Origin: a virus
Lineage: Duplodnaviria > Heunggongvirae > Uroviricota > Caudoviricetes
Virus record (IMG/VR): IMGVR_UViG_3300043464_002177
Length of the DNA: 64,000 nucleotides
Reading direction: 5' to 3' (one strand)
Part shown: positions 1 through 64,000 of the stretch, piece by piece
How the letters are laid out: each line of letters opens with the position of its first letter
How positions within the stretch are numbered: the first letter of the stretch is position 1
The notes under the pieces: model-generated
Databases searched by the model: none
What the model was told of the DNA's origin: nothing
What the model saw: only the letters and a program-made list of their open reading frames with translations
Program-made: the position numbers and the translations under genes

Positions 1-19
1 TATTAAGTAGTAACCAGCA

Positions 20-54
20 CCAGCAGTATCGCATCTGGTACTGCTGGTTGTTTT
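20..54 (+). terminator. Rho-independent terminator-like hairpin (CCAGCAGTA / TACTGCTGG, 10-nt loop) followed by TTGTTTT
   Basis: 9-bp perfect inverted repeat 20-28/39-47 followed by T-rich run 48-54; presumably ends a + strand gene upstream of the window. Confidence 0.4.
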
Positions 55-253
55 AAATTATTAACCTAATCAATTTTATTATGAAAGAGTTTGTAGGAAT
101 GTTCAAGGAATTATATTACGGCACAATAGATATGTGGAAAAATGACAGAAAGGAATTCTGGGACACTTATCTGGGGTTTGCTTTGGTGATCTTTGTTTTC
201 TGGTTTTCGTTCTGGGTTGTATTACCTATTGTTGAAAATTAAAATAAATCTAT

Positions 254-490
254 ATGAAATTATCTGGCAGATATGTTGAGGCTATCAAGGTAGCGAATGT
301 ACCAGAAGGTATGCGTGGCTTTATTGAATACACGGACTTAGCTGGTAAGTTGTATGTGAAGTGGAATAATGGGACAGAAGGTGTCATACAAGAACGGGGT
401 GAAACTTATAGAATTATTGAAGTAAGAAGTAAGCCAAAAAAATTATTTTGGAATTTAAAAAGAATAATCTTATTTTTGCTACGCAAATAA
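254..490 (+). CDS. hypothetical protein (early-array small ORF)
   Basis: Six-frame ORF, first of a tightly packed co-directional array; no motif recognised. Confidence 0.5.
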   Translation: MKLSGRYVEAIKVANVPEGMRGFIEYTDLAGKLYVKWNNGTEGVIQERGETYRIIEVRSKPKKLFWNLKRIILFLLRK

Positions 491-499
491 AAACTATAT
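485..499 (+). promoter_or_regulatory. AAATAAAA(A)CTAT upstream motif copy
   Basis: caaataaaaactatatctatATG 5 nt upstream of ATG 504. Confidence 0.45.
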
Positions 500-503
500 C
501 TAT

Positions 504-719
504 ATGAATTTAAAAAAGCACATTTGGGAGGGTTGGCTCGTTCAAGATTTTATTGATAATTTAGAGCCGTTGTTTGATAACATTATGCGTAACGATTCTT
601 GGCAGAAACCTTTCAAGGATAAAGCAGAATTAATGCAATGGTGCAAGGACAATCAGCCGTATTACAAAAAGCACATACCCGAAGTTTACAACTACTTTCT
701 AAATAAATCTAATCTTTAA
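504..719 (+). CDS. hypothetical protein
   Basis: ORF in array; motif upstream. Confidence 0.5.
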   Translation: MNLKKHIWEGWLVQDFIDNLEPLFDNIMRNDSWQKPFKDKAELMQWCKDNQPYYKKHIPEVYNYFLNKSNL

Positions 720-735
720 CTAAACCCTTTTTAAA

Positions 736-1161
736 ATGAAAGCAAACCCAATTTTCGAAGGTATCCGTGACTCATACATAAAGCACGGACTCGAAACCGA
801 AAGAGCAGTATTCAGTATGTTAATGACCAAAGCAGTCAAGAACAAAATTAACTTTGAGGAATTTAATCTTGGTGACATTGTTAAAACTATTCACCAAACA
901 AGTATGGGAAATTCTTGTGTTAATTTTGGTGATGGTGAATTGTTATTTCAAGACAATTATGAAGTGCATTCGGTTAGTGCAAGTAGAGATGAAGATGGTG
1001 ACCCCGAAGTGTTTATTCACATGCTTGATGTTAATACAATGGAAACTCATTCAGTTCGCATTTATCAGTTCCCACAAATTGATTGGCTATTGCAGATTGT
1101 GAAAGCCGTGAATGACAAATGTGAATTAACCTTTAATATTGATGAAGATGACGAAGATTAA
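736..1161 (+). CDS. hypothetical protein
   Basis: ORF in array; acidic C-terminus DEDDED. Confidence 0.5.
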   Translation: MKANPIFEGIRDSYIKHGLETERAVFSMLMTKAVKNKINFEEFNLGDIVKTIHQTSMGNSCVNFGDGELLFQDNYEVHSVSASRDEDGDPEVFIHMLDVNTMETHSVRIYQFPQIDWLLQIVKAVNDKCELTFNIDEDDED

Positions 1162-1474
1162 AATTTTATCAGCGAGTTCGCCCGAGGGGTTGAATAGCAA
1201 AGTTCAAGATATGATTGCTGAGGGTTGGGAGCCAATGGGTTCCCACTCAGCAGTTAACATTCATTCGCAAAATCGTTATTCGGGTACTCAGCACATGGAT
1301 ACAATCCATAAGACCGAGTATTCAATAACAATGAAACTGATCAGCCTTGATCCGAAGATCGAAACCGGAGTGTATTGGTATGAAGATGAGGAGACCGGCA
1401 GAAAAGTGTATGACGAGGAGGAGATGCGTGATGAATTCGAAAAGAAGTTATTGGAATTAATAAACAATTCTTAA
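1139..1474 (+). CDS. hypothetical protein
   Basis: ORF in array, 23-nt overlap with upstream ORF. Confidence 0.45.
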   Translation: MMKMTKIKILSASSPEGLNSKVQDMIAEGWEPMGSHSAVNIHSQNRYSGTQHMDTIHKTEYSITMKLISLDPKIETGVYWYEDEETGRKVYDEEEMRDEFEKKLLELINNS

Positions 1475-1476
1475 TT

Positions 1477-1490
1477 AAATAAAACTATTT
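1477..1490 (+). promoter_or_regulatory. AAATAAAACTATTT motif copy
   Basis: aaataaaactatttcaattATG; overlaps stop of previous ORF, 5 nt before ATG 1496. Confidence 0.5.
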
Positions 1491-1495
1491 CAATT

Positions 1496-1771
1496 ATGAT
1501 AGATTTAGAATTAATCTTGCAGAGAGCCGAAGAAGAAAACTCAATTATCATTCATGGATTTGATGGTAGGGTTGATGGCTATAATGATGCTATTGTAGGT
1601 ATTACAAGAGATGGTCAATTAGTATATTCAATAGAAAAACTAATTGAACTTTGCGCCGAGCAAGGCGAGATGGAAGAAATTGATGCGATCGAATGGTTAG
1701 AGTTCAATACATTCGGTGCATACCTTGGTGAGAAGACACCAATTTACATTTACACAAACACTGGTTATTAA
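1496..1771 (+). CDS. hypothetical protein
   Basis: ORF in array. Confidence 0.5.
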   Translation: MIDLELILQRAEEENSIIIHGFDGRVDGYNDAIVGITRDGQLVYSIEKLIELCAEQGEMEEIDAIEWLEFNTFGAYLGEKTPIYIYTNTGY

Positions 1772-1783
1772 ATTCAAATTATT

Positions 1784-1996
1784 ATGGAAAAAAGATTCAC
1801 ATTAGAGTATAGCGAAGAACAAGGAGCGTTTCACATGAATGATGGGACACATTCCAAAAACACGAATGGTTATAGAACTATTCTGGATAATATCACGATC
1901 GAAGAATATAAAAGATTTACAGATCGGATAAGAAACAAAAAGATCACCTTTGCTTATCTGTTTAGAGAAGCTGAAAAATTCAATCTTGGAAAATAA
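1784..1996 (+). CDS. hypothetical protein
   Basis: ORF in array. Confidence 0.5.
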   Translation: MEKRFTLEYSEEQGAFHMNDGTHSKNTNGYRTILDNITIEEYKRFTDRIRNKKITFAYLFREAEKFNLGK

Positions 1997-2007
1997 AATA
2001 AAACTAT
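1996..2007 (+). promoter_or_regulatory. AAATAAAACTAT motif copy abutting ATG
   Basis: aaataaaataaaactatATG at 2008. Confidence 0.5.
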
Positions 2008-2352
2008 ATGAAAAGTTTAAAAGAAATAGCCGATCAATTAAAGATCGAAATTAAGCAAAAGAAAACAGATCTGGCACTCATTGAATGCGACCAGATCATA
2101 AATGATCTTAAAGTAGAAGATCTGGTATCTTGGATTAATGTACACCCAGTAACAAAGTATCATTATCTAAGTGTTACACCCAAAGTCCGATACCGCACAG
2201 ATGGGAAAAAGATCATGTCGAAGTGCCTGGGGAATGTGGAGAAGCTGGACGATAGGACGATCCTGGCGAAGAAGCGAGAAGCAATTATATTTTTTAAAAA
2301 TAAATGGGCGGAAATGAGAAATGATTTTGAGATATTAAAAAATAATTCTTAA
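2008..2352 (+). CDS. hypothetical protein
   Basis: ORF in array. Confidence 0.5.
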   Translation: MKSLKEIADQLKIEIKQKKTDLALIECDQIINDLKVEDLVSWINVHPVTKYHYLSVTPKVRYRTDGKKIMSKCLGNVEKLDDRTILAKKREAIIFFKNKWAEMRNDFEILKNNS

Positions 2353-2417
2353 TTTTGCGGACAGAATTTCACTTTACAGATTATTAACATTTTATTTTAC
2401 ATTTTAAATTTTAAATT

Positions 2418-2780
2418 ATGGCTACGATTATTAAATTAACTTACACCCAGACGGGTAAAGCAACATTGGTTAACATTGACCAGATGACAAGTGCATTTAG
2501 AATTTTTGAAAGAGGCACACGCAAGTATGCCACCAGAATTAATTTAGGTGGTGAACAATATGTGGTGGTAGATGAGGAACTACAAGAAATCCAGAAGTTA
2601 GCCCAGCAAGATTCTACGGGTGAATTTCAATCAACAGATTGGGTTCAAGTTGATGCTGGAATACCAGAGGGTGATGACTTTGTAGATAGGCTGGAACAAG
2701 ATTACCAGCGTAATACCTATCGCCCACAACAACAGAGGAATTACCAGCCTCGCAATCACCACTATAATAATAGATATTAG
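2418..2780 (+). CDS. hypothetical protein with Q/N/R-rich C-terminus
   Basis: ORF in array; C-terminal QQQRNYQPRNHHYNNRY low-complexity tail. Confidence 0.5.
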   Translation: MATIIKLTYTQTGKATLVNIDQMTSAFRIFERGTRKYATRINLGGEQYVVVDEELQEIQKLAQQDSTGEFQSTDWVQVDAGIPEGDDFVDRLEQDYQRNTYRPQQQRNYQPRNHHYNNRY

Positions 2781-2810
2781 TTTTTGGTTAGTTTCCATAG
2801 GTGGTAAGTA

Positions 2811-2852
2811 TGAGTACGGGCTTCCCCCAGCCCGACTCTGCTTATTTTTTTG
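2811..2852 (+). terminator. Rho-independent terminator
   Basis: GAGTACGGGCT/AGCCCG-ACTC 10-bp stem (1-nt bulge), loop TCCCCC, then T7 run; 30 nt after stop of ORF 2418..2780. Confidence 0.5.
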
Positions 2853-2887
2853 TTCAGCCTTTATGGAAAAAGATTAAACAAAAACAC

Positions 2888-2914
2888 TTGTTTGTAAAAA
2901 ATTTTGTATATTTG
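2888..2914 (+). promoter_or_regulatory. Host-type Bacteroidetes sigma promoter (-33 TTG / -7 TATATTTG)
   Basis: TATATTTG matches TAnnTTTG -7 consensus at 2907-2914; upstream TTG at 2888-2890; precedes ATG 2949. Confidence 0.4.
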
Positions 2915-2948
2915 CAGACTTTTTAGTACAAACAAAAACATAAAAAGA

Positions 2949-3281
2949 ATGAAAAAACAAATCGAAGACAAAAATCTGATAGACATTAAAAGGTCTATTG
3001 GAAGTTTGCGAAAGTTGTTGGCTGATGATCCGAAGCGTATGACACATAAGATTAGGTTTAAGCGTTACGGTGCGAAATATATTATCAGCAACAATGACAA
3101 CGACCTATCTACTAAATTAGAAAAGTCGTTCAATTCATTTATGGGTAAGTTGAATATCCAGAGTAATGATAAAAAAGTTAAGGGTATTTGCTTTCTGGAT
3201 AAAAAATCTGACAACTTTAATATAGGTTATCAGAGAGACGGGGAAAGCGTATTACACCAGATTAAAGGTAAGTTGGGTTAG
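2949..3281 (+). CDS. hypothetical protein (start moved to internal ATG downstream of promoter)
   Basis: Track ORF 2904..3281; -7 box lies inside its first 15 codons so ATG at 2949 (MKKQIEDK) preferred. Confidence 0.5.
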   Translation: MKKQIEDKNLIDIKRSIGSLRKLLADDPKRMTHKIRFKRYGAKYIISNNDNDLSTKLEKSFNSFMGKLNIQSNDKKVKGICFLDKKSDNFNIGYQRDGESVLHQIKGKLG

Positions 3282-3301
3282 TAAAGGGTTAGTTGTTCCT
3301 T

Positions 3302-3340
3302 GAAGACGGGTTTGTCATTTCCCGTCTTCTTTTTTTTTTT
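3302..3340 (+). terminator. Rho-independent terminator
   Basis: GAAGACGGG / CCCGTCTTC 9-bp stem, 10-nt loop, followed by T11; 20 nt after stop of ORF ending 3281. Confidence 0.7.
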
Positions 3341-3359
3341 AAATTATTACAAAAAAAAT

Positions 3360-3390
3360 TTTGTGGTTTGGATATAGTTTTATATTTTTG
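3360..3390 (+). promoter_or_regulatory. Host-type Bacteroidetes promoter (-33 TTTG 3360-3363, -7 TATTTTTG 3383-3390)
   Basis: TTTG ... 19 nt ... TAnnTTTG; preceded by ttattacaaaaaaaattttgt block shared with promoters at 6459 and 6959. Confidence 0.5.
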
Positions 3391-3425
3391 CTAACGATTT
3401 CATTATTCACCTAAATTCATTCAAA

Positions 3426-3686
3426 ATGAAAAAGAAACAAAAACACACTCTGTTGAAGGGCGAAGGCACTAATCAACACACATTGTATGGCGAATTTGCT
3501 ATTGAGGAAGTAGTAGATTTTCCGAAGGTTCAAGTAACGAAGGATAGCCTTCTTAAACACGAACAACCAGATGGTTCATTCAGTAACGAACACAAAGCGT
3601 TGCAGATTGATAAGGGGTTGTGGTCTATGGGTAAGCAAGTTGAGTACAACCCATTTGATAAAAGAGTTACTCAAATCTGGGATTAA
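3426..3686 (+). CDS. hypothetical protein
   Basis: ORF downstream of host-type promoter. Confidence 0.5.
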   Translation: MKKKQKHTLLKGEGTNQHTLYGEFAIEEVVDFPKVQVTKDSLLKHEQPDGSFSNEHKALQIDKGLWSMGKQVEYNPFDKRVTQIWD

Positions 3687-3717
3687 TTTTATTTAAAACT
3701 AATTTAATTTATTTACT

Positions 3718-4122
3718 ATGGCTAATCCTTTAATCCATTCAAAATCCAGCGTGAAGCGTTGGGGTGGTAATGTGGAAGATTATCTTCCAATCCACGAACT
3801 GATTGATAGTCCGAAGGCAGTAATGAATAACAACTCTGCCAGAGCATTAACACATCATACTTGGTTTGCTTATACTATCATTCCAAAAATCTTCGGTTAC
3901 AATATCACCAATAGTGATGGTAAGAGTGTTGATACTATTGATATTGCTATGTTGCATATTGCAGAAGATTTCAGAATGAAGTTTGTGCCAACAGCACAAG
4001 ATTACTTACAGCACATTCAAGTCCAAGCGTGGTTCAATAATGGCGTGAAGGAATTAGATAGTCAAGAAGGAAAAGAAATTGCTCAAAACTTAATTAAAAA
4101 ATTACAATATGAAAACAACTGA
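3718..4122 (+). CDS. hypothetical protein
   Basis: ORF in array. Confidence 0.5.
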   Translation: MANPLIHSKSSVKRWGGNVEDYLPIHELIDSPKAVMNNNSARALTHHTWFAYTIIPKIFGYNITNSDGKSVDTIDIAMLHIAEDFRMKFVPTAQDYLQHIQVQAWFNNGVKELDSQEGKEIAQNLIKKLQYENN

Positions 4123-4795
4123 ATTAACAGACTTGCAACAAATAATTGCACTCTGGAAAGAGAAGGGCATCACAGAATGTTCAATGGAATTTAATTGTGG
4201 TGGCGACCAGATGAATGATTACACCTTCACATTCTATACGAAGGAAGGTGAGATTAAGTGTGATGAACTTGAAAGTTACTTTGAGAACGAAGTGTATAAT
4301 CAAGTTGAGTTCTATGTTAATAGTGATGGTCATTATATGGGAGAGGCTGGATATGTTTATATCAGACTTGATGAAGATGATGAAGATAATGTGGATTTCA
4401 CTTACACAAAAGATGCTGAAAGTGAATGGAATGAAACCTTTTCAGAAGTCGCTTATTTCCCTTTAACAGATGACTATAAGAAGTTCATTCAAGATAAGGT
4501 TCAGAGTATTGTAGGTGGTGAAGATGGTGAAGCAATTAACTACAAAGGTGATTGCATCTTGACTGATGAAGAAGAAGCAATCGCAGATAACCTTCAAAGT
4601 GATTTGAGAGATTTTGCTTGTGATGTAGAAATATCTGATGCAGAAGGGGAAGCAGGTGATTGGTTTAGATTTAGTACCAATAATCCAGAAGATGATGATG
4701 CAGATGATGATACTATGGGGGTTACAATCACAGATGATGGGTTGAAGGTTAGCGTTGAAAAAACCTATTATGTTTACAAACCAAGCGAAGATTAA
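4109..4795 (+). CDS. hypothetical highly acidic protein
   Basis: ORF in array; D/E-rich throughout (DEDDEDN, EDDDADDD). Confidence 0.5.
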   Translation: MKTTELTDLQQIIALWKEKGITECSMEFNCGGDQMNDYTFTFYTKEGEIKCDELESYFENEVYNQVEFYVNSDGHYMGEAGYVYIRLDEDDEDNVDFTYTKDAESEWNETFSEVAYFPLTDDYKKFIQDKVQSIVGGEDGEAINYKGDCILTDEEEAIADNLQSDLRDFACDVEISDAEGEAGDWFRFSTNNPEDDDADDDTMGVTITDDGLKVSVEKTYYVYKPSED

Positions 4796-4818
4796 AAAAC
4801 ATTTAAAACTAATTCATT

Positions 4819-5499
4819 ATGAAGATTATCATTAACAATGTAGCGTTTGACTACAATATCGGTTGCAGACTTTTAAAGTCAAAGTATAAGAACGAACCAT
4901 TCGGAAATCTTGATGACATCTGGGAACATATTGTTCCTATGACATTCAAAGAAATCGCCACAGAGATTAAGAATTTAGAGCAGAGAAGAATAGCGATTGG
5001 TTGTCTGGGATTAGACCAGATAGTTAAAGAAGTTAATCCAACTCTGATGAGGTCTGAAACATTGAAGAAGCAGACCACTTGGGTTACACCAGAAGGTGAA
5101 TTGGAAACAAAGCAATTCAATGATACCTACGAACTATGGAAGGTTGAAGGTAATGCTTGGAGTGAAGGTACAGATGCCAGATGGGGTGCAGATGATGTCT
5201 TTTATATTAGATGTAAGGACACATCTACCGACAGAGAGTATCTTATCTGGGTTGATGCAGTAGATGTCGCCAGAACCAATAATAAAGATGGTTGGTTCAG
5301 TTCTGACAAGAGTAAGCACATCACACCAATTCAAGCGATTGCTTGGACAATCCAGACAGATATTGAGAAGGGTGGAATTGATAAGATTGTTAGACAGGGT
5401 GATTGCATCTTAATCAAGATGAAGAAAGATGCCACCAAAGGTAGAGTTAGACATCTGACAGAAGATGAATATAAAACTTTGTTGGTTGCAGAGAGTTAG
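4819..5499 (+). CDS. hypothetical protein
   Basis: ORF in array. Confidence 0.5.
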   Translation: MKIIINNVAFDYNIGCRLLKSKYKNEPFGNLDDIWEHIVPMTFKEIATEIKNLEQRRIAIGCLGLDQIVKEVNPTLMRSETLKKQTTWVTPEGELETKQFNDTYELWKVEGNAWSEGTDARWGADDVFYIRCKDTSTDREYLIWVDAVDVARTNNKDGWFSSDKSKHITPIQAIAWTIQTDIEKGGIDKIVRQGDCILIKMKKDATKGRVRHLTEDEYKTLLVAES

Positions 5500-5515
5500 T
5501 GCTGATTTGTTGAAT

Positions 5516-5547
5516 ACCCCCAGCAGAAATGTTGGGGGTTATTTTCT
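5516..5547 (+). terminator. Rho-independent terminator
   Basis: ACCCCCA / TGGGGGT stem with 10-nt loop followed by TATTTTCT; 17 nt after stop at 5499. Confidence 0.55.
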
Positions 5548-5566
5548 CACCTTTTAATTTTTTAAA

Positions 5567-5767
5567 ATGAAAGAAACTACTTTTTACATAGTTCAGTATA
5601 ATGACTGCTATGGTAATGGCGACCAGAAATCAAATGAAGTTCTGGTTAAAGATGAAGCAACCTTCTGGCGCTGGTTAAAGAAGCGTAATAAAGAAAGAAT
5701 CGCAGAAGGTGAGATGGAAGAACAAGTAGAAGAATTTGATTTAATCCCTATAACTTTATTTAAATGA
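5567..5767 (+). CDS. hypothetical protein
   Basis: ORF in array. Confidence 0.5.
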   Translation: MKETTFYIVQYNDCYGNGDQKSNEVLVKDEATFWRWLKKRNKERIAEGEMEEQVEEFDLIPITLFK

Positions 5768-6081
5768 GAAGAAACGCAAAGCGTGTCGCTGATCTATCCG
5801 ATCAGCTGGTCAGCGAGATCAACCAGGTGATAAGCACCAGATCAATCCAGGAAGTAGAATTCAATCGTCCGTTTACAATCCAGCTGGACGTTCAATCCAC
5901 CACAGGTGATTACTGGGACATAGAAGAAGGTTTATGTCGCAGGCTTACTGGTGAAGGTATTACAATCGTTCAATCCGATATTACAGGAGATGAGCAGGAG
6001 ATTAAACTGGAAGAACTTAGAGTTGTAGAACTTGCATTTATTCTGGACGAACTGGAAGAAGGGAATTACAAACCATTTTAA
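5764..6081 (+). CDS. hypothetical protein
   Basis: ORF in array; ATGA start/stop overlap with upstream ORF. Confidence 0.5.
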   Translation: MRRNAKRVADLSDQLVSEINQVISTRSIQEVEFNRPFTIQLDVQSTTGDYWDIEEGLCRRLTGEGITIVQSDITGDEQEIKLEELRVVELAFILDELEEGNYKPF

Positions 6082-6091
6082 ATAAAACTAT
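6080..6091 (+). promoter_or_regulatory. AAATAAAACTAT motif copy abutting ATG
   Basis: ttttaaataaaactatATG at 6092. Confidence 0.5.
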
Positions 6092-6352
6092 ATGGAAAAA
6101 TTCGAAAGAGATTCTAAGATTGCCAACTTCAATGAGAAGTTAAAAGCCATTCTAATTGAACTGGCAGTTAATGATGAGTTACCACTTGATATGACTACAC
6201 TGGACGCCAGTGTTTTTGATCCCTGTACTACACCAGTGATCGATACCCTGATCACATTACAGGAAGACGCTGAGTGGGCTCTTAATGGTAACTGGGACAG
6301 AAGCGATTCAGGTTTCGAAGCTCAGATTCAATTAATCAATAGTGTCTTATAG
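6092..6352 (+). CDS. hypothetical protein
   Basis: ORF in array. Confidence 0.5.
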   Translation: MEKFERDSKIANFNEKLKAILIELAVNDELPLDMTTLDASVFDPCTTPVIDTLITLQEDAEWALNGNWDRSDSGFEAQIQLINSVL

Positions 6353-6458
6353 TAAAAAAATTTAAGGAGCTTCGGACTGCTATGTATACGCAAGCTTTAA
6401 ACGTCACCAATCGAGCAGGGAATAGTGGTACCTTAATTTTTTATTACAGAAAAAATGT

Positions 6459-6488
6459 TTTGTATTTTAAATAACTTTATTACATTTG
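6459..6488 (+). promoter_or_regulatory. Host-type Bacteroidetes promoter (-33 TTTG 6459-6462; -7 TACATTTG 6481-6488)
   Basis: Perfect TAnnTTTG, 18-nt spacing; lies in a ~50-nt block (6441-6490) duplicated exactly 500 bp downstream. Confidence 0.55.
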
Positions 6489-6503
6489 TAAAAAAAACAC
6501 ACT

Positions 6504-6683
6504 ATGGTAAAAGTTTATTTTGAATTGGACAATGGCAAGTATGCCGAACTGGTCGCGATCTTTGATGATGAAGAGACGTATGACGTGTGCCTTCCCGCAC
6601 TGGAGAAGTTGTGTAAGAAACACAATTTTGATTTAGTAACAGAATCAGTAGATGAAGAAACAGAACTAAAAGAACTCGTATGA
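6504..6683 (+). CDS. hypothetical 59-aa protein (not in supplied track)
   Basis: ATG 6504 16 nt downstream of -7 box; translates MVKVYFELDNGKYAELVAIFDDEETYDVCLPALEKLCKKHNFDLVTESVDEETELKELV; stop TGA overlaps next ATG (gtATGAcg). Confidence 0.45.
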   Translation: MVKVYFELDNGKYAELVAIFDDEETYDVCLPALEKLCKKHNFDLVTESVDEETELKELV

Positions 6684-6940
6684 CGAAGACAGAATTTTAT
6701 CAGAAATATGGAGCGTATCTAGAAGCGGTTGCTGAGGATAATGCTGAGTATGGCGATCATTTGATTCTTCACCCAGAAGAAATTGATCTTGCTAGGAAGT
6801 ACCAGAAGGAAGGATTAAGTATTGTTTCTGTTCATGAGACGGAAGACGGCGAAGACTTCGTTGATATTTCGCAGCCATGTGATTTTGGTACGCAGCCATT
6901 TAAGTACGGGTATTACGCCGTAAACGTGGCGATTCATTAA
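6680..6940 (+). CDS. hypothetical protein
   Basis: ORF; ATGA overlap with upstream micro-gene suggests translational coupling; start embedded in CGTATGAC octamer. Confidence 0.5.
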   Translation: MTKTEFYQKYGAYLEAVAEDNAEYGDHLILHPEEIDLARKYQKEGLSIVSVHETEDGEDFVDISQPCDFGTQPFKYGYYAVNVAIH

Positions 6941-6958
6941 TTGTTACAAAAAAATATT

Positions 6959-6988
6959 TTTGTATTTTAAATAATTTTATTACTTTTG
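6959..6988 (+). promoter_or_regulatory. Host-type Bacteroidetes promoter (-33 TTTG 6959-6962; -7 TACTTTTG 6981-6988), duplicate of 6459-6488
   Basis: Same block as at 6441-6490, exactly 500 bp offset. Confidence 0.55.
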
Positions 6989-7009
6989 CTAAAACTTAAT
7001 AACGATCGT

Positions 7010-7816
7010 ATGACACAGTATCTTTCACAGTACAAAAACAAAGCCCAGGCTAAACGCGAAACTAGCTTGAGCTACCTAGGCGGAATTAACACCAGCTCAA
7101 AGATTGCAAAGGGGCTCAAGTATGACGAGATGACCTACATCCTGTACCTGGCACCTGCAGATCGCAGCGGCTATGAAGTTTGCCCAATGCGCAGCAAAGA
7201 ATGCACAGCAGCCTGCTTACATGAGAGCGGCCATAACAGGATTGACATCCATGAAAATGTTATCAATAAGGCCCGTATTACGAAGACGAAGTTATTCTTT
7301 GAGAATCGTCCTTTCTTCATGGGCTGGCTAGTGGATGAGATACGCAGCGCGCAGAGCAAAGCAATTGCTGCAGGCAAAAGCTTCAGCGTTCGTCTGAACG
7401 GTACTAGTGACCTAAGCCCTGAACAGTTTCACCTGGATGGGAAAAACATCCTGGAGATCTTTCCTGAAGTACAGTTCTATGATTATACCAAAGTATATAA
7501 CCGTACCAAGTTAACAAAGAAGTACAGCAACTATGACCTAACGTTTTCCTACAGTGGGACGAACGCTGTACAGTGCCAGGATGCATTGCTTCAGGATATC
7601 AGGGTCGCCGTAGTATTCGAAAAAGTTCCTGAACAGTTTTGGGGTAGACTAGTAATCGATGGAGATGCATACGATATGCGTTATCAGGACCAGGGCGGCG
7701 TGATCGTGGGCCTTAAGTATAAGAAGGTCCGCAATAAGCTTGAGCTCACTAAAAGCAAGTTCGTTATATCAGAAGAGAAACTTTTAAATAAATCTATTTC
7801 AAATGGAATATATTAA
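7010..7816 (+). CDS. hypothetical protein (269 aa)
   Basis: Track ORF 6986..7816 starts at TTG inside the -7 box; ATG at 7010 (MTQYLSQYK) inside CGTATGACACAG preferred. Confidence 0.5.
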   Translation: MTQYLSQYKNKAQAKRETSLSYLGGINTSSKIAKGLKYDEMTYILYLAPADRSGYEVCPMRSKECTAACLHESGHNRIDIHENVINKARITKTKLFFENRPFFMGWLVDEIRSAQSKAIAAGKSFSVRLNGTSDLSPEQFHLDGKNILEIFPEVQFYDYTKVYNRTKLTKKYSNYDLTFSYSGTNAVQCQDALLQDIRVAVVFEKVPEQFWGRLVIDGDAYDMRYQDQGGVIVGLKYKKVRNKLELTKSKFVISEEKLLNKSISNGIY

Positions 7817-8165
7817 ATATATCAACGACCTCAGGAATGAGCTACACAGAAAAATTGTATACCAGTCGATCTTAGCTCACCATCCAGGATCAGAATACGT
7901 CCTGGATCTTAACGAACCAGTCCAGGCGTTCTACACAGTGGCATCCAGGGAAACTGGTGAACCTAACGCAACCCAGGTTACAGTAACCGGGATTGATGGC
8001 TCAACCGGCGAGCTCATTGCAGCCACAGCGACCGGCATACGTAAGAAGTTATATTATAACGATCTTACTCTAGAACAGCTAGCCAGGTTATTACTTCACC
8101 TGGAAGCTAAATTATTCACAGTAACAGAATTTAAAAATGATAGAAACCTTATCACAGTTGGTTAG
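7803..8165 (+). CDS. hypothetical protein
   Basis: ORF in array. Confidence 0.5.
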   Translation: MEYIKYINDLRNELHRKIVYQSILAHHPGSEYVLDLNEPVQAFYTVASRETGEPNATQVTVTGIDGSTGELIAATATGIRKKLYYNDLTLEQLARLLLHLEAKLFTVTEFKNDRNLITVG

Positions 8166-8526
8166 AAAACCTAGCAAAGCTAGTGACCACGACCTTGAGC
8201 TTATTGGATGGAAAGAAAAACAAGCTAGAGTACTCAAGCACATGCAGCGAGATGAGAAGCTTATTCAGCTGCTAGAAGAATTCAAAGCCGTTAATGATCG
8301 TCTTAAGTTCTTTAGATCAAAGAACGACGTCAAAGTATACTTCTCGACTCAGGAGAAGGGCGGCGAAGAATATCTATACGCCCGCTGCTTCTTTAATATT
8401 GACGGGAAGCCCCGCGAGTTTAAGAAGTACCTGGGAATAGCGGATCAGGTGAATCCTGATCACCTGGACATGGGTGAGTTAAAAGAAATATTTTTAAGAA
8501 TGTTAAAAAATTATTTGGCATATTAA
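8137..8526 (+). CDS. hypothetical protein
   Basis: ORF in array. Confidence 0.45.
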   Translation: MIETLSQLVRKPSKASDHDLELIGWKEKQARVLKHMQRDEKLIQLLEEFKAVNDRLKFFRSKNDVKVYFSTQEKGGEEYLYARCFFNIDGKPREFKKYLGIADQVNPDHLDMGELKEIFLRMLKNYLAY

Positions 8527-8579
8527 AAATAAAATATAACTTGCCGGTGTATTACGAAAAAAGAGAAAACAACCAGTTC

Positions 8580-8594
8580 AAATAAAACTATTTT
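8580..8594 (+). promoter_or_regulatory. AAATAAAACTATTTT motif copy
   Basis: ttcaaataaaactattttaaatcATG at 8600. Confidence 0.5.
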
Positions 8595-8599
8595 AAATC

Positions 8600-8818
8600 A
8601 TGGAAGCATACAAGATTAAAGCGAATGAGGATTTTTGTGACCACCTGTTGCGTGTGATCAAAGATAACGGAACATGGGGATGGCCCGATCAACAGGTGAT
8701 CTTCGTAATACGCGGCGGGAAGATCCTAGGAGAAGCTGCGGCACTGGAAAAGGCTAAGACAATAGTTAGCCCTGAGTACTTCAAAAAAAATTTTGGAATA
8801 TTAAAAGAGAATTCTTAA
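8600..8818 (+). CDS. hypothetical protein
   Basis: ORF in array. Confidence 0.5.
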   Translation: MEAYKIKANEDFCDHLLRVIKDNGTWGWPDQQVIFVIRGGKILGEAAALEKAKTIVSPEYFKKNFGILKENS

Positions 8819-8838
8819 TTTTACAAAAAATAACAACT

Positions 8839-9084
8839 ATGGCAACGAAAATTCAAGACCCACAAACCTTTTGGAACAAGAAAGCTGCTGAAGTATTACG
8901 CGGCAAAACAATTGTAGAAGCTAGATACCTGAATGATAAGGAGATGGAGATGATGGGATGGTACAAACGCCCATTATGCTTTTTCCTGAACGACGGCACT
9001 TCATGCATTCTATCTATGGATGATGAAGGAAACGACGGCGGCGCATTATTCTATGGAAGTGACGGTGTATTACCTACCCTTTAA
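8839..9084 (+). CDS. hypothetical protein
   Basis: ORF in array. Confidence 0.5.
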   Translation: MATKIQDPQTFWNKKAAEVLRGKTIVEARYLNDKEMEMMGWYKRPLCFFLNDGTSCILSMDDEGNDGGALFYGSDGVLPTL

Positions 9085-9104
9085 TTTATATAAACTATAA
9101 TATC

Positions 9105-9302
9105 ATGATAACTCATCAAACAAAATTCGGAGAAGTTCAATTAAGAGTCGCAATGATTGACACTAATGGAACAGATTTATGTGAAGGCGTCGAAGTGAAA
9201 GTCGATGGCGAATTAATCGGAGAAGTTTTCGATGTTGATACAGATTACATTGAAGAAATGAGTGTTGAAGAAGTTGAAGAAATTGTAGAGAGTATTATCT
9301 AA
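9105..9302 (+). CDS. hypothetical acidic protein
   Basis: ORF in array. Confidence 0.45.
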   Translation: MITHQTKFGEVQLRVAMIDTNGTDLCEGVEVKVDGELIGEVFDVDTDYIEEMSVEEVEEIVESII

Positions 9303-9308
9303 CCTTTT

Positions 9309-9319
9309 AAATAAAACTA
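9309..9319 (+). promoter_or_regulatory. AAATAAAACTA motif copy
   Basis: ttttaaataaaactaactATG at 9323. Confidence 0.45.
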
Positions 9320-9322
9320 ACT

Positions 9323-9694
9323 ATGGCAAAGAAATTTAAAGTAAGGTTCAACCTGGGGAAAGGAAAGAACTACATGAAGTGGAAAGTAGAATCGGATGGA
9401 GAGTCCAACTACTACAGCCCTGAAGAATATAACCTGTATATGTACGGCTGCCAGTTGAAGAACCAGCGGGCTACTGCAAACAAGATTCACCAGGGAGCTA
9501 ACAAAGCTGTATGCGCCTGGATCTTGTGCGACACAATTCTGCTGGCACAAAACATCGAGCTTCCTGAAGCAAACACCAGGTTAACATATAACCCGCGTGT
9601 CAGGCCCAACTGGATGGCGGGAGATGTGCTCGCAGATAACGCTAACTTCGAAAGCATTTGGAGCGACGGTAGAAAATTATTCACAAATATTTAA
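9323..9694 (+). CDS. hypothetical protein
   Basis: ORF in array. Confidence 0.5.
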   Translation: MAKKFKVRFNLGKGKNYMKWKVESDGESNYYSPEEYNLYMYGCQLKNQRATANKIHQGANKAVCAWILCDTILLAQNIELPEANTRLTYNPRVRPNWMAGDVLADNANFESIWSDGRKLFTNI

Positions 9695-9706
9695 ATCTAT
9701 TTTAAA

Positions 9707-9997
9707 ATGGATGCATTAACTTTAAGTAATGAATATCTCGACAAGTATAAGTTCGAGATGTACACCAAAGCCGGCGATAACGCCTGCAGGTCAATTGTGC
9801 GCGCTGCGTGGAAAAAGCTGGACGGTACCAAAAGAGTTTCAGGGCAGGAGATGTTTGATTACGTAAAAGAAAGAATGGACGTAGTCAAAGCGAAACATCC
9901 TGAAGTATACGACACTGAGCCTAACTACCACATCTACCTGCTGGTGGCTAAGAAAGCAAAAGAGTATGAGTACGACTTCACACAATATTTTCAATAA
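9707..9997 (+). CDS. hypothetical protein
   Basis: ORF in array. Confidence 0.5.
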   Translation: MDALTLSNEYLDKYKFEMYTKAGDNACRSIVRAAWKKLDGTKRVSGQEMFDYVKERMDVVKAKHPEVYDTEPNYHIYLLVAKKAKEYEYDFTQYFQ

Positions 9998-10003
9998 GTT
10001 TCA

Positions 10004-10018
10004 AATAAAACTATTTTA
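10004..10018 (+). promoter_or_regulatory. AAATAAAACTATTTT motif copy
   Basis: gtttcaaataaaactattttaaaaATG at 10022. Confidence 0.5.
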
Positions 10019-10021
10019 AAA

Positions 10022-10273
10022 ATGGAAGCAGCATTAATAGGTGAAGAAACCATCCTGGTGTTTGTAATAATCACCCCGCCAGGAGAAGAACTGTTTGTTA
10101 CCTGGAACAAACATAACCACACTGAGAACAGACCGGACGCATTATCTTACATCCCGGAATATGTTGTTGAAGACAACTTAGAGAATGAACTTGAGCAGGG
10201 CTGTCAAGATTGGCTGGATGCTGTAGCTGCAGTAAAAGAATGGCAGGAGAAGCATAATGTGCAATTATATTAA
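10022..10273 (+). CDS. hypothetical protein
   Basis: ORF in array. Confidence 0.5.
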   Translation: MEAALIGEETILVFVIITPPGEELFVTWNKHNHTENRPDALSYIPEYVVEDNLENELEQGCQDWLDAVAAVKEWQEKHNVQLY

Positions 10274-10295
10274 AAACCAATTAAATTTAAATAAA

Positions 10296-10562
10296 ATGGA
10301 CAAAGTAGCAAAGTACAAGGCGGCTGCGCAAAGATGGGCAGCAAGATGGAAAGTTGAGGAGCAGCACGCAATAGATGTTGCAGCATCAATCTTGATGACT
10401 CGTGATAAAGTTCAAATGGGCGGAAGCTTCGCACAGGCGATTGTAGATAACAATCTACGTGAAGCGATCAACAGGGCGGATGATACCTGTATAAAGTATT
10501 TGAAGTTCTTCAGCATCATTAATTGGAACTGTGGTAGCTATGAAATCGAAAACGGACAGTAG
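10296..10562 (+). CDS. hypothetical protein (start at internal ATG after truncated motif)
   Basis: Track ORF 10257..10562; tttaaataaaATGgac at 10296 gives MDKVAKYK start without overlap. Confidence 0.45.
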   Translation: MDKVAKYKAAAQRWAARWKVEEQHAIDVAASILMTRDKVQMGGSFAQAIVDNNLREAINRADDTCIKYLKFFSIINWNCGSYEIENGQ

Positions 10563-10737
10563 GATGACCAGGGAGCAAATAGAAAGGAAGCTTGAGGATT
10601 TGAAATCACTTAAGCTTCCACAGCTAAACAAGAAAAGCAGAGCTCACCAGGACTGGAAGCGCGAGATGGAGAATCTCACCAGGCTTCTAGACACTGAGAT
10701 GGGTAAATTAAACAACCTTTTAAAAAGAACTATATGA
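10531..10737 (+). CDS. hypothetical protein (alternative non-overlapping start at 10564)
   Basis: ORF in array; ATG 10564 (MTREQIERK) lies just after upstream stop. Confidence 0.45.
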   Translation: MVAMKSKTDSRMTREQIERKLEDLKSLKLPQLNKKSRAHQDWKREMENLTRLLDTEMGKLNNLLKRTI

Positions 10738-11054
10738 AAGGAATATTCATAGACGCAAAGAATCGACAGGTAACTTATGTTAATACCAAAGCACAGCTGG
10801 AGGATCTTTACTTAATCCTTGGCGTCAATATGGTAGAGATCGGGAAGTACTGGGAGAACGGTGACACACTGTGGGTTGATGAGGAAGGATTAATTAACGG
10901 TACTGACTTCGGGTTCCAGGTTCAGGGATTAGAGTTCCTGGGCAATGGATTAATCCTGGGGACTAACAGGGAGAACCCTGAGGCTCACGACTCGGCCCTA
11001 ACAAAGATCGAGGACCTGAAGCTAAAGTTCTTTGAACTAGTCCCAGCAGTTTAA
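10734..11054 (+). CDS. hypothetical protein
   Basis: ORF in array; ATGA overlap. Confidence 0.5.
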   Translation: MKGIFIDAKNRQVTYVNTKAQLEDLYLILGVNMVEIGKYWENGDTLWVDEEGLINGTDFGFQVQGLEFLGNGLILGTNRENPEAHDSALTKIEDLKLKFFELVPAV

Positions 11055-11067
11055 AATAAAACTATTT
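11053..11067 (+). promoter_or_regulatory. AAAATAAAACTATTT motif copy
   Basis: tttaaaataaaactatttgaattATG at 11073. Confidence 0.5.
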
Positions 11068-11072
11068 GAATT

Positions 11073-11324
11073 ATGGAAAACAGTTACAGAGTTTTATGGG
11101 AGATAGATGTGGATGCGGCGGACGCTAAGGATGCTGCGCAACAGGCTTATGCTGCAATAGTGAGTGGTGCTGCACCGGTATTTGAAGTTCATCAATGGCG
11201 AGAACCGGAGATGATCCATATAGATCCGGTGGCCCTGGTGGATGTGAAGGACCTGTCGGCGGATCTACCTGTACCAGACAAAAGGATCATTACTGAAACC
11301 TATATGGGACCAGATATCATTTAA
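11073..11324 (+). CDS. hypothetical protein
   Basis: ORF in array. Confidence 0.5.
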   Translation: MENSYRVLWEIDVDAADAKDAAQQAYAAIVSGAAPVFEVHQWREPEMIHIDPVALVDVKDLSADLPVPDKRIITETYMGPDII

Positions 11325-11337
11325 AATAAAACTATTT
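11323..11337 (+). promoter_or_regulatory. AAAATAAAACTATTT motif copy
   Basis: tttaaaataaaactatttcaattATG at 11343; 23-mer nearly identical to copy at 11051. Confidence 0.5.
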
Positions 11338-11342
11338 CAATT

Positions 11343-11531
11343 ATGCACAAGACACTTGTTAAGATTTGGATCGATCAAAAGAAATCATCGATCAACTGGA
11401 AGATGAATATGGGATTGATCAATGTCAACTCAGCAACCGACCAGATCCAGCTCCTGGATGAATTGATCGACGACTTCAACCTGGAGGAGGTAACTGAAGA
11501 CCAGGATTACTTCATAGAAAAAAATTTTTGA
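11343..11531 (+). CDS. hypothetical protein
   Basis: ORF in array. Confidence 0.5.
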   Translation: MHKTLVKIWIDQKKSSINWKMNMGLINVNSATDQIQLLDELIDDFNLEEVTEDQDYFIEKNF

Positions 11532-11580
11532 TTCTAAGAAATAATTCTTAATTTTCCAGCTCAAACCAAAATTCATTCGT

Positions 11581-12213
11581 ATGACACAGACAATCAACCT
11601 AGGCCCAGAAGTTTATGTAACGGACCCTTGCTACAGTGTACCGACCTGGTGCCAAATCAAGCTTACCAATGTATTACCTGGTGAATGGATCGTATCAATG
11701 ATCTATGACGAAAAAGGCGGAAGCAACAGGAACGCTGAGCTCTACCTGGTCCACAAGGATTATCAGGGAAAGAATCTTCTGTATGACTGGGACTGGCTTG
11801 GGGACTTCGGCGTCGACAGCGGCCAGGCGGGAGTGTTTGATGCTGCGTCATACAGGAACGATGCATATGCTGCAGGTATTACAACACCTAAGTTAGATTT
11901 TGTGTATGAGTATTTTCAGGAAGGCGACATCTGGTATGAGAAGATGTGCAAGTTCACACTGGCGAACGACGGCTGGGGAGCATACGCAGCAGGTGCAGTA
12001 TCCAGCAGCGGCTATGGCGACGGAGAGTATCCAGTATACGGTGCTGAAGTTGACGGTAAGGTTGTAGCGCTTCAACTAGTGTTCATTGATCAATCCGCGG
12101 ATGACGATGAAGACCTGGAGGAGGACTGCTGCAATGAATGCGGGGCGGAACTAGAGTGGGACGGATCTTGTGACTACTGTGAGCACTTCAAGAATTCAAA
12201 GCTTGAAGATTAA
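11581..12213 (+). CDS. hypothetical protein with C-terminal Cys-rich zinc-ribbon-like motif
   Basis: ORF; start inside CGTATGACACAG; C-terminal CCNECGAELEWDGSCDYCEHF. Confidence 0.5.
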   Translation: MTQTINLGPEVYVTDPCYSVPTWCQIKLTNVLPGEWIVSMIYDEKGGSNRNAELYLVHKDYQGKNLLYDWDWLGDFGVDSGQAGVFDAASYRNDAYAAGITTPKLDFVYEYFQEGDIWYEKMCKFTLANDGWGAYAAGAVSSSGYGDGEYPVYGAEVDGKVVALQLVFIDQSADDDEDLEEDCCNECGAELEWDGSCDYCEHFKNSKLED

Positions 12214-12226
12214 ATAAAACTATTTC
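12213..12226 (+). promoter_or_regulatory. AAATAAAACTATTT motif copy
   Basis: gattaaataaaactatttcaaat; overlaps stop of previous ORF, 22 nt before ATG 12248. Confidence 0.45.
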
Positions 12227-12247
12227 AAATTCTTAAAACAAATCGAT

Positions 12248-12490
12248 ATGACTAAGAAGACTAAAGAACCGGTTCTAATCAAATGGGTTAAAATCGGAAT
12301 CAAGGAAAAGAAGAAGTGGGACACGAATCCGAAGTCCCCTCTAAATACAGCAGCGTGTCTCCAGTACCTGTACGACCGCTACGCTTACCAGATGTTTGAA
12401 GACGGGCTAACCCTCAACGACATTTTTTATGAAGCCAGGTTCTACTTCAAAAAGATCGGAATCACCGGCCGAGGTAAGAATCGCAAATAA
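12248..12490 (+). CDS. hypothetical basic protein
   Basis: ORF in array. Confidence 0.5.
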   Translation: MTKKTKEPVLIKWVKIGIKEKKKWDTNPKSPLNTAACLQYLYDRYAYQMFEDGLTLNDIFYEARFYFKKIGITGRGKNRK

Positions 12491-12499
12491 AACTATTTT
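12485..12499 (+). promoter_or_regulatory. AAATAAAACTATTTT motif copy
   Basis: Overlaps stop TAA 12488-12490; followed by weak hairpin TCCT-ccc-AGGA + T8 (12507-12525) then ATG 12569. Confidence 0.4.
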
Positions 12500-12568
12500 A
12501 AAATATTCCTCCCAGGATTTTTTTGTTCCAGTTTTTTTTCTTATATTATTTCATAAACAATAAATGTT

Positions 12569-12754
12569 ATGAAAAAGAACAGAACAACCAATTCCACCCC
12601 GCTAACTGTATACCAGGCAGTGGGACCAAACATCTACTTTGATGGTAACAGCTATCGAGTTCGTGTAATTGTTAAAGGTCAACGTTACTCTAAGAATCTA
12701 ACTTCGAAGAGAGCAGCTGTCCAATATCGCAATTCACTTCTTAAGACTGCTTAA
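12569..12754 (+). CDS. hypothetical protein
   Basis: Last ORF of the + array. Confidence 0.5.
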   Translation: MKKNRTTNSTPLTVYQAVGPNIYFDGNSYRVRVIVKGQRYSKNLTSKRAAVQYRNSLLKTA

Positions 12755-12781
12755 GAGATCAACAGTAGTAGGTTTGTTAAA

Positions 12782-12817
12782 TAAGGGAGAACATCAATAC
12801 GTCTCCCTTATTTTTTT
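12782..12817 (+). terminator. Rho-independent terminator ending the + strand array
   Basis: TAAGGGAGA / TCTCCCTTA 9-bp stem, 11-nt loop, followed by T7. Confidence 0.65.
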
Positions 12818-12836
12818 AACATTTAAATTCTGACGC

Positions 12837-12950
12837 ATGTATTACCTTCCAATCTGGCTCGAGTTCCTGATCTATGGAACAATTGTATTTTTCGCCATAG
12901 TAATGGTGAAGTACTGCTTCGATCTGATAAAGATCGTTAGGGAGAAGTAA
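12837..12950 (+). CDS. hypothetical 37-aa hydrophobic micro-protein (not in track)
   Basis: ATG 12837; MYYLPIWLEFLIYGTIVFFAIVMVKYCFDLIKIVREK; single predicted TM helix. Confidence 0.3.
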   Translation: MYYLPIWLEFLIYGTIVFFAIVMVKYCFDLIKIVREK

Positions 12951-12998
12951 CCAGATCTCCCATGTATTACCTGGACACCTGGGCGGGACAAGGAAAAT

Positions 12999-13014
12999 GA
13001 AATAAAACTATTTT
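12999..13014 (+). promoter_or_regulatory. GAAATAAAACTATTTT motif copy with no ORF downstream
   Basis: Followed by GC-rich palindromic sequence (AGCCGGCT) and a CGTATGAC copy; candidate sRNA promoter. Confidence 0.4.
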
Positions 13015-13052
13015 ATTTTTTAACCAGCCGGCTAGCCTGGCTCCCGGACACG

Positions 13053-13060
13053 CGTATGAC
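13053..13060 (+). repeat. CGTATGAC octamer copy (non-coding)
   Basis: acgCGTATGACacc. Confidence 0.5.
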
Positions 13061-13115
13061 ACCCCACCGATGAGCCTCATATATATGGGGCCTTTTCTTT
13101 TCCTGGATGTCAAGA

Positions 13116-13142
13116 GGCGCCGAGTCCTTTATACGAGGCGCC
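13116..13142. repeat. Hairpin family A copy 1: GGCGCC-[GAGTCCTTTATACGA]-GGCGCC
   Basis: 6-bp GC stem, 15-nt loop; loop near-identical to copy 2 while stem sequence differs but stays complementary. Confidence 0.55.
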
Positions 13143-13163
13143 GATCTATCCCACAAAAAATTG

Positions 13164-13171
13164 CGTATGAC
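13164..13171 (+). repeat. CGTATGAC octamer copy (non-coding)
   Basis: ttgCGTATGACatagg. Confidence 0.5.
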
Positions 13172-13206
13172 ATAGGGGACCCTCAGGGATCGCCACCTAA
13201 GATTTT

Positions 13207-13221
13207 AAATAAAACTATTTT
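13207..13221 (+). promoter_or_regulatory. AAATAAAACTATTTT motif copy with no ORF downstream
   Basis: Followed within 10 nt by CGTATGAC, then hairpin B1 (13255-13281); only an 11-codon ORF follows. Confidence 0.4.
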
Positions 13222-13229
13222 AAATTTCA

Positions 13230-13237
13230 CGTATGAC
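13230..13237 (+). repeat. CGTATGAC octamer copy (non-coding)
   Basis: ttcaCGTATGACgccc. Confidence 0.5.
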
Positions 13238-13247
13238 GCCCGGCCCA

Positions 13248-13290
13248 GTAGATCGGCCGCTCCCATAAAGGGGTCGCGGCCTCTTAGACA
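13248..13290. repeat. Hairpin family B copy 1: TAGATCG-GCCGC-TCCCATAAAGGGGTC-GCGGCC-TCTTAGACA
   Basis: Stem GGCCGC/GCGGCC 13255-13260/13276-13281; loop has inner CCC/GGG mini-stem; flanks and loop conserved with copy 2. Confidence 0.55.
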
Positions 13291-13344
13291 TCCCCGAATA
13301 TTTTGTTTAAGTATTACGCGCAAAAGTTAAACACTCAGTAACAC

Positions 13345-13352
13345 GTCATACG
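13345..13352 (-). repeat. CGTATGAC octamer copy, inverted orientation
   Basis: acacGTCATACGcgcg. Confidence 0.45.
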
Positions 13353-13372
13353 CGCGCGCCGCCGGAGGCAAA

Positions 13373-13401
13373 GCCCGCCGAGCCCTTCATGCGAGGCGGG
13401 C
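13373..13401. repeat. Hairpin family A copy 2: GCCCGCC-[GAGCCCTTCATGCGA]-GGCGGGC
   Basis: 7-bp GC stem, 15-nt loop matching copy 1 at 12/15 positions; stem covaries. Confidence 0.55.
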
Positions 13402-13482
13402 GTATTACATGAATATCAAGAAGAATTTTAGAATTTCAAAAAAATGTGGTCGTGATTCACACAAGGGACACTTCCTGGGTGG

Positions 13483-13511
13483 TTCCCACTTATTAACATT
13501 TTTTCCCACTT
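13483..13511. repeat. Direct repeat TTCCCACTT x2, 20-nt period
   Basis: ggTTCCCACTTattaacatttTTTCCCACTTtttg. Confidence 0.4.
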
Positions 13512-13880
13512 TTTGTGATTGTAATACAGGGAGCCCAAAAAAGTAGGGCTACAGGGGGTAATATCGCCAATAAATTTAGTACGATAGACGATGTACCTAA
13601 AATGGCAGTAAAATATATGTTTATTTATATAAATGTAGTCAATTTGTCATGGTCATAAAACCATAATACCTACTTCTTTTTTTTAGCTTTTGCTACCTTA
13701 ATTTTGTTAACAGTATGCTTCTGACCAAGATTATCAAGGAAGAGTTCACCTATAAAATAGAATAAAACTACACCTAAAGGAAAAAGGAATGTGCTCATAA
13801 TTTCAAGTTTTAATATGCAAAATTAATTATTAATATCCATACTACCAAATCTATTGTGCAAAATGTAGAGCATTTGTTGT

Positions 13881-13920
13881 GCCAAATTCGGAAGTAAAAA
13901 CGCGCCAAAGTCGGAAGTAA
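13881..13920. repeat. Direct repeat GCCAAAnTCGGAAGTAA x2, 21-nt period
   Basis: GCCAAATTCGGAAGTAAaaacgcGCCAAAGTCGGAAGTAAttag. Confidence 0.45.
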
Positions 13921-13921
13921 T

Positions 13922-13960
13922 TAGATCGCCCCTCCCCATAAAGGGGTGAGGGGCTCATAG
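13922..13960. repeat. Hairpin family B copy 2: TAGATCG-CCCC-TCCCCATAAAGGGGTGA-GGGGC-TCATAGAAC
   Basis: Stem GCCCC/GGGGC 13928-13932/13950-13954; same conserved flanks and loop as B1 with compensatory stem change; abuts 3' end of - strand ORF 13955..14137. Confidence 0.55.
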
Positions 13961-14137
13961 AACACCGAGGTTATCTATATGTTTTTCGATTAGATCTTCT
14001 GTTAGATCATCTTCATACATGAGTTCTAGAACCTTACCATTAAACATAGGGGAAGTTACCTTATGGTATATTACTTCACCTTCAGGATCTAGAATGGTCT
14101 CCAGATATACTTTAAACTTACCAATGATTTTTTCCAT
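13955..14137 (-). CDS. hypothetical protein
   Basis: First ORF of the - strand block. Confidence 0.45.
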   Translation of the reverse strand: MEKIIGKFKVYLETILDPEGEVIYHKVTSPMFNGKVLELMYEDDLTEDLIEKHIDNLGVL

Positions 14138-14157
14138 ATTATGATTTTAATAATTGT

Positions 14158-14487
14158 CTATAATAGCTTCATCATCCTTAGGGTTCTCTCATATCTTTCA
14201 TTAGCTGTTTCCTTCTTTTTCACCTTAGGCCAATCCTTTTTAAACCATGGTCTATTATAGGAATCTGAATAATAGTGATATAGAAATCCGTTAGATCTAA
14301 GCATTTGTTTTATGGCATCTGCTTTAGCATATGGTTTTTCTAGCTCATCAAAAGATCTTTTAATATCTATCTTTACTATGAGCTGGTTATCATATTTCTC
14401 ATATACTTCTACCTTTGTAAGTAAATACATACCATCCATCTCTGTATAGGGTTTCAGGTATTCTAGTATTTCTTTGTTGCTTTTCAT
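14158..14487 (-). CDS. hypothetical protein
   Basis: ORF in - strand block. Confidence 0.5.
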   Translation of the reverse strand: MKSNKEILEYLKPYTEMDGMYLLTKVEVYEKYDNQLIVKIDIKRSFDELEKPYAKADAIKQMLRSNGFLYHYYSDSYNRPWFKKDWPKVKKKETANERYERTLRMMKLL

Positions 14488-14527
14488 ATGGTATTAGTGT
14501 GTGTTGTAATATAAATCCTTAATAGAT

Positions 14528-15022
14528 TTATTGTTTAGTTTTTAAAAAATTATAAACATTATCCTTAATTGCTTGCGGTAAATCAGATTCAAGTAAAATC
14601 CAACTTAGGTAACGATCGTCATTTATTTCATCTATGTATTTTCCAGCATACTTACCGAAACTAAAATAATATACATCTGATCTATCTGTTTTAATATTAT
14701 CTATACATTTATTTACCGAAAGGGGTCGCCAGTGTGGATGATAACGATTTGAAAATTTGTTTTTATCAATCATAAGATTATACCCAGCATTTGTTTTCTT
14801 GACAGCAACAGCAAAGATTTCATCCTTTTTATGTTTATCTTCGTGATATGTTGCTAATTCAGTTAATATCTCTATATGATCATCATTAGTTATTTTTTGT
14901 GGATGCCAAGGTTTTTGTACATCATTAGGTTCGGGGGTTACATAATTGGTTTCCAATATTGATTTAATGAGGGTTTTAATATCATCTTTGCTGATGTACT
15001 TTTTATTACCAAGTGTGTACAT
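14528..15022 (-). CDS. hypothetical protein
   Basis: ORF in - strand block. Confidence 0.5.
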   Translation of the reverse strand: MYTLGNKKYISKDDIKTLIKSILETNYVTPEPNDVQKPWHPQKITNDDHIEILTELATYHEDKHKKDEIFAVAVKKTNAGYNLMIDKNKFSNRYHPHWRPLSVNKCIDNIKTDRSDVYYFSFGKYAGKYIDEINDDRYLSWILLESDLPQAIKDNVYNFLKTKQ

Positions 15023-15075
15023 AATGTTTTTGTTTATGAATACTAATATATGAGATTAATTCCGGATTTGCAAAT

Positions 15076-15471
15076 TTAAGAATGACCTATAAGGTATTCA
15101 TCCTTATCTTCTTCTTTATTTCCATATGCTAGTACAGAGGGAAGACCACTATATTCACAATATAGTTCTTCTCTTTGTCTTTTCATTTCTTCCTTAACTT
15201 CTTCTGGGAAATAGATACCATCGCTTTCCATATCAGCCATTGTTCTATGCATAGCTTTGTATACTAGGTCCTTTTGTTTAAAGGTCATTTTCTTGGAAGC
15301 TACTTCGTTGTCAAATAGTCTACCTACGAAGTTTACCATATCGGCTCTTGGTCCGGTTTCCTTTACGTATTTGTATGGGGTCTTTGCCATATGCATCATT
15401 TCTCTATAGGTGGCAATTCCGAATACTGCGAATAGGGTAACAACGATAGCTGTTAGTAATATGATATCCAT
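15076..15471 (-). CDS. hypothetical membrane-anchored protein
   Basis: N-terminal hydrophobic helix MDIILLTAIVVTLFAVFGIATY. Confidence 0.5.
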   Translation of the reverse strand: MDIILLTAIVVTLFAVFGIATYREMMHMAKTPYKYVKETGPRADMVNFVGRLFDNEVASKKMTFKQKDLVYKAMHRTMADMESDGIYFPEEVKEEMKRQREELYCEYSGLPSVLAYGNKEEDKDEYLIGHS

Positions 15472-15650
15472 TATTTCTTAGATTTAAGGTTGATGTATAT
15501 TAAGAATCCTAGTATGGTTGGAGGCCACAGTCCAATGAAGATTGCTTTGTTTGCATCTCCGTCTACAATGTAGTGGTATTCACTTACGAAGATCACTACT
15601 ACTGTAACGATTAGGATCAGGATTTCTGATGTCTTGAAGTTCTTGAGCAT
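15471..15650 (-). CDS. hypothetical 59-aa membrane micro-protein (not in track)
   Basis: ATG 15650 (reverse); MLKNFKTSEILILIVTVVVIFVSEYHYIVDGDANKAIFIGLWPPTILGFLIYINLKSKK; TAATG overlap with downstream ORF. Confidence 0.35.
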   Translation of the reverse strand: MLKNFKTSEILILIVTVVVIFVSEYHYIVDGDANKAIFIGLWPPTILGFLIYINLKSKK

Positions 15651-15713
15651 ATATTTTAAGTTTTAGAATTCAAAATTAAACAATAATATCCATACTGGCA
15701 AATAAAATATTAA

Positions 15714-15742
15714 ATAAAAAAACCGGGTGTTTATTCCGGTTT
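15714..15742 (-). terminator. Rho-independent terminator (- strand)
   Basis: AACCGG/CCGGTT stem with A7 run on + strand; 15 nt after 3' end of ORF 15731..16306. Confidence 0.55.
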
Positions 15743-16306
15743 GTCTATTTTATTTAAAATCCTGGTATATTTCTTTATTTGTGAGTTATAAAATTCTAGA
15801 TAGTCAACCAGTCTTTCTGGACTTATATGTTTACTTTTGAGTGACCTCAATTTCATTTCATTATAAGAGTTTATCATATCTTGAAGCTTCTCTCTCCTAT
15901 TTATTTCTTTTGGTCCGTCAGGATCGTATCCATAAACATTCTTCATAAAATGTTTAACTTTCGCCTCCGGATCTATGGTTTTACTGTTAGGTGTTGCATA
16001 ATAACCGCCAGATGTGCTTTCCAATATGGCACTGGAAATTTCATTATTACCGAACTCTTTTCTAGCCCATTTAACAATTTCCTTTCCAACCGTATCTTTA
16101 TCCTTTAAGATTTCCATTAGAGGTTCCCAGAATCTAGGACTTACAAAAAGGTTCTTTCCTCTGGTAAATCTCATGATATGTTCTTCGGTATAATCAAAAT
16201 AATCTATAGTACCGCCTCTGTTATTTGAATCATAAGGGGCTCTACCATCAAAGTAATCTTCAACAGGGTTTGATTTTCCTTCCTCAATAATATCTATTAG
16301 TTTCAT
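15731..16306 (-). CDS. hypothetical protein
   Basis: ORF. Confidence 0.5.
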   Translation of the reverse strand: MKLIDIIEEGKSNPVEDYFDGRAPYDSNNRGGTIDYFDYTEEHIMRFTRGKNLFVSPRFWEPLMEILKDKDTVGKEIVKWARKEFGNNEISSAILESTSGGYYATPNSKTIDPEAKVKHFMKNVYGYDPDGPKEINRREKLQDMINSYNEMKLRSLKSKHISPERLVDYLEFYNSQIKKYTRILNKIDKPE

Positions 16307-16315
16307 AAGTATAAT

Positions 16316-16702
16316 TTAAGCTTGTTTTAAATTGGTCTTATCAAAGATTAGGATATTCAATCCATTTTCGAACCCATCATAATTCTTGGACATTAGGAAT
16401 TTGATTAACTCAGGGGTTGGCTGATAGATATATTCTTCATTATCGGTCATGGGGTCAAATGAATTAACAAGAGCTTCCCATTCAGAATGGTTATATACCA
16501 CATCTACTATATTAAGATTGGTGGGCATAAGGTATTTTGTAACTTCACCATACTCGGATGCAAATTCCTCATCTTCACTTACCCATATAGAATCCCCAAC
16601 ATGTTCATGGTTCTGTCCTCTATAAACTTCTGTGTAAGTTGGATGGGAGACATCCTCCATATCTTCTAATATATCTATCAATTTCATACTGATAAATATC
16701 AA
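16316..16702 (-). CDS. hypothetical protein
   Basis: ORF. Confidence 0.5.
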   Translation of the reverse strand: MIFISMKLIDILEDMEDVSHPTYTEVYRGQNHEHVGDSIWVSEDEEFASEYGEVTKYLMPTNLNIVDVVYNHSEWEALVNSFDPMTDNEEYIYQPTPELIKFLMSKNYDGFENGLNILIFDKTNLKQA

Positions 16703-17160
16703 TTAAACCAGCTTGGTATATCTCTATGTTTCCAGGTGGAGAATGTTCTTTTCTCTCCCATATAATAATCTCTATAGGACTGTACATGGTTGATAGACTT
16801 ATACTCGTCCGGCATAGCCAAAGCTGGTGGGGTGAACTTTACATCTGGTATATTGGGATGGTTATCACAACACCATAGGATAGTATCAAATGACTTATGG
16901 GTCTTTCCATATCTGTGCTTATATTCATAACATAGATGCACGCCCAGTTCACATAACCAGATATAGTTATGCAGATCTTGTCTGGTCCATTTCGCACTAG
17001 GATGGTTTACGTGGGATAACTTATAGGGAGCTTGACCACCGGTTGCCCAATGAGCGCCACATAATAACTGAGCCGTTTCCAAGATCATTTTAACCACATG
17101 CTTATCATTATGATATTGAGCACATTTGATTGGAGACTTGTCCAAATAGAAAATATTCAT
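16699..17160 (-). CDS. pyrimidine-dimer DNA glycosylase (T4 endonuclease V / Pyr_excise family)-like protein
   Basis: N-terminus MNIFYLD..P..CAQYHNDKHVVKMILETAQLL and H..W.....L..Y.WL.ELG.HLC.EY.HRYG pattern match my recollection of bacterial endonuclease-V-type homologues; alignment by eye only. Confidence 0.45.
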   Translation of the reverse strand: MNIFYLDKSPIKCAQYHNDKHVVKMILETAQLLCGAHWATGGQAPYKLSHVNHPSAKWTRQDLHNYIWLCELGVHLCYEYKHRYGKTHKSFDTILWCCDNHPNIPDVKFTPPALAMPDEYKSINHVQSYRDYYMGEKRTFSTWKHRDIPSWFN

Positions 17161-17172
17161 ATAGTTTTATTT
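17161..17172 (-). promoter_or_regulatory. AAATAAAACTAT motif (reverse complement) abutting ATG of 16699..17160
   Basis: catATAGTTTTATTTtaaa on + strand. Confidence 0.45.
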
Positions 17173-17178
17173 TAAATG

Positions 17179-18339
17179 TTAGTTAATTCTGATTAGTTTC
17201 TTATCCCTGAGTTCCCATCTAATGAAACTCTGAGTACCATTTACCATACTGAATAGATCCACCTTACCATTATTATCATAGTCCTGGAATCTTAGCCAAG
17301 TTACCCAATTATGTCTACCAATATGGTTTACGGAATTATTCTCTATTAAACGATTGGTCATGTCCATGAATTCTTGATTATCCATTTTAAGAACTTGAAT
17401 ATACCACCCATCATAGAAGAATTGATTATATCCATTTCCTCCGGCTCTGTTTAGTATTAGTTCATTGACACCATCATTATCCAAATCATATACATCAATA
17501 TCGGTTATTACCCCATATCCATTTACCTTTGGGATTATGCTTTTTTGATTATAAGTGTAAGTATTATTCCCCCAATATACCCTGGTATTTGTTTCAAACT
17601 CATGACCGCCCATGATTAAATCCAGATATCCATCTTTGTTTATATCGATTAGTTCACAGGTATATTGGTTATCAATATCATTTATATTAATCTGGGTGGT
17701 TGAATAGGTAAAGTTACCTTTGCCATCATTGATTAGAAAGTATGAGAACATCTTATTAAGAACAAATATATCCAGATCACCATCTTTATCAATATCCCCG
17801 GAAGTGGCAGCATGATAGAAACCCACCTTTTCCTTGAATTCCTTTACATCATATTTTCCATTTGGACTGGATATGATTAGTTGAGCATGTTCGCCAGGCC
17901 ATGGATCATTGTCATATCCATGAGCGGCCACAAATATATCTGGGCGTTTGTCATTATTAAAATCCCCGGTGATTGCTTTCCTTGGGTGATAAAACGATGG
18001 AACTGTATTGAAGTATGTATTGTCCGGAATGTAGTCACCGTTTTTATATATATAAAACTGCGATGGGGTCTTTTCATTCTTTCCGTTGGTTGAACTGGTG
18101 AATATATCATCATGACCATCCCCGTTTATATCCAAGAATGCCACAGCAAATATCTCCCATGAACTATTGTTTCCATATCTGGATCTTAAACCATGAATAT
18201 CTATGGTTATATTTGATTGCTGAAGATGATATGACGGAAGATTGTAGTCTTTAACCACCGGCTCAGGTAATGGAACCACCGGGAGAGTCTCTTCCTTGCT
18301 ACAGGAAAACAATAATAATACCCACACCAATCTTTTCAT
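17179..18339 (-). CDS. FG-GAP/VCBS-repeat beta-propeller surface lipoprotein
   Basis: Start at MKRLVWVLLLFSCSKEE (lipobox LFSC plus Cys+2..+4 SKEE resembling the Bacteroidetes surface-lipoprotein export signal); five D-x-[DN]-x-D-G-x-x-[DE]-[LI]-[FI] repeats (DINGDGHDDIF, DIDKDGDLDIF, DINKDGYLDLI, DLDNDGVNELI, DYDNNGKVDLF). Confidence 0.55.
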   Translation of the reverse strand: MKRLVWVLLLFSCSKEETLPVVPLPEPVVKDYNLPSYHLQQSNITIDIHGLRSRYGNNSSWEIFAVAFLDINGDGHDDIFTSSTNGKNEKTPSQFYIYKNGDYIPDNTYFNTVPSFYHPRKAITGDFNNDKRPDIFVAAHGYDNDPWPGEHAQLIISSPNGKYDVKEFKEKVGFYHAATSGDIDKDGDLDIFVLNKMFSYFLINDGKGNFTYSTTQININDIDNQYTCELIDINKDGYLDLIMGGHEFETNTRVYWGNNTYTYNQKSIIPKVNGYGVITDIDVYDLDNDGVNELILNRAGGNGYNQFFYDGWYIQVLKMDNQEFMDMTNRLIENNSVNHIGRHNWVTWLRFQDYDNNGKVDLFSMVNGTQSFIRWELRDKKLIRIN

Positions 18340-18434
18340 TTTGCTATATGTTTCTGCAAATGTAGAGATTATTCTTGATATCACAAAAAAATATTCGCCA
18401 CCCATCTATATATGTGGTGTGAATTTTTGGTAAA

Positions 18435-19157
18435 TTAACCCCAGTAACCGTGAGATTTTAGGTAGAAATCAGGGTTGTTTCTGTTAAACCAGCACTTGAT
18501 CATTAAGGAAATCATATAAAACAATCCCTTATTTTTGAATCTTCTGGCTGATGTATATGCCCCATTTGTTTTATGTATGGTAAATAAAGGTGCCCATACC
18601 TTATTGCTAATATAATAATCCTCGGCGAATACTTGCTCTGGAACATATTCACCAGCGTTTCTATATACTTCTGTATTAAACAACTGGAACCCACCTATAG
18701 CAAAAGAAGAACCGAAATACTTCATCACCCTTTGAACAAATGTGAATATATCATATATCCAATTATAACCATAGTCGGTTGATAGGGTAACCGTGGTAAG
18801 TTGCTTTGTCTTTGCTAGTGTATCAAATATGATATTGGTGTCGTGTAGTAATATGTCAGCATCCAGGAATAAAACATAATCAGTTTCAACCATTCTACCA
18901 CCGGCATATCTTCCGTAAGCTGGATAACCACCTTTAATAACCTCAATGTTTAAACAATATCTGAAATCAATTGTGATCTTCTTAAGAAACTCTAATGATG
19001 TAACATTATCTGATATGTCAGCAATGATTACTCTTGTTCCGGCAATACCTCTTTGTCTGGATATATTATATACACAATCGTATAGAGTTCTGCTCTCGTT
19101 TTTACTTGGAATGACGATAGTAAGCCTATCTTTTATATTTGTAAACATGGTATTCAT
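18435..19157 (-). CDS. family-2 (GT-A fold) glycosyltransferase
   Basis: LTIVIPSKNESRTLYDCV and downstream LFLDADILL (DxD) motifs. Confidence 0.5.
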   Translation of the reverse strand: MNTMFTNIKDRLTIVIPSKNESRTLYDCVYNISRQRGIAGTRVIIADISDNVTSLEFLKKITIDFRYCLNIEVIKGGYPAYGRYAGGRMVETDYVLFLDADILLHDTNIIFDTLAKTKQLTTVTLSTDYGYNWIYDIFTFVQRVMKYFGSSFAIGGFQLFNTEVYRNAGEYVPEQVFAEDYYISNKVWAPLFTIHKTNGAYTSARRFKNKGLFYMISLMIKCWFNRNNPDFYLKSHGYWG

Positions 19158-19818
19158 TGTTATCGAAGACTATAAATGAATTATTTTCAATCCAGTCCCC
19201 ACAATTTAAATATCTAATACCATCAATCATTCTATCTTCAGGATGGTGAATGTGCCCAGAAATCACATTAACGCAATGATGTTTCTTTGCCTGTCTAACT
19301 AATTCGGTTTCATATTGTGTAATAAACTTCACAGCCTCTTTTACTTTACTCTTTAAGAACTTGGATAAAGATCTTTTCATCCCCAGCTTCTTTAAAAATC
19401 TATCAATGGATATTGCTGCATCATATCCAACTGATCCAAGAACACCTAACCACTTCAATTTAACCACACCATCATATAAATCACCATGAGTAATAAAGGT
19501 ATTCTTCCATACATACTCATTATGAATCTCCACGTTTCCAAAAAAGAATTCCCCGTACTCTCTTAGAAACTGATCATGGTTACCCGGAATATAAATCACT
19601 TTACATCCGTTCTTTGAATGAGATAAGATCTTTCTTAGTACATTGGTGTGTGATTGTGGCCAACGAAACTTTCGTTTTAATAACCAACCATCAATGATAT
19701 CACCAACAAGAAACAAATGTTTGGGCTGGTAGGTTTTAAGAATTTCAAGGACTTCATTTGCGTTAGATCCTTTCGAGCCCAAATGGACATCCGAGATAAA
19801 CAATGCTTCTACTTTCAT
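19126..19818 (-). CDS. LpxH-family metallophosphoesterase (UDP-2,3-diacylglucosamine diphosphatase-like)
   Basis: Colinear with E. coli LpxH motifs: LFISDVHLG / VGDIIDGW / IPGNHDQF / HGDLY / SGHIHHPE / CGDWIENNSFIVF. Confidence 0.55.
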   Translation of the reverse strand: MKVEALFISDVHLGSKGSNANEVLEILKTYQPKHLFLVGDIIDGWLLKRKFRWPQSHTNVLRKILSHSKNGCKVIYIPGNHDQFLREYGEFFFGNVEIHNEYVWKNTFITHGDLYDGVVKLKWLGVLGSVGYDAAISIDRFLKKLGMKRSLSKFLKSKVKEAVKFITQYETELVRQAKKHHCVNVISGHIHHPEDRMIDGIRYLNCGDWIENNSFIVFDNNEYHVYKYKR

Positions 19819-19865
19819 TGTATATAAATATCCAATTAATATTCCGTAATGTTAATATAATATTA

Positions 19866-19895
19866 ATTAAAAAAACCGGATGATTAGTCCGGTTT
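19866..19895 (-). terminator. Rho-independent terminator (- strand)
   Basis: ACCGGA/TCCGGT stem preceded by A8 on + strand; 23 nt after 3' end of 19918..20265. Confidence 0.55.
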
Positions 19896-19917
19896 ATATC
19901 ATATTGTAGTTTGTATT

Positions 19918-20265
19918 TTAGTAAACGTGAACTTCACCAGTTTCCACATCAAATGAAATAAAATCTGGGACATTTTTAAGTCCGCCATTTTCAATCATGT
20001 GTTCAACATATGCTTTTACTTCTTCATCATTAATCTTATCAGAGTAATTGAACATATCCACAATAACAGGTTTTTCCCCACTTATATCTATTGTGAAAGT
20101 AACGTCCGAATGAACACCAGAAGCTTCAATACTTACCATAATCTGATTAACAGGTACACCAGCATGTACTATACTAAATTTACCCATAGAATCTTCATCT
20201 TCCTTAAGAACCCTTTTAACAAGATTCGCAATATCGGATTCAGTTAACTTAACAATTTTTGACAT
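19918..20265 (-). CDS. hypothetical protein
   Basis: ORF. Confidence 0.5.
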   Translation of the reverse strand: MSKIVKLTESDIANLVKRVLKEDEDSMGKFSIVHAGVPVNQIMVSIEASGVHSDVTFTIDISGEKPVIVDMFNYSDKINDEEVKAYVEHMIENGGLKNVPDFISFDVETGEVHVY

Positions 20266-20310
20266 AATCTTTTTTTTATTATAAATATTTTAAAATATTA
20301 AAAACTCACA

Positions 20311-20574
20311 TTATTTAATTTTATCCTCGGGATAGGATGCAAATATGAATTTCCTGTTGTATACATTTGACCAACAGTTTCCGGTTATTTCATATACCGC
20401 GGCGTTGTGCGCCGAAGCCAGTGCCGATCTCACATGACACTTGGCGAATTCTATCATTATCTCACTCATTGTGATGTTCTCATCCTTTTCCATCATCCTT
20501 TCCATAAACTCTTGTGCACTTTGTTCCATTATTTCCCTGTTTAGATCCGTAAATATAAATATTTCATCCAACAA
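20311..20574 (-). CDS. hypothetical protein
   Basis: ORF. Confidence 0.45.
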   Translation of the reverse strand: MLDEIFIFTDLNREIMEQSAQEFMERMMEKDENITMSEIMIEFAKCHVRSALASAHNAAVYEITGNCWSNVYNRKFIFASYPEDKIK

Positions 20575-20624
20575 TTATACCAATAACTTGATATTAATAT
20601 ATATATTTTCGATATTTATTCATA

Positions 20625-22571
20625 ATGAAGTTTAAGAACATACTTGCGGAACAACTGATGCTCATGGAGAACGTGGCTCAGGCGGAAAAGGTCCTTAAGG
20701 ATTTAAATATCCCCTTGGATGATCCGGAATATCTTCGTATTAAAAACATGGTGGTTGCAGATAACAGTGTCGGATTCCTGGGGTTCATGTTTAACCTTAT
20801 GAAATTATGGGCGAATGAAGTATTGGCACCTGATACCGGAAATACATTTGTACCACCGATTGCCATATTCGGCGGCGTTAATACATTATATGACCTAATA
20901 AAAAAACATAGACAAGAGTTACATTTATTACCACAAAACATCAATAACTATAAAGATTATAAACAGTTGGTTATTGATTTAAGAAGAATACCAACTAATA
21001 AAACGCTTAAAAAATTTGCCAACCTAATACCCAATAAGGATTTAAAAAACCGAATTTTGGATATACAATCTACAGGGAAGTATGCTGAATTAATTAAAAG
21101 ATACCTTGATGTTATTCATGATACCCCGTATGGTAAGATGTTTATTAAAAAGATAAATAGATATTCCGATATTGATAAGTTGCTTGATTATCTTGAGACC
21201 GTTGAAATGTTTTATGATTTAGATATAAGTTATGAGAGTATATTGAAAAAAGGAAATAGTAGAAATGATATTCAAATTGTTTATAATAAGGATCAAAGAA
21301 TAATTCTTTTAATCAAGTCTTATGATGCAATGAGAGAAGTTGGTTCACCTAGTTGGTGTATCTATGATTCTAAATCTCAATATGAAAACTATACAAAGAA
21401 TGGTAGTGCAAATCAATATATATTCTATGATTTTGGTGATGAAGTTTCAAATATAAGTTACTCTATGATTGGGTTTACTATGCAAGGTGGTGAAATCACT
21501 GCATCGCATTTAATGAATGATGAACATATAGCTGACGTAATGTCTTATCTTAACAAAATAGGTGTTTATCCTAAGATTAAAATTATTAATATCGAACTGG
21601 AAAAAATCAGAAAAGATAAGGACGCTATTGATGGTTATATCAATGACATAAATCGATTAACAAAAGGTTGGTATCGTGGTCATGATGCCGAAAAGAAACA
21701 AGATTATTACACATCAATATATCATATACTTAATACTATTGTTGAAAGCATTAGTAATTATGAATCGGATTATTTTATGGAAGAATTAGAAACTGTTAGT
21801 TTAGATTATTTAAGTATAAAATATAATAAATTATTTACTAGATTTTTAAACACGAATGATAAAATTAATTACAACGTTCTTATAACAAAAATAACTAACA
21901 TAGTTAAATTCTTGCAAGATTACCCTTATATGAAATTTGATTGGGATTATGATAGTGATGGTGATAATCGATATGTAAAGTTAAAAGAAAACAAAAGAGT
22001 TAACATGTTATATAATGGATTTTTCGATAAACTAAATAAAAGACCTGATATATTAACAGCACTTAAAAAAGTTTTCATTAACTTTAAAGAAATGGAATCT
22101 AAAACATATTCAACATTTATTAATACATTTTATAATTGGGATGTTAGCGAAGATGAAGTTAATAAACTAATCAGATTAAGAAAAACAAAACAAGGTGAAG
22201 ATTACAGCGATGTTGAATTTCACCGAATTAAAGATACCGGAGATCTAAGTTCAATGATATTGAAAAAAATACAAGATACAAGAAGAGATCAATCCGTGTT
22301 TAAAATACCTTTAGACGTCGGCCTTACCTTTCAACAGGTAAAATATGGTGTGGATAAGGGATTAAAAAATATATTATTCAACTACTATAAAAAACTTCTT
22401 CCACAATTTATGGACAAACAAGTTGGATTTGAAGAAGCCAGAATATATCAAATACTCGGCTTAAGTAAAGAACTTAAAGACGTTGTTCTTAAAAAATACA
22501 ACATGATGGGTGGAGATCAAAATCCAAATTCAATCAATTCAATTGAAAGATCCGTTCTTGATGTAAATTAA
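20625..22571 (+). CDS. hypothetical large protein (648 aa), lone + strand gene inside the - strand block
   Basis: Long uninterrupted ORF; no domain recognised. Confidence 0.55.
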   Translation: MKFKNILAEQLMLMENVAQAEKVLKDLNIPLDDPEYLRIKNMVVADNSVGFLGFMFNLMKLWANEVLAPDTGNTFVPPIAIFGGVNTLYDLIKKHRQELHLLPQNINNYKDYKQLVIDLRRIPTNKTLKKFANLIPNKDLKNRILDIQSTGKYAELIKRYLDVIHDTPYGKMFIKKINRYSDIDKLLDYLETVEMFYDLDISYESILKKGNSRNDIQIVYNKDQRIILLIKSYDAMREVGSPSWCIYDSKSQYENYTKNGSANQYIFYDFGDEVSNISYSMIGFTMQGGEITASHLMNDEHIADVMSYLNKIGVYPKIKIINIELEKIRKDKDAIDGYINDINRLTKGWYRGHDAEKKQDYYTSIYHILNTIVESISNYESDYFMEELETVSLDYLSIKYNKLFTRFLNTNDKINYNVLITKITNIVKFLQDYPYMKFDWDYDSDGDNRYVKLKENKRVNMLYNGFFDKLNKRPDILTALKKVFINFKEMESKTYSTFINTFYNWDVSEDEVNKLIRLRKTKQGEDYSDVEFHRIKDTGDLSSMILKKIQDTRRDQSVFKIPLDVGLTFQQVKYGVDKGLKNILFNYYKKLLPQFMDKQVGFEEARIYQILGLSKELKDVVLKKYNMMGGDQNPNSINSIERSVLDVN

Positions 22572-22629
22572 AAAACCCCATCCAATATGGACAGGGTTTA
22601 TTTCAATAATCATTCACAAAAAAAAATAT

Positions 22630-22944
22630 CTAAACAAAATAATATTTTGATTGTAGAATTGGTAGGTTTTCCATATCAACCCAATCTTCAGAAAGACCGT
22701 GACCAAAAGGGTCAACACCATCAAATGTCCATACTGGATTATACCATTCTAACGGGCCACCTTGTTTAAAAACCTTTCTGAAATTACTATCATCATAGAT
22801 AGCAACCTGTTCATTCTCATATGCTGAGATCAAATTTTCTCTACTAGTTGACATCATGGCAATCCTACCAGACTCTGCTTTATCTGTTACAGGGTTCATT
22901 ATCAAATAATAAACCTTTGCTTGTTCTACTGTTCTTGTTTCCAT
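22630..22944 (-). CDS. hypothetical protein
   Basis: ORF. Confidence 0.45.
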   Translation of the reverse strand: METRTVEQAKVYYLIMNPVTDKAESGRIAMMSTSRENLISAYENEQVAIYDDSNFRKVFKQGGPLEWYNPVWTFDGVDPFGHGLSEDWVDMENLPILQSKYYFV

Positions 22945-22945
22945 T

Positions 22946-23485
22946 TTATATTTCTATTCTTGTTTTTAATCCGCTTGGTTCTGAGAACATAACATACTTT
23001 GGTGTTGTCATAAATTCTTTTGCCCCATATTTCATAAAGTGATCAACATATTGTTTTCCTTTGCCTGGTTTTAAATAAGCTATGGTCATGTGTGGATGAT
23101 AATCAGGATATGTTTGTGTGTTTGGTAGTATCTTTAATTTCTGATTGCATTGATGTAAGAATGATCCGCTTCTAGTTGGATATCCAACATCATATTTCAA
23201 AACATCGTACTCTGAGTTTTCAAATAAGGATGGATTAAACGCTCTTAAATTACTGAATTTAAACTGATTAACAATATCTGAAACTTGATCAATAGTGACC
23301 CCATCATGTAAACCATATAGTAATGTACAATGTGGTTCATACTCAACACCAGGATCTTGAAGATCGTCAGGATTAATAGTATCTTGTAGTTTAATAATTT
23401 CCCCAGGGAAATCAGTGTAGAGCATAACACAGCCGTAGTCATAAGCCTCCTTTCCTTCTGTAAGTAAATTTGTTAATTTTAACAT
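22946..23485 (-). CDS. 2H phosphoesterase superfamily protein (LigT / 2'-5' RNA ligase-like)
   Basis: Two H-x-[TS]-x motifs (EPHCTLLYG and HPHMTIAYL) at the spacing typical of 2H enzymes. Confidence 0.55.
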   Translation of the reverse strand: MLKLTNLLTEGKEAYDYGCVMLYTDFPGEIIKLQDTINPDDLQDPGVEYEPHCTLLYGLHDGVTIDQVSDIVNQFKFSNLRAFNPSLFENSEYDVLKYDVGYPTRSGSFLHQCNQKLKILPNTQTYPDYHPHMTIAYLKPGKGKQYVDHFMKYGAKEFMTTPKYVMFSEPSGLKTRIEI

Positions 23486-23494
23486 ATATTATTT

Positions 23495-23680
23495 TTATTC
23501 TTTTATTAACGCTTCACATATACCTGAAGCCGATCCAAATGCAAAAAGCAAATACACAGTTTTGGTTCCCCAATGCCATAGAAACAGATTAGGTTCCGTC
23601 GTTACAAACCAAAATATTAGATACCAAAACCCAAAACCAAAAAGGATTGCAGTAAGAGCGGATAATATTACTTTTAACAT
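23495..23680 (-). CDS. hypothetical small membrane protein
   Basis: Two hydrophobic helices. Confidence 0.4.
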   Translation of the reverse strand: MLKVILSALTAILFGFGFWYLIFWFVTTEPNLFLWHWGTKTVYLLFAFGSASGICEALIKE

Positions 23681-23847
23681 TCTATTTTATTTTTAACTCA
23701 AATCTGTATAGAAAAAAATTGCATCAAATCTTGAATGTGCAAGAAAGTATGTGCCATCTTTTCTTCGATATAGATTAACGTTTCTACCATTCACTATATC
23801 AGTAAAACGATATTCAATAAATGTGGCAAAGAATCTATTAATCATAA

Positions 23848-24087
23848 TCAATATTTTATATACAAAAACTTTTTATTTCTACGATTTTTATCAGAATCAA
23901 TTCTTTCTTTCGCCGTTGTTAAATCGTAAATAACATGTGGCTGCATATGTTCCCAAGAAAAAAATGTTCTCTTTTCTGGTTCATAATATTTCATTGAACC
24001 ATGTTCAATTTCTTTGATCCGATACTTTATGCACGACTGTAATGTGAACACTCCCATTAACATTACAAAAAATAATTGTTTTTTCAT
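23848..24087 (-). CDS. hypothetical small lipoprotein
   Basis: MKKQLFFVMLMGVFTLQSC signal peptide with lipobox. Confidence 0.45.
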   Translation of the reverse strand: MKKQLFFVMLMGVFTLQSCIKYRIKEIEHGSMKYYEPEKRTFFSWEHMQPHVIYDLTTAKERIDSDKNRRNKKFLYIKY

Positions 24088-24338
24088 TTTTTGTGAAACC
24101 TACCAAAATAAGATGGTGTTGTCATATAAAACTTATATGACATAAAATATTTTATGTGTTCCCTACCTTGGACTCTGTACTCAAAAGAATTATTGTACAA
24201 TCTTTTAACAATACAATAATCTCCCTTGAATATGAAATTATCACCCGGCCGTAAATAAGGCCAGGTGACAATTGGTGGGTTATCCATAGAATATTCTAAC
24301 ATATTATTTCTTGCTCTTTGTTTTTTTATCACAACCAC
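24084..24338 (-). CDS. hypothetical protein
   Basis: ORF. Confidence 0.4.
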   Translation of the reverse strand: MVVIKKQRARNNMLEYSMDNPPIVTWPYLRPGDNFIFKGDYCIVKRLYNNSFEYRVQGREHIKYFMSYKFYMTTPSYFGRFHKK

Positions 24339-24867
24339 AAGATATTTTCAAGCCGTTGTATAAATTTCTGAAAAGATATGCTTTGATGGTTCCGCACTTA
24401 CAAGTTGCTTCAACCCATCTTCCTGGTTTATCTAGATCTAATTCTCTAACCAATTTCAGTTTCCCGTATCTACCACCTTTAACAAACTTAACAGTTCTGC
24501 TAGTGTTTCTTGCTTGTTCTCTTGGTGTAGCCCAACCGCAATTAGCAGGTGAATATCCTTTGTTATTGTTGTATCGTTCTAAGCTGTAACCTGGACCTGG
24601 TTTTCTACCTAAATCACTTAAGAAGTTTGCGAAACCAACACCCTTTGGTTTTCTCCAGCGAGCACAGATTGTAATGTTTCTGTTGATGTATGTTTCGTTA
24701 TGGAAGATGTCAAACCTTTGATAGTTACATCTTTTATACATGTTTCTCCATGCATTATACTCTGGGGTTCTTTTGTTTACATCCCCTAATTTCTTTACGC
24801 TATTTTCACCGTGGTAATAGCCTAAAGGTTTTTTTGCAACTTTTTTGTTTTTTTTAGTATTTTTCAT
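24304..24867 (-). CDS. HNH-family (phage homing-endonuclease-like) protein
   Basis: TPEYNAWRNMYKRC ... SLERYNNNKGYSPANCGWATPREQARN recalls the phage E-Y-x-x-W-x-x-M-x-x-RC / NCRWAT-EQ-N endonuclease family; C-terminal CxC/CxC cluster. Confidence 0.45.
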   Translation of the reverse strand: MKNTKKNKKVAKKPLGYYHGENSVKKLGDVNKRTPEYNAWRNMYKRCNYQRFDIFHNETYINRNITICARWRKPKGVGFANFLSDLGRKPGPGYSLERYNNNKGYSPANCGWATPREQARNTSRTVKFVKGGRYGKLKLVRELDLDKPGRWVEATCKCGTIKAYLFRNLYNGLKISCGCDKKTKSKK

Positions 24868-24930
24868 TTTATCTTTATTTTAATATAATATAGATAAAAA
24901 AAATTAAAAAACAAAATATGGAGTGCACAA

Positions 24931-24960
24931 AATAAAAAAACCTTAGATAATTCTAAGGTT
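24931..24960 (-). terminator. Bidirectional-looking terminator hairpin
   Basis: AACCTTAGA-taat-TCTAAGGTT 9-bp stem flanked by A7 and T4; downstream of - strand ORF 24988..25287. Confidence 0.55.
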
Positions 24961-24987
24961 TTCAATTAGTTATGAGGTATTATTTTA

Positions 24988-25287
24988 TTATTTGTTTGGT
25001 TTTCTACCTTTTCTTGGGGCTCCATTTGCCGCTTTAGCTACCTGTTTAGCCTGTTCGGTTACCTTTTTTGCTGCTTTAACAACATCTTTAGCCTCTTCCT
25101 GTACTCTTTTAGCTCTTTTAGCCACAGCAACCTTCACTTCTTCTACTTTCTCTTTTACCTCAGCTACTTTCTCTTCAACAGCGTCAGGAACACCGTTCTT
25201 ATCTTCGTCTTTTACGAATCCAAATTTTGTTGCTACAAGCACTCCGGCTACAACAACTGCAAGAATAATTAAAACTGTAATAAGCAT
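24988..25287 (-). CDS. membrane-anchored K/E/A-rich coiled-coil protein
   Basis: N-terminal TM helix then KVAEVKEKVEEVKVAVAKRAKRVQEEAKD repeats. Confidence 0.5.
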   Translation of the reverse strand: MLITVLIILAVVVAGVLVATKFGFVKDEDKNGVPDAVEEKVAEVKEKVEEVKVAVAKRAKRVQEEAKDVVKAAKKVTEQAKQVAKAANGAPRKGRKPNK

Positions 25288-25349
25288 AAATGTTATGTTT
25301 TATATATAAATATAGTGAAAAATGGGAAAATTTTGAAGTGTAAATGTGA

Positions 25350-25550
25350 TTATTCTTCAAGTGTTTTCATATGATTGATGTACTCATCACACTGTTTTAA
25401 TTTAGTGATGAGCATACCTCTTACATACATTCCAAGTAATCTGTCATCGGTGTTCGACTCTATTAATTCTCTTGAAACTGTTACACTTTTTTTATACTCT
25501 TCAGTCAATTCAATTGCTTGTTTAATGTAAGGATTATATCTCTTTTTCAT
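25350..25550 (-). CDS. hypothetical protein
   Basis: ORF. Confidence 0.45.
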   Translation of the reverse strand: MKKRYNPYIKQAIELTEEYKKSVTVSRELIESNTDDRLLGMYVRGMLITKLKQCDEYINHMKTLEE

Positions 25551-25552
25551 AA

Positions 25553-26734
25553 CTAATTATATAATTTTTTATTATTTTTCTTTGCATCGTCCCAATTATA
25601 AAAAATATCCCACCAATTAGTCACCACTTTTCCATCAAAAGTAATTTTCTTTTCGCTAGGAATAGATTGAAACCAATATACCAACCAAGAACCATGTGGA
25701 TCACCACCACCAATCCAATTTCCAATAAACATATTCCATTTGGTATGCGATTTGGTCTTATTAAGACTTATTTGGCTATTCCTAATTTCTTTTTTCCAAA
25801 TAGCAGAAGTTACAGTATCTTTTTTACCACCATTTGGATTCCAATCAGCAATATCTGATACAATTTTTCTACCATTATCATAATCATAATCTCTCATTGA
25901 ATTTGGTGTAAAGTGTGTGTTACCACATCTACCTTCTGTATCGGCACCAACTTTCCCAACAAATTTATTTGAAAAAAAATTATCGTCAATATTTCTCATT
26001 TGAGCTTCAATCTGATGTCCTCTACAATGAATCATTTCAGCATATGTTCCTCTATAATAATGACCATACACAACATATGTTTTATTATAAACAGGTAAGT
26101 CTGATTTATCCATAAGACTATTTGATACATCACCATATGGAGATGACATATTAGATTCTGGAACCATCATATTAACCCCCAAACTATAGTTAAACCAAAC
26201 TTCTTTAACACCTTCTTCTTCAACTAGTTTTTTAAGTCCTATAGAATCGAACAAAGCTTTATAGTTTGGTACATTGCTATTATTATAAAATGTAATAGTA
26301 TGTAGTTTAAAATATTTTACAATCTTTATACCGACATAAGGTACTTCTGTTGGGTTATTATAACTACGAAATTTTGAACCTTCTTCAATGGCAAACTTAG
26401 CCCTTTCGTTATTGTTTAATGTCCAATTAAACACATCGTCTTTATTCAAATCAGAAACAACGGTTCCAGCAACACTAGGTAGATCTTTTTTGACACTTTC
26501 CAGTAATATACCGTTAGTATCTGTTGGTATAAAATCAATTATAATAACAGGAATAATTAATTTTGCCCCAGCTGCTGGTGTAGAAAGGTATGATGTGATT
26601 GTTGTATCAACAATCGATTTGAATTTATAGGTAGCAGTTTGTGGTTGCTGAACAACAGGCTGCTGCTTCTGTGGGGTTGGTATATCTTCCTTATTGCAAG
26701 AAAATAATACTAATATTATTAGCAAATATCTCAT
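25553..26734 (-). CDS. hypothetical surface lipoprotein (393 aa)
   Basis: MRYLLIILVLFSCNKEDIP: lipobox plus N-K-E-D after Cys resembling the Bacteroidetes export signal. Confidence 0.5.
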   Translation of the reverse strand: MRYLLIILVLFSCNKEDIPTPQKQQPVVQQPQTATYKFKSIVDTTITSYLSTPAAGAKLIIPVIIIDFIPTDTNGILLESVKKDLPSVAGTVVSDLNKDDVFNWTLNNNERAKFAIEEGSKFRSYNNPTEVPYVGIKIVKYFKLHTITFYNNSNVPNYKALFDSIGLKKLVEEEGVKEVWFNYSLGVNMMVPESNMSSPYGDVSNSLMDKSDLPVYNKTYVVYGHYYRGTYAEMIHCRGHQIEAQMRNIDDNFFSNKFVGKVGADTEGRCGNTHFTPNSMRDYDYDNGRKIVSDIADWNPNGGKKDTVTSAIWKKEIRNSQISLNKTKSHTKWNMFIGNWIGGGDPHGSWLVYWFQSIPSEKKITFDGKVVTNWWDIFYNWDDAKKNNKKLYN

Positions 26735-26790
26735 AGTTTTACTTTTTATGAAGCAAAATTAGCAATAATTTGTGATATTCCAAATTTTTT

Positions 26791-27729
26791 TTATAATTCA
26801 AACTTAACAACTGGCTCAAAATCATCTGGAACTTGATCCCAGAAATCCTTACCAACCTTTTCTATAAAGGTAACATCCTCGTTTTCTTTGGTGATATTGA
26901 TTTTCAATATTGGGTTTCCTTCTTTGATTAATTTTTTAATTCTTTTCTCAACATAAGGAATAATATCATTATAATAATCTGTGAACCATTCTCCACCGGT
27001 ACCTCTGTCTTCATAATAATTATGAAGTTCGGTTTCAAGATTTCTACACAATTTGGTTGGCATATACCATGCTTTCAATGCTTTAACATATAGTGGTGAA
27101 AGTGTACCACCATGTCTTTTATCTTTTGATAAATCTCCCATTCTTTTCCCAACCACTTTTGCTATTCCAATTTTCTTATCAAAACTTTGGAATTTAAATT
27201 GTTCTGGTCTTTCATCTTCTTTCTTATCAGCAAACTCTGCGATATATAAAAAGTTTTTGCTGACATTATCCAATTCACTTTTTTCTTCTTCATCCTCAAC
27301 AGACCTCATTGCGAAAGTCTTAACACCATTAACATCAATACTATAATCTCTAAAAAAATCTATTCTGAATTTTGTATACTGACTATAAGATCTAATCGAA
27401 TCATAAGTTTTTAAATGCCTGGCTAATTCTTTTGCTGATGTAGCGATAATTTTTTCGTTGATGTTCTCAACATCCAGAACATCCATTATATCAACAGCAA
27501 GCGCTTGTATTGATTCTGGGATATCATATACCTTTGGTTTGATACCGCTAGCGTCAACAATGGTTTCATTATTTAATAGTTCTTTCCAGGTGATCTTGGA
27601 AAGGAATGTGTAATCGCATTGAATCTCTTCAATACATTTTAATGTGAAATACCATTCGAAATACCCTTGGGCTTTTAGATCTGCATATATGAATTGTACA
27701 TCAGCATCAGTTAGATAAATTAACTTCAT
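26791..27729 (-). CDS. hypothetical protein (312 aa)
   Basis: ORF immediately upstream of ArdC-like gene. Confidence 0.5.
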   Translation of the reverse strand: MKLIYLTDADVQFIYADLKAQGYFEWYFTLKCIEEIQCDYTFLSKITWKELLNNETIVDASGIKPKVYDIPESIQALAVDIMDVLDVENINEKIIATSAKELARHLKTYDSIRSYSQYTKFRIDFFRDYSIDVNGVKTFAMRSVEDEEEKSELDNVSKNFLYIAEFADKKEDERPEQFKFQSFDKKIGIAKVVGKRMGDLSKDKRHGGTLSPLYVKALKAWYMPTKLCRNLETELHNYYEDRGTGGEWFTDYYNDIIPYVEKRIKKLIKEGNPILKINITKENEDVTFIEKVGKDFWDQVPDDFEPVVKFEL

Positions 27730-27788
27730 TAAAAATTAATGTTTAACATAGTTTATTGCTAAGAAAAATATAAGAAAAAAAATCCATA

Positions 27789-27819
27789 AAAAAAAATCCC
27801 CGTAAGAAATTACGAGGAT
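27789..27819 (-). terminator. Terminator-like hairpin (- strand)
   Basis: ATCCCCGTAA/TTACGAGGAT imperfect stem preceded by A8 on + strand. Confidence 0.35.
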
Positions 27820-27843
27820 TAATATTGCTACTTGTGATGGGGA

Positions 27844-27969
27844 TTAGAAAATTGCTTCAATTATCGCTTTGCCAAAAACAAATGCAAATGTAAATAATAT
27901 TATACCAACAGCGGCCGCTATGATAAAGACAGCACCATTAACGATTTTTTCCCAATTAATTTTTTTCAT
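27844..27969 (-). CDS. hypothetical 41-aa membrane micro-protein (not in track)
   Basis: MKKINWEKIVNGAVFIIAAAVGIILFTFAFVFGKAIIEAIF; single TM. Confidence 0.3.
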   Translation of the reverse strand: MKKINWEKIVNGAVFIIAAAVGIILFTFAFVFGKAIIEAIF

Positions 27970-28022
27970 ATATTCAAACATTAGTTATATATAATATAAT
28001 GAAAATAATCCTAAATAAAAAA

Positions 28023-29264
28023 TTATTCAGTATCTTTTTCTACATTATTATCAGACATTGATTCAACACCATCAATGATAAATTTAGAACACTTAACAAT
28101 TACATTCAAATTTACCATAATCTTTTCTTTATTGGCTTTCCACAATGCTAGATATGTTGGATGTTGTGTCACTGGTAATTCAAAATACTTCATTACAGCA
28201 TATGAAACAGACTCAGCTTGCAACTCTCTCATCTCTGCAGTTTGCGCTGCTGGATCGTCAATATAGAATGGTGATTTAGTTTTCCAGTGTAATAATTCGT
28301 GAGCTAATTCGTGTACTAATACACTCGCAACAGCCACACCTTCAATATCAGAAGATAAATTAATGTGTTCACCTGCACTGAAACCTTTTTCACCACCTTT
28401 AGCTGTATCTTTGGTTACTTTAATATTTAATGATTCTGCAAATTGTTTTAATTTGTTTACCAACTCATCAGCAACTTCATTCTTATCATTCTCAGCATAC
28501 CATTTTGGTGTTTCTGGTACTTCACCTTTTTCGTTCAATGGATATGTGTCAGATAAATCATATACCTTACCCATTGAGAATCTGGTAACAGTTTGACCTT
28601 TCTTTACGGCATCATCAACTTGACTAAAATCAACACCTGTTGTGTCAACTTCAGCGTCTGCTTTAACTTGCATTGGAAACCAAATCCAAATAGCTGTTGC
28701 ACCCTTTTTAACCCCACGATTATTTTTCTTCCAGGTGTTATAACCAGCAACCTTCTTAGCGTCTTTCTTTTGTAGATAGATCAAGAATGAATTGGTTAAA
28801 CTATAGTTGTGAAATCTACTATAGAAGGTTAGATAGTTTCTAATTGCAGCATCCATAGCCGCTTGATCGGTAGCATTAGCTAAGTCGTTAATGTACATAT
28901 CAAGCTTATCCATGATTAAGTTTTTCTTTGATTGTTCAACGTCAGTTTCCTCAATGAAATTCTCAAGCATTTCAAGATCGTCAATGATCTTTCTTAATTT
29001 GTTATGCCCCTTTATTAGAACATTAACCGCTTCAAGTTTATCATAGTCACCAACCCAGTGTCCTAGATCTGGTTTCCAATCAAAACCTAGTTTTCTAAAC
29101 TCTTTGGATAAACCAATAGTCTCTTTAACTCTATCTCTTTTATCCTCTTTGTCTGAAAATATTACAATTTTCTTATTTGTATCGTCTTTTTTAAGGAATA
29201 TGTCTTCCTTTAAATCAGCTTGTAGCGTTGGCCACTCGGATTCTTTAATTCTAATCTTTTTCAT
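28023..29264 (-). CDS. ArdC-like anti-restriction protein (N-terminal ssDNA-binding domain + C-terminal HExxH zincin domain)
   Basis: YLTFYSRFHNYSLTNSFLIYLQ resembles the ArdC N-domain signature; HELAHELLH metalloprotease motif in C-terminal third. Confidence 0.5.
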   Translation of the reverse strand: MKKIRIKESEWPTLQADLKEDIFLKKDDTNKKIVIFSDKEDKRDRVKETIGLSKEFRKLGFDWKPDLGHWVGDYDKLEAVNVLIKGHNKLRKIIDDLEMLENFIEETDVEQSKKNLIMDKLDMYINDLANATDQAAMDAAIRNYLTFYSRFHNYSLTNSFLIYLQKKDAKKVAGYNTWKKNNRGVKKGATAIWIWFPMQVKADAEVDTTGVDFSQVDDAVKKGQTVTRFSMGKVYDLSDTYPLNEKGEVPETPKWYAENDKNEVADELVNKLKQFAESLNIKVTKDTAKGGEKGFSAGEHINLSSDIEGVAVASVLVHELAHELLHWKTKSPFYIDDPAAQTAEMRELQAESVSYAVMKYFELPVTQHPTYLALWKANKEKIMVNLNVIVKCSKFIIDGVESMSDNNVEKDTE

Positions 29265-29277
29265 AATATATAAATAT

Positions 29278-29302
29278 TAAAAAACCCGGAATAATCCGGG
29301 TC
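29278..29302 (-). terminator. Rho-independent terminator (- strand)
   Basis: ACCCGGA/TCCGGGT stem with A-run on + strand, just downstream of 29308..29724. Confidence 0.55.
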
Positions 29303-29307
29303 TTATA

Positions 29308-29724
29308 TTATCTGTTATCCTTGATATCGATATAGTTATCGTGGAAATCGGTTCCCAACTTATTAAGAATGAGTCTAGCTCTTAATCTAAACACGTCATC
29401 ATATTGACAATGATCCTTAAATTTAAGTAACTGGTGTCTTATCGTTGTGTGATCTCTACCGCCCAGAATCTGACCAATTGAAACAAGGGTCATGTTTAGT
29501 TTAATTTTTAAAACACCGGATAAAAGTTTTCTACTGTTAACAATTTCCGATTTTCTAGATCCAGATGATAACTCTTCTAGAGTTACATTACCTTCTTTAC
29601 AAATCACCTCGATAATTTCTTCTTTTGTCATAAGTGTTTTTTTGTAGTTAAGATAAGGGTACCTTTCTTTAGAAAGCCCAGCCATTTTTAAGCCAGGGAA
29701 ACTATAAGGACTAATCATTTCCAT
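29308..29724 (-). CDS. DnaA C-terminal (domain IV) DNA-binding domain-like protein
   Basis: SRKLLSGVLKIKLNMTLVSIGQILGGRDHTTIRHQLLKFKD resembles the DnaA HTH signature (G-x-x-DHTTV-h); no AAA+ domain present. Confidence 0.45.
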   Translation of the reverse strand: MEMISPYSFPGLKMAGLSKERYPYLNYKKTLMTKEEIIEVICKEGNVTLEELSSGSRKSEIVNSRKLLSGVLKIKLNMTLVSIGQILGGRDHTTIRHQLLKFKDHCQYDDVFRLRARLILNKLGTDFHDNYIDIKDNR

Positions 29725-29730
29725 ATTTTA

Positions 29731-29770
29731 ATGTTTTCACAAATATATCCACATTTGTGAATCCACCCAA
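29731..29770. promoter_or_regulatory. DnaA-box-like palindrome upstream of DnaA-CTD-like gene
   Basis: TTCACAAATAT-ATCCAC-ATTTGTGAA-TCCACCC: 9-bp perfect inverted repeat flanking TATCCACA; second ATCCAC 9 nt downstream. Confidence 0.4.
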
Positions 29771-29778
29771 ATATATTT

Positions 29779-30399
29779 TTAGAACGGCATTTCGTCTAAA
29801 ACACCATAGATTTCTGGCTTACTACCAAATCTATTGGTTACAATCTTATAAATGGTACGGGTTAATTCAATATCATATTGTGCATCGTGAAGTTTAGATT
29901 CATCAATTTCAATACCAACGGCTGTAGCCACACTCATCAATTTGAAGTTTGGCATCGCAACTCTTTTTTCTAAAAGATATTCAGTTGCTAACACCATAAC
30001 ATCCAATGTGTTCCCCCAGAAATAAGAATTAAAGAAATCATCTTTCTGATGAATCTCATACCATCTTCTTAAGAAAGGATTATCAAAAGATGCATTATTA
30101 TACCCAACCAAAAACATCTTATCTGTTTTCTTATACCTGTTAATGTATCTATTAACCATCGCCATAAACTTAGCAAACATAGCTTCTGACGGCTCGTATG
30201 TTGCCAACATATCCATTGTTACATTCGATACTTCCAATGCTTTTGGTTCAATAACAGCACCTTCATATGGTTGCATCTTAAAGTTAAATTCTTCCACAAC
30301 AGTACCATCTATTTCAATACAACCTGAAAATTGATGAATAGCATTTGAGCGATAGTCTAACCCAGTTGTCTCCAGGTCAAAGAAAAGTTTTTTGATCAT
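29779..30399 (-). CDS. DnaQ-like 3'-5' exonuclease (DEDDh family)
   Basis: Start at MIKKLFFDLETTGL (Exo I motif); HDAQYDIELT Exo III motif with His. Confidence 0.65.
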   Translation of the reverse strand: MIKKLFFDLETTGLDYRSNAIHQFSGCIEIDGTVVEEFNFKMQPYEGAVIEPKALEVSNVTMDMLATYEPSEAMFAKFMAMVNRYINRYKKTDKMFLVGYNNASFDNPFLRRWYEIHQKDDFFNSYFWGNTLDVMVLATEYLLEKRVAMPNFKLMSVATAVGIEIDESKLHDAQYDIELTRTIYKIVTNRFGSKPEIYGVLDEMPF

Positions 30400-30410
30400 G
30401 ATATTTTTTG

Positions 30411-30878
30411 TTAATGATTGATGACCCAAATTCTTAGGTCTGAAAGTTTAGATAATGTTTTTCTTTTGTTTTTTGGTGAAGATAAGATCACAAGATCATC
30501 ATCAGTAATTTCTGTTAAGATCCATTTAGCCATGGGGTTTGCCCAAGATGTTGTATATTCACCACCGATCTCAATCTTTTCAGGTATCTTTTTTGTCCAT
30601 TGTGTTTCAGAATTTTGTCTTTTCATATCCCAATGAACAAAATCTAATTTAAAATGCTTACAGAACCTTCTTAGAAGCGTATCTTTCGACTCTACGGTTG
30701 TTTTGCTAGTATTTGTATTCAGAACTTTAAACACGAAAGGATTGTTCTTAAATGGCAAAAGATCAACGATGTATGTTACTTTAGCAGTATCAACAGCAAT
30801 CTGATCTTTAGAGTGTTCTCTAAAGGGTATATTGTATTTTGTGAATAAATCTCGATTTTTTGTTGATTGGCCCGCCAT
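30411..30878 (-). CDS. hypothetical protein
   Basis: ORF. Confidence 0.5.
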   Translation of the reverse strand: MAGQSTKNRDLFTKYNIPFREHSKDQIAVDTAKVTYIVDLLPFKNNPFVFKVLNTNTSKTTVESKDTLLRRFCKHFKLDFVHWDMKRQNSETQWTKKIPEKIEIGGEYTTSWANPMAKWILTEITDDDLVILSSPKNKRKTLSKLSDLRIWVINH

Positions 30879-30922
30879 TAAAACTAATATAGTGAATTTT
30901 GTTTAAAAAAAGAAAATTTGTT

Positions 30923-31399
30923 CTAGTTTTCTTTTGATCTGTCCCATTTAGCTTTTCTAGCTTCTGGTGACAATTGGATATCTTCGTCTATAGTGTGTTC
31001 AATATGTGCGCGAATGCAGGTTTGTGATAATCGACAGTTCATAAGGTAATTGTTAATATACCCCATGATGTTTGCACTACCAATAGGATTTGCAGAGTGA
31101 ACATAAATTTGTGGTAAGGGTATGCTCTTCCCCATACTTTCTGCAACAAGAAACTTTGCGGCATCATAGCCTGTCTTCTCGTTGATGTTTTGATAATCTA
31201 ATGTGTAGTTGTTTCTTACATTTGTATAGTATTCAACCATAGCCTGTTCGCCTAGGTCATGATCCAATGAAATGATTTCAAACGAATCCAATCCATGAAA
31301 CTTAACCTGGGCAACAAACTCATCATAGTTTCTACATACTATCCAATTATCAGTAACTGGTGTTCTAACATCGTCAAGATAAAGGTATTTCTTTTCCAT
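30923..31399 (-). CDS. hypothetical protein
   Basis: ORF; SLDHDLG ... HSANPIG pattern, family not confidently recognised. Confidence 0.5.
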   Translation of the reverse strand: MEKKYLYLDDVRTPVTDNWIVCRNYDEFVAQVKFHGLDSFEIISLDHDLGEQAMVEYYTNVRNNYTLDYQNINEKTGYDAAKFLVAESMGKSIPLPQIYVHSANPIGSANIMGYINNYLMNCRLSQTCIRAHIEHTIDEDIQLSPEARKAKWDRSKEN

Positions 31400-31541
31400 T
31401 ATGATTTTTTTCTGTGAAGACCTTTCTGCTGATTAAGCTTTCTAGATTTCTTCGCCATTTTAGTTCTGTTTTTCTGTTTTTTTTCTCTTTTTGTTAACAT
31501 TTTAATTGATTTTATATCAATTAAATATATGTTAACCGCTA

Positions 31542-32471
31542 TTAGTTTACTGGCTTATATAGCATTGGTGCTGCACCATAAACAGGGAGCTTACCATCCC
31601 ATTTGTTAATCCACTCTAATTGTAATAGCATTGGTGTGATGGTCTTTTGTTTTAAACTATTTGCTTCAGCCTCAGCTTTAGCAGATGTTAACATCGCTTG
31701 AGCATTACCTTGTGCAGTTGCTACTTTGATCTTCGCCTCAGCTTCTGCTTGTTTAACTTTATTCTCAGCCATCAATGCACCTTGAACAGCATTGTTCTTA
31801 GCTTCAATAGCTTTCTTAAATGTTTCTGGATATAATAGGTTTGATGTGAATTGAGTGATAACAAATCCTTCTTTACCTAATTCACCATCTAAGATTCTAC
31901 GAACTTCAATTTCAAACTTCTGACGATTACTAATCAATTCATCAGCAGTGTAAACGTTAGTTGCTAATCTAAATGCATCAAACACAGCGGTCTTTAAAAA
32001 ACCTTCTTCGATCTGCTCTAAACTTCTGCGGTACTTCGCAAATATTTGTGGAACTTTTTCTCTTTGTACAGAGTAGTTGATGATTGGTGAAACGTGAAAC
32101 TCACTACCATCTTTACTGTTTACTACGAACGAATTCTCACCTGTATATTCTTTGTGTTGAATGAATGTTGGGAACTCATAAATGCTATGTGTGATTGGAT
32201 TGAAGAATACCATACCGGTAACTTCGACTACATCACTAACACCTTTATTATCACCATACTGGTTTACTTTAACACCAACATGTCCTGCATCAATTCTCTC
32301 GCAAGAGAAGAAAAAAAAGGTTAATGTAAAAAATACACCAACACCGATTAAAATGTTTCTCATCATTTGTTTTTGTTTTATTTGTTTTCTTATTAGTTCT
32401 TCTTGTTCTTGTTTAGCTCGTTCAATTAATCTTTGAGCTCGTTTTTCTTGTTCCTCTTCCCAATAACCCAT
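31542..32471 (-). CDS. SPFH/band-7 (stomatin/HflC-like) membrane protein
   Basis: TM segment then SPFH-like core; C-terminal A/E/K-rich coiled coil (AENKVKQAEAEAKIKVATAQGNAQAMLTSAKAEAEANSLKQK). Confidence 0.5.
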   Translation of the reverse strand: MGYWEEEQEKRAQRLIERAKQEQEELIRKQIKQKQMMRNILIGVGVFFTLTFFFFSCERIDAGHVGVKVNQYGDNKGVSDVVEVTGMVFFNPITHSIYEFPTFIQHKEYTGENSFVVNSKDGSEFHVSPIINYSVQREKVPQIFAKYRRSLEQIEEGFLKTAVFDAFRLATNVYTADELISNRQKFEIEVRRILDGELGKEGFVITQFTSNLLYPETFKKAIEAKNNAVQGALMAENKVKQAEAEAKIKVATAQGNAQAMLTSAKAEAEANSLKQKTITPMLLQLEWINKWDGKLPVYGAAPMLYKPVN

Positions 32472-32472
32472 A

Positions 32473-32922
32473 TTAGTTGTTTTTAGTGTTTGATTTTTTA
32501 ACTGGATGATGTGGTGGTAAAGGGTATTCCGATTTCTTTTTCTTTCTGGTTTTTAGAAATGGTTCATCACTTTTAACACCATCGAATTGTTTAGCATTTC
32601 TTTTCTTTTTTGGTTTTAACTCTTCTGGATTAATATAATCCAATTCAGTTTCACCTGGCTCAATGTTTATAAATTGGTCAACAAACTTATCCATGTTTAT
32701 ATAATAGTAAACAAAGATCAGCGTGAATAATCCGAGAATGCCTGATAAAATATTAAACATTGTGTTCGCCGCAGTTAATCCTGGAAACACAATGAATGTA
32801 AAAATAGCAAATGCTCCGAAGCCAACAAAGATTGGTGTAGATGTTTTCTTCGAGAACACCTTTTTAAAAAGTTCTTTCATTTTTTTTTGGTTTAGTCGTT
32901 TATTATGTATGGTTGGGTTCAA
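32473..32922 (-). CDS. membrane protein co-operonic with SPFH gene (NfeD-like arrangement)
   Basis: Two TM helices; stop TAA abuts ATG of SPFH gene; C-terminal K-rich tail. Confidence 0.4.
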   Translation of the reverse strand: MNPTIHNKRLNQKKMKELFKKVFSKKTSTPIFVGFGAFAIFTFIVFPGLTAANTMFNILSGILGLFTLIFVYYYINMDKFVDQFINIEPGETELDYINPEELKPKKKRNAKQFDGVKSDEPFLKTRKKKKSEYPLPPHHPVKKSNTKNN

Positions 32923-33102
32923 AGCTTCAATTAAAAAAATCTTAATGGAAGTTTAAAGTTTGAGGAATAAATGTTGATTCGTTGATTGTTAATTGTTGAA
33001 TTCATTAACGATATCTATTCATCAGGCTTAGTTGATATGTCAAATGACTTGTGGCCATTCGTCTTAATTTAATTAATATCCACTTATCCCCCAACCAATA
33101 TT

Positions 33103-33555
33103 TTATTCACCAGATGTGAATTCAATTAATGTAGTGTGGTTCCACTGATCAAGTTGATCTTGTAAAGATTCAATTCTTGTTTCCAAACTTTTAACCATAC
33201 CATCTCTTTCAACGATATTGATTTCGGCGTGTTTAACTACCGGCTCACCTTCACCCCATCTACCGCCAGCAACTTTTCCTGACGAACAGTTTAGTGATTT
33301 TAAATGCTTTACCTGGTTTTTCAATTCTGATAATTCAAATATCTTATCATAAATTGGAGCGTTAGCTTTATGAATAGCGCTCTTTAATACAATCAACTCA
33401 TTTGTTAATTGCATCCACTTACCAATTGCTTCTGTTGCAGAGTATGGACGTGGATTACCCTCATCAACAACATTATATTGTGATGCTTTGTGAAACTCTT
33501 CACTAATCATCCCGACTAGTTTGTTTTTCTTCTTTAATGCTTGTTTAATATTCAT
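33103..33555 (-). CDS. hypothetical protein
   Basis: ORF. Confidence 0.5.
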   Translation of the reverse strand: MNIKQALKKKNKLVGMISEEFHKASQYNVVDEGNPRPYSATEAIGKWMQLTNELIVLKSAIHKANAPIYDKIFELSELKNQVKHLKSLNCSSGKVAGGRWGEGEPVVKHAEINIVERDGMVKSLETRIESLQDQLDQWNHTTLIEFTSGE

Positions 33556-33706
33556 ATTGTTTTATTTTAAAATTTACCCCATTGAGATTTATCTCTGTTT
33601 TGTTCTGCGATTTTAAATCCTAACCAAACATCTTTAAAAAATTGTTTGATTTTATTAAATGTTGATTTCATAATTTAATATAGTTAAAATTATTTAAAAT
33701 AAAAAA

Positions 33707-34360
33707 TTAAGTGTCAACATTTTGTAAATCATCTGTGTGATGATCTAATGGCCCCATCTCACTTCCGATCTCTCTCTTCTTTAACATTTTTATAACTTCA
33801 TGCAAATCATATGGTTCAAAGTCTGGGTTACCATCCATACCGATGTCCATTCTTCTACCATTACTGATTTTTTGATTGTGTGGTAAATGACAATGTCCAT
33901 GTAAATGAATCCTACCCTTACGTAATCCATTCCAACTTGATATTGGGTAGTGACAACATTCAATTGTTTCGCCCATATATTCAAATTGTTCAAACCAGCT
34001 TACACTTTTAAACAAACTTCTTACACCACTTCTATTTCTATCAATGTGATGATCATGATTACCAAGAACTAAATGAATGTTCTTGCAAATCAATCGATTA
34101 TAAAACTCTTCAATGTTTTCAAATCCACCAAAGGACCAATCACCTAAATGGATCAACACATCATCTTGACCAGCACATTCATTTATACTATTAACAATAG
34201 CGGCATTCATTTTTTCTAATGTACCGAATGGTCTAGTCTGCGCTTCAGGAACCTCACCATTAGGTAAACGCCAGTTCGTAACACCTCTACATATATTTTT
34301 ATGTGAATAGTGAGTATCAGATGTAACCCAAACTTTAATATTGTTATCTATTCTTATCAT
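33707..34360 (-). CDS. calcineurin-like metallophosphoesterase
   Basis: VTSDTHYSH / HLGDWSFGG / LGNHDHH / HGHCHLPH motif series. Confidence 0.55.
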   Translation of the reverse strand: MIRIDNNIKVWVTSDTHYSHKNICRGVTNWRLPNGEVPEAQTRPFGTLEKMNAAIVNSINECAGQDDVLIHLGDWSFGGFENIEEFYNRLICKNIHLVLGNHDHHIDRNRSGVRSLFKSVSWFEQFEYMGETIECCHYPISSWNGLRKGRIHLHGHCHLPHNQKISNGRRMDIGMDGNPDFEPYDLHEVIKMLKKREIGSEMGPLDHHTDDLQNVDT

Positions 34361-34863
34361 TAACAGAAATCTGTGGACGAACTTACTCGAAGACCGTCTA
34401 TTATTAAATCGTCATATTTCTCACTATCTAACCAAAAAGAACCATGACCCTTAACTCTTTCGCTTTTTCGATATTCTTCATTTACCACCAATCCATTTGG
34501 TTCCCCCCAATTAAGGGCCATAAGAATAAATTCATTAACATCCTGTTCCTCACCATATTCATCAACTACGCGACCAGAACGAATGAAATTAAGTAATTCT
34601 TCTTTATTGGAATAGTATTTGTTGTTATGAAAATTCCAACAGAACTTCCAACCGGAACTTCTTTTACCTAGATGAATATTAGTATCTTCCAAGAACATTT
34701 CCCAGGGAGAAAACCATTCCCAATCTTTTCTCGGGCTGATAAATTTAAAACCGCTCTTGATATTCTCAGGAGATAAATCAAGATTATTTACAAACCCAAT
34801 CAAAGTTTGTTTACGAGCTTCCATTTCTTCCGCTTTCGGAATTCTGTAGTAATTTGTCCCCAT
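34360..34863 (-). CDS. hypothetical protein
   Basis: ORF. Confidence 0.5.
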   Translation of the reverse strand: MGTNYYRIPKAEEMEARKQTLIGFVNNLDLSPENIKSGFKFISPRKDWEWFSPWEMFLEDTNIHLGKRSSGWKFCWNFHNNKYYSNKEELLNFIRSGRVVDEYGEEQDVNEFILMALNWGEPNGLVVNEEYRKSERVKGHGSFWLDSEKYDDLIIDGLRVSSSTDFC

Positions 34864-34960
34864 TTAAGTATTAATTCTTACGCAAATATAAACATTATTT
34901 TTATAAAATCAAAAAATATAGATACAGAATCATATATTTTTTCGTGATATTTATATTATT

Positions 34961-35524
34961 ATGGGAATTAAAATAGTTTTAACGGAAAGCCAACTTAATA
35001 GGTTGGAAAATAATGTAGGGAAAAGTGAGGTAAAAGAAATGAGAGTTAGCCTTGGGTGTACCTACATGAATTATAATAGTTTAGTTAACTTTCTTGGAGA
35101 CAAACCTTCAAGAAAATTGGGTAATAATACTATTGTTCATATGGTTAAACCATTAGACACTCGTGAAGAAGAAGTGGCTGTTAAATACTGGAGCACAAAT
35201 ATCATTAGAATAAACCCAGAAAACGTTGTTACCTTAAACACGAATGGTCACGAAACAAACACAACAAAAGACCGTTTAAATCAATTCTTAAGCTGTAGAG
35301 ACGCTTATGTTTTCCAAAAGAAACATGTTTGGTACATTAAAAACCGCCAAGAAACTATTGAATACCAAGATGGTATGCAAATCTTACCAGACGGTCATTT
35401 CTATATTCCTGGTGGGGTAGATCCTAGAAAAATAAGTGCTCAAATTGAAAAAATGAAGGATTTAGATATTGATCCAAAGTACAGAGAGCTTTATGGTTTA
35501 TCCGACGAGGAAAAAACTAATTAA
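34961..35524 (+). CDS. hypothetical protein
   Basis: ORF, + strand, convergent with M23 gene. Confidence 0.5.
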   Translation: MGIKIVLTESQLNRLENNVGKSEVKEMRVSLGCTYMNYNSLVNFLGDKPSRKLGNNTIVHMVKPLDTREEEVAVKYWSTNIIRINPENVVTLNTNGHETNTTKDRLNQFLSCRDAYVFQKKHVWYIKNRQETIEYQDGMQILPDGHFYIPGGVDPRKISAQIEKMKDLDIDPKYRELYGLSDEEKTN

Positions 35525-38500
35525 CCCTTCATTGTATATTTCTTATACTCACCACTTTCTGGATTGAAAGAATAGAAAACATTTTGTACGTTTTTAATCA
35601 AATACGTTTTTCCAGTTCTATCTATTTTATTTTGACCCACACCTAAAAATTGTGGGTGTAAAATTGTTTCACCGTTTTGTTTGATTAATCCCCAATATCC
35701 ATCTTCAGTTTTAACAGCGATGTTACCGTTAGAATCTACCGGACTATTCTCCGCAAATCTAGTTAAGAATGGTAATATTTCACTACACGAATATAATGAT
35801 CTCTTAATTCCTCTCTGACTAATAATAGCAATTCTTTGTTCTTCATTGAATTTTCTAAATCCGTGATCAATAAAACCGCAGAATAATTGATAGTTATCAA
35901 ACAATTCTTGAGATATCTCTTTAAGTGCGCCAGCAAAAAATTCCATAGCCGCCTCTGTGGTTGCTTTCTTATCTAATTGTTTGGTTAAAATGTTGTTAAT
36001 TCTTTCTGCGAAGTTAAGAACATAAACTCGCTTAACGCTGCTAGATATTGTACTGAAATCATCGATAGTATCAACAACCATCTTGTCTGTGAACTTAGCA
36101 CTAAATTCCTCACCTTTATCCATTTCAATTGCGGCCGCAAGTAATTCAGCTCTAACTTTGTTAGAGAATTGTGAGAATGTTAATTCATTGTTTAAAATAG
36201 CTTCAATAATCTCCGGCCAGTTATCTGAATTATTAATATCAAATTTTAACGCCGCATTTCCTTGATATACTTTTCTTAAGTCCTCTGGTGACAAATCAGT
36301 TAAATGAAAATTATCTTCATATCTATGAACACCTTGTTGTGTTAACTGTGTTACAGGATATCTAGTATTAATTAAAAAATCAACAATTTGTTTGTGAAAT
36401 CTAGTGGTTGGTTTTTTATTGCCATGTCTGTGGAAATCACCAAGAATACCACCTGGTCTGTAGTCAACTGTTAAATATGATTCACCTTCACCAAATTCAT
36501 TAATTCTTCTAAATGATATTAACTTACCAGTGTTTGATCTACCACAGTGTCCCATTCTTTCTCTCTCATCATCACAATATCCTTTACCTAAATGAACCCA
36601 ATAATAACCAATACCATCTGCGTTTCTATAATCAATAAAAACATCTCCAGTTTCTTGATAGTTACTTTGTTTTCTTACTTGTAAAGTATCGTGCCATTCT
36701 TGAGCTTGACTATATGCATCTTCCAAGCTCATCGCTCTAATGTTAAGCTGTTCTCTTCTTGGTGCACGAATCCAGTGCATGATGTATTCGTACTTTGGTT
36801 TATAAAGTCTATCCCAAGTTGGATTTCTATTTGGTGATGTTGCATTAAACAATTCAACAGTATATTCTTTTGGGTCTTTACCATTTAAATCAATATCTGT
36901 CATTTGAAGATTTCTTATATAATCTTTTACAAATGTATCTACAATCCAGATTGATAACTTGTCACTTAAATTATGAAATTCATTTGCCCAGTCATCATTA
37001 AAACCAAATGCATTCTTAATTGCTTGTCTCTTGTCCGCTTCGTTTAATAACTCTTCAGCTAATGTTGATTGATTTTTGGTTTTCAATTGTGCATATATTG
37101 GAGCGTTCTTTTCTCTAATGTTTTTTATTAAAGATTTCAATCCTTCTTCATATTTTATAGGTGTTGCATAATGACTACCAATAGAATTTCTAAAATCATT
37201 TACCAAATCATTAGCGGTTTTACCTTTAACAAGATATCTCCTAGCTATAAGATCGTAATAAAGATCCACACCGGATTGGAAACTAGGTTGGTAATTATCC
37301 TTATATGGTTTGTCAGTATTTCCAACATTAAAAGGATTCTTAGTCTTAATTGGTCTAGCATTAGAATCTGTACTCAATCCACCTTCAAGTGTTAATTGTG
37401 CTAAAGCTAATTCCGGTGGAACATACTTACCATATCTTTTAAAAACACTTTCCGCTGATTTAGCCATCATAGCACCAGTGACATTGGTACCTTGTTTTCT
37501 TTGTGTAATAAAGTTACTACATATTTTTTCATATGCGTCAACACCTTCTGGTGTGTTTAAATCTAAATCTGTGAAATCAATTGAACCACCAGTTGTAACC
37601 GCAGGATCTATATGTTTTTTAATATCATCTGATGTTATATTTTTAGATTTTAGATCACTAATCAATTGTTTAACCATCTCTGTAGATATGGTCGCACCAC
37701 CTAAGACTGCCACAGATGAACCACTATCATAGTAATCACCAATAGATGACCCAAAATATTGCATTGGATCAACTCTTTGACCATTTTTCTTAAGTGTTAA
37801 ATGTAAGTGAGGGCCTTGTGAATTGCCTGAACCTTTAGCACCAACAGCACCGCCGGTTAAACCTATTACAACACCTTGTTTAATGATATCACCAGCCTTT
37901 ACATTTATGCCAGATAAGTGACAATAACCACTTGTTAAACCTTCCGCATGTTCTACTGATATACCATCTCCGCACTTTGAACCCAATGGGCCGGCCGCTA
38001 TTACTTTACCATCCGCAATTGACTTAATCGGTGTACCAACTTTAGCGCCGATATCTATACCACCATGAATTCTATTTCCTCTTTTTTCATTAAATCCATG
38101 TTTAATATCACTTGTGATTGGCACAGGTGTTATTAATACCATTTCATTTAAATCTGTAGCATTAGCTGCAGCAACATTGTCTTCTGCAGTGTCATCATCA
38201 ACTATATTCTTTTCTTCTTTATACTTGTTAACAGCGGCTGCTGTTTCTGGACCAAATAATCCGTCAGTACCAAATCTAGGTAAACTATAACCCAATAACT
38301 GTAAACCAATTTGTACAGCTTCAACGCCTTGTTGTCTGGTCATTGAACCGTATTTTTGTTGTGTTATTGGGGATTTTATATTATCAAGTATCTCGTAAAA
38401 ATCTTCAACATCTCCACTAATGAAATCCGCTTTATGTGGAACATCGCTACTTTTTTTCTCAACAGGTACATCTAGTCCGGAGATAAAATCTTTAGCAGCA

Positions 38501-38628
38501 TTAATTCCTTTATTAGCACTATCGGCTCCTTTGGAGATTAAATCATCCAAAACGTCTTCATTGACATTTTCATTTGAAAGTCTCTGTTTTAACCTTACAA
38601 TCTGGTCCTCGTTAAATATAAATCTCAT
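35521..38628 (-). CDS. 1035-aa multidomain cell-wall hydrolase: PG-binding domain + M23 (LytM) peptidase + large C-terminal region
   Basis: GYSLPRFGTDGLFGPETAAAVNKYK (PG_binding_1-like); HGGIDIGAKVGTPIKSIADGKVI ... GPHLHLTL (M23 H-x-x-x-D and H-x-H motifs); size fits a virion-associated or tail lysin. Confidence 0.55.
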   Translation of the reverse strand: MRFIFNEDQIVRLKQRLSNENVNEDVLDDLISKGADSANKGINAAKDFISGLDVPVEKKSSDVPHKADFISGDVEDFYEILDNIKSPITQQKYGSMTRQQGVEAVQIGLQLLGYSLPRFGTDGLFGPETAAAVNKYKEEKNIVDDDTAEDNVAAANATDLNEMVLITPVPITSDIKHGFNEKRGNRIHGGIDIGAKVGTPIKSIADGKVIAAGPLGSKCGDGISVEHAEGLTSGYCHLSGINVKAGDIIKQGVVIGLTGGAVGAKGSGNSQGPHLHLTLKKNGQRVDPMQYFGSSIGDYYDSGSSVAVLGGATISTEMVKQLISDLKSKNITSDDIKKHIDPAVTTGGSIDFTDLDLNTPEGVDAYEKICSNFITQRKQGTNVTGAMMAKSAESVFKRYGKYVPPELALAQLTLEGGLSTDSNARPIKTKNPFNVGNTDKPYKDNYQPSFQSGVDLYYDLIARRYLVKGKTANDLVNDFRNSIGSHYATPIKYEEGLKSLIKNIREKNAPIYAQLKTKNQSTLAEELLNEADKRQAIKNAFGFNDDWANEFHNLSDKLSIWIVDTFVKDYIRNLQMTDIDLNGKDPKEYTVELFNATSPNRNPTWDRLYKPKYEYIMHWIRAPRREQLNIRAMSLEDAYSQAQEWHDTLQVRKQSNYQETGDVFIDYRNADGIGYYWVHLGKGYCDDERERMGHCGRSNTGKLISFRRINEFGEGESYLTVDYRPGGILGDFHRHGNKKPTTRFHKQIVDFLINTRYPVTQLTQQGVHRYEDNFHLTDLSPEDLRKVYQGNAALKFDINNSDNWPEIIEAILNNELTFSQFSNKVRAELLAAAIEMDKGEEFSAKFTDKMVVDTIDDFSTISSSVKRVYVLNFAERINNILTKQLDKKATTEAAMEFFAGALKEISQELFDNYQLFCGFIDHGFRKFNEEQRIAIISQRGIKRSLYSCSEILPFLTRFAENSPVDSNGNIAVKTEDGYWGLIKQNGETILHPQFLGVGQNKIDRTGKTYLIKNVQNVFYSFNPESGEYKKYTMKG

Positions 38629-38663
38629 AACTTATAAATATTACAAAATGATAAGTTGTTAGC

Positions 38664-38909
38664 TTATATTTTAGCTTTCTCTATGGTTTTGTTATTATCC
38701 TTATTATCATCTTCCCATGGTGCAGTTTCATTACCCCAATCTAAAAAATCCTCACCCTTATAATCAGGGTAATTCTTACTCATATAATCAATACCTTCAA
38801 CCCATCTCCAAGAGACGATTGCAACTACAATAAACATTATCCCGAAAACTAGTAGGTATTCCATATTATTTGTTTTTTTTATTATGTGATTTAGGTCTTC
38901 CATTTTCAT
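38664..38909 (-). CDS. hypothetical small membrane protein
   Basis: One TM helix. Confidence 0.4.
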   Translation of the reverse strand: MKMEDLNHIIKKTNNMEYLLVFGIMFIVVAIVSWRWVEGIDYMSKNYPDYKGEDFLDWGNETAPWEDDNKDNNKTIEKAKI

Positions 38910-39228
38910 CCAGCAGAACGAAAACTATCTTATCAATTCTAATGATAGATTCTTTTGTATTTTTGTTTCTAACGTCACAACATATTGTTACTGATGTTGT
39001 TCCAAATTTAACCAAATCCATACCAAATTCAATTACATCACCAACCTTTGCTGTGGTTACAAAATCAATCTCAGACATTGCTTTAGTTACAATATTAGAA
39101 CTACTCAATTGACAAATGGCAAATATTGCGGCCTCCTCATCAATCCACTTTAATAATTGACCACCAAATAATGTGCCTCTTGGGTTTAAATCACCTGGTT
39201 TAATCAACTTTCTAGTTCTATATATCAT
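38866..39228 (-). CDS. hotdog-fold acyl-CoA thioesterase (YciA-like)
   Basis: GTLFGGQLLKWIDEEAAIFA ... VGDVIEFG resembles YciA/4HBT family. Confidence 0.45.
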   Translation of the reverse strand: MIYRTRKLIKPGDLNPRGTLFGGQLLKWIDEEAAIFAICQLSSSNIVTKAMSEIDFVTTAKVGDVIEFGMDLVKFGTTSVTICCDVRNKNTKESIIRIDKIVFVLLDENGRPKSHNKKNK

Positions 39229-39823
39229 CAGTTAAAAATTTTAAAATCTTTTCTTTAATACCGGTTTGTTTTATCCCTTCAGATCCACGAGGCGTCTCAA
39301 CGAAGTTATCCAATCCCCATTCATGTACATATTCAACACTATAATCAAGACCAGTTTTACCCATTCTTAAATCATCAATTGAAACCCAATGAGTCACTTC
39401 TGGGTGGTCATGTAAGTATTGTTTGATCTCAATACATCTGGTCTGTTCTAAATCCCATTGACGAGACCAGGGGAATCCAGCTTTATAACCTTCAATATAC
39501 CAAGTACATTGACCAAGGTTTGGCGTGAAATCTATAGGTTTCTTGATAATACCTTGTTGTTCATAATATTCACCCATCTGTTCAACACTTGCCCATCTCT
39601 TCCAATCTGAACTAACAACAATTTCAGCACCAGTTTCTTCTAATATTGAATTTAAAAGTTTAATTGCTTTATCATCAAAGTTATCGAAACGATATTCCAA
39701 TGGAATTTCATCATTGGTCATGGATAATTTACGTCCACCCCAATCTTTTTGTTTTTTAAATCGTCCACCCCAATTATTGGATAAACAAATCACACCATCG
39801 TGATCAAGAAATATTACTTTCAT
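39218..39823 (-). CDS. HAD-superfamily phosphatase
   Basis: Motif I FLDHDGV, motif II VVSSDW, C-terminal SIDDL. Confidence 0.45.
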   Translation of the reverse strand: MKVIFLDHDGVICLSNNWGGRFKKQKDWGGRKLSMTNDEIPLEYRFDNFDDKAIKLLNSILEETGAEIVVSSDWKRWASVEQMGEYYEQQGIIKKPIDFTPNLGQCTWYIEGYKAGFPWSRQWDLEQTRCIEIKQYLHDHPEVTHWVSIDDLRMGKTGLDYSVEYVHEWGLDNFVETPRGSEGIKQTGIKEKILKFLTDDI

Positions 39824-40142
39824 CCTTTCTTTTTTTAAGTATTAATCTAAATGTACTCAAAAAACCTAAAAACATGAATAGTTGAACTGGCCAATACGGG
39901 AGATTTTGCAGTTCATGAAGCATCCAAAATATGTTCATATTAAGCCATGATAATAGAACAAGATTACTATCTCTTGATTCTTTCTCCCCAATAAAAATGT
40001 ATAATGCTAAAAGCAAAGTTGGTAAAACCATTACTGTAGCCATCCACGTCCATTTCAACGTCCAAAAAACGTCTTTAAGTAGCCACGAAATTACATGGAT
40101 CTCATGAGTATTCAAAATTTTTTTATGAGTTTCCTTCGACAT
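39804..40142 (-). CDS. hypothetical membrane protein
   Basis: Three hydrophobic helices. Confidence 0.4.
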   Translation of the reverse strand: MSKETHKKILNTHEIHVISWLLKDVFWTLKWTWMATVMVLPTLLLALYIFIGEKESRDSNLVLLSWLNMNIFWMLHELQNLPYWPVQLFMFLGFLSTFRLILKKRKDESNIS

Positions 40143-40548
40143 ATTCTAACTGAGGTGTCCAAACACCTTCAGAAATTACTTTGGGTGTCCCATTTCTATC
40201 GATCATAACCCACTCATAATTCACAATACCCCAAGGTTCAAATTGCTCAATAACATCTTCAAGACTGAAACACTTACATGAATAGATATCAAATTGAGCC
40301 ATAGCTGGTTCGTGATGATCCCAGATATGTATTGAGGAATGAGAGGTTGCTAAAGTAACTGTTCCTGTTAATCCTTCATTACCTGGATAATCAACATAAA
40401 CACTGGTTGGTCCGCCAACCACTTCCATCTTTACTTTGTGGACTAAATCAACAAACCATTTATTAAGAACATCCACCTCTTTTGGTGGATTTTTAACCCA
40501 AATCTTCATTAGAAGATGTTGATGATATGGAACAAATTCTTCCTGCAT
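40123..40548 (-). CDS. speH: S-adenosylmethionine decarboxylase proenzyme, SpeH/class-1b-like (pyruvoyl-dependent)
   Basis: VTLATSHSSIHIWDHHE matches the autoprocessing-site motif (AESHISIHTWPE) of small bacterial AdoMetDCs; size 141 aa fits. Confidence 0.55.
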   Translation of the reverse strand: MQEEFVPYHQHLLMKIWVKNPPKEVDVLNKWFVDLVHKVKMEVVGGPTSVYVDYPGNEGLTGTVTLATSHSSIHIWDHHEPAMAQFDIYSCKCFSLEDVIEQFEPWGIVNYEWVMIDRNGTPKVISEGVWTPQLEYVEGNS

Positions 40549-40625
40549 TAGTATAATTTTTACTATACATATATATCATCAAAATTGTATTTTTTTATGA
40601 TTTATTTAAAATAGATTTCCATCTA

Positions 40626-41306
40626 TTATTTGGTGAACTTTTTGAAGTTCTTTACGAATGGACGTTCGTATTTTTTAAGTTCCTTTACCTCTAAACCGTT
40701 GTATAAACCGGTAGACATAAAAGCTTGAATTTCATCATCAATGATCTTCTTATCATCAACATACCCCATCTTAATAAGCTTCTTTTTTAACTTATTGTAA
40801 TGTGTTGGTTTGATCTCAGCAATTAGTTTCTTAACCTCAGCATTATATTCTTTATTTGTATAATATAAACCATGTGCGATTTCATGATCGATAGTCTTAA
40901 GATCTTTACTGCTAGCACCAATTAGATACCATGGTTTATGAGTACCATCATTCTTTTGTTGCGCATCAGAACCACAATAGAAATAAATGTTATTCATTAT
41001 TTCATCATACTGTGTTTCCTTATAAAAAGCATCAACACCTTTCTCTAGTATATTAGATGGAATATTATAACCAGTCCAATCTTCTGGATATGTAAAGACA
41101 TCTTTCTTCCAGAACTTCTTATAATGTCTCATATACTCTACCCAAGAAAAATATTTTCCTCTGAATTTTTTAAATGGGGTTTCATAAAATTCTTGATAAC
41201 GACAGAACAACATAGCCCTATCATAATTGTCATCAACAATTACACAATAGATAGATGGTTTTATTTCTTTTACTTTACCTTTAACTAAAGGGTGATTTAT
41301 TTTCAT
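40626..41306 (-). CDS. hypothetical protein with HExxH motif
   Basis: IDHEIAHGLYY; no family recognised. Confidence 0.45.
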   Translation of the reverse strand: MKINHPLVKGKVKEIKPSIYCVIVDDNYDRAMLFCRYQEFYETPFKKFRGKYFSWVEYMRHYKKFWKKDVFTYPEDWTGYNIPSNILEKGVDAFYKETQYDEIMNNIYFYCGSDAQQKNDGTHKPWYLIGASSKDLKTIDHEIAHGLYYTNKEYNAEVKKLIAEIKPTHYNKLKKKLIKMGYVDDKKIIDDEIQAFMSTGLYNGLEVKELKKYERPFVKNFKKFTK

Positions 41307-41381
41307 ATTAAATGTTTAAGAATAATTGTTAACGATTAAACACCATGTTTTAATATAGTTAAAAAGTTGGAAATAAAAAAA

Positions 41382-41711
41382 TTAAAGTGCGAAACTTTCT
41401 CCACACCCGCAGGTCCTTGATGCGTTTGGATTTACCCATTGAAATCCTTTCCCGTTTAAACCACTAGAGTATTGTAGTTCAGTTCCGAATAAATAAAGAA
41501 CAGATTTTTTATCGATCACCACTTTAAGTTCTGGTAGTTCGATGATCTCATCCATTTCGGTAATGTCTGTATCAAAGTCCATAACATATGATAGCCCACT
41601 ACATCCACCACCCTTAACCCCTACACGCAAAAAATGGGTACCGTTGTCGATACCCTCTTCTTTCATAACGTCTTTAAGATGTGTTAATGCTGTCTCAGTA
41701 ATAGTAATCAT
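41382..41711 (-). CDS. iscA: A-type Fe-S cluster carrier (IscA/ErpA/HesB family)
   Basis: GGGCSGLSY and C-terminal TCGCGESF: the three conserved Cys at canonical spacing. Confidence 0.7.
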   Translation of the reverse strand: MITITETALTHLKDVMKEEGIDNGTHFLRVGVKGGGCSGLSYVMDFDTDITEMDEIIELPELKVVIDKKSVLYLFGTELQYSSGLNGKGFQWVNPNASRTCGCGESFAL

Positions 41712-41713
41712 GA

Positions 41714-41941
41714 TTAACCTTCGTCAATTAATTTACCATCATGAAAATACTTTTTAAGTGTTTCAAGTTTATCCTCGGCGTCCACCAGTCTTTGTAAAGC
41801 GATTTCTCCATCCTTAAAAAAATCGTTTGCTGTGTGATCACCAATACCAACTGAGTTCTCAGTTAATAATTCCAATGCCATTAGTGCTTGCTCTCGTTCA
41901 GAGATCGCCTGCGCTGTTAATGCTTTAATTAGTCTAGACAT
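41714..41941 (-). CDS. hypothetical protein
   Basis: ORF. Confidence 0.45.
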   Translation of the reverse strand: MSRLIKALTAQAISEREQALMALELLTENSVGIGDHTANDFFKDGEIALQRLVDAEDKLETLKKYFHDGKLIDEG

Positions 41942-41942
41942 T

Positions 41943-42128
41943 CTATTTGTTGTTTAATTTATTTAAAAGTGAATCTGTTGTTTTTTTATCAACAGTTATT
42001 TCTTTTACCACATGGGATTCTTTTCTTAATTTAGATAACTCTTTTTGTTGAAAGTAACAAACAAGTAGTAGGACTACTGCAGCACCTTTTGTCAGGTTAT
42101 CATGGTTTTTTTTGAAGAATTCAATCAT
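41943..42128 (-). CDS. hypothetical protein
   Basis: ORF. Confidence 0.4.
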   Translation of the reverse strand: MIEFFKKNHDNLTKGAAVVLLLVCYFQQKELSKLRKESHVVKEITVDKKTTDSLLNKLNNK

Positions 42129-42141
42129 AATTATAAATATT

Positions 42142-42387
42142 TTAAAGTATTAATTCATCTGTTCGTATATTATGTTCATCTAGTATTTCATGTATCTTTT
42201 CAAATACCATCTCCAGAGCATCATACTTGTCCATCTCTTTACCTTCCATAGACCATTCTAATCCCTTCTTGGTATTATGTGTTATATCCCATAATGCCAT
42301 AGCCATATCAAGTGATTTAATAGCACGAAGATGTGCCATTCTATCATCAATATCATTTAAATCATATTTTATTTTCGCTTTCGCCAT
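42142..42387 (-). CDS. hypothetical protein
   Basis: ORF. Confidence 0.45.
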   Translation of the reverse strand: MAKAKIKYDLNDIDDRMAHLRAIKSLDMAMALWDITHNTKKGLEWSMEGKEMDKYDALEMVFEKIHEILDEHNIRTDELIL

Positions 42388-42521
42388 AAGTCACTAAGTT
42401 TTTTTGCTGGTCTTTTTGTTCTCAACCCACCATTTTCAGTTTCTTCCATAAGAGGTGCTCGCCAAATTTCATATGCTGTCCACAATATTGTGATTAACAT
42501 CACAAACATTAAGTATTTCAT

Positions 42522-42533
42522 ATAGTTTTATTT
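42522..42533 (-). promoter_or_regulatory. AAATAAAACTAT motif (reverse complement) abutting a - strand ATG at 42521
   Basis: catATAGTTTTATTTtattg on + strand. Confidence 0.4.
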
Positions 42534-42835
42534 TATTGTGTGAAATATTTTGATTTCCAAAACTGCCACCACTTGCGTTTAACGATTGGTTTACATTCTG
42601 AAAATGGATTGTCACCAAAAGATGCTTTATTTAAATACTTAGATGATAAAACATTAAAGAAGATCTCATGATACTTTGGATCAATAGTTGCAAAGTCAGC
42701 TGTTACTTCAGTTCTTAATGTTATTGGACCATCTGGTGTGTATATGACAAACTGTTCATCTAATCTAACGATTGAACTAGTTTTCATATTAATATAGGAA
42801 CCGTTACCTATATGAAAATCATTACTCATACTCAT
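42533..42835 (-). CDS. hypothetical protein
   Basis: ORF. Confidence 0.45.
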   Translation of the reverse strand: MSMSNDFHIGNGSYINMKTSSIVRLDEQFVIYTPDGPITLRTEVTADFATIDPKYHEIFFNVLSSKYLNKASFGDNPFSECKPIVKRKWWQFWKSKYFTQ

Positions 42836-43138
42836 TTACTCTGTTTGTGTAGTTAATATTAATTCAAATTCATCTGCTCCCGTTTTGTTTTTTTCTTTAA
42901 ACAACTCGAGAGTAATTTGATAACGACTTAGTTGAACTTCACTAACAAATAATTCTGATTGTAAACTATCTCTTTGATTGATCAACTCTTGTTTTTCTAT
43001 ATCTCCACCAAGAAAAAAATCTTGACCGTCTTTACATTTCTGTAGGTCATCTTTTTGTTGGAAATAAAACAATGACATGGTTATTAATCCAAGTAAAGAT
43101 ATTACTAAACCAGTTTTTAATTTTGTTTCTGTTTTCAT
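42836..43138 (-). CDS. hypothetical membrane-anchored coiled-coil protein
   Basis: ORF; N-terminal TM. Confidence 0.45.
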   Translation of the reverse strand: MKTETKLKTGLVISLLGLITMSLFYFQQKDDLQKCKDGQDFFLGGDIEKQELINQRDSLQSELFVSEVQLSRYQITLELFKEKNKTGADEFELILTTQTE

Positions 43139-43439
43139 TTCGATCTAAATTTTTAATATCCTTCAATATTTTTTCAACTTCTTTTTCAGATAAATGCCCA
43201 AGAACATCGTTAGTAATTGGTGTGTCATATGTTATTTCACCATTCTTACCAAACACCGCTATCTCATACAAACCATTTGAACCCCCATATGTATATGGGC
43301 CCCGAACAATACTAGCGCCGTAACCATTTGAAAACTGCACTATACATTGTTTCCCCATTCCCGTTGGGTGTTGTTGGAAGTTCAACTCTTTGAATTTTGT
43401 TGTGTTCAGATTGTTTGTTGGTCTTACTGTTTTGTTCAT
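43047..43439 (-). CDS. hypothetical protein
   Basis: ORF overlapping downstream gene. Confidence 0.4.
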   Translation of the reverse strand: MNKTVRPTNNLNTTKFKELNFQQHPTGMGKQCIVQFSNGYGASIVRGPYTYGGSNGLYEIAVFGKNGEITYDTPITNDVLGHLSEKEVEKILKDIKNLDRNENRNKIKNWFSNIFTWINNHVIVLFPTKR

Positions 43440-43483
43440 GACGTATTTTTTTTACAAACGCTCTTAATAAAAAGAAGTTCATG

Positions 43484-43648
43484 TTAAAAGATTTCTTCGG
43501 CGATGCCTAGCGCCTCAGCTATGATTAATAATGCGCCGGCAGACATATAATCACCATACCATAGTGTTATCCCAGCGCCAATTCTAAAACCAGATTTAAC
43601 TAAACTGATCCAGAAATGTGTGTTTGACTTCGATTCTTTAGGTTGCAT
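43484..43648 (-). CDS. hypothetical 54-aa membrane micro-protein (not in track)
   Basis: MQPKESKSNTHFWISLVKSGFRIGAGITLWYGDYMSAGALLIIAEALGIAEEIF. Confidence 0.3.
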   Translation of the reverse strand: MQPKESKSNTHFWISLVKSGFRIGAGITLWYGDYMSAGALLIIAEALGIAEEIF

Positions 43649-43877
43649 AAATCTAATATAAGATATTTTTTTGAAAATAAAAAATCACTTAACAAACATA
43701 GAAATTAAAACTAATTTTATGTGTTTTACCCAACCCAAGAAACTGTTTTCTCTTTGATAATTCTTGTATTTTTCTTGATAATACTCTCTGTTGTATCGTT
43801 TCATAAAAGTGTTATTTGATTTCGAACGCTAAATTATAAAATATAATTAGAATCAAAAAATTTTTTATAATAATTTT

Positions 43878-45275
43878 TTAATCTGTTGATTTTGAAGACG
43901 TTATAACATCATATTTTTCTTTATTTGGTGTAACATCTTTGTATTTCTCCATTTTTTTGCTGAACATATCAATAACTTCTGTGAATTCTTTTGATGGGTT
44001 TGAATTTGCTTTTCCTCTAAACTGATTTAAATGCCCCTTCCTATATTGAATGTTAACTCTTTTACTACCTAAAGACATTGAGGCGTGAATGTATAATGCC
44101 CCAACTGGAAACTGTTTTGCCATACAGTTCTTCATTACCATCCCCTCAATTTTGAATTGATCTTCAGTTAGAATTAATGATGGTTTATATATTTTGTCAC
44201 CTATTTTAATAGGTTCTTCAAGATCCTTAATCATTTCTTCTGGTAATGAATATTTTAACTTGTAACCTAATTTAAAATGCTTCTTATGTAGCTCCCAGGT
44301 GTCTTTTAGTGATATTAATTGATGACAACTGTTTGCTTTTATTTTAACAATTAAATTTTCTTTTTTTAAAAATTCCTTTAATATAAAAAGATCCTGAATT
44401 GTGTTAAGAATACCATCGCTGGTTATTACTTCAACTTCAGAATATTTTTTTAAAGAATTTGCTAATGCTCGTTTTTCTGGTTCATTGTCACAGACGAAAG
44501 TTTTATTACTTTTAACATACTCTAAACAAATCGTTTCCCAGTCGAATTCTCTAAGGTAATCAATGTAATTACTACCAAATAACGTACAAAGAAATTTGAC
44601 TGATTTAAAGTTAATTTTAGTTATGCTTGGTTTTCTACTTGATAATGCGCCAATAAGATATTTGGTTTTAATACCGTATTGATCTAGAATAGCTGGAATG
44701 AATTTCCAATCATTTTGTTTGAGGTATTTTTTTTTAGGGTAAGCTTCACATATGTCCCAATAGATACAGTCGTGACCTTTAATACCTTTTTTATTTAAAT
44801 GGTATTCTAAAACAAGATCGTACAAGGGGTTTACGTTATGAGTTTTGTCTTGCTGAACGTTTTCGATTTTAAGATCGTTAACTATTAATTTATATACATC
44901 AAGACAAGCTTTTTTATATTTTACCCCCCAAAAGTTAAATCGTTTTTCACCAGTGTAAAATCCTCTACTGGTAAATTCCATTAACATATCGAAGTTGTTT
45001 TTTTGTGCTCTCATAATGTTCTTATGAAGCATATGACTATTTTCTTTTTTGTTTAATAGTCTGTATATAACATTAATGTCCCCGGTTGATTTATTAATAG
45101 TTAAACCATGTTCATATGTTAAATAATTTTTTTTACCCATTCTTGAATATTCAATATAATATTCAGAAATCAACATAAGAAAATCATTATCTGATGCTAA
45201 CTTTAATTTACATAAATTTCTATGTGGTTTATTTCTTTCGTATTTTTCTTGTTCGTGATAAAATAAAACTTCCAT
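43878..45275 (-). CDS. hypothetical large protein, paralogue of 45327..47234 (possibly PcfJ-like C-terminal region)
   Basis: EAYPKKKYLKQNDWKFIPAILDQYGIKTKY aligns with EAYPTKHFLKKNDNKLVAAILDRIGIKSKS of neighbour; C-terminal KIEGMVMKNCMAKQF vs EEGGHMHHCVASY. Confidence 0.55.
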   Translation of the reverse strand: MEVLFYHEQEKYERNKPHRNLCKLKLASDNDFLMLISEYYIEYSRMGKKNYLTYEHGLTINKSTGDINVIYRLLNKKENSHMLHKNIMRAQKNNFDMLMEFTSRGFYTGEKRFNFWGVKYKKACLDVYKLIVNDLKIENVQQDKTHNVNPLYDLVLEYHLNKKGIKGHDCIYWDICEAYPKKKYLKQNDWKFIPAILDQYGIKTKYLIGALSSRKPSITKINFKSVKFLCTLFGSNYIDYLREFDWETICLEYVKSNKTFVCDNEPEKRALANSLKKYSEVEVITSDGILNTIQDLFILKEFLKKENLIVKIKANSCHQLISLKDTWELHKKHFKLGYKLKYSLPEEMIKDLEEPIKIGDKIYKPSLILTEDQFKIEGMVMKNCMAKQFPVGALYIHASMSLGSKRVNIQYRKGHLNQFRGKANSNPSKEFTEVIDMFSKKMEKYKDVTPNKEKYDVITSSKSTD

Positions 45276-45326
45276 CTACATCTTAGTTTACCTAAAATAT
45301 AGATGGAAATTATATAATAATAAACT

Positions 45327-47234
45327 CTAAAAATCTAAAAAATTGGGAAGGAGATTTTCTTCCTTAACTGCTAATTGAACACCATTAATTACTAATGGTA
45401 TTCTTTCTTTCGAAATTGATTTGATAGATCCTTTATAGGCTAAAATTCTATCTTGTAATATAACCAATGCTGTTTCAAATCTCTCTGGTGGTTTAGCATT
45501 GCAAAAATACTTTTCTTGAACACACCCCTTATCTCTAACATCATATTCACAAGTTACCCTTTCGTTCCCAAGTACATTATCTTCTCTAAGAGAAACAATA
45601 ATAGATTTTTCTTTATCTGCATACGATGCCACACAGTGATGCATGTGTCCACCTTCTTCGGTATACTCACCATCAATTTTTAACAACACTGGATAAAATG
45701 TTCCCATTATTTCATCATCCAAGTTTTTAACAATTATCGGTTTTTCAATATGCTTTATCAACTTATCCTCAAAAACGTATTTGATGCTATACCCTTTTTT
45801 TATCTGTCTATCTAACTTAGCCAATTCTAAATGTTCGTTATGAAAATCACTTAGATTATTCGCCCTCATTTCAATATTTGGTAAAAACCTTCTTATTTTG
45901 ATTAACATATCTAAATGATCATTGAACGCACCAAATTGTGAACGCACAATACTATTCCCCATCAAACTAGAATTACTGCTTTTATACCCATCATCTTCAG
46001 TATCAATCTTTTCAATAAATTCATTTATTAATTTAAGTAAACAGCTTTTTTCTGAATCTTTAATATCATAAATGTGTTTGTTTTCCATTGCAAAATAGAT
46101 AGAACTATCATCACTAAAAATACCTTTTTCTTTGGGTATCCCCCAATACTTTTCATTTATGTTATGTATGTACTTGTGCAAGTCGTCATAACCAAAATAT
46201 CTTGCCATCAATATCAATTTACTAATATCGATCTTTGGGAATTTATGTAACAATCTTATTGTACTTTTCGATTTAATACCAATTCTATCTAGTATAGCTG
46301 CCACCAATTTATTATCATTCTTTTTTAAGAAATGTTTTGTTGGATAAGCTTCCATTAATAACCTTTTATAATCATTAGGTACTTTAATTTTATTAACAGA
46401 AATAAATGTTTCCATCGAAATTAATAACATTTTTTTTCTAATGTTTAATTCGGTATTAGATATAATATTAGCATTGTGTGGAATTTTTGATAAGATGCTA
46501 TGAAATAAACATTTCATAAATTCATCATCATTAAAAACGTTATTTGCCTCTTTATTTATTGGGTGATCTTTATCAGAATCATTACCCCTAATATAGATAA
46601 TAGAAATTGCGGTTCTACCAAAAAACTGATTAAGAACCTGAGAGAGATGTTTAAAGTTGTTCTGTCTTATTTTAGGTTTTTCAGTCCCTTCATAACTAAT
46701 AACATTACCAGTTTTAAAGTTTATTTTAAAACCTAATGCTGTTCTAGTTTTCTTAAAGAATTTACAATTTACAACTCTACTTTTTTTATATACATAAAAC
46801 CTTACTGAAATTGTATCCTCATCTACTGTTATGTTTCTTTCTTGTATTTCTACAGAAACACTACTTAGCGGTCTACCGTAATGTTTTAATAAATGTCGTT
46901 CTTTGGTTGTATAAAATGTAGGAAAACTGGGGTTCCAATTATCTAGGTTAATTTGTTCCCCTTCAAGCTCATTGCTATAAAAATATTTTGTATTTTTCTT
47001 TTTAAGTTCCTTTTTATTGAAAAGCCTAATTTTGTGACCACCCTTGAACTTTACTCGAGATTCAGTACCATCTTTAATGTTGGTAAGAAGCGTTTCAAAA
47101 AAGTCTATATTGGATAAACCCAAATCTAGTTCTTTCCTAACCTCATTTTCTCTTTTTTTTTCAAGAGATGTGTAATCCTTATATGGTTCAATCGCATAAA
47201 ACTGAAACCGCTGGGCTAATACGACTTTTTTCAT
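45327..47234 (-). CDS. hypothetical large protein (635 aa), paralogue of 43878..45275
   Basis: Shared colinear blocks with the 465-aa neighbour; E-G-x-M-x-H-C-V-x-x-Y near C-terminus recalls PcfJ-like proteins (tentative). Confidence 0.55.
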   Translation of the reverse strand: MKKVVLAQRFQFYAIEPYKDYTSLEKKRENEVRKELDLGLSNIDFFETLLTNIKDGTESRVKFKGGHKIRLFNKKELKKKNTKYFYSNELEGEQINLDNWNPSFPTFYTTKERHLLKHYGRPLSSVSVEIQERNITVDEDTISVRFYVYKKSRVVNCKFFKKTRTALGFKINFKTGNVISYEGTEKPKIRQNNFKHLSQVLNQFFGRTAISIIYIRGNDSDKDHPINKEANNVFNDDEFMKCLFHSILSKIPHNANIISNTELNIRKKMLLISMETFISVNKIKVPNDYKRLLMEAYPTKHFLKKNDNKLVAAILDRIGIKSKSTIRLLHKFPKIDISKLILMARYFGYDDLHKYIHNINEKYWGIPKEKGIFSDDSSIYFAMENKHIYDIKDSEKSCLLKLINEFIEKIDTEDDGYKSSNSSLMGNSIVRSQFGAFNDHLDMLIKIRRFLPNIEMRANNLSDFHNEHLELAKLDRQIKKGYSIKYVFEDKLIKHIEKPIIVKNLDDEIMGTFYPVLLKIDGEYTEEGGHMHHCVASYADKEKSIIVSLREDNVLGNERVTCEYDVRDKGCVQEKYFCNAKPPERFETALVILQDRILAYKGSIKSISKERIPLVINGVQLAVKEENLLPNFLDF

Positions 47235-47306
47235 TTGTGATTTTTTTTATTCCAAGACAAATATATAATATTTTTTTGAATAATTATAAAAAATAAAGAA
47301 AATATT

Positions 47307-47438
47307 ATGGCAAAAACAAAATCAGCTGGTAGTTCACGAAAGGTATCTTTTGGTAAAAAAGGTAAAGGTAAAGCTAAGAAGAAATTCGGTCCTAAAGAAC
47401 AAAAACCAAAAAGATACGTAGGTCAGGGTAGAGTTTAA
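47307..47438 (+). CDS. hypothetical 43-aa highly basic protein (not in track)
   Basis: MAKTKSAGSSRKVSFGKKGKGKAKKKFGPKEQKPKRYVGQGRV; 4-nt overlap with convergent NlpC/P60 gene. Confidence 0.35.
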   Translation: MAKTKSAGSSRKVSFGKKGKGKAKKKFGPKEQKPKRYVGQGRV

Positions 47439-47917
47439 TTTTTAAGTCTACCAGACCCTTTATAGGATTTCATATACTTTGGCTCTTTAAGAGAACTTAT
47501 CTTAACACCCTCAAATTTATTTGCTGCGTGAACAAAATAGGTGTTTCCAATGTAAGCCCCACAATGCCAGCCAGATGGCGATTGTCTACTACGGAAGAAG
47601 ACAATATCCCCAACTTGTAAACTATCACGCTTAATTCTTATGGTTTGATTCCATTGTTTATATGCCACGTTTTCCAGTTGTTTACCATAAACATCTTTAT
47701 ATAAACGTTTTGTGAACTGTGAACAATCAATACCCTTTTCAGTCTTACCACCCAACTTGTATGGTTTACCTAACCATTTTAAAATAAAACTATTTAAAAC
47801 AGAGTCTTCAGTAAAAATCCCCGTATCAAATTTATCCAAAGGTACTTGTGCAATTAATGTTGTTGGTAAAAGTAGCGATCCGATCACCACAATTAATTTT
47901 AATTTGTTTTTAATCAT
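47435..47917 (-). CDS. secreted NlpC/P60 (C40) cell-wall peptidase, candidate endolysin
   Basis: Signal peptide; GIDCSQFT catalytic Cys context and downstream GWHCGAY His. Confidence 0.55.
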   Translation of the reverse strand: MIKNKLKLIVVIGSLLLPTTLIAQVPLDKFDTGIFTEDSVLNSFILKWLGKPYKLGGKTEKGIDCSQFTKRLYKDVYGKQLENVAYKQWNQTIRIKRDSLQVGDIVFFRSRQSPSGWHCGAYIGNTYFVHAANKFEGVKISSLKEPKYMKSYKGSGRLKN

Positions 47918-48225
47918 AATAAGCCTAATAAATAGTAAGAGAGTTTATAGCCAGCGAATGCCCCTAAAGCAGATGGTATTGGAAATACAATCATCTTACC
48001 TAAGTCGGTCACATACTTTGGTCTATTAACAATTTTACCCATGAAAAAATAATAGGTTAAATAACCTACTAGCACTGCAATATCGGTTCTTGTAGCGATA
48101 AACACAACTAAAGTTGCACCGATAAATCCAAATGTAAAGTTATCTCGAACACCTTCCCAGATTTCAAACCAGGTAGCGTCTTTCCACTCTTTATATATTT
48201 TTTTTGATTTATTTTTCACCATCAA
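47914..48225 (-). CDS. small membrane protein, candidate holin
   Basis: 2-3 TM helices, directly upstream of and overlapping the peptidase gene. Confidence 0.3.
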   Translation of the reverse strand: MMVKNKSKKIYKEWKDATWFEIWEGVRDNFTFGFIGATLVVFIATRTDIAVLVGYLTYYFFMGKIVNRPKYVTDLGKMIVFPIPSALGAFAGYKLSYYLLGLL

Positions 48226-48337
48226 ACCTCCCTAACTCTTGTTGTAATAGTTGAATTCTTAATTTATCTTTTTGTGTAATAACTTTTTTTGACTTTAATT
48301 CTAAAATCTCTTTAACAATTTCTTTTTTGTCCATAAT

Positions 48338-48586
48338 CTACTGACTTAGTGGTACTTTTATTCTTATGGTAATGCCAGCACTACCTGATGATATATCATA
48401 TGAATTATATCTATTATCCATGATAAACCCATATTTTTTAAATCGAAATATGATTACCTGTTTACCTTCAAACACAGCATAGATTGCGTTATCTGCATAA
48501 TCTATAGATGGGTGAATTATAAATCCTAATTTCCAGGATTCTCTAAATTCTTCTTCCAGTTCGTCAGGTGTAATATGAATAAACAT
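48338..48586 (-). CDS. hypothetical protein
   Basis: ORF. Confidence 0.45.
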   Translation of the reverse strand: MFIHITPDELEEEFRESWKLGFIIHPSIDYADNAIYAVFEGKQVIIFRFKKYGFIMDNRYNSYDISSGSAGITIRIKVPLSQ

Positions 48587-48587
48587 C

Positions 48588-49601
48588 TTAATTACTTAAT
48601 GGTGCTTTAATCGCTGGATGTGATTGATAGTTTTCTAATATCACGTCCTGATCACCAAATGAAAATATACCATCTCTAATGTGTACAGTTGGTAACTCAA
48701 ATGGTTCTCTTTTTATTTGTTCTTTGGCTTGTTCAATATGATTTGAATAAAGATGTACATCACCTAAATTACCAATCAGTTCATCTGGTACCATACCCAT
48801 TTCATCAGCTAGCATTGTTAATAACAAACCATAAGACGCTATATTAAATGGTAAACCTAAAAATGTATCTACCGAACGTTGATTCCACATTAAAGAGATT
48901 GCTCGTTTAGGTACAGGATACAACTCATCAATTTCTTCATGATCAGCTCTGTGAAAATCAAATGGTTCAAATACTTTATATTTTTTAGATGCTAAATCCA
49001 GACGCTCTTCGACGCTTAACACTCTAGTATAAACTTGAAATCCGTAATGACAGGGTGGTAAAACCATTTGGTCTAACTCACCCACATTCCAAGCACTCAC
49101 CATTAATCGTCTACTATCTGGATTTGTTTTAAGTTCATCAATAAGGTTTTGAATTTGATCTATTGGTTCATATCCATTCCAAATATTCCATTCTCTCCAT
49201 TGTTTACCATAGATCGGCCCCAAATCACCGAAATCTTTTGCAAAATCATCATTTGTTTTAATTAACTCAATAAATTGCTCCTGAGTATATCTAGGACCGT
49301 GAAAGTCTTTAGTAAACAATTTTGTGTAATTCTTATATGCATCACCATCCCAAATATGACAATTATTATCTACAAGATATTTGATGTTAGTGCTACCACT
49401 TAGAAACCAAATCAACTCAGTTACCATTGTTTTCCAAGCCATCTTCTTTGTGGTTAACAAAGGGAAACCTTCTGACATTTTATGACGAATCTGTCTACCA
49501 AATACAGATATTGTACCAGTGCCGGTTCTATCTGATTTAGTTATTCCGTTGTCTAAAATGTCTTGTAATAATGCTTGATATTGTTTGTCTATATTATTCA
49601 T
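48588..49601 (-). CDS. thyA: thymidylate synthase (ThyA-type) with internal insertion
   Basis: Colinear ThyA motifs incl. FPLLTTKK, catalytic LPPCHYGFQ, DLGPIYGKQWR; ~50-aa insertion (RVLSVEERLDLASKKYKVFEPFDFHRADHEEIDELYPVPKRAISLMWNQ). Confidence 0.8.
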   Translation of the reverse strand: MNNIDKQYQALLQDILDNGITKSDRTGTGTISVFGRQIRHKMSEGFPLLTTKKMAWKTMVTELIWFLSGSTNIKYLVDNNCHIWDGDAYKNYTKLFTKDFHGPRYTQEQFIELIKTNDDFAKDFGDLGPIYGKQWREWNIWNGYEPIDQIQNLIDELKTNPDSRRLMVSAWNVGELDQMVLPPCHYGFQVYTRVLSVEERLDLASKKYKVFEPFDFHRADHEEIDELYPVPKRAISLMWNQRSVDTFLGLPFNIASYGLLLTMLADEMGMVPDELIGNLGDVHLYSNHIEQAKEQIKREPFELPTVHIRDGIFSFGDQDVILENYQSHPAIKAPLSN

Positions 49602-50004
49602 ATTCAGTGTCTAATCTTTTTTTATTGTCTCTTTCAAGTTCAAATGAATATCTTTCTTTCATACCAATTATTCTATGAAAATCTTGATATGCTTTTGGAT
49701 GGTAGTCTTTTAAATAAGACAACCCTAATTGATATTCATTAATAATATCTTCATAACGATGTTCTTTTTTATCAAAACCATCTTCTTGTAATTTCAAATC
49801 GGATTGTAAATTATTAATAACGTTTTGTAACGAGTCTACATTACACACACCACTAATTGGTTGGGGCGCTATTTGTTCATGTGGTTTATTTAAAGCCATA
49901 GTTAATAATACCATGATTACAATTAAACCAACAAGAAGTCTGATTATTGTATCTTTATTGTCCATTTTTGTAATATATGTTTTTTTGAATTTGTATACCA
50001 GCAA
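49594..50004 (-). CDS. hypothetical membrane-anchored protein
   Basis: N-terminal TM. Confidence 0.45.
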   Translation of the reverse strand: MLVYKFKKTYITKMDNKDTIIRLLVGLIVIMVLLTMALNKPHEQIAPQPISGVCNVDSLQNVINNLQSDLKLQEDGFDKKEHRYEDIINEYQLGLSYLKDYHPKAYQDFHRIIGMKERYSFELERDNKKRLDTEYE

Positions 50005-50141
50005 AAAATGTTAACCATCTAACAGACAACCCTACTGCTGGTGAAGTGATCCCTGTTTCGAAAAACACATCTTTCCTATAATAAAAAACGATTGTTGGCA
50101 TAATAAACCAATGATATCTTTTATTATAAATAAAGAAATCT

Positions 50142-50456
50142 TTAAGGTACTTTTTCTCCATCTTCTTTTTTGTTAAATAATGAATAAATTTTTGATCTGT
50201 AATTTTCATATTGAGTCATAGCAATCCATTTCCCAATAACACTACCGGCTATATAAAATATTATCCCATAATAGTCACCACGAAACATACCATCTAGAGA
50301 ATAATATGCTGATCCCAGAGACATTAAATTTATCCAAACACTATTCAATAAAAGTGATTTTATTTTATTTTCATATGTATATTTTATTTCCAATACCTTG
50401 AAAATATTAAACATAATTTGAAAAAACAAAATTAAAAAATAACTTTTATTCATCAT
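50142..50456 (-). CDS. hypothetical membrane protein
   Basis: Hydrophobic throughout. Confidence 0.4.
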   Translation of the reverse strand: MMNKSYFLILFFQIMFNIFKVLEIKYTYENKIKSLLLNSVWINLMSLGSAYYSLDGMFRGDYYGIIFYIAGSVIGKWIAMTQYENYRSKIYSLFNKKEDGEKVP

Positions 50457-50736
50457 AGTTACCTGTAGTTCTTCTTAACAAACGATCCACATCGTCTTCT
50501 CTTTCTTTCAATTCGATTATACGAATGTAATAACTATTTGGGTTTGCATCAGAGTTTTCTGATTTTACATTCCTGTCAAACCATTTACTAAACCACTTAC
50601 CCTTATAAGCTAAAACCTGACATCTTTCAGAAAATTCGTCCGAATCGGATTGGTCTAATAGCCCCTCACTTACTAATTTGTTCAGCACTATGTCTTTAAC
50701 TTTGTTGTAATTCTCCATTTCCGATGTTAAGTCCAT
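50446..50736 (-). CDS. hypothetical protein
   Basis: ORF. Confidence 0.45.
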   Translation of the reverse strand: MDLTSEMENYNKVKDIVLNKLVSEGLLDQSDSDEFSERCQVLAYKGKWFSKWFDRNVKSENSDANPNSYYIRIIELKEREDDVDRLLRRTTGNYDE

Positions 50737-50926
50737 CTTGTTTTTCTTTTAATTTAGTTAAACATTTATATATAACGTGATTCTCAGTTATTGAGAATCT
50801 ATCTGTGCAGCCATCTAAAGCTATCTCTAATAGCTTGACAGCCAATGTGTTATCCATTTTATCTAGGACCGAATCTAGATCCTTCTCGTCTCTAAATTCC
50901 AATAAATCATTAAAAATTGCTGGCAT
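50696..50926 (-). CDS. hypothetical protein
   Basis: ORF. Confidence 0.4.
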   Translation of the reverse strand: MPAIFNDLLEFRDEKDLDSVLDKMDNTLAVKLLEIALDGCTDRFSITENHVIYKCLTKLKEKQDGLNIGNGELQQS

Positions 50927-50978
50927 AGGACTAAAATAGATAAAAAAAATTAAAAAACCAAATAATGTATTTATTATT

Positions 50979-51335
50979 ATGCAACTAAGTGTTAATGGTC
51001 AAAAATTTCCGGTTGAATTAATGTCCTCGCCAGAAGATATCCAAAGAGGTATGCAAGGTAGACAGGATCTTGATGGTTGTATGGGGTTTAAATTAAAGAA
51101 AGGACACCACACTTTTTGGATGAAAGATTGTTTAATACCCTTGGATATTGTATTCGTTTTAAACGGAAGAATCAGTAAAATACACAGAGATTGTCAACCA
51201 TGCTCTGGTGAAGATTGTCAAAGATATCATGGACCAGCTGATCATGTTTTCGAATTCCCATCTGGTACCTGTGAAAGTTTTAAGGAAGGTGATCAAGCTA
51301 ATCTTTACTTAGGTACAAAATTTAATCCCGCGTAA
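50979..51335 (+). CDS. DUF192 (COG1430)-like protein
   Basis: PLDIVFV and paired Cys (CQPCSGEDC) as I recall for DUF192. Confidence 0.4.
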   Translation: MQLSVNGQKFPVELMSSPEDIQRGMQGRQDLDGCMGFKLKKGHHTFWMKDCLIPLDIVFVLNGRISKIHRDCQPCSGEDCQRYHGPADHVFEFPSGTCESFKEGDQANLYLGTKFNPA

Positions 51336-51414
51336 GCTTTAACTTTTAATTTTTTTTTCTTATATTTCTATATAATAATTCTTATAATAAACTATTTATT
51401 TTAAAAGCAATACT

Positions 51415-51585
51415 ATGGGATGCGGCTGCAAAAAAAAGAACAATGAAAATCCTCAACCTACTGAAGGACAGGTTACATCAACAGTTGTAACAGATAATCA
51501 AACAACACAACAACAACAAACACAAGAGCAAGTTGTACAGGTAGCTGTAGCTCTTCGTGAGATGATTGAAAATAAAGAACTTTAA
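51415..51585 (+). CDS. hypothetical 56-aa Q/T-rich micro-protein starting MGCGCKKK (not in track)
   Basis: ATG 51415 preceded by aataaactatttattttaaaagcaatact; followed by terminator 51591-51629. Confidence 0.4.
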   Translation: MGCGCKKKNNENPQPTEGQVTSTVVTDNQTTQQQQTQEQVVQVAVALREMIENKEL

Positions 51586-51590
51586 TATAT

Positions 51591-51629
51591 AACGGGCGTC
51601 TTTTAGGCGTCCGTTTATTTTCTTTATTT
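51591..51629 (+). terminator. Rho-independent terminator
   Basis: AACGGGCGTC-tttta-GGCGTCCGTT stem followed by TATTTTCTTTATTT. Confidence 0.55.
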
Positions 51630-51660
51630 AAACATATATATAAATAAATAAATATTTAAA

Positions 51661-51858
51661 ATGAAAAACAATACTAAATTGACGAGTGTCACTGTGGTGG
51701 ACGACGTTTACAAAAAATTCAAATTAAAAACTATAGATGGTTCTATCAACTTTCAAAAATTGGTTAACAGAGCAATGGATCTATATAATAAAGATGATCA
51801 TTTTCAAGAGAAAATAAATAATCATACTGGTTTATCTAACACCGGATCAAAGTTTTAA
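51661..51858 (+). CDS. hypothetical protein
   Basis: ORF. Confidence 0.45.
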   Translation: MKNNTKLTSVTVVDDVYKKFKLKTIDGSINFQKLVNRAMDLYNKDDHFQEKINNHTGLSNTGSKF

Positions 51859-51862
51859 ATTA

Positions 51863-53218
51863 ATGAAGAAAAAAATACTATTGTTATCTGATGATTTAAG
51901 AATGTCATCAGGTATTGCCACTATGTCGAAAGAGATTGTGATGGGCACCATACACAAGTATGATTGGGTACAACTTGGTGCTGCAATTAAACATCCAGAG
52001 TTCGGTAAAGTTGTTGATATAAACGATGATATCCGTAAAAGAACTGGTGTTAAAAATGCAAATTTAAAAATAATCCCATACAATGGTTATGGTGATATTG
52101 GTGTTTTAAGAAAATTAATAAAAGAAGAGAAGCCGGATGCTATTCTTCATTTTACTGATCCACATTATTGGCAGTGGTTGTATGATAATGAACATGAAGT
52201 TAGACAACAAGTTCCTTTATTGTATTATCATATATGGGATAATTTACCAGATCCATTATATAATAGAAACTATTATGAAAGTTGTGACTGGTTAGGTTGT
52301 ATATCTAAGCAAACATATGGTATCGTACATAGAGTTGGTAAATTACAAAATGGTTCCACATGGAAACCTTTAGAAGATTGGCAGATCAAATACGTTCCTC
52401 ATGGTATTAACCCAGAAACATTCAAACCATTGGATAAAGTTTCAGATGAAATAAAAAATATTATCTTTGGTGATAAGAAGTATGATTTTGTTTTATTTTT
52501 TAACAGTAGAAACATTAGAAGGAAACAACCAAGTGATGTTATCTATTCATTTAAATTGTTTTGTGATCAACTACCAAAAGAAAAAGCAGATAAGTGTCTA
52601 TTATTAATGCACACAGCCGCTGTTGATGAGAACGGAACAGACTTACCAGCAGTTATCGAAACTCTTTGTCCATATGATGTTAAGTTTACAGGATTAAAGT
52701 TAGAACAAGATAAGTTAAATGAAATATATAACCTAGTCGATTGTACTATCAACATCGCTAACAATGAAGGGTTTGGTTTAACAACGGCAGAATCATTGAT
52801 GGCTGGTACACCAATTATTGTTAATGTGACTGGTGGCTTACAAGATCAATGTGGATTTGAATATAGTGCAGATGATTATATTTCAGTTGGAACGTTACAT
52901 AATAAAAAAGTACACAGCTCAATATCACATGGCGAATGGGTAGAACCGATTTGGTCATCAGCTATAAATTTAAATGGATCTGTACCAACCCCATACATTT
53001 TTGATGACAGGGTAAACGATGATGATGTTGCAAATGTTATCATGAAGATGTATAAGATAGGTAAGAAAAAAAGAAAAGCAAAAGGATTAAAAGGTAGAGA
53101 GTTTATGTTAAACAATCTATCCAATAAAATAATGTGTGATAAAATGATTGAGGGTATTGAAGATGCTCTTAAGAATTGGGAACCTAAAAAAAGATTTGAT
53201 TTATATAAAATAGTATGA
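51863..53218 (+). CDS. GT-B fold glycosyltransferase (GT4/group-1 family)
   Basis: NNEGFGLTTAESLMAGTPIIVNVTGGLQDQ matches the E-x-F-G ... E-A-x-A-x-G-x-P-V-I signature. Confidence 0.55.
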   Translation: MKKKILLLSDDLRMSSGIATMSKEIVMGTIHKYDWVQLGAAIKHPEFGKVVDINDDIRKRTGVKNANLKIIPYNGYGDIGVLRKLIKEEKPDAILHFTDPHYWQWLYDNEHEVRQQVPLLYYHIWDNLPDPLYNRNYYESCDWLGCISKQTYGIVHRVGKLQNGSTWKPLEDWQIKYVPHGINPETFKPLDKVSDEIKNIIFGDKKYDFVLFFNSRNIRRKQPSDVIYSFKLFCDQLPKEKADKCLLLMHTAAVDENGTDLPAVIETLCPYDVKFTGLKLEQDKLNEIYNLVDCTINIANNEGFGLTTAESLMAGTPIIVNVTGGLQDQCGFEYSADDYISVGTLHNKKVHSSISHGEWVEPIWSSAINLNGSVPTPYIFDDRVNDDDVANVIMKMYKIGKKKRKAKGLKGREFMLNNLSNKIMCDKMIEGIEDALKNWEPKKRFDLYKIV

Positions 53219-54474
53219 GTAAACCGTTTTTATTATTTAGAGGGCCAGTACAAACTAGAAGTGGGTATGGCGCGCATTCAAGAGACCTTTTACAGGCTCT
53301 GTATGAAATGAACACATATGACATTAAGATTGACAGTTGTGGCTGGGGATCAACCCCAATGACTGCGCTAGAAAAAAATAATGTTTTTCATAAATGGATA
53401 GAATCAAATATCATATCATCACTAACAACACAGCCAGATGTTTATGTTCAAGTAACTGTACCAAATGAATTTCAAAGAGTTGGTAAGATTAACATAGGTA
53501 TCACTGCTGGAATTGAAACAACCGTCGCACCTAAATCTTGGGTTGATGGTTGTAACAAAATGGATATGATCATTGCGACATCACAATTTTCTAGTGAGGT
53601 TTTAATGAGTACAGTTTACAATGAGACCGATAATGTTACAGGAAAATTAATTAAACAACATAAGATTGAAAAACCAATAAAGGTTCTTTTTGAAGGTGTT
53701 CATCCTGATACATTCAACAATGAATATAGTGATATCGATTTAAATATTAATGAAGATTTTGCTTTCCTTTTTGTTGGTCATTGGTTAAAAGGTAATTTAG
53801 GTCAAGACAGAAAAGATGTGGGTATGTTAATCAAGTGTTTTGTTGAGGCATTTAAAAATGAGGAAAACAAACCGGCATTGATTCTTAAAACTTCATCAGC
53901 AACTTTCTCAATAAAGCAAAGAGAAGATCTATCTAAAAAAATAAAAGAATTGGTTGGTGACATTGAAACACCGCCACCAATTTACCTATTGTTTGGAGAA
54001 TTAACAGATAAAGAAATGAACAATCTTTACAACCATTCTAAAATTAAAGCAATGATTTCTTTAACAAAGGGTGAAGGATTCGGTAGACCACTATTAGAAT
54101 TCACAATGACTGGCAAACCGGTTATTGCATCTAATTGGTCTGGACATAAAGATTTCTTACCAATGGATAAGGGAATCATGATTGGCGGTAAATTAAACGA
54201 AGTTGATGAAAGTGCTATTGATGATTTCATTTTAAAAGGTTCAAAGTGGTTCACCGCAAATTACAATGAAGCTGCTGAAGTTATGAAGATCGTAAAGAAT
54301 GATTACCAGAAATTTTTAGATCGTGCAGAAAATCTAAGAATTGAAAATTCGACTAAGTTTAGTTTCCAGAGAATGGTAGAAGAGTTTGAAAAATTGTTAC
54401 CGAAAACAGTTCCACAAGAAGAGTTACCAAAACAAAAGCCAATTAACTTACCTAAATTAAATAAAATAAAATAA
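53215..54474 (+). CDS. GT-B fold glycosyltransferase (group-1-like)
   Basis: GEGFGRPLLEFTMTGKPVIASNWSGHKDFL. Confidence 0.5.
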   Translation: MSKPFLLFRGPVQTRSGYGAHSRDLLQALYEMNTYDIKIDSCGWGSTPMTALEKNNVFHKWIESNIISSLTTQPDVYVQVTVPNEFQRVGKINIGITAGIETTVAPKSWVDGCNKMDMIIATSQFSSEVLMSTVYNETDNVTGKLIKQHKIEKPIKVLFEGVHPDTFNNEYSDIDLNINEDFAFLFVGHWLKGNLGQDRKDVGMLIKCFVEAFKNEENKPALILKTSSATFSIKQREDLSKKIKELVGDIETPPPIYLLFGELTDKEMNNLYNHSKIKAMISLTKGEGFGRPLLEFTMTGKPVIASNWSGHKDFLPMDKGIMIGGKLNEVDESAIDDFILKGSKWFTANYNEAAEVMKIVKNDYQKFLDRAENLRIENSTKFSFQRMVEEFEKLLPKTVPQEELPKQKPINLPKLNKIK

Positions 54475-54483
54475 AATGCCTAT

Positions 54484-55107
54484 ATGAAAATTAGTTTTGC
54501 GATCACAGTATGTAATGAGTTTGAAGAAATCAAACAGTTAGTACCATTCTTAATCGAGAACAAAAGAGTAAACGATGAAATTGTTATTCTATTTGATAAT
54601 AAAAATGGAGATGAAAGAGTCTTAAATTATTTGTTAGAATTTAATAAACTACCAAATGTGCAGACTTGGCAAAGCATGGATTTTAATAATGATTTTTCGG
54701 AATGGAAAAATAAATTAAACGAATATTGTACAGGTGATTATATTTTTCAATTAGATGCTGACGAATTAATAAGTGAGTATATGGTTAAAAATCTACATGA
54801 GATAATCGAAGCTAACGATGAGATTGACTTATTTTATGTCCCAAGAATCAATACAGTAAAGGGAATTACTGAAGAACATATTAGAAGATGGAGATGGAAT
54901 GTAGACGCCGATGGTAGAGTAAACTTCCCAGATTACCAGGGTAGAATTTATAAATCTAAATTAAAATGGGGTGGTAAGGTACATGAAAGAATAGTAGGGG
55001 CTAAATTTTATTCTCTATTACCAACAGAAGATATGTACTCGTTATCACACCACAAAACAATTAGTAGACAAGAAAAACAAAATGATTATTATGAAAACAT
55101 TAAATGA
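54484..55107 (+). CDS. GT-A fold glycosyltransferase-like protein
   Basis: ISFAITVCNE ... FQLDADELI (DxD). Confidence 0.4.
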   Translation: MKISFAITVCNEFEEIKQLVPFLIENKRVNDEIVILFDNKNGDERVLNYLLEFNKLPNVQTWQSMDFNNDFSEWKNKLNEYCTGDYIFQLDADELISEYMVKNLHEIIEANDEIDLFYVPRINTVKGITEEHIRRWRWNVDADGRVNFPDYQGRIYKSKLKWGGKVHERIVGAKFYSLLPTEDMYSLSHHKTISRQEKQNDYYENIK

Positions 55108-55633
55108 AATTTATCAAAATTATCAATCACCTGATGGTCACGGTGATAAGGGCACAGCGCACACATACATAGATGAATATGAAAGATTATTAGAACCATA
55201 TAGAAAGAATTCAATTGTTCTTGAAATTGGTTTATGTGAAGGCGAATCTTTGAGAATGTGGGAAGAATATTTTATTGATTCAAAAGTGATTGGTGTCGAT
55301 ATCACTAGCAAATATTTAAGTGAATTAATTAAGGAGTGTACACATCACATTATTATTGCTGATGCAACTAGAGAGAGTATAATAAATAAAATTGATGAGA
55401 AAACATTTGATGTTTTAATTGATGATGGTAGTCATCGTCTAGTAGATCAACTAAAAACATTTTTTATTTTTAAAAATAAGATTAACCCTGGTGGGATTTA
55501 TATTATTGAAGATATTGAGGATTTGGATAATGTAAAAAATATCTTCTTAGCACTTCACAATAACGTAGAAATTATCGATAATAGACATATAAAAGGTAGA
55601 CACGATGATGTGTTAATAGTATATAAATTTTAA
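55082..55633 (+). CDS. class I SAM-dependent methyltransferase
   Basis: VLEIGLCEGES (motif I), VIGVDIT, VLIDDGSH. Confidence 0.5.
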   Translation: MIIMKTLNEIYQNYQSPDGHGDKGTAHTYIDEYERLLEPYRKNSIVLEIGLCEGESLRMWEEYFIDSKVIGVDITSKYLSELIKECTHHIIIADATRESIINKIDEKTFDVLIDDGSHRLVDQLKTFFIFKNKINPGGIYIIEDIEDLDNVKNIFLALHNNVEIIDNRHIKGRHDDVLIVYKF

Positions 55634-55636
55634 ACT

Positions 55637-56632
55637 ATGAAAGTATTAATTACAGGTATTGCGGGGCTGCTAGGTTCCAGATTAACAGATTACATCATTG
55701 AAAATCATCCGGATGTTCATATTGTTGGTATTGATGATTTAAGCGGTGGTTATTATGAAAACATTAATCATAAAGTTCCAGAATTTAGAAGATTAAATTT
55801 GGTAACAGGTGATTTGGAAAGTTGTTTTGAGGAACATAAATTTGATTATGTATACCACTTTGCAGCATATGCTGCTGAAGGTTTATCACCTTTCATTAGA
55901 AAATACAATTATGAAAATAATTTAATTTCAACAACCAGGATTATTAATCAATGCATCAAACACGATGTTAAAAGATTAGTTTTCACATCTACTATGGCAG
56001 TTTATGGGCATGGTTATGGTGATGTCTTTGATGAAGCTCAAATCCCTTCACCAATTGATCCATATGGTATTGCTAAATACGCTTGTGAAATGGATATTAA
56101 AGTTGCTGGTGAACAACACGGGCTTGATTGGTGCATCATTAGACCACACAATGTTTATGGGATTAAACAAAACATATGGGATAAATACCGTAACGTATTA
56201 GGTATTTGGATGTATCAACATATGAACGGTGAACCAATGACAATATTTGGAGATGGTGAACAAAAAAGAGCGTTCAGTTATATTGATGATTGTTTAGAGG
56301 GATTATGGAAAGCATCACAACTTCCTGAATGTTCTAAAGAGATTATTAATTTAGGTGGTACTAAACACTATACCATAAACGAAGCAAATAAGATTTTGCG
56401 TGAAGTTATTAATGGTGGAGAGACTATCCACAAAGAACAAAGACATGAAGTTAAAACAGCAGTACCCACTTGGGCTAAATCTGTTAGACTACTTGGTTAT
56501 GAAGATAAAACATCTTTACATGATGGTTTAAAATCAATGTGGGAGTGGGCTCAACAGCAACCAAAGAGAGATAGATTCATATGGGATTCATATGAACTAG
56601 ATAAAGGAATTTATAGTTTTTGGAAAAAATAA
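55637..56632 (+). CDS. NAD-dependent sugar epimerase/dehydratase (extended SDR)
   Basis: VLITGIAGLLGSRL Rossmann motif; YGIAKYACE (YxxxK). Confidence 0.7.
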   Translation: MKVLITGIAGLLGSRLTDYIIENHPDVHIVGIDDLSGGYYENINHKVPEFRRLNLVTGDLESCFEEHKFDYVYHFAAYAAEGLSPFIRKYNYENNLISTTRIINQCIKHDVKRLVFTSTMAVYGHGYGDVFDEAQIPSPIDPYGIAKYACEMDIKVAGEQHGLDWCIIRPHNVYGIKQNIWDKYRNVLGIWMYQHMNGEPMTIFGDGEQKRAFSYIDDCLEGLWKASQLPECSKEIINLGGTKHYTINEANKILREVINGGETIHKEQRHEVKTAVPTWAKSVRLLGYEDKTSLHDGLKSMWEWAQQQPKRDRFIWDSYELDKGIYSFWKK

Positions 56633-56636
56633 GAAT

Positions 56637-57218
56637 ATGAAAAAAATAGAATTTATTATCCCAACTTATAACAGACCAGATAAATTAATGGTAATGTTAT
56701 CATCAATAAAAGCTCAATCCGTTGACTTATGGAAAGTGCATGTTGTTGCTGATGCAGTATATGACGGGTATCAAGAAATAAAAGATTACTTTAAAGATGA
56801 CGAGAGATTTAAATTCTCTGAATTAAATGGTCCACATAAAGATTGGGGTCACACAGCAAGAAACTATGGATTAGAAAGAGCTGAAGAAGAATGGGTAGTA
56901 ATGTCTGGTGATGACAATTATTATGTTCCTGTTTTTGTTGCAGAATTTTTAGATGCGGTAAAATTCAGAAAAGACGCAAACTTCGTTCATTGTAATTTAG
57001 TACACAACTGGCTAAACAATGATTATATTGGTTTAATGTCTAGACCTCAACTTAACGGTATTGATATCGGTAACTTTATGACAAAGACAAAATTCGCAAA
57101 ACAAATGAGATTAGATGTTACTAAAGTAGATGCTGATGGGTTATTTGTAGAAGAATATATAGACAAATTTAAAGGAGGTATCATTCACATTCAAAAAATA
57201 TTATATGTCCACAACTAA
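56637..57218 (+). CDS. family-2 glycosyltransferase
   Basis: EFIIPTYNRPDKLMVMLSSI; SGDDNYY. Confidence 0.5.
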   Translation: MKKIEFIIPTYNRPDKLMVMLSSIKAQSVDLWKVHVVADAVYDGYQEIKDYFKDDERFKFSELNGPHKDWGHTARNYGLERAEEEWVVMSGDDNYYVPVFVAEFLDAVKFRKDANFVHCNLVHNWLNNDYIGLMSRPQLNGIDIGNFMTKTKFAKQMRLDVTKVDADGLFVEEYIDKFKGGIIHIQKILYVHN

Positions 57219-57648
57219 TATTGAGGGACACATACCAATACCTAGAAAAAATTATAATAAAAAACCAACATTACTAATAATAAGCGGAGAATCAATGGTT
57301 GGTAAAACTACATTGTGTTTTTTACTAAAGGAGGTTAAAAAATCTTATTATGTTAGTCTTGATCAATTAACATTAGATGTAAATTTACCAATAAAAAGTA
57401 TTAACGATTTGGTTAGTAAATTTGGTAATGATTTTTCTGCCCGTTCCATTTTTTATTTTTGTGAACACGTTTTCAGGAATAAAATAATTTTTATAGATTA
57501 TTGTTTTAATTTAATATTAAATAAAAAACAAGAACTTTTTATCTTTGATGGGGTTTATTTTACAAATGAAGAGTTTTTAAATGAGTTTATCAAAAAATTT
57601 GAAGATGCCTATCACATATGGATCGTCAATAGACCAACAAAAAAATAA
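57205..57648 (+). CDS. P-loop NTPase (kinase-like)
   Basis: Walker A GESMVGKTT. Confidence 0.45.
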   Translation: MSTTNIEGHIPIPRKNYNKKPTLLIISGESMVGKTTLCFLLKEVKKSYYVSLDQLTLDVNLPIKSINDLVSKFGNDFSARSIFYFCEHVFRNKIIFIDYCFNLILNKKQELFIFDGVYFTNEEFLNEFIKKFEDAYHIWIVNRPTKK

Positions 57649-57651
57649 TAT

Positions 57652-58764
57652 ATGAATATAACATTTGTTCTTGCAGTATTAAATAAATTAGATTTAACCA
57701 AAGATTGTTATTCTAGAATAAGGGATCTTTACCCAGAAGCACCATTCGTTATAAGTAGTGGTGGTTCAACTGATGGCACAAAAGAATGGTTGTTAGAAAT
57801 GTCTGATAAAGATGAATACTTAACAATTTTTCACGATGACGATAGATTAACATTTTCTGAAACATACAATTCAGGAATTAAGATGGTCGATACTGAAAAA
57901 TTAGTTTTGATTCACAATGATATGATCATAGGTGAAGGGTTTTTAGAGGCTATAGATAGACTATTAACCCCAAACATGTTATTATCATATACAACAATAG
58001 AACCACCCATTTTTAAGGGACATAGAAGACCAGGTAAAGTATTAATAGATCTGGGCTCATCGTTTGCTGATTTTGATTACTTTAACTTTAATGCATATGT
58101 TACTGCGAATAATAATAACGACATTTTATATGATGGTGCAGTTTTCTTTATGAGTGGATATAAGAAGATGTTTGAAGAAGTCGGGTTTTTTGATGGGTTT
58201 AGTTTCGTTCCTTGTTTCTGTGAAGATGATGATTTTATTATTAGAGCTAAATTAAAAGGTTATGAATTAAAAACTTGTGAGTCTGCAATTGTTTATCATT
58301 TTGTTTCACAAACGTCTAGATTTAGTGATGAGTTTAAAAAAGACAGAATAATTCATGAAGTAGCATCTACTAGAAATTTCGTAAGAAAATGGGGGGTAAC
58401 AATATCGGTGTTTAACGAATTGCGTTATTGGGAAGAGAAAAATTTTAAGTACAATACATTTTCAATGGGCTTACTTACAAGAAACAAAAAGAGATTAATG
58501 GAGGTAGAACCATTTTTCGACAAAATAGATCTAGGGGAAATACCTGAAGATTATATTAACAATGAACAAAAGAGAACCAGATATGATATTAGAACTAAAT
58601 TTACATTAACAGATACTGTAGATGTACTTATCACTGAGGTTAGTGAATTTACGGATGAAGATATTAATACATTAAAACGATTAAGATTATCAATACCTTA
58701 CTATGAACCTGGTGAATATCATATAGGTAATATGTTAATACAAATAAAAAAGGAGCTTAATTAG
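57652..58764 (+). CDS. family-2 glycosyltransferase
   Basis: FVLAVLNKLDLT ... SSGGSTDGT; CEDDDF. Confidence 0.5.
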   Translation: MNITFVLAVLNKLDLTKDCYSRIRDLYPEAPFVISSGGSTDGTKEWLLEMSDKDEYLTIFHDDDRLTFSETYNSGIKMVDTEKLVLIHNDMIIGEGFLEAIDRLLTPNMLLSYTTIEPPIFKGHRRPGKVLIDLGSSFADFDYFNFNAYVTANNNNDILYDGAVFFMSGYKKMFEEVGFFDGFSFVPCFCEDDDFIIRAKLKGYELKTCESAIVYHFVSQTSRFSDEFKKDRIIHEVASTRNFVRKWGVTISVFNELRYWEEKNFKYNTFSMGLLTRNKKRLMEVEPFFDKIDLGEIPEDYINNEQKRTRYDIRTKFTLTDTVDVLITEVSEFTDEDINTLKRLRLSIPYYEPGEYHIGNMLIQIKKELN

Positions 58765-59236
58765 CTCCTTCTTTTTTTACTTCCTTTTTAATCAGTTTAA
58801 ATAACACCAGGTATTTGTCTTTTGTTTTCCCCGCGTCTTTTAAATCTTCTTTAGTAATTTCTGGATATTCAATTTCAATCTCTTGATTTAAAAGTGTACC
58901 ATATTCTTTATCGAATTCAACATATTTTGGGTTAACAACTTTCCCAGTTACATTACCCTCTTCGTCTTTTAATTCGTTGTACATTTTAACCATGACACTA
59001 CCATTAGGATCTTCTTCACCATGTTTTTTAATCAAATCATCTCTTAATGCTTCAACTTTACTTCTCTCACTTTTAAGTGTTGTTGAGAAATCGCTTAGTT
59101 CATATTTTAAAATGATTGATAGATTTTGCTTTGAAAATCCTTCATAAATCTGTTCACCAGACTGTGGGTCAATATAACCATTTATTTCACTTTCTAATTG
59201 TAGAACGTCACCTAGTTTTAATGTAATTTTGTCCAT
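58757..59236 (-). CDS. hypothetical protein
   Basis: ORF. Confidence 0.5.
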   Translation of the reverse strand: MDKITLKLGDVLQLESEINGYIDPQSGEQIYEGFSKQNLSIILKYELSDFSTTLKSERSKVEALRDDLIKKHGEEDPNGSVMVKMYNELKDEEGNVTGKVVNPKYVEFDKEYGTLLNQEIEIEYPEITKEDLKDAGKTKDKYLVLFKLIKKEVKKEGAN

Positions 59237-59287
59237 AAATTTAAATTATCTTTTATAATATATATGTTATTTTTAGAAAAGTAAACA

Positions 59288-60295
59288 CTAAATTATTGTC
59301 AAAAGTGCATAAGTTATCATAATTGAGATCCACACAATTAACGCTTTTAAATAGGTCATAAATCCGGTATGGAAATACCTTTGACCAATAGGTAAACACT
59401 TATGTGACGGTGAGATCAAATATGCTGAGTATTCTAATGTGAAGAACAGAACAAAATACTGCATACCAAACACACTTGTTAATAAGCTAACGATACTAGC
59501 ATACTTTGCTGACGACCCTAACATAAATGATGATAGGAAAGATATAACAGAAACCACTAGAATATATTCTGGTTTACTATATTGTTTGATATATGATTCT
59601 ATCACACCATAGTAAGAACCAACAAGGTTACCTAGAATGATCACTAATGCAACGATCCATATCAATTCCCAGTCAATATAACCCATTAGTTTATACCAAC
59701 TTTTAGAATAATATACTAACCATAGTGTAAACCCTGTAAAGAAACCAAAATAATATTCAGTAAGAAATACACACATTAGTATAGTAACCAAGAACGGTAT
59801 AACCACCATAGTAATGTTTTGCATATTAATTGGTTCGTCTTTAACTTCAATATCAATCTCATCATCATTTAATGATAAAATATAATATGTTACATATAAT
59901 ACAGATATTAAAAGCAACGGCCAGATATATGACATGAATTGCATATAAGTTAAACTCAACACAGCCATTGGAATAATAACAGTCTTCTCTAATGGTGACC
60001 ATAGATAATAGTGGTGTGTTGCTAGGTAATCAATGATACCAAACTTCTTACGTTTCTTATTATCAACAGGTGCAATACTGTTTAACATTGATGCCGATAA
60101 TGCAACACGCCCAGGGATAGGTAAGATACCACCAAATAGTGACACTAGGAATACCACCATTTTTTTAGACTTAACTTTTTGTTCAAGTAGTCTGAAAATG
60201 TCCATAAGGTATCCTCTTTCTTTGAGAATACCTGTTACGAACATAATGAATATTAAATAGACAAGGAACTCTTGTCCTTTGATTAGAATTGACAT
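59288..60295 (-). CDS. polytopic membrane protein (possible polysaccharide polymerase/ligase-type)
   Basis: About 9-10 hydrophobic helices; function inferred only from adjacency to glycosyltransferase cluster. Confidence 0.3.
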   Translation of the reverse strand: MSILIKGQEFLVYLIFIMFVTGILKERGYLMDIFRLLEQKVKSKKMVVFLVSLFGGILPIPGRVALSASMLNSIAPVDNKKRKKFGIIDYLATHHYYLWSPLEKTVIIPMAVLSLTYMQFMSYIWPLLLISVLYVTYYILSLNDDEIDIEVKDEPINMQNITMVVIPFLVTILMCVFLTEYYFGFFTGFTLWLVYYSKSWYKLMGYIDWELIWIVALVIILGNLVGSYYGVIESYIKQYSKPEYILVVSVISFLSSFMLGSSAKYASIVSLLTSVFGMQYFVLFFTLEYSAYLISPSHKCLPIGQRYFHTGFMTYLKALIVWISIMITYALLTII

Positions 60296-60297
60296 AA

Positions 60298-62073
60298 TTA
60301 AAAATTATATTTAAGGTTTAAATTAATACTTCTTGTTGGTAAATCAACTGACGATCCCCAAACTCTACTAGCATCATTGAATAAGTTATAAAACAACATA
60401 GTGTATTCTAAATTTTTATACTTTGTGGTGTATCCAATGTTCACCAATCTCACACCTTTATTGTGTAAAAATTGTCGAACATCATTTCTATCTGCAAATG
60501 ATAAAGATTGATCAATTGGTTGATATCTACCTTCCACCCATAGCTTATTATAATTTAGTTTGATGTAGCCAAAATATGGTACTGTTTTATCAACTGGTTC
60601 TGTTGTGGTTCCTGTTAATCTTTTAACACCATAAACATATTCTGCTCTAGCATTCACACCTAATTTAGTTCCAAACAAACTATCATTAAAATAACCTAAC
60701 GTTGCACCGTTTACCGAAACGCCACCAATGTTATCTGTCCTAAAGACGTTTGTCGATAGTACGGTTACATTAAATGCTTCATCTAATTCTTTAAAGTAAA
60801 CGTCTAAATATAAATTACTTCTTTTATAACCAAATCGATATGTTTGACCTCTCTCTTGTATTAAATCCGGGTTTGGTAATTGTGTACCTCTACCATTTGT
60901 CATTGCTTGTTTAATCATCAAATAACTTGGTGCGTTTAAGCTATTGTCATAACTTGCAAATAGACCTTTGTATCCAACAATTGCTGAATATTCAAAACCA
61001 TTAAATGGATCAATATCAGTTATTTGAACATTCTTTAATCCTAAGCTTGTATAAACTTTTACTTTACCAATTTCATTAATCCAACGAATACCATGCTTTG
61101 TTGTTTTGTAATCATCGTTTGATACCCCGCCAACTAAACCATTTTCATATCTGATTTTTTCGATTGTGTTTGTTGAATATATACTAAATGAATGTGGTAA
61201 TTGATATTCAAGATTTGCGGTATATGCGTCTAGGCGACTAGCAACTTTTTTTGTCCCATCTAAAATATCTTCTGCACTGTTTTGATACGCAAGGTTCACA
61301 CGTAGTCTGTTTAAATTCATCTCATGATTAACAAACAAATATCTTTGTAGTTCCCATGTATAAACCGCCGGTCTTTGATAACCAGAGCTTCTGAAGCCAC
61401 CATTCCATCTATCTGTTCTTTCTAAATCATTTGATTGTGAAAAAATTAAAGTTGTTTTTTGTGTTGAAGACCAGTTCGCTTCAGACACCAATGCTTTTTG
61501 ATTGTAAGCACTGTGTTGAAATGTACTATCAGGAGATATCACATTACCATAGTCAATGTTGTTAAACCCAATACCAAATTTCTTACCCTTATAAGATGCT
61601 GATTGGCTAAATCCATCCGTACCACCCACATAATTTAATCCAACATGTGATGATTGAACACCAACCTTTCTTTCGATTGTTCCACCAATATTACCACCAT
61701 CTGTAATAGAAATTAACTTTGTGAATTCTAGTGGAACCCATCCAAAATATTGGTTTGGTCCGGTTCTAAACAAACCGTTATTAACCCTAATACCATTAAT
61801 TGATTGGTCAACTTGATTACCAGTAAACGCCCCAACATATGGACTTAGTTGTCCTGGACTTGTTTCCTGAATTCGTGCAGAGTTCAAGTATACTTTCGGG
61901 TTTTTTATTACTTGTTGCACCTGATAGTTGGTGCCCCCAACAACAACAACTTCTTTCAATTCTATTGAAGCTGTGTCTTTTTGAATTGTACCGCTACTTT
62001 GTTGTCCAAATGACATAGTAGTAGTAAACAATAGTGCTAACATTAGCGATAGCATTGTGATTGTTTTTCTCAT
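60298..62073 (-). CDS. TonB-dependent-receptor-like outer-membrane beta-barrel protein
   Basis: Start at MRKTITMLSLMLALLFTTTMSFGQQ (signal peptide); plug-like region (VVVVGGTNY ... DGGNIGGTIER); alternating beta-strand pattern; C-terminal ...LKYNF aromatic terminus. Confidence 0.45.
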   Translation of the reverse strand: MRKTITMLSLMLALLFTTTMSFGQQSSGTIQKDTASIELKEVVVVGGTNYQVQQVIKNPKVYLNSARIQETSPGQLSPYVGAFTGNQVDQSINGIRVNNGLFRTGPNQYFGWVPLEFTKLISITDGGNIGGTIERKVGVQSSHVGLNYVGGTDGFSQSASYKGKKFGIGFNNIDYGNVISPDSTFQHSAYNQKALVSEANWSSTQKTTLIFSQSNDLERTDRWNGGFRSSGYQRPAVYTWELQRYLFVNHEMNLNRLRVNLAYQNSAEDILDGTKKVASRLDAYTANLEYQLPHSFSIYSTNTIEKIRYENGLVGGVSNDDYKTTKHGIRWINEIGKVKVYTSLGLKNVQITDIDPFNGFEYSAIVGYKGLFASYDNSLNAPSYLMIKQAMTNGRGTQLPNPDLIQERGQTYRFGYKRSNLYLDVYFKELDEAFNVTVLSTNVFRTDNIGGVSVNGATLGYFNDSLFGTKLGVNARAEYVYGVKRLTGTTTEPVDKTVPYFGYIKLNYNKLWVEGRYQPIDQSLSFADRNDVRQFLHNKGVRLVNIGYTTKYKNLEYTMLFYNLFNDASRVWGSSVDLPTRSINLNLKYNF

Positions 62074-62106
62074 TTTGTTTTTGTTTAAGAAAAATTTATA
62101 AAATTG

Positions 62107-62196
62107 CGGGGAGGAAGAGATTCGGACTCTCGATTGAATGTTAAGTCCAATAGCAGCTTCGGAGGCTGTCGGTTTAAACCACTCACCCACCTCCCC
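62107..62196 (-). tRNA. tRNA-like cloverleaf, 90 nt (anticodon-loop CUCCGAA suggests anticodon CCG; long variable arm)
   Basis: On - strand: 7-bp acceptor stem GGGGAGG/CCUCCCC; U8; D-arm with A14, GG, A21; anticodon stem CAGC/GCUG with loop C-U-CCG-A-A; 21-nt variable arm with 5-bp stem; T-arm GAGAG-UCCGAAU-CUCUU (G53, C56, A58, C61 conserved; C at 55); discriminator G; no encoded CCA. Confidence 0.35.
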
Positions 62197-62240
62197 TTGC
62201 AATCATATTATAATATAAACAAAAAATATCAGATATACAA

Positions 62241-62939
62241 CTATCTTTCAATTAAAAATATTCCAAGACCATTCCAAAAGTCAGTGCTATCCTCACCAGA
62301 TGTGAAGATTTCTCTATAATGACTAATAAATAAATTATTATCATTTATAAACTTATCAAAAGCACCACCGTTCCAATTCCAATCGTCCATGATAAGAATA
62401 GTTTGATTAGAAAATATGGGTAACATATTAGTTAATGCCACGTATTGATCATGAAATTTTGTTTCACCATCATAAAAAATAATGTCAACATTTGGTAAGG
62501 TACTAAAATCAAATGTTTGATAATCTGTTTTATATACTGAAGTTTTATTAACATTACCATGTTTTTTAACATTCAATAAAAATTCCTCCTGTGGTATTGT
62601 TTCAATATTATGTTTATAGTAGTTACCTATTTTTTGACTAACACCCTTTGGTGTTAAGTTAGGTGACATGAAGTTGTCAATACCTATTGCGTTAATATTA
62701 TTACTATATATTGCAGAACAAAAAGTGGCCCCTCTAAACACACCAACCTCTAGGTACGTTGTGCCATCAATGTTACAAATATTATTAAGAAAGGCTCTGA
62801 CTTTATTGCTGGTGATTCCATGTATATCTAAAATTTCTTGTGTTAATTTAGATACTTCAAGTTTACCCCATTCAATAGATTCATCTATATGTTTAACTAA
62901 GTCCATATGATTTCTTTTTGTGGTTAGCAACGACGTCAC
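62241..62939 (-). CDS. class I SAM-dependent methyltransferase-like protein
   Basis: YLEVGVFRGATF glycine-rich motif; IMDDWNW. Confidence 0.4.
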   Translation of the reverse strand: MTSLLTTKRNHMDLVKHIDESIEWGKLEVSKLTQEILDIHGITSNKVRAFLNNICNIDGTTYLEVGVFRGATFCSAIYSNNINAIGIDNFMSPNLTPKGVSQKIGNYYKHNIETIPQEEFLLNVKKHGNVNKTSVYKTDYQTFDFSTLPNVDIIFYDGETKFHDQYVALTNMLPIFSNQTILIMDDWNWNGGAFDKFINDNNLFISHYREIFTSGEDSTDFWNGLGIFLIER

Positions 62940-63933
62940 AATAGTTACAATCCCAGCACTGAAATTTACATTTCTTTATTTTATTTCTCCATCCTTTTAA
63001 CTCCTCGTGTGGAATACCGTCAAGATATATGTGTGATGTTTCAGATAGTATTTCTTTACCCTGTACATATGAATCAACAATTTCCATGGTTTCTTTTAAT
63101 CGATTGAAACTATCTCTACCATGCATTTTAAAAACATCAATGTATTCTAAAAATTCATCAAACTCTTCTTTAAATGGTGGTATTGTTCCTGTCTTGAAAA
63201 AGAAAGCATTAATATCTTTTTCCCATTTATGTTCACAAGTTACTTTGGAGATCTCGTGATGAAAGTATGGTAATTCGTTGTTTGTTCTTAAGTTATTATA
63301 TGTGTAATGTTCATCCATCACTGGGCATCTACCTAAACAACCTTCATTAACTAGTAATGATATTTTAACATATCTACCTTTATCTTCTTGATATTTTAAT
63401 TGTGCTCTCTTAATGTTTTTTAACTCTTCAACATCTCTCATTAAAATTCTATCAAGGTTAATGTAATCAAACCCCTGATCCGCATTATACCAAAAGTCTT
63501 GTCCTGTTGCAACCTTTCTTAATATAGTATTTTTAATTTCCATCTCAGGAAAATGTTTCTTAAGCCCCATTGCAACCCAATGACCGTGTGGAATAGTAAT
63601 GCACCTCAAACCCTTTTCATATAAGGGTTTCAGATTATCAACAAACAATTTATAGTTCTGATAATTTGGTGAGATGTTAACATTATTAAATGTTGCACTT
63701 ATTTTTATACCTAACGCCTTTTGTATAATCATTGCGTTTTCAAACACAACATCCCTATCCTCTTCTCTGAACACAGCACCCATAGCGTCTTGTGTGAATG
63801 GTGGTGTTCTACATGTAAAATAAATGTCATAGATCCATTCTTTATTTCTTTCTAAGAATGGATAGAATTCATTCATGAACATATCCTCCGTTAACATTGG
63901 ATTAAACGGTATTGAAAATATTTTCTTTATCAT
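62893..63933 (-). CDS. hypothetical Cys-rich protein (346 aa)
   Basis: ORF; C-terminal CKFQCWDCNYCD cluster and CLGRCP. Confidence 0.45.
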   Translation of the reverse strand: MIKKIFSIPFNPMLTEDMFMNEFYPFLERNKEWIYDIYFTCRTPPFTQDAMGAVFREEDRDVVFENAMIIQKALGIKISATFNNVNISPNYQNYKLFVDNLKPLYEKGLRCITIPHGHWVAMGLKKHFPEMEIKNTILRKVATGQDFWYNADQGFDYINLDRILMRDVEELKNIKRAQLKYQEDKGRYVKISLLVNEGCLGRCPVMDEHYTYNNLRTNNELPYFHHEISKVTCEHKWEKDINAFFFKTGTIPPFKEEFDEFLEYIDVFKMHGRDSFNRLKETMEIVDSYVQGKEILSETSHIYLDGIPHEELKGWRNKIKKCKFQCWDCNYCDVVANHKKKSYGLS

Positions 63934-64000
63934 TTGCTACCTTCCATACAACCTCCACAAATTCCATTACATTCTGTTTTATAAAAAACGCAATCTAAAC

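Follow-up and report, generated by a model that had tools for sequence, protein, structure and literature searches.

One family of large Bacteroidota phages has a gene-expression signal of its own, a near-invariant sequence block that recurs upstream of early genes. Judged from its sequence, this block is most likely more than an ordinary host ribosome signal, and our leading but tentative reading, to which we give a little under an even chance, is that it may represent a phage-specific promoter class distinct from the host promoter type.

A strict sequence block in the early gene cluster

The core of the element is the 12-mer AAATAAAACTAT, the top over-represented 9-12-mer of the window (the whole stretch of 64,000 nt that was analyzed). 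It is near-invariant and extends to ~18-23 bases once its flanks are counted. The window holds 14 exact copies, and 22 copies with ≤1 mismatch compared to 3.1 expected; the related string AAATAAAACTATTT is found 10 times exactly compared to 0.02 expected, and 28 times with ≤2 mismatches compared to 7.2 expected. These counts establish as real the conserved element that an earlier, sequence-only reading had noted before many start codons. The extended form, approximately A-W-W-T-N-AAATAAAACTAT-W-T-N-A-A-A, is longer than the version described in that reading. Among 104 non-redundant instances, information is absent upstream of -6 and conservation runs to +17, as expected of a single block, and we detected no separate upstream box. 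Read directly from the sequence, the core contains an imperfect palindrome, AAATA-AAAC-TATTT, the right half of which is disrupted in copies that abut an ATG.

Most copies lie in a single, temporal-looking cluster of genes. Eleven of the 14 exact 12-mers are on the + strand within 1477-13218, two abut ATGs on the - strand, and one lies within a gene in antisense orientation; all gene-proximal exact copies share the strand of their genes. Copies are associated with about 11-14 of the 37 early-cluster genes, so the suggestion of a possible separate copy for every small gene was too broad. With gene bodies defined by crude ORF-based calls, only 2/14 exact copies fell inside them, the antisense copy at 47782 and the copy at 13207, where the ORF is doubtful and the surrounding DNA is GC-rich and non-coding. 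The sequence-only reading had named equal frequency in coding sequence as an outcome that would refute it; the motif does not show this.

Copies and their position relative to start codons

The element occupies two registers, with the ATG embedded directly after the 12-mer or positioned 5-8 nt further on. These arrangements account for 76/104 copies (31 abutting and 45 at 5-8 nt); in 12 copies the ATG is 13-32 nt away, and in 15 there is no ATG within 40 nt. Exact 12-mers at 1996..2007 and 6080..6091 on the + strand directly abut ATGs at 2008 and 6092 (class I), the latter with an orthologous copy at 7233 in the related contig L001. On the - strand, the exact copies at 17161..17172 and 42522..42533 abut ATG 17160 of a pyrimidine-dimer-glycosylase-like gene and ATG 42521 of a 50-aa gene, as had been reported for the reverse-complement copies. 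In the second register, the 12-mer at 1477..1488 is followed by the conserved extension TTCAATT and ATG 1496 (class II), the 12-mer at 8580..8591, within a 73-nt intergenic spacer, by TTTAAATC and ATG 8600, and the 12-mer at 10003..10014 by TTTAAAA and ATG 10022. The copy at 11054..11065 overlaps the upstream stop codon and is followed by TTGAATT and ATG 11073, and that at 11324..11335 by TTCAATT and ATG 11343. The 23-mers at 11051 and 11321, described as almost identical, differ by one base. The register switches between orthologous genes; the L001 ortholog of the gene at 11343, for example, has the ATG-abutting form instead. A more distant exact copy, at 12212..12223, is 24 nt before ATG 12248 of an 80-aa gene, the relatives of which keep the motif while the leader varies in sequence and from 17 to 27 nt in length.

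For eight of the ATGs listed in the sequence-only reading (1496, 2008, 6092, 8600, 10022, 11073, 11343 and 12248) the copy is thus exact, but the copy before 9323 has one mismatch, that before 10296 is weak, and that before 504 is an insertion variant. The variant AAATAAAACTAA at 9309..9320 on the + strand is 2 nt before ATG 9323, and the L001 and L271 orthologs have the canonical ATG-abutting form. The insertion variant AAATAAAAACTAT at 485..497, also on the + strand, lies between the -7 box of a host-type promoter (447-478) and ATG 504, 6 nt from each. Variants mentioned before 3718, 4819, 10734 and 51415 were also seen but are weak, and the variant at 3692 is not conserved even between strains. 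Several copies had gone unlisted: the exact copy at 47782 and one-mismatch copies before 254, 7803 and 33555 (-). Two of the latter are AAATAAATCTAT on the + strand, one at 242..253 abutting ATG 254, where strain L091 has the canonical sequence, and one at 7786..7797 inside the 3´ end of the upstream gene, followed by TTCAA and ATG 7803; the third is AAATAAAACAAT at 33556..33567 on the - strand, abutting ATG 33555.

Four exact copies are remote from gene starts. Those at 12485..12496, 13000..13011 and 13207..13218 on the + strand are present as previously noted, but there is no start codon within 30 nt of any of them. A 61-aa gene has its ATG 72 nt beyond the copy at 12485, an arrangement kept across the family. 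The family-conserved copy at 13000 is in non-coding DNA without a gene start and is followed by a GC-rich region, a GTATGAC box and a terminator-like hairpin (13074-13091). The copy at 13207, also in non-coding DNA, has a GTATGAC box 11-12 nt downstream, and this spacing is kept in every family member that has the region. The fourth, with full flanks, is at 47782..47793 on the + strand, antisense within a secreted NlpC/P60-type peptidase gene (47435-47917, -), and no ORF follows it. It falls in the longest invariant run of that gene (28 nt) among four sequences with 30% of columns differing. The conservation of copies without a nearby start codon argues for a sequence-specific, gene-independent function.

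The phage family, its sister lineage and host-type signals

The motif is specific to a single family of large, uncultured phages of Bacteroidota, with genomes of ~170 kb. In ~209 kb of related contigs, with 71-96% nucleotide identity to the early region where alignable, the motif was found exactly and co-oriented with the genes 127 times, with one mismatch 30 times, and exactly but reversed 3 times. The 13 strong copies carried 0 strain-level SNPs compared to ~5.8 expected. The comparison with related phages that the sequence-only reading had called for thus revealed a motif that is kept within the family and absent from the sister lineage (L081-L083), where a repeated host-type promoter cassette precedes most early genes. 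In the one ortholog pair compared, the L083 ortholog of the gene at 9323 has a host-type promoter, with a host -7 box, where the window carries the motif.

Bacteroidota host promoters consist of TTTG at -33 and TAnnTTTG at -7 (PMC6847099). The early cluster has promoters of this type at 447-478, 2326-2357, 3360-3390, 6459-6488 and 6959-6988, all located separately from the motif, in agreement with the proposal that the two are distinct and interleaved. Like the host-type promoter (PMC6847099), the motif is found upstream of early genes in the same cluster, and the sister lineage has host-type cassettes at equivalent positions. Unlike it, the motif has neither box: it lacks the TAnnTTTG that lies ~4-5 nt before the start site of a host-type promoter, and it lacks a second element like the TTTG ~19 nt further upstream. 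In three cassettes the motif is downstream of the transcription start predicted for the host-type promoter, so these copies would sit in the mRNA, in predicted 5´ UTRs. At the DUF932 gene, the first of the cluster, strains L088 and L092 have a copy upstream of, and overlapping, the predicted host -7 box, so that the copy would be absent from that mRNA; the L001 copy at this gene is inverted. We also noted a second motif, ATATTTAT(A), which is intergenic in 11/11 cases. A window copy upstream of the gene at 28023-29264 and one L001 copy lie between a terminator hairpin and an ATG ~20 nt apart. Judged from this motif, this phage seems to have promoters immediately adjacent to start codons.

The element also resembles the A-rich, non-Shine-Dalgarno initiation region of Bacteroidota (PMC6847099; PMC6028130). 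Its core is A-rich, with an A-run at ~-15 to -10 from the ATG in both registers, spanning the ~-14 to -11 position of the A-rich block that precedes first and internal cistrons alike, and window genes overall are enriched for A at -13 to -10, like the enrichment reported for Flavobacterium johnsoniae (PMC6847099) and for Bacteroides and Flavobacterium (PMC6028130). The sequence AAATAAAACT-ATG precedes host genes in Flavobacterium, Prevotellaceae and Rufibacter and is also found in unrelated phages, and weak motif variants are common before other window genes. However, the generic signal is degenerate and bound to start codons, whereas the element is strict, a 12-mer whose C and T positions are conserved, and it uses other registers and has conserved copies far from starts. 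The generic register (-2) is never used within the phage family. The excess of exact over one-mismatch copies, the family specificity and the conserved antisense copy likewise do not fit a degenerate, host-wide signal found only at start codons.

Candidate functions and known systems

If the element is a promoter, a second, phage-directed class would work beside the host-type promoters of the early cluster. A phage-encoded or phage-modified transcription factor or polymerase would recognize the block very strictly at the DNA level, with transcription starting at or near its 3´ part, and the start codon would either be built into the block, giving leaderless or nearly leaderless mRNAs, or follow the 12-mer after 5-8 nt. 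At the end of the early cluster, those copies that lack a start codon may drive non-coding transcripts, and the copy at 47782 may drive an antisense RNA across the 5´ end of the secreted cell-wall peptidase gene. The excess, co-orientation and sharp specificity of the copies, the single block, the conserved start-codon-free copies, the sister-lineage swap, the SNP-free strong copies, the apparent ATG-abutting ATATTTAT(A) promoters, and the unmatched, separately located host TTTG and TAnnTTTG boxes all support this reading. The two registers, the register switching, the generic-context likeness, the copies in predicted mRNA and the rarity of upstream hairpins weaken it; with one fixed start site, the two registers would imply both leaderless mRNAs and mRNAs with ~7-nt leaders, which is awkward for translation. 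The phage-specific promoter class proposed in the sequence-only reading gains from the distinctness from host promoters, the family specificity, the sister swap and the start-codon-free copies, but PHROGs and Pfam scans of ~80 window proteins turned up neither an RNA polymerase nor a sigma factor; of the ~169 kb genome, ~85 kb was seen. A combined promoter and translation signal, proposed in the same reading, is a possible alternative that the generic-context likeness and the three copies in predicted mRNA may favor.

The main rival, possible but less likely, is an mRNA element in the translation-initiation region of early cistrons, suggested by the likeness of the core to the generic A-rich start context and by the three copies in predicted 5´ UTRs. 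Here the A-rich block would replace the Shine-Dalgarno sequence, and the extra bases would be read by a phage RNA-binding regulator or endoribonuclease, a factor that could turn the translation of early genes on or off collectively, comparable in function to T4 RegA or RegB on early mRNAs. Consistent with this are the preference for two ATG registers, the A enrichment of phage genes generally, the occurrence of AAATAAAACT-ATG elsewhere and the confinement of the motif largely to one cluster. A terminator-like hairpin with a T-run is present ≤60 nt upstream of only 1/104 copies, so most copies are inside operon-like runs, before internal cistrons without a preceding terminator. An mRNA element does not account, however, for the conserved copies at 12485, 13000 and 13207, for 47782, an antisense copy of which only the complement is present in the sense mRNA, for the copy kept 17-27 nt from the ATG of the 80-aa gene, too distant for an A-rich block, or for the L088/L092 copy outside the predicted mRNA and the inverted L001 copy. 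The 127 exact compared to 30 one-mismatch copies are also far sharper than ribosome or S1 preferences, and the family avoids the generic -2 register. To our knowledge, strict protein recognition of at least 12 bases of linear RNA is uncommon.

Three further explanations fare less well. We consider it unlikely that the element is an operator, a DNA site at which a phage regulatory protein represses or activates neighboring promoters or blocks elongation. The palindrome and the very sharp recognition would suit such a site, as would the copy overlapping the host-type promoter that precedes the first early gene, which in two relatives is found in either orientation. A small conserved gene adjoining a copy (12569-12754) would fit as well if its product binds DNA, as we suspect, though Pfam, PHROGs and PDB searches gave it no matches. 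Yet a symmetric operator would not predict 127 forward compared to 3 reverse copies, most copies have no recognizable adjacent promoter to regulate, and the right half of the palindrome is broken in the ATG-abutting form. Slightly less likely still is a merely very good generic Bacteroidota start context spread from gene to gene by duplication and recombination, without a phage-specific factor. Host genomes and unrelated phages have similar A-rich sequences that end in ACT-ATG, and weak variants are frequent; both speak for this, but the full 12-mer and its flanks, non-A positions included, are kept among contigs 71-96% identical, the host register is never used by the family, start-codon-free copies are conserved, and the sister lineage is wholly without the motif. 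It is very improbable that the element serves chiefly as a recombination junction, where a short stretch shared at the borders of genes lets related phages exchange small early genes, as has been proposed for T4-type promoter/stem-loop cassettes. Homology blocks between the window and L001 do start exactly at copies 6080, 11054 and 12485, an extra gene in one strain is flanked by duplicated promoter-plus-motif cassettes, and gene content between copies turns over rapidly. Against this, 12-23 nt is short for homologous exchange, another strain-level insertion, at 1984, lacks the motif on at least one of its sides, the strict orientation, fixed ATG relation, and antisense and non-coding copies are left unexplained, and any conserved intergenic signal would be expected to coincide with mosaic boundaries as a by-product.

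Known phage systems share some features of the element. Phage-encoded single-subunit RNA polymerases of the T7, T3 and SP6 type use one contiguous promoter block of ~20 bp, nearly invariant, at 10-20 sites per genome. The element is likewise one near-invariant block, co-oriented with genes and with exact copies far outnumbering degenerate ones, but the sequence relation is limited to a shared ACTAT, and no such polymerase gene was seen in the examined genome parts. In T4, RegB cleaves at GGAG within Shine-Dalgarno sites, the targets of RegA are loosely defined, and early cassettes combine a host-type promoter with a stem-loop in small-ORF regions. As in these cases, a short signal starts many small early genes, with possible group control and mosaic boundaries. 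Unlike the cassettes, which we rejected as a match, the element contains no host-type promoter, and a hairpin was found near only the single copy noted above. The T4 late promoter (TATAAATA, read by gp55 and ~10 bp upstream of the start) was also rejected: at best TTTAAATA is present at the 5´ edge of the motif, the most conserved part of which lies downstream of that edge, and no gp55 homolog was seen in the window. Thermus phage phiYS40 reportedly has a -10-like element at one fixed distance from the ATG, with mapped starts and leaderless mRNAs that begin at the A of the ATG. A promoter study of this phage (Sevostyanova et al., 2007) is cited in PMC12340547. The block described here differs in its Bacteroidota host, its length (18-23 bp), its far greater strictness and its two ATG registers (0 or 5-8 nt), with 31/104 and 45/104 copies rather than one fixed distance; as in phiYS40, a short phage-specific element, unlike the host two-box promoter, directly precedes the ATG of many genes of one group.

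The early-gene motif in the window

The window belongs to a large phage of a Bacteroidota host. Its genes have no Shine-Dalgarno sequences and show enrichment of A at -13 to -10 and an A at -3, matching the A-rich start patterns of Flavobacterium johnsoniae (PMC6847099) and of Bacteroides and Flavobacterium (PMC6028130). Host-type promoters (TTTG-N17-21-TAnnTTTG) are present as well. The right end of the window matches within a 169,422-bp metagenome contig by exact protein look-up, and the phage is abundant, with 122 blocks of the collection listing one early protein. A near-identity DNA search of deposited phage genomes gave no match to the early region; T4-like cyanophages encode 45%-identical homologs of one window protein. 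Positions 1-13,300 cover most of a + strand cluster of ~45 genes, nearly all small and most of them unknown; the cluster starts upstream of the window with a DUF932 gene. GC content is 0.40-0.43 at 6000-14000, the motif-rich part of this early cluster, versus ~0.30 in the rest of the window.

The sequence-only reading had proposed a conserved element before start codons, and the counts bear this out: AAATAAAACTATTT occurs 10 times in the window, with 0.02 expected. The near-invariant core, the 12-mer AAATAAAACTAT, is the top over-represented 9-12-mer of the window, with 14 exact copies and, allowing up to one mismatch, 22 copies versus 3.1 expected. Eleven of the 14 lie on the + strand at 1477-13218, and the copies reported to abut the - strand ATGs at 17160 and 42521 are indeed exact 12-mers. 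The last, absent from that earlier list, is on the + strand at 47782, antisense within a - strand gene. A co-oriented ATG follows within 30 nt for 10/14, and two (47782 and 13207) fall within gene bodies as called by crude ORF-based criteria, the ORF around 13207 being doubtful and located in GC-rich non-coding DNA. We regard the weaker variants that had been listed before 3718, 4819, 10296, 10734 and 51415 as doubtful; that at 3692 varies among strains. AAATAAATCTAT, found at 242 and 7786, is a tolerated form, given that the 242 copy is canonical in one strain and that A7-to-T is the commonest variant of relatives. Strain variation, which affects 2.6% of positions, is absent from the 13 strong copies (~5.8 changes expected).

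Distribution and anatomy across the family

We searched IMG/VR, JGI metagenomes and GTDB genomes for two 12-mers 250-280 nt apart, a pattern used in place of a single 14-mer scan of IMG/VR that was saturated by lone chance matches and uninformative. The matches split into two phenomena, family contigs and a generic start context. Contigs homologous to the early region (71-96% nucleotide identity where alignable) carry many copies, the most being found in L271, with up to 16 exact copies in 14 kb. In L001, the closest IMG/VR relative, with one protein 81% identical, nine copies in 19 kb occupy positions as in the window, some before non-orthologous genes. Exact co-oriented copies number 127 in ~209 kb of family DNA, against 30 with one mismatch and three exact but reversed; the ratio of exact to one-mismatch copies is much sharper than any ribosome-type preference.

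Among 104 non-redundant family instances, the invariant 12-mer is flanked 5´ by a weak A-W-W-T-N and 3´ by W-T-N-A-A-A, with no information upstream of -6. The ATG follows at 0 nt in 31/104, at 5-8 nt in 45 and at 13-32 nt in 12, while 15/104 have no ATG within 40 nt. Distances of 1-4 nt are nearly absent because of the conserved 3´ extension; in the 0-nt form the ATG satisfies W-T-N and RAA begins the second codon. The ATG sits as near to the block as the block permits, and orthologous genes alternate between the 0-nt and 5-8-nt forms.

The second phenomenon, AAATAAAACT-ATG, in which the start codon supplies, with its A and T, the final two positions of the 12-mer, precedes genes of Flavobacterium, Prevotellaceae and Rufibacter hosts (genome contigs L362, L367, L371, L379 and L388) and of unrelated phages (viral contigs L234, L239, L241, L281, L301 and L351). 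It looks like the generic A-rich, preferred translation-start context of the phylum, and the family element never uses this register. The Rufibacter with AAATAAAACT-ATG has 54% GC.

The motif is absent from a sister lineage (L081-L083, with 63% identity in one protein), where most small early genes are preceded by a repeated host-type cassette, TGTATATTTG-AATTCTAAATTAAAYCAC-ATG. For the gene at 9323, the sister-lineage ortholog carries a host -7 box at the place where the window, L001 and L271 have the motif. The sister lineage also carries an inverted-repeat element, ATATTGTTTGGCAAA ... TTTGCCAAACAATAT, in 13-17 copies per 17-20 kb (for example L083 3070-3140, 6223-6290 and 10879-10935), with a centre of ~30 nt that often includes TTCGTATGACA.

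Start-independent copies, and neighboring promoters

The conservation of start-independent early copies was judged in every family member having the region. The copy before an 80-aa gene is kept, while the leader, 17-27 nt long, differs among members in both length and sequence. Another conserved copy lies ~70 nt upstream of a 61-aa gene, whose product had no match in a PDB sequence search. A further conserved copy is found in non-coding DNA 3´ of a GC hairpin, and in one case a GTATGAC box lies 11-12 nt 3´ of the copy in every family member with the region. The antisense copy at 47782 lies inside the gene for a secreted NlpC/P60-type peptidase and is kept in relatives whose peptidase is 81-89% identical, with no synonymous changes across nine codons while flanking codons vary. 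The extended motif coincides exactly with the longest stretch without any variation (28 nt) in the gene, 30% of whose columns are variable; more distant peptidase homologs have different residues at the site and lack the motif. Regions 3´ of the non-coding copies fold no better than shuffles, except for one terminator-like hairpin, and the idea of small RNAs is therefore unsupported.

The GTATGAC box (window 13053, 13165, 13230, 13343 in reverse complement, 6678, 7006 and 11577; L001 14633-14908; many in L083) is common to the motif family and the sister lineage, and is arrayed where the early cluster ends in GC-rich non-coding DNA. Several genes also have the box as their start context, TCGTATGACA. 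It may serve as an operator, an origin or an RNA decoy; that it opens a small conserved ORF was rejected, since the ORFs of relatives differ or have only 2-11 codons.

Another motif close to start codons is ATATTTAT(A) (window 16692, 19824, 20281, 20555, 20612, 25306, 29270, 34947, 38634 and 42133; L001 13925; L085 5190). It is intergenic in 11/11 cases, 10 of which have a co-oriented ATG 4-25 nt (mostly 4-6) downstream. Upstream of the gene at 28023-29264, and at one L001 copy, it lies between a T-run terminator hairpin and the ATG, in a gap of ~20 nt, so the phage probably has ATG-abutting promoters. ATATTTAT(A) is likely another phage promoter class, giving leaderless or near-leaderless mRNAs. 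In L085, tail-fibre-like genes have similar boxes in front of them.

Three copies of the 12-mer motif lie directly 3´ of a predicted host-type start (window 447-497, and strain contigs L088 4283-4335 and L092 1040-1110), placed 4-5 nt past the -7 box (PMC6847099), and would be transcribed as 5´ UTR. At the DUF932 promoter, the copy of L088 and L092 lies on the 5´ side of the -7 box, with some overlap, and L001 has the copy in inverted orientation. A terminator-like hairpin precedes only 1/104 copies, which favors neither a transcriptional nor an mRNA-level role. Separately, a reused host-type cassette, TTTTGGATATTAAAAG...AATTCTTAATTTTG (window 2326-2357, 8790-8820, 11525-11555 and 1466-1476; L088 4262-4290), overlaps in part the last codons of the preceding gene; as a result, several proteins end ...NNS or ...ENS.

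Candidate readings of the element

The strict flanked 12-mer, its specificity to the family, its replacement of host promoters, and the ATG-independent and antisense copies together argue that a specific macromolecule reads the element without requiring a start codon. Judged from these sequence patterns, a phage-specific promoter, as the sequence-only reading had suggested, is the most economical interpretation, though we hold it tentatively, at a little under even chances. Its weak points include the two ATG registers and a negative search for its reader: PHROGs, Pfam and inspection of large unknowns revealed no polymerase or sigma factor among ~80 window proteins, in a scan covering less than half of the genome. 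The main rival is that the element acts in the mRNA, as part of the translation-initiation region, where a phage regulator or nuclease would read it. This would account for the tight coupling to the ATG, the 5´ UTR copies and the likeness to the generic start context, but leaves the antisense, non-coding and promoter-overlapping copies unexplained; we consider it possible, though less likely than a promoter. A purely generic ribosome context, to which the resemblance to AAATAAAACT-ATG might point, is less likely given the sharpness of the motif, and an operator, for which the copies overlapping the DUF932 -7 box could be considered, is also less likely. The same holds for a recombination junction: window/L001 homology blocks start exactly at the copies at 6080, 11054 and 12485, and the motif therefore marks mosaic boundaries, but this role is probably a by-product.

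In its manner of working, a promoter of this kind would resemble class-specific phage promoters, the nearest functional analogies, as distinct from class membership, being Thermus phage promoters that give leaderless mRNAs and the single-block promoters read by single-subunit polymerases of phages. The motif is neither a host-type Bacteroidota promoter nor a T4 late promoter nor a T4-type promoter/stem-loop cassette. Reading it as a MotA-box-like -30 element, or TATTTYAA as a host -7 box, was rejected, as either would place the start site in coding sequence. The paper on the crAss-like phage phi14:2 describes no common motif in early transcripts and host-type middle promoters, and that phage is therefore not a model for this element. 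No description of the motif sequence was found in the searchable literature. A fuller version of the promoter reading, which we regard as unlikely, is that the family's own transcription machinery, a putative new polymerase or sigma-like factor, would read an 18-23 bp single-block promoter with a built-in start codon to give leaderless early or middle mRNAs, the same promoter producing an antisense RNA that restrains the peptidase and non-coding RNAs carrying GTATGAC.

Bacteroidota hosts have unusual promoters and do not initiate translation through Shine-Dalgarno sequences, which their ribosomes ignore; to our knowledge, the gene-expression signals of their phages are almost unmapped. A strict family signal helps to annotate gene starts and temporal classes in abundant uncultured phages, and as DNA or RNA bait the motif could identify the factor that reads it. 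It might also serve as an orthogonal expression part in Bacteroidota. Should the start codon truly be part of the promoter, leaderless expression would be a phage strategy in this phylum.

Gene gain was seen beside the motif among strains. A 43-aa membrane-like gene is gained at window position 1984 (strain contigs L091 2618-2755 and L092 3864-4001), inserted directly upstream of the motif copy at 1996, and L092 has an extra 86-aa gene at 1000-1400 between duplicated promoter-plus-motif cassettes. A non-coding block at 13448-13651, 78% identical to L001 15072-15275, lies where the + and - strand gene clusters converge; it has no Rfam match, and Rfam over the whole window returned no family. 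The phage also carries host-like genes: thymidylate synthase (48588-49601), a glycosyltransferase cluster (51863-58764) and a DUF401 transporter-like protein (59288-60295). Also host-like is an outer-membrane TonB-dependent-receptor-like protein, judged by eye and with no family hit, encoded at 60298-62073, with a predicted 91-nt tRNA-Arg(CCG) directly upstream at 62106-62196.

Follow-up and report, generated by a model that had tools for sequence, protein, structure and literature searches.

The DNA analysed here (the window, 64 kb in length) belongs to an uncultured freshwater phage, apparently with a host among the Bacteroidota. It contains a 1.2-kb interval at which a + strand and a − strand gene array converge, in agreement with an earlier note on this sequence, according to which both arrays end there. 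The interval is conserved and for the most part non-coding, and it forms the junction of a ~14-kb module of small + strand genes, probably an early or host-takeover set, with the − strand genes that run toward it. This module is internal, its left limit being a divergent junction with more − strand genes, and in a 324-kb relative the junction region lies ~60 kb from the contig end.

The interval had been described as far more GC-rich than its surroundings, which holds for the right flank only: its GC content of 0.406 (~0.41) exceeds that of positions 13955-20000 (0.34) and falls slightly below that of positions 7001-12754 (0.42). Within it, positions 12950-13450 (0.48) and 13901-13960 (0.57) are GC-rich and positions 13546-13900 (0.30) are AT-rich. 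Its description as non-coding is correct for most of its length, the exception being an insertion at 13654-13851 that carries a 42-aa ORF and its own promoter. The ORF at 13070-13330 is the Arg-rich artefact it had been taken for, as it encodes 12 R and 9 P, matches no family and is disrupted by a 7-nt deletion in a ~90%-identical relative; it was rejected as a gene for lack of conservation.

The junction combines ~45-nt stem-loop units with semi-conserved flanks, a cluster of the heptamer GTAT[G/T]AC, an 84-bp core and a pair of 17-nt repeats. Its features are as follows, with "x" and "y" denoting the two orientations of a unit.

219-13527, + strand: domain of the heptamer GTAT[G/T]AC (33 copies, 27 on the + strand, 12 of them at 12839-13527)
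12569-12754, + strand: last gene of the + array, encoding a 61-aa basic protein with a predicted AP2 / integrase arm-binding-like fold
12779-12819, + strand: canonical intrinsic terminator of the + array (12-bp perfect stem, T-run; −17.1 kcal/mol, z = −4.4)
13000-13015, + strand: M1, an orphan copy of AAATAAAACTATTTTA, a start-codon-proximal motif (motif M)
13074-13101, + strand: second terminator-like hairpin with a T-rich tail, from a terminator scan
13112-13148, + strand: unit A1, "y" (stem 13116-13121/13137-13142), AAGA-GGCGCC-GAGTCCTTTATACGA-GGCGCC-GATCTA
13207-13237, + strand: motif M2 followed by GTATGAC, a layout before the next hairpin that is kept in lineages L022/L033, L031, L024 and L040
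13249-13285, − strand: unit B1, "x" on the + strand (stem 13255-13260/13276-13281), of the A1 family on the opposite strand
13369-13408, + strand: unit A2, "y" (stem 13373-13379/13395-13401), directly followed by GTATTAC and facing the core from the left
13445-13528, no strand: near-invariant 84-bp non-coding block (the core), kept where gene DNA is only ~70-75% identical
13452-13460: palindrome GTGATTCAC, within the core
13485-13489 and 13505-13509: two CCCAC boxes, 20 bp apart, within the core
13521-13527: GTAATAC, at the end of the core
13654-13851, − strand: lineage-specific insertion with a hydrophobic 42-aa ORF (13670-13798) and a Bacteroidota-type promoter (13849-13818)
13881-13897 and 13904-13920, no strand: two 17-nt direct repeats GCCAAA(T/G)TCGGAAGTAA, 23 bp apart and kept in relatives
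13922-13960, − strand: unit B2, "x" on the + strand (stem 13928-13934/13948-13954), facing the core from the right

All four previously reported hairpins were recovered, at 13116-13142, 13373-13401, 13248-13290 and 13922-13960, and they are real and far exceed chance. Their predicted folding energies range from −18 to −22 kcal/mol (z = −3.3 for B2), their loops measure 13-15 nt including an inner helix, and B2 begins right where the final gene of the − array (13955-14137) has its stop codon. When perfect GC-rich hairpins were sought over the whole window (stem of at least 6 bp, loop of 3-20), eight distinct ones were found, half of which are A1, A2, B1 and B2. A covariance model built on the hairpin family matched just these four sites in the window at E ≤ 4e-7 (A1 35.2 bits, E 4e-7; B1 37.7 bits, − strand; B2 38.6 bits), and neither this model nor the hairpin scan detected copies outside the junction in the 64 kb or in ~120 kb of flanking sequence from relatives. 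The hairpins had been divided into two families, A and B. Because A1 (13112-13148) is 78% complementary to B1 (13249-13285), flanks included, they are instead a single family in opposite orientations, with A1 and A2 on the + strand and B1 and B2 on the − strand.

A search of cultured-phage DNA with the interval and the first 25 kb of the window gave zero matches, and the family-B pattern matched once in IMG/VR, by chance and within a gene. No Rfam covariance model reached its gathering threshold over the 64 kb; the best sub-threshold match was CRISPR-DR28 (20.8 bits, where 35 are required; E 1.1), and a CRISPR repeat or anti-CRISPR RNA mimic was dropped because this match lies below threshold. 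Contigs with exact matches, reached through a 164-aa neighbour protein, are 99.9-100% identical to the window and hence uninformative about covariation. Homologues of this protein are on short contigs only, and the first diverged hairpin came from L012 through the same anchor.

Pairing was counted over 16 distinct hairpin copies from about six related metagenomic lineages. Stem positions were paired in 96.4% of alignment cells versus 61% in shuffles, all seven stem pairs carried changes on both sides, and stem registers that were slid out of place paired at only 30-66%. The covariation score, 0.79 versus 0.18 and reached by none of 500 shuffles, is inflated because the sequences were picked and trimmed by eye for hairpin formation. 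Individual orthologs illustrate the pattern: between L016 and L041 there are compensatory changes from A-T to G-C in hairpin H1 and from T-A to C-G in H4 and H5, and more distant relatives have hairpins at the same positions with wholly different stems and loops. In lineages with 70-76% identical genes, hairpin positions are stable while the sequences have been replaced. These results support the claim that the stems are under constraint to remain complementary, as the earlier note had concluded from compensatory change. Perfect arms of quasi-palindromes can also be kept by template-switch correction, without selection. The accompanying claim that loops and flanks are conserved while stems vary applies within one genome; between lineages the loops change as well, and the B2 ortholog has an identical stem and a different loop in L012 but a different stem and an identical loop in L032. 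The locus is a clean natural case in which a nucleic-acid structure persists although its sequence has turned over completely.

The orientation of the units alternates. With a slash marking the core, the order is y x y / x in the window, x y x y / x in L016 and L041, and x y x y / x x in L033 and L031. The two units nearest the core point toward it in every lineage read, and in all of them a "y" unit orthologous to A2 lies directly left of the core. Strand asymmetry is evident from the wobble pairs, since all five have the G.T form on the + strand if they lie to the left of the core and on the − strand if they lie to its right, with none in the reverse arrangement. In four lineages whose stems differ, GNRA loops (GAAA, GAGA, GCAA) occur on the − strand in the hairpin to the right of the core.

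The terminator reported for the + array at 12782-12817 is real and spans 12779-12819. A terminator scan of the interval returned only 13074-13091 and 12863-12880, and several relatives have a canonical − strand terminator immediately right of the core. A1, A2, B1 and B2 resemble intrinsic terminators in having a GC-rich stem-loop, and B2 directly follows a stop codon, but no U/T-tract was found 3' of their stems, where the tails are GATCTA or GTATTAC. The phage's other GC hairpins do have T-tails, and therefore the four units are not standard intrinsic terminators; their 13-15-nt loops with an inner helix would also be unusual in that class. One ortholog, in L024 and L040, is terminator-like with a T6 tail.

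The 84-bp core appears from its sequence to be a DNA site and not an RNA or a gene. It is near-invariant, a 1-nt indel that shifts the frame between lineages rules out a gene, and folding of the consensus is weak on either strand, which argues against an RNA. The spacing of the CCCAC boxes is retained in L040 despite a different spacer. A scan of bacterial genomes with a 20-mer from the core gave three chance matches and none to a prophage or host. The direct repeats mentioned in the earlier note are likewise real (13881-13897 and 13904-13920). The insertion at 13654-13851 is missing from L021, L025, L027, L031, L032 and L033 and is outside the conserved element.

All 33 copies of GTAT[G/T]AC lie in the ~14-kb + strand module that ends at the interval, with none in the other 50 kb. 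The left edge of the heptamer domain is the start of the + gene array and its right edge is the interval, and the distribution is alike in all relatives. Copies of CGTATGAC, which had been noticed before, belong to this heptamer and are genuinely enriched, with nine in the window versus 0.8 expected and four of the nine in the interval. The heptamer is not a codon artefact, as GTATTAC is found in each of the three reading frames, and the copies of TATKAC in the right arm, although frequent (69), all lack a preceding G. A literature search for the heptamers returned primer sequences only. Motif M (AAATAAAACTATTTTA) is present in 14 copies in the window versus 0.9 expected and, apart from the orphan, lies 0-10 nt ahead of start codons of the + array; because this distance to the ATG is variable and the motif is located downstream of host-type promoters, it was rejected as a promoter itself. 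The tiny ORF after M2 was rejected as a gene because it is not conserved.

The 61-aa protein is highly conserved, and its gene stands at the + array's end in every lineage. AP2 and integrase arm-binding domains recognise short repeated DNA motifs and consist of a three-stranded antiparallel sheet against a helix; the predicted fold of the 61-aa protein has a three- to four-stranded sheet packed against a C-terminal helix, and in structural comparison it is matched best by AP2 domains and by the N-domains of the HPI and Tn916 integrases. The likeness to AP2 and tyrosine-integrase arm-type domains is thus one of predicted fold and does not extend to the sequence profile, as the Pfam AP2 and arm-DNA-binding families matched none of 30 homologs even at E ≤ 10. 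A sequence search of the PDB with the 61-aa protein also gave no match. The protein is a candidate trans-acting DNA binder. The 239-294-aa gene that relatives carry between the AP2-like gene and the junction matched no family.

The anatomy of the junction, its structural conservation, its strand asymmetry and the heptamer distribution are direct observations. To account for them we tentatively propose, with a probability of roughly 35%, that a protein-binding core is insulated by stem-loops that act strand-specifically where two converging transcription domains end. The units would fold when single-stranded on the sense strand of the incoming array, that is, the + strand for units to the left of the core and the − strand for those to its right, and the stem-loops might generate or shield the 3' ends of transcripts and prevent transcription from entering the core. 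Both the core and, probably, the heptamers would be protein-binding DNA sites, for which the neighbouring AP2-like 61-aa protein would be the obvious candidate reader. We infer that RNA is the molecule that folds, and the role of the core and the protein-site assignments are inferred with it.

The G.T wobbles and GNRA loops suit strand-specific folding, and the position of the units suits the proposal as well, with both arrays converging, B2 at a stop codon, core-facing units on either side and, in several relatives, a − strand terminator beside the core. Two hairpins of L035, with TTCG loops on the strand opposite to that of the GNRA rule, count against it. The lack of U-tracts in the four units also speaks against insulation by stem-loops, as does the strong terminator at 12819, which already closes the + array. 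Because of this terminator, and because no host-type promoter was found on the + strand between it and the core or elsewhere in the interval, + strand transcription of A1, B1 and A2 is presumptive. A role at RNA 3' ends, moreover, does not need flanks of alternating orientation, and in some lineages the first unit past the last + gene has the "wrong" orientation. Given its fixed architecture around an invariant core, the junction lends itself to mapping of transcript ends and to assays of protein-DNA binding.

The earlier note had listed a replication origin among the possible functions. Under this explanation, which we consider doubtful, the core, its CCCAC boxes and the AT-rich stretch would serve initiator binding and unwinding, the heptamers would be iterons, as would the 17-nt repeats, and the inward-facing hairpins on opposite strands would be signals for single-strand initiation (priming). 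Several features are compatible with an origin: the direct repeats of the near-invariant core are spaced by about two helical turns and adjoin a stretch of 30% GC, short repeats abound in both orientations, the strand on which hairpins fold switches across the core, a gene for a small DNA-binding protein lies nearby, and L016, L041 and L035 have a perfect DnaA box (TGTGGATAA) at one shared position. The hairpins of RSF1010 ssiA and ssiB, which are single-strand initiation sites on opposite strands of a plasmid origin, are similar in forming an opposite-strand pair with conserved flanks and an adjoining AT-rich repeat region, but no primase or initiator gene was identified here, nor was any replication gene recognised near the junction. 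DnaA boxes or iterons with an AT-rich element characterise origins; the AT-rich stretch and repeats are present, whereas the perfect DnaA box is limited to these three relatives and the window has only TATCCCACA. The lineage-specific insertion splits the AT-rich part. Cumulative GC skew is maximal at ~13 kb, whereas an origin is expected at a minimum, a test that is weak because skew follows gene strand in this genome, and outgoing forks would meet the converging arrays head-on.

REP/BIME elements are short, GC-rich extragenic palindromes of enterobacteria that are clustered in alternating orientation, often between converging genes; their arms stay complementary under drift, and they have been proposed to protect mRNA 3' ends and to be sites for proteins such as gyrase and IHF. 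The junction units share the GC-rich palindromes, the alternation, the location between converging genes and the complementary arms. They might be exchangeable palindromes that were amplified locally and persist where an intergenic zone tolerates them, either sites for topoisomerase or nucleoid proteins or functionless, with arms kept by their mode of copying. Units are indeed gained, lost and swapped among close relatives, as L012 has an extra unit, L023 has one after B2, and L032 has a wholly different B2 stem inside a 96%-identical neighbourhood; the apical sequence is common to copies within one genome, and H4 and H5, which form a pair of copies, have changed together between L016 and L041. 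However, the units number four to six at a single phage locus where REP elements number hundreds and are dispersed, with none elsewhere in the 64 kb or the ~120 kb of relatives' flanks. They are set around a conserved core, their positions and orientation relative to it are kept across lineages, which is unexpected under selfish spread, and no transposase or RAYT-type gene was recognised among ~60 ORFs scanned. The 5' GTAG of REP occurs near B1 only, 4 nt before the stem, and the other units have TTAG or ATAG. We regard a REP/BIME-like nature of the units as unlikely. The ends of IS200/IS605 and attC sites, also considered as comparisons, were dropped because no transposase or integrase was found among the ORFs scanned.

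An equally unlikely possibility is that the junction is the boundary of a marked domain. GTAT[G/T]AC would be enriched on the sense strand of the module and purged elsewhere, and the AP2-like protein, a nuclease or a polymerase would read it, with the outcome that the module would be shut down, destroyed, insulated or treated apart from the rest, and the hairpin-bracketed core would be a stop or anchor. Bacterial chromosomes mark domains by short words such as matS and KOPS, and a heptamer confined to one module next to a conserved AP2-like protein suggests similar marking of a functional domain in phage genomes. To our knowledge, the cis-acting signals of large uncultured freshwater phages are almost unexplored. 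If true, such a domain-marking system in these phages would be previously undescribed and would offer a testable route to how they time or compartmentalise early gene expression.

The third suggestion of the earlier note besides an origin or packaging region, a cluster of structured small RNAs, appears quite improbable. Short transcription units could be present, for instance M2, GTATGAC and hairpin as an RNA of ~60-90 nt or as a tiny ORF ending in the loop. The M2-GTATGAC-hairpin layout does fit a short transcript and is kept in five lineages, the associated hairpin being the one with the T6 tail in L024 and L040, and a frame of 8-11 codons starts at the ATG of GTATGAC and runs to a TAA in the loop in three lineages (24, 27 or 33 nt from ATG to TAA). 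This frame differs in L022, L031 and L033, and the peptides are not conserved. The lack of an Rfam match and of a + strand host-type promoter also speaks against small RNAs, as does motif M, which acts as a start-codon-proximal signal with variable spacing and not as a promoter. The boxA-like flank (TCTTAGACA / TCTTAAACA), which recalls lambda nut and the boxA-boxB of rrn operons, was set aside as a post-hoc resemblance at the wrong end of the operon.

By analogy with phage T5, the junction might be a boundary signal for stepwise DNA entry or for a terminal repeat, like the untranslated repeat region (iss) after the pre-early genes, which we consider very improbable. In T5, untranslated repeat region 3, the injection stop, has eight paired DnaA boxes in the inverted repeats IRC and IRD within the left terminal repeat (Davison, bioRxiv 10.1101/866236). 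The junction matches the description of that region in following a block of small early genes and in being more conserved than the adjoining genes (bioRxiv 10.1101/866236), and the heptamer domain stops exactly there. However, it has no sequence similarity to T5 region 3 and lacks the paired DnaA boxes that define it, and its gene block is internal, bounded on the left by the divergent junction. The ~60 kb to the contig end in the 324-kb relative also disagrees with a terminal position, and no terminal repeat was detected in an 80.6-kb relative.

The last proposal, a packaging or terminase recognition region, has no supporting signal: two contigs start at the same base, but the 80.6-kb contig has no terminal repeat of that sequence. 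Contig ends do cluster at the edges of the conserved block, and overlapping contigs stop on either side of the same ~100-nt block. Diverged, co-occurring strains have this block in common, and we interpret the ends as breaks of the assembly graph at strain-shared sequence and for this reason do not take them as evidence of a terminus.

Genes on the + strand reach 12754 and those on the - strand end at 13955, so the interval between them is a convergent junction. It contains four hairpins, which lie and fold as described in the earlier note, but its division of them into two families did not survive a repeat search and an alignment on one strand. The repeat finder showed 13112-13148 and 13249-13285 to be 78% complementary across 37 nt, flanks included, and all four copies align on one strand as AAGA / stem / GA-NN-CCTTTAT-NN-GA / stem / GATCTA. 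Families A and B are therefore a single family in two orientations, here called y (A) and x (B).

Features of the junction, in order
12569-12754, + strand: last gene of the + array, encoding a basic protein of 61 aa
13112-13148: hairpin A1, orientation y
13249-13285: hairpin B1, orientation x
13303-13335: AT-rich quasi-palindrome, TGTTTAA...TTAAACA, between B1 and A2
13369-13408: hairpin A2, orientation y
13445-13528: conserved non-coding block (the core)
13654-13851: insertion confined to the window and the related contig L023
13670-13798, - strand: ORF within the insertion, 42 aa, hydrophobic and Lys-tailed, with its own promoter, which resembles one at 15702
13922-13960: hairpin B2, orientation x

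These four units make up half of the eight distinct perfect GC-rich hairpins in the 64 kb. The rest resemble ordinary terminators, with T-rich tails or, at 29284, an A-run on the opposite side, whereas a T-tract is absent from A1, A2, B1 and B2, which are not ordinary terminators. A T6 tail follows one orthologous unit in the relatives L024 and L040. The high GC content previously ascribed to the whole interval applies to 12950-13450 and 13901-13960 but not overall (0.406 GC, with 0.42 in the left flank), and 13546-13900 is AT-rich.

Contigs on which the neighbouring protein is identical proved to be clones of the window. In contig L012 (92% identical), the B2 orthologue shares the stem but not the loop, and there is also a stretch almost identical to window 13445-13520. 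Probes of 20-27 nt from this stretch, searched in IMG/VR and metagenomes, recovered one diverged lineage from the former and further lineages from the latter, and a search with the conserved 61-aa protein added two more. At the gene level, DNA identity between these relatives and the window spans about 70% to about 96%.

Relatives at 90-96% identity keep all four hairpins as they are, with one loop substitution in L021 and, in L032, a B2 position that retains the loop within a wholly different stem and different flanks. In L022/L033, L031, L016/L034, L041 and L035/L020, hairpins occupy the same relative positions but their stems, and often their loops too, are unrelated; they are flanked by GCTCG...CTCGC (x) or GCGAG...CGAGC (y). 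Some distant units keep the window-type loop (e.g. GCGAG-CCCGC-GACCCCTTTATGGGGG-TGGG-CGAGC in L033), so the two flank styles belong to one family. Between L016 and L041, compensatory changes converted the first hairpin from GGGACTC/GAGTCCC to GGGGCTC/GAGCCCC, and both the fourth and fifth from TCGACC/GGTCGA to CCGACC/GGTCGG. The AT-rich quasi-palindrome, which contains GTATTAC, is a further structure kept across lineages (e.g. L033, ~650-690).

Unit orientation alternates. The order is y x y to the left of the block and x to its right in the window, y x x y and x in L024 and L040 (the L024 contig stops before the right side), x y x y and x in L016 and L041, and x y x y and x x in L033 and L031. 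Additional units include one with a GNRA loop right of the block in L012, L031 and L033 and one after B2 in L023. Every lineage read has y directly left of the block and only x to its right, so that both sides face it.

The compensatory stem change claimed earlier was borne out by a covariation test on 16 distinct window-type copies, trimmed to 5 + 15 + 5 nt and aligned without gaps against the structure (((((..((.......))..))))). Standard pairs filled 96.4% of cells, compared with 61.4% in shuffles, all seven pairs had changed on both sides, and the covariation score (0.788 vs 0.183) was reached by none of 500 shuffles; these sequences had been selected and trimmed because they form hairpins, and mix paralogues with orthologues. 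When the partner was slid by 1-3 columns, pairing fell to 30-66%. Covariation extends to the two inner pairs of the 15-nt "loop" (G-C/C-G and U-A/C-G), so that, from the outside inwards, the unit has a stem, a GA/GA internal loop, a second, short helix and an apical loop of 7 nt. In the window, the covariance model derived from this alignment hit nothing but the four junction copies; across 182 kb of window and relatives, it found only copies inside homologous junctions.

Wobble pairs, loop types and stability favour, if modestly, one defined strand (RNA or ssDNA) as the molecule that folds, over a symmetric cruciform. All five in the collected hairpins (numbered within each junction: L033 h2, L031 h2, L033/L022 h4, the L035/L020 GCAA unit and L033 h5) are G.T on the + strand left of the block and on the - strand right of it, and A.C mismatches on the opposite strand, an asymmetry expected by chance about once in 32. 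The GNRA loop of the unit right of the block is on the - strand in four lineages with differing stems, and the y orientation of the window copies is more stable by 0.7-3.4 kcal/mol. Two TTCG loops in L035 are exceptions to this strand preference.

The block reads GTGGTCGTGATTCACACAAGG...TTCCCAC-N13-TTCCCAC-TTTT...TTGTAATACA and is near invariant across lineages; its spacer differs in L040, yet the two CCCAC boxes remain 20 bp apart. Coding is excluded by a 1-nt indel that separates lineages, and neither strand gives more than weak consensus folding, so we interpret the block as a DNA site. Its edges coincide with the ends of many contigs, and overlapping contigs stop on one or the other side of a single ~100-nt sequence that they share. 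An 80.6-kb contig has no terminal repeat, and we read these contig ends as assembly breaks at sequence common to co-occurring strains rather than as termini of the genome. A perfect DnaA box, TGTGGATAA, occupies the same junction position in L016 (~4668-4677), L041 (~6384-6392) and L035 (~2527-2535), where the window has only TATCCCACA (13146-13154).

The CGTATGAC copies pointed out earlier are real and form part of a broader heptamer signal, GTAT[G/T]AC. GTATGAC (14 copies) and GTATTAC (19) all lie within 219-13527, 27 of the 33 on the + strand, and are the window's most extreme 7-mers for being frequent on the left and absent on the right. Neither occurs on either strand of the remaining 50 kb (13528-64000), where a maximal-order Markov model predicts 7.1 copies (2.35 for the antisense strand alone, too few to tell DNA from RNA reading). 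There, none of 69 copies of TATGAC/TATTAC is preceded by G and none of 63 copies of GTATGA/GTATTA is followed by C. Codon usage does not account for the pattern, since GTATTAC is found in each of the three reading frames, and the context is Y-GTATKAC-(not T) with nothing else conserved. Every relative has the same distribution. In L043, which reaches 4.8 kb past the window start, the + array begins at a divergent junction and is thus an internal module of ~14 kb, and heptamers start only where it starts (1-3814 compared with 3815 onward). Twelve copies in both orientations fall within 12839-13527, and GTATTAC or GTAATAC directly follows several hairpins. From this distribution and density, the heptamers form a domain that matches one gene module in extent, and the junction is where that domain is densest and where it ends on the right. 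Another 7-mer, GGAGAAG, has nine copies on the + strand of the left module (1-13530) and none elsewhere in the window on either strand.

The 61-aa protein is 69-95% identical across 38 clusters, far above its neighbours. It matched no Pfam family and no PDB sequence, and is predicted to adopt an AP2 or integrase-arm-binding-like fold. Such domains read short repeated DNA words, so this protein may be what recognises the heptamer or the core.

The best-supported reading is a conserved cis-acting junction that keeps hairpin shape, position and orientation to an invariant core while sequence turns over. As to its function, we give a probability of about 0.35 to the units being sense-strand stem-loops of the two converging arrays, which would act at transcript 3' ends and insulate a core predicted to bind protein. 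This model has to contend mainly with the absence of U-tracts, with the failure to detect a + strand promoter beyond the 12819 terminator and with an alternation of orientation that it leaves unexplained. A replication origin with priming hairpins would suit the invariant core, the AT-rich stretch and the DnaA box of three relatives, but GC skew and convergent transcription make it rather unlikely. REP/BIME-like units would alternate and turn over as these do, although their confinement to one locus renders that doubtful. Small RNAs are still less probable; no curated RNA family matched. A T5-like entry or boundary signal is very improbable, and a genome-domain marking system is also a less likely reading. 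We found no described element combining these junction features, all ingredients of which are of known kinds (palindromic extragenic units, untranslated repeat regions at gene-block boundaries, AP2-like binders). The 3' flank of x units (TCTTAGACA at 13282-13290; TCTTAAACA in L024 and L040) resembles boxA of rrn/nut antitermination sites, GCTCTTTAACAA, a post-hoc resemblance.

The AT-rich window (GC ~0.32) had no DNA match among cultured phages; its protein matches are to phage families (thymidylate synthase, GP88-family, DUF3846, PcfJ-like, M23 peptidase, T4 endoV-like glycosylase). Thirteen sites, the majority upstream of genes in the right orientation, match TTTG-N17-21-TAnnTTTG, the Bacteroidota promoter consensus; these suggest a Bacteroidota host, whose polymerase may transcribe both arms. 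Downstream of such promoters, AAATAAAACTAT stands 0-10 nt before most + array start codons, often includes the preceding gene's stop codon, and resembles a phage-specific signal for translation initiation or for cassette junctions. The interval contains two orphan copies; downstream of the second come GTATGAC and then a hairpin, an arrangement kept in five lineages.

Promoter-pattern and AAATAAAACTAT sites in the window
447, 2326, 3360, 6459, 6959, + strand: TTTG-N17-21-TAnnTTTG
13849, 15702, 18387, 26784, 29771, 34913, - strand, and others: TTTG-N17-21-TAnnTTTG
1477, 1996, 8580, 10003, 11054, 11324, 12212, 12485, 13000, 13207, + strand, and others: AAATAAAACTAT(N0-10)ATG

Contigs 99.9-100% identical to the window are present in several metagenomes. 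L040 (Ga0620987_00297) is 324,361 nt long, with the junction ~60 kb in and the same gene order around it, so the family may be jumbo phages. ARAGORN called a 91-nt tRNA-Arg(CCG) at 62106-62196 (- strand), inside a 634-aa ORF (60298-62202), which is either false or an unusual long tRNA.

Follow-up and report, generated by a model that had tools for sequence, protein, structure and literature searches.

Orphan copies of a phage gene-start motif in a conserved non-coding hub: two candidate short RNAs in an uncultured freshwater phage

Introduction

Why does a phage keep copies of the signal that precedes its genes at places where no gene follows? The question arises in a 64,000-nt stretch of viral DNA (the window throughout this text), in which an original prediction had noted two copies of a phage promoter motif within 12999–13290, each with a stable hairpin behind it, and had proposed that they start small RNAs. 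Non-coding RNAs of lytic phages, especially of Bacteroidota phages, are barely charted, and the control regions of jumbo phages are little known. In our analysis the locus is best read as non-coding transcription units, that is, two short non-coding RNAs that would be driven by the orphan motif copies; this reading is tentative, and we place it somewhat short of an even chance.

Results

The window and its source phage

The window has a GC content of ~32% and carries ~40 small open reading frames (ORFs) in a plus-strand array (250–12,950) that converges on minus-strand genes ending at 13,955. The protein families encoded in it (thymidylate synthase, M23 peptidase, and ArdC-like, PcfJ-like, DenV-like, Acb1-like and Kyanoviridae Gp96-like proteins) indicate a large phage, and a homologue of its 61-aa protein, 74% identical, is located on the 324-kb contig Ga0620987_00297 of a relative. 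Contigs identical to the window were found in several freshwater metagenomes, and its source is an uncultured freshwater phage, which is represented in JGI sample 3300002835 and in several ENA and SRA samples. Close relatives are absent from the phage collection and the viral-contig collection that were searched. In the phage collection, no match was obtained with 12000–14500 (megablast) or with a 635-aa protein (tblastn), the only tblastn matches being auxiliary genes in common with cyanophages; in the viral contigs, neither the patterns of the hairpins and the conserved block described below nor a protein-based search for the locus returned a hit.

Canonical Bacteroidota promoters (TTTG-N~19-TAnnTTTG) are positioned before several gene groups on the plus strand (at 471, 2350, 2907, 3383, 6481 and 6981), and one of this type is also present at 13825 on the minus strand. 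This promoter consensus, together with the missing Shine-Dalgarno sequences at the start codons in the window, suggests that the host is probably a member of the Bacteroidota. Neither a phage RNA polymerase nor a sigma factor turned up in the window.

A conserved non-coding hub between converging gene blocks

Both orphan motif copies are located in a non-coding hub of ~1–1.2 kb (12,950–13,960) between the converging gene blocks. A 24-nt pattern taken from a highly conserved stretch retrieved 11 metagenome contigs, and homologues of the 61-aa protein led to more distant loci; in total, more than ten lineages (L numbers below) have a non-coding hub of 0.6–1.2 kb between the same converging gene blocks. 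The ten public contigs identical to the window exhibited no sequence variation. Two elements of the hub are, respectively, its left limit and an internal repeat:

12779–12819, plus strand: canonical intrinsic terminator behind the 61-aa gene, with T7 after a perfect 12-bp stem; left limit of the hub
13304–13333, no strand assigned: AT-stem inverted repeat TGTTTAA...TTAAACA, its spacer with GTATTAC (GTATGAC in L022)

The terminator is kept in L022/L019 with compensatory stem changes. Gene content at the left edge of the hub differs between lineages: the window group has a 37-aa ORF there, L022 has nothing, L015/L024 have two additional genes, and L026, L027, L031, L034 and L036 have a 239–331-aa gene. 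Inside the hub, a ~90-bp block (13440–13530) is near-invariant among lineages whose proteins share only 70–90% identity; it includes the palindrome GTGAnTCAC, in which the half-sites are kept while the centre base is T, A or G, and two or three TTCCCACTT repeats. The arms of the inverted repeat at 13304–13333 are kept in most lineages without covariation, which suggests a DNA site. Further to the right, the sequence from 13540 to 13900 is AT-rich, and direct repeats with 23-nt spacing are found at 13849–13920.

The 61-aa protein is highly conserved and adjoins the hub in all cases. Its predicted model (pLDDT 87) consists of four strands and one helix, and the best matches among solved structures are arm-type integrase and AP2 DNA-binding domains, which are weak (E=0.3–1). 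An origin or control site may make up the hub or form part of it. No Rfam family reached its gathering score in the window (best sub-threshold match in 12400–14200, E>1), and eight related loci returned nothing from Rfam at E up to 0.5.

Orphan copies of the gene-start motif

Three copies of the motif are orphans:

12486–12500, plus strand: third orphan copy, exact match, overlapping the stop of an 80-aa gene
13000–13015, plus strand: motif copy 1 (AAATAAAACTATTTTA), putative promoter of RNA1, exact match, with no ATG for 41 nt downstream
13207–13222, plus strand: motif copy 2 (AAATAAAACTATTTTA), putative promoter of RNA2, score 28.9, equal to that of gene-preceding copies

Copies 1 and 2 had been placed one base off in the original prediction, which called them indistinguishable from the copies that precede genes. 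Both are real and exact, and the likeness is borne out by the identical 15-mer and by the equal score of copy 2. This 15-mer, AATAAAACTATTTTA, is exact at 8581, 10004, 12486, 13001–13015 and 13208–13222; with at most two mismatches, 16 matches were found versus 2.33 expected, and none of 100 shuffles reached 16. The 11-nt core, AATAAA[AT]C[TA]AT, is present in 15 copies on the plus strand, nine of which precede, by 11–19 nt, the ATG of ORFs with 40 or more codons. The third orphan copy, which the original prediction had missed, is followed not by an ATG but by the host-type promoter of the 61-aa gene; it is restricted to the closest lineage (the window, L014 and L021), while the promoter-like leader downstream is kept in all lineages.

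In the hubs, one or two motif copies per lineage were found, all on the plus strand, as are all 17 motif copies in the ten loci that have a hub motif (tallied by eye). The window-like lineage and L022/L019 have kept copy 1, which L015/L024 lack. Motif 2, followed after 3–26 nt by a [CT]GTATGAC box, is found exactly once per locus in ten loci, and in a 220-nt alignment of eight lineages its core is the sole contiguous conserved block; between motif and hairpins, little of the sequence other than the box is conserved. In L026/L017, a variant motif, AAAAATAAATCTATYT, is present both before these phages' own genes and in the hub copy. A gene behind the hub motif copy was found in no lineage. Both copies in the window are downstream of the strong terminator at 12779–12819, and in L015, L031, L033 and L034 the motif lies 6–11 nt downstream of a terminator-family hairpin (the family is described below), a terminator-then-promoter layout.

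These observations argue for the motif copies being a DNA signal that would start transcription, rather than a translation signal or a decaying relic. Copy 1 cannot be a translation-start element because no ATG follows for 41 nt, and the terminator upstream, together with this missing ATG, speaks against intercistronic translation signals at both copies. Because the hub copy follows the lineage-specific variant used before genes, unit 2 is probably functional rather than a relic; orphan copies can nevertheless arise by gene turnover, given the lineage-specific copy at 12486. The motif would form a promoter class separate from the host-type TTTG...TAnnTTTG promoters in the window. At gene copies the motif ends 0–7 nt from the start codon, so the mRNAs would be leaderless or near-leaderless; leaders of this kind are unusual, and the identity of the motif as a promoter is not secure.

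Several known signals were compared with the motif and rejected. It does not match the host −7 box (TAnnTTTG), it differs from phiKZ-type early promoters, where leaders are 31–40 nt, and occurrences of the T4 late promoter TATAAATA are on the wrong strand relative to genes. Early promoters of crAss-like phages offer no counterpart, as the early transcripts of phi14:2 have no common motif (bioRxiv 10.1101/2020.03.07.982082). A literature search for the motif strings returned only primers, and a scan of bacterial genomes for motif plus box gave 15 chance matches, none similar to the hub. An inverton was also considered, as the repeat arms 13112–13148 and 13249–13285 flank motif 2, yet the motif is on the plus strand in every contig and lineage; no recombinase-like protein was found beyond the stand-alone arm-like fold.

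CGTATGAC boxes and small frames

The octamer CGTATGAC is present in 9 copies in the window, versus 0.79 expected, and recurs in the hub:

13053–13060, plus strand: CGTATGAC box 1
13164–13171, plus strand: CGTATGAC box 2
13230–13237, plus strand: CGTATGAC box 3, which opens a non-conserved 11-codon frame
13345–13352, minus strand: the single reverse CGTATGAC box, its position kept in most lineages

Five to nine boxes per hub were found in every lineage, nearly all on the plus strand. Outside the hub, the box encloses the start codons of three genes, at 6680, 7010 (GP88-like) and 11581 (DUF4241); the true start of the GP88-like gene is probably the box ATG at 7010, and the box at the DUF4241 gene start is kept in most lineages. 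By an eye tally, the reverse box upstream of H3 (a hairpin listed below) and the DUF4241-start box occur together in six lineages and are missing together from four, and in one lineage the DUF4241 box is present and the reverse box absent. Pairing of the reverse box, as antisense, with the DUF4241 start region was compared manually and rejected, as it extends over 7–9 bp only, with no consistent extension or covariation.

The frame opened by box 3 runs from the ATG at 13233 to the TAA at 13266–13268. In relatives, the box-initiated frame measures 2 to 22 codons and conservation stops at Met-Thr. A longer, mechanically called 86-aa ORF (13070–13330) spans motif copy 2 and the hairpins; because it loses its ATG in the close relatives L021 and L016 and is uncalled on the public contigs, it is judged not to be a gene. 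On the ten identical public contigs, gene callers placed no gene between the 61-aa gene and a 42-aa minus-strand ORF. That no ORF stands behind the copies, as the original prediction had it, thus agrees with the comparison, and neither unit contains a conserved protein-coding frame.

A covarying family of terminator-type hairpins

Downstream of the two motif copies, the following palindrome and hairpins are located:

13024–13043: GC palindrome CCAGCCGGCTAGCCTGGCTC
13026–13042, plus strand: 5′-proximal hairpin of the predicted RNA1 (AGCCGG-CUAGC-CUGGCU), from folding
13074–13100, plus strand: intrinsic-terminator-like hairpin, a stem-loop at 13074–13091 (7 pairs, one U·G) then CTTTTCTTTT
13110–13149, plus strand: H1, sense orientation ('A'), covariance model 48.5 bits, E = 2e-11
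13248–13287, minus strand: H2 (also 'hairpin B1'), covariance model 51 bits, sense orientation on the minus strand
13368–13407, plus strand: H3, sense orientation, covariance model 43.6 bits, 3′ flank GTATTAC
13921–13960, minus strand: H4, sense orientation, covariance model 50.7 bits, overlapping the stop of the last minus-strand gene (13955–14137)

The hairpin at 13026–13042 has a G·U pair that can form on the plus strand only, as can the wobble pair of the hairpin at 13074–13100. Hairpins of other sequence take its position in L022 (GTGGTC-AAATTC-GACCAC) and in L015/L024 (GGACCAGT-ACCAT-ACTGGTCC). The hairpin at 13074–13100, another element missed by the original prediction, is kept in L014, L021 and L016 with loop changes only and is not conserved in L022; as a terminator of unit 1 it is confined to the closest lineage.

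H1, H2, H3 and H4 are exactly the four members of one family that the covariance model found in the 64-kb window; that B1 is one of four related hairpins had likewise been overlooked. H1 and H2 form a 37-nt inverted repeat (13112–13148 and 13249–13285) that is 78% complementary, and the repeat search also matched H2 with hairpins at 13366–13405 (H3) and 13922–13961 (H4). The family was aligned without gaps from 20 distinct members drawn from all lineages: 95.6% of cells are paired (slid controls, at most 52.5%), and eight of eight pairs are changed on both sides. In the A orientation, 7 G·T were counted versus 1 C·A, along with a conserved tandem G·A/A·G and a CCTTTAT loop; owing to the G·T excess and the tandem G·A, the A-orientation strand is the one selected as a single strand. 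Orthologues were found for H1 in L022, with compensatory changes; for H4, which is the right limit of the hub, in L012, L023, L034 and L026, with changed stems; and for H3 in every lineage, 110–290 nt downstream of motif 2, with the order of the elements colinear.

Outside the hubs, family members are in the A orientation directly 3′ of the stop codons of minus-strand genes, and two of them have U-tracts (GUUUUUAUUU and CUUUUUAUUG), while in most members, H1 and H3 among them, the U-tract is weak and often interrupted (GAUCUAC, GUAUUAC). From the covariation, the strand asymmetry and the A-orientation placement after stop codons, the family members are likely to be terminator-type hairpins of gene ends, active in the A orientation.

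B1 would be a poor plus-strand terminator. Its stem pairs GGCCGC (13255–13260) with GCGGCC (13276–13281), a 6-bp GC stem with an inner stem, and its 78-nt context folds at −20.8 kcal/mol. It thus has the stable GC-rich stem of an intrinsic terminator, but neither the U-tract nor, on the plus strand, the orientation of the family: its plus-strand 3′ flank is TCTTAGAC, aligned in relatives with a degenerate CGTATGAC box; a T6 follows the B1 orthologue only in L026/L017; and a terminator consensus scan does not report B1. On the plus strand B1 is a weaker antisense form of the family hairpin.

Predicted transcripts

The elements, their enrichment and conservation, the covariation of the hairpins and their strand asymmetry are direct observations; that the motif acts as a promoter, where the transcripts would begin and end, and what they may do is inferred from them. 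Both motif copies would be working copies of the phage's own gene-start signal, which is most likely a promoter for a phage-directed RNA polymerase or specificity factor, as the motif differs from the host-type TTTG...TAnnTTTG promoters in the window. The terminator-type hairpins would divide the hub by direction, H1 and H3 facing rightward and H2 and H4 leftward transcription.

From copy 1, a transcript of ~85 nt (RNA1, ~13017–13100) is predicted, with the 5′ hairpin and one CGUAUGAC box; it would end at the canonical hairpin and U-tract of 13074–13100, with H1 behind as a second stop. From copy 2, a transcript of ~185 nt (RNA2, ~13224–13410) would run through a CGUAUGAC box, the antisense H2, an AT-rich hairpin and a reverse box GUCAUACG, and would end at H3, just before the ultra-conserved block of DNA sites.

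Compared with the original prediction, the promoter-like, non-coding nature of the units is supported by conservation, by the lineage-specific variant and by the absence of an ORF, while the proposed 3′ ends are not. The GC palindrome CCAGCCGGCTAGCCTGGCTC and the CGTATGAC box were found after copy 1 as described (13024–13043 and 13053–13060), and so were, after copy 2, the box, the 11-codon frame and B1. The palindrome named for unit 1, however, is rather a 5′-proximal hairpin, the likely 3′ end being 13074–13100; B1, taken as the end of unit 2, has no plus-strand U-tract and is in the antisense orientation of its family; and the spacing of 35–60 nt between promoter and hairpin gives way, for unit 2, to the predicted ~185-nt RNA that would end at the next plus-strand sense hairpin, H3.

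The predicted folding energies of the two RNAs are no better than those of shuffles (z=+0.08 and −0.29). Because the whole RNAs fold like shuffles, support for RNA structure comes solely from the covariation of single hairpins. Over the whole 420 nt, folding z-scores are strong on both strands, reflecting only the H1/H2 and the box/reverse-box inverted repeats.

As to function, a low-confidence guess is that the RNAs or the DNA boxes may help to control the early genes with box starts (6680, 7010 and 11581). A wider proposal, which we think quite improbable, would make the hub the regulatory centre of an abundant freshwater jumbo-phage lineage, with non-coding RNAs that carry several CGUAUGAC copies as decoys or pairing partners setting the translation of a regulon, or with the 61-aa protein reading the boxes in DNA. 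The CGUAUGAC regulon would then comprise the early genes for DUF4241, the GP88-like protein and an 86-aa protein. The co-occurrence of the reverse box and the DUF4241 box across lineages, tallied by eye, is a hint in this direction.

Alternative explanations

The hub might instead work at the level of DNA, as a replication origin or another nucleoprotein control site, a reading that we regard as unlikely but give some weight. The CGTATGAC boxes, the conserved-arm repeat, GTGAnTCAC and the TTCCCACTT and GCCAAAKTCGGAAGTAA repeats would be bound by protein, possibly by the adjacent 61-aa protein with its arm/AP2-like fold, and the orphan promoters would serve the origin by priming or activation rather than make regulatory RNAs. 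Much of the hub is in keeping with it: the block at 13440–13530 is near-identical in diverged lineages with its palindrome half-sites kept, the direct repeats and the AT-rich stretch follow, the boxes are short, numerous, variably spaced and iteron-like, and the conserved-arm, GTGAnTCAC and TTCCCACTT repeats resemble sites in DNA rather than elements of an RNA. The protein beside the hub is highly conserved, with arm-type integrase and AP2 as its best fold matches, but the weakness of these matches counts against this point; the hub also sits at a gene-orientation switch and at the cumulative GC-skew maximum, but the skew follows gene orientation and so adds no evidence of its own. No protein was identified as a replication initiator. 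Moreover, H3, between motif 2 and the block, would stop transcription first, which argues against priming or activation, and the boxes are nearly all in one orientation and overlap gene starts, so that an RNA-level or directional role fits them at least equally well.

Alternatively, the motif could mark the borders of small-gene cassettes that come and go by recombination, in which case the orphans would be remains of gene loss with little function. This we judge improbable. It would account for the varying gene content at the left edge of the hub, for the copy at 12486 in one lineage only and for the loss of copy 1 from L015/L024, and composite terminator/promoter sequences that mediate indels are known as PeSLs (PMC4122927). 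A relic would be expected to decay, however, and motif 2 with its box keeps the same hub position in ten loci with full identity while its flanks have diverged, follows the lineage-specific variant and has a gene behind it in no lineage. A very improbable reading is that of a translated mini-ORF or attenuator, in which the motif is the translation-initiation region for the box ATG and ribosomes control the folding of the hairpin. In unit 2, the box ATG is indeed 8–12 nt after TATTT in most lineages, and in the window, L026 and L017 a TAA within the hairpin loop ends the frame. Neither the length of the peptide (2–22 codons) nor its sequence is conserved, though; chance would account for a frame common to three of four cases; in unit 1 the motif is followed by 41 nt free of ATG; and units downstream of terminators would need their own promoter anyway.

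Discussion

Many lineages of a phage group met repeatedly in lake metagenomes have kept the hub, which combines a sharp phage-specific start signal, a covarying hairpin family and an 8-mer common to gene starts. If the transcripts are real, they are well-delimited candidate regulatory RNAs of a phage, easy to probe, and offer a route to the factor recognizing the motif; should the region prove to be an origin, replication of an uncultured jumbo phage would start here. In both cases, related genomes can be annotated with the motif and the hairpin model.

Among known elements, intrinsic terminators resemble the hairpins in their GC-rich covarying stems after stop codons and in the U-tract present in some members and at 13074–13100, whereas the hub family differs by its tandem G·A internal motif, its CCUUUAU loop and a mostly weak U-tract. 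No likeness to Rfam families was found, and the hairpins appear to constitute a new covarying family.

In transcription-dependent phage origins, such as T4 ori(uvsY) and ori(34) and the T7 primary origin, promoters serve by priming or activation. The hub is like them in that a gene-less putative promoter adjoins repeats and AT-rich sequence where no protein is encoded, and unlike them in that H3 separates the hub promoter from the repeat block and in that no initiator protein was identified.

PeSLs are composite terminator/promoter elements that mediate indels in hyperplastic regions of T4-type phages (PMC4122927). The likeness lies in a repeated conserved motif at the junctions of small early ORFs, a hairpin directly upstream in relatives and a variable gene content, and indel sites between close relatives are found here as well. 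The promoters of PeSLs, however, are host-type early ones, whereas this motif is not the host-type promoter of 471, 2350, 2907, 3383, 6481 and 6981, so the stem-loop with a host-type early promoter that defines a PeSL is not what the hub presents; in addition, the hub copies are gene-less yet conserved, and membership of the T4 group is not established for this phage.

The crAss-like Cellulophaga phage phi14:2 produces abundant non-coding transcripts from long intergenic regions, which adjoin early genes and are transcribed in the early-gene direction (bioRxiv 10.1101/2020.03.07.982082). The search of the phage collection found no sequence similarity between the two phages. In phi14:2 transcription is measured and the early transcripts have no common motif, whereas the hub has a sharp motif and its transcripts are predicted from sequence. 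Both are phages of Bacteroidota hosts, the host of the present one being probable from its promoters, and both have long intergenic regions; the non-coding transcription of phi14:2 is the closest measured parallel to the hub.

The conserved block and its surroundings in the hub

Within the hub, the conserved non-coding stretch at ~12,950-13,960 between converging gene blocks, a non-coding block of ~90 bp (13440-13530) is nearly identical across all related lineages and is more conserved than the flanking genes. The block harbours GGTCGTGAnTCACACAAGG, whose centre base varies among the related lineages, as well as two or three TTCCCACTT repeats, and its minus strand starts with TGTATTAC. It resembles a cluster of sites in the DNA for protein binding.

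Many independent metagenome contigs, from the phage and its relatives, end or start at ~12948-12996 and ~13342-13530. These positions likely reflect assemblies broken where the ultra-conserved block adjoins variable sequence in mixed populations.

Two further features are located downstream in the hub:

13670-13798, minus strand: hydrophobic ORF of 42 aa, with its own promoter at ~13825-13855
13849-13920: iteron-like direct repeats at 23-nt spacing (ATCTATTGTGCAAAAT / ATTTGTTGTGCCAAAT and GCCAAATTCGGAAGTAA / GCCAAAGTCGGAAGTAA)

The promoter of the ORF is, judged by sequence, of the canonical Bacteroidota type (TTTG-N19-TAATTTTG), and the ORF is absent in the relatives L012, L014 and L021. The direct repeats are kept in L012, L022, L024, L026 and L034.

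The box at gene starts and in hairpins

The box, the 8-mer CGTATGAC that is repeated in the hub, also spans the start codon of three genes in the window (6677-6684, 7007-7014 and 11578-11585), with the observation extending to L015, L026, L033 and L034. For the GP88-like gene, the start is probably ATG 7010 rather than TTG 6986. Counted by eye over the lineages, six carry both the DUF4241 start box and the reverse box lying upstream of hub hairpin H3, four lack both, and one has the DUF4241 box without the reverse box.

In more distant lineages, the box is positioned in the loop or 5′ arm of a canonical terminator of the form CCCGG-TTGTATGA-CCGGG-T6:

L027, 6195-6222
L029, 6193-6217
L036, 4365-4395

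The hub hairpins of such lineages retain the tandem G·A, with a loop of GAAA, GAA or GTTA, not CCTTTAT. Among close relatives, L021 and L016 carry a 38-nt insertion after box 1 (aligned after window position 13066), which lengthens the predicted transcript RNA1 and leaves its terminator untouched.

Other signals in the window

Besides the main motif, the putative promoter at phage gene starts, the following were found:

19818, 29264 and 38628, minus strand; 20625 and 34961, plus strand: second gene-start-associated signal, ATATTTATA
47783-47797, plus strand: strong main-motif copy with one mismatch, antisense within the minus-strand NlpC/P60 gene (47435..47917)

In several genes ATATTTATA is placed 3-5 nt 5′ of the ATG, and TATTT is common to it and the main motif's 3′ half. 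The copy at 47783-47797 may mark an antisense start, or it may match by chance. ARAGORN called a 91-nt tRNA-Arg(CCG) at 62106-62196 (minus strand), overlapping the 5′ end of a TTG-start 634-aa ORF (60298..62202); the tRNA prediction or the start assigned to the ORF may need correction.

The 61-aa protein beside the hub

One conserved gene always adjoins the hub:

12569-12754, plus strand: 61-aa protein gene, with upstream region 12505-12568

A conserved host-type promoter (TTTG-N17-TATATTTT) is predicted in the upstream region. The protein has 38 homologues, with 22 invariant positions, and is predicted to fold into four strands plus a helix; structurally, this model comes closest, albeit weakly, to arm-type integrase and AP2 DNA-binding domains.
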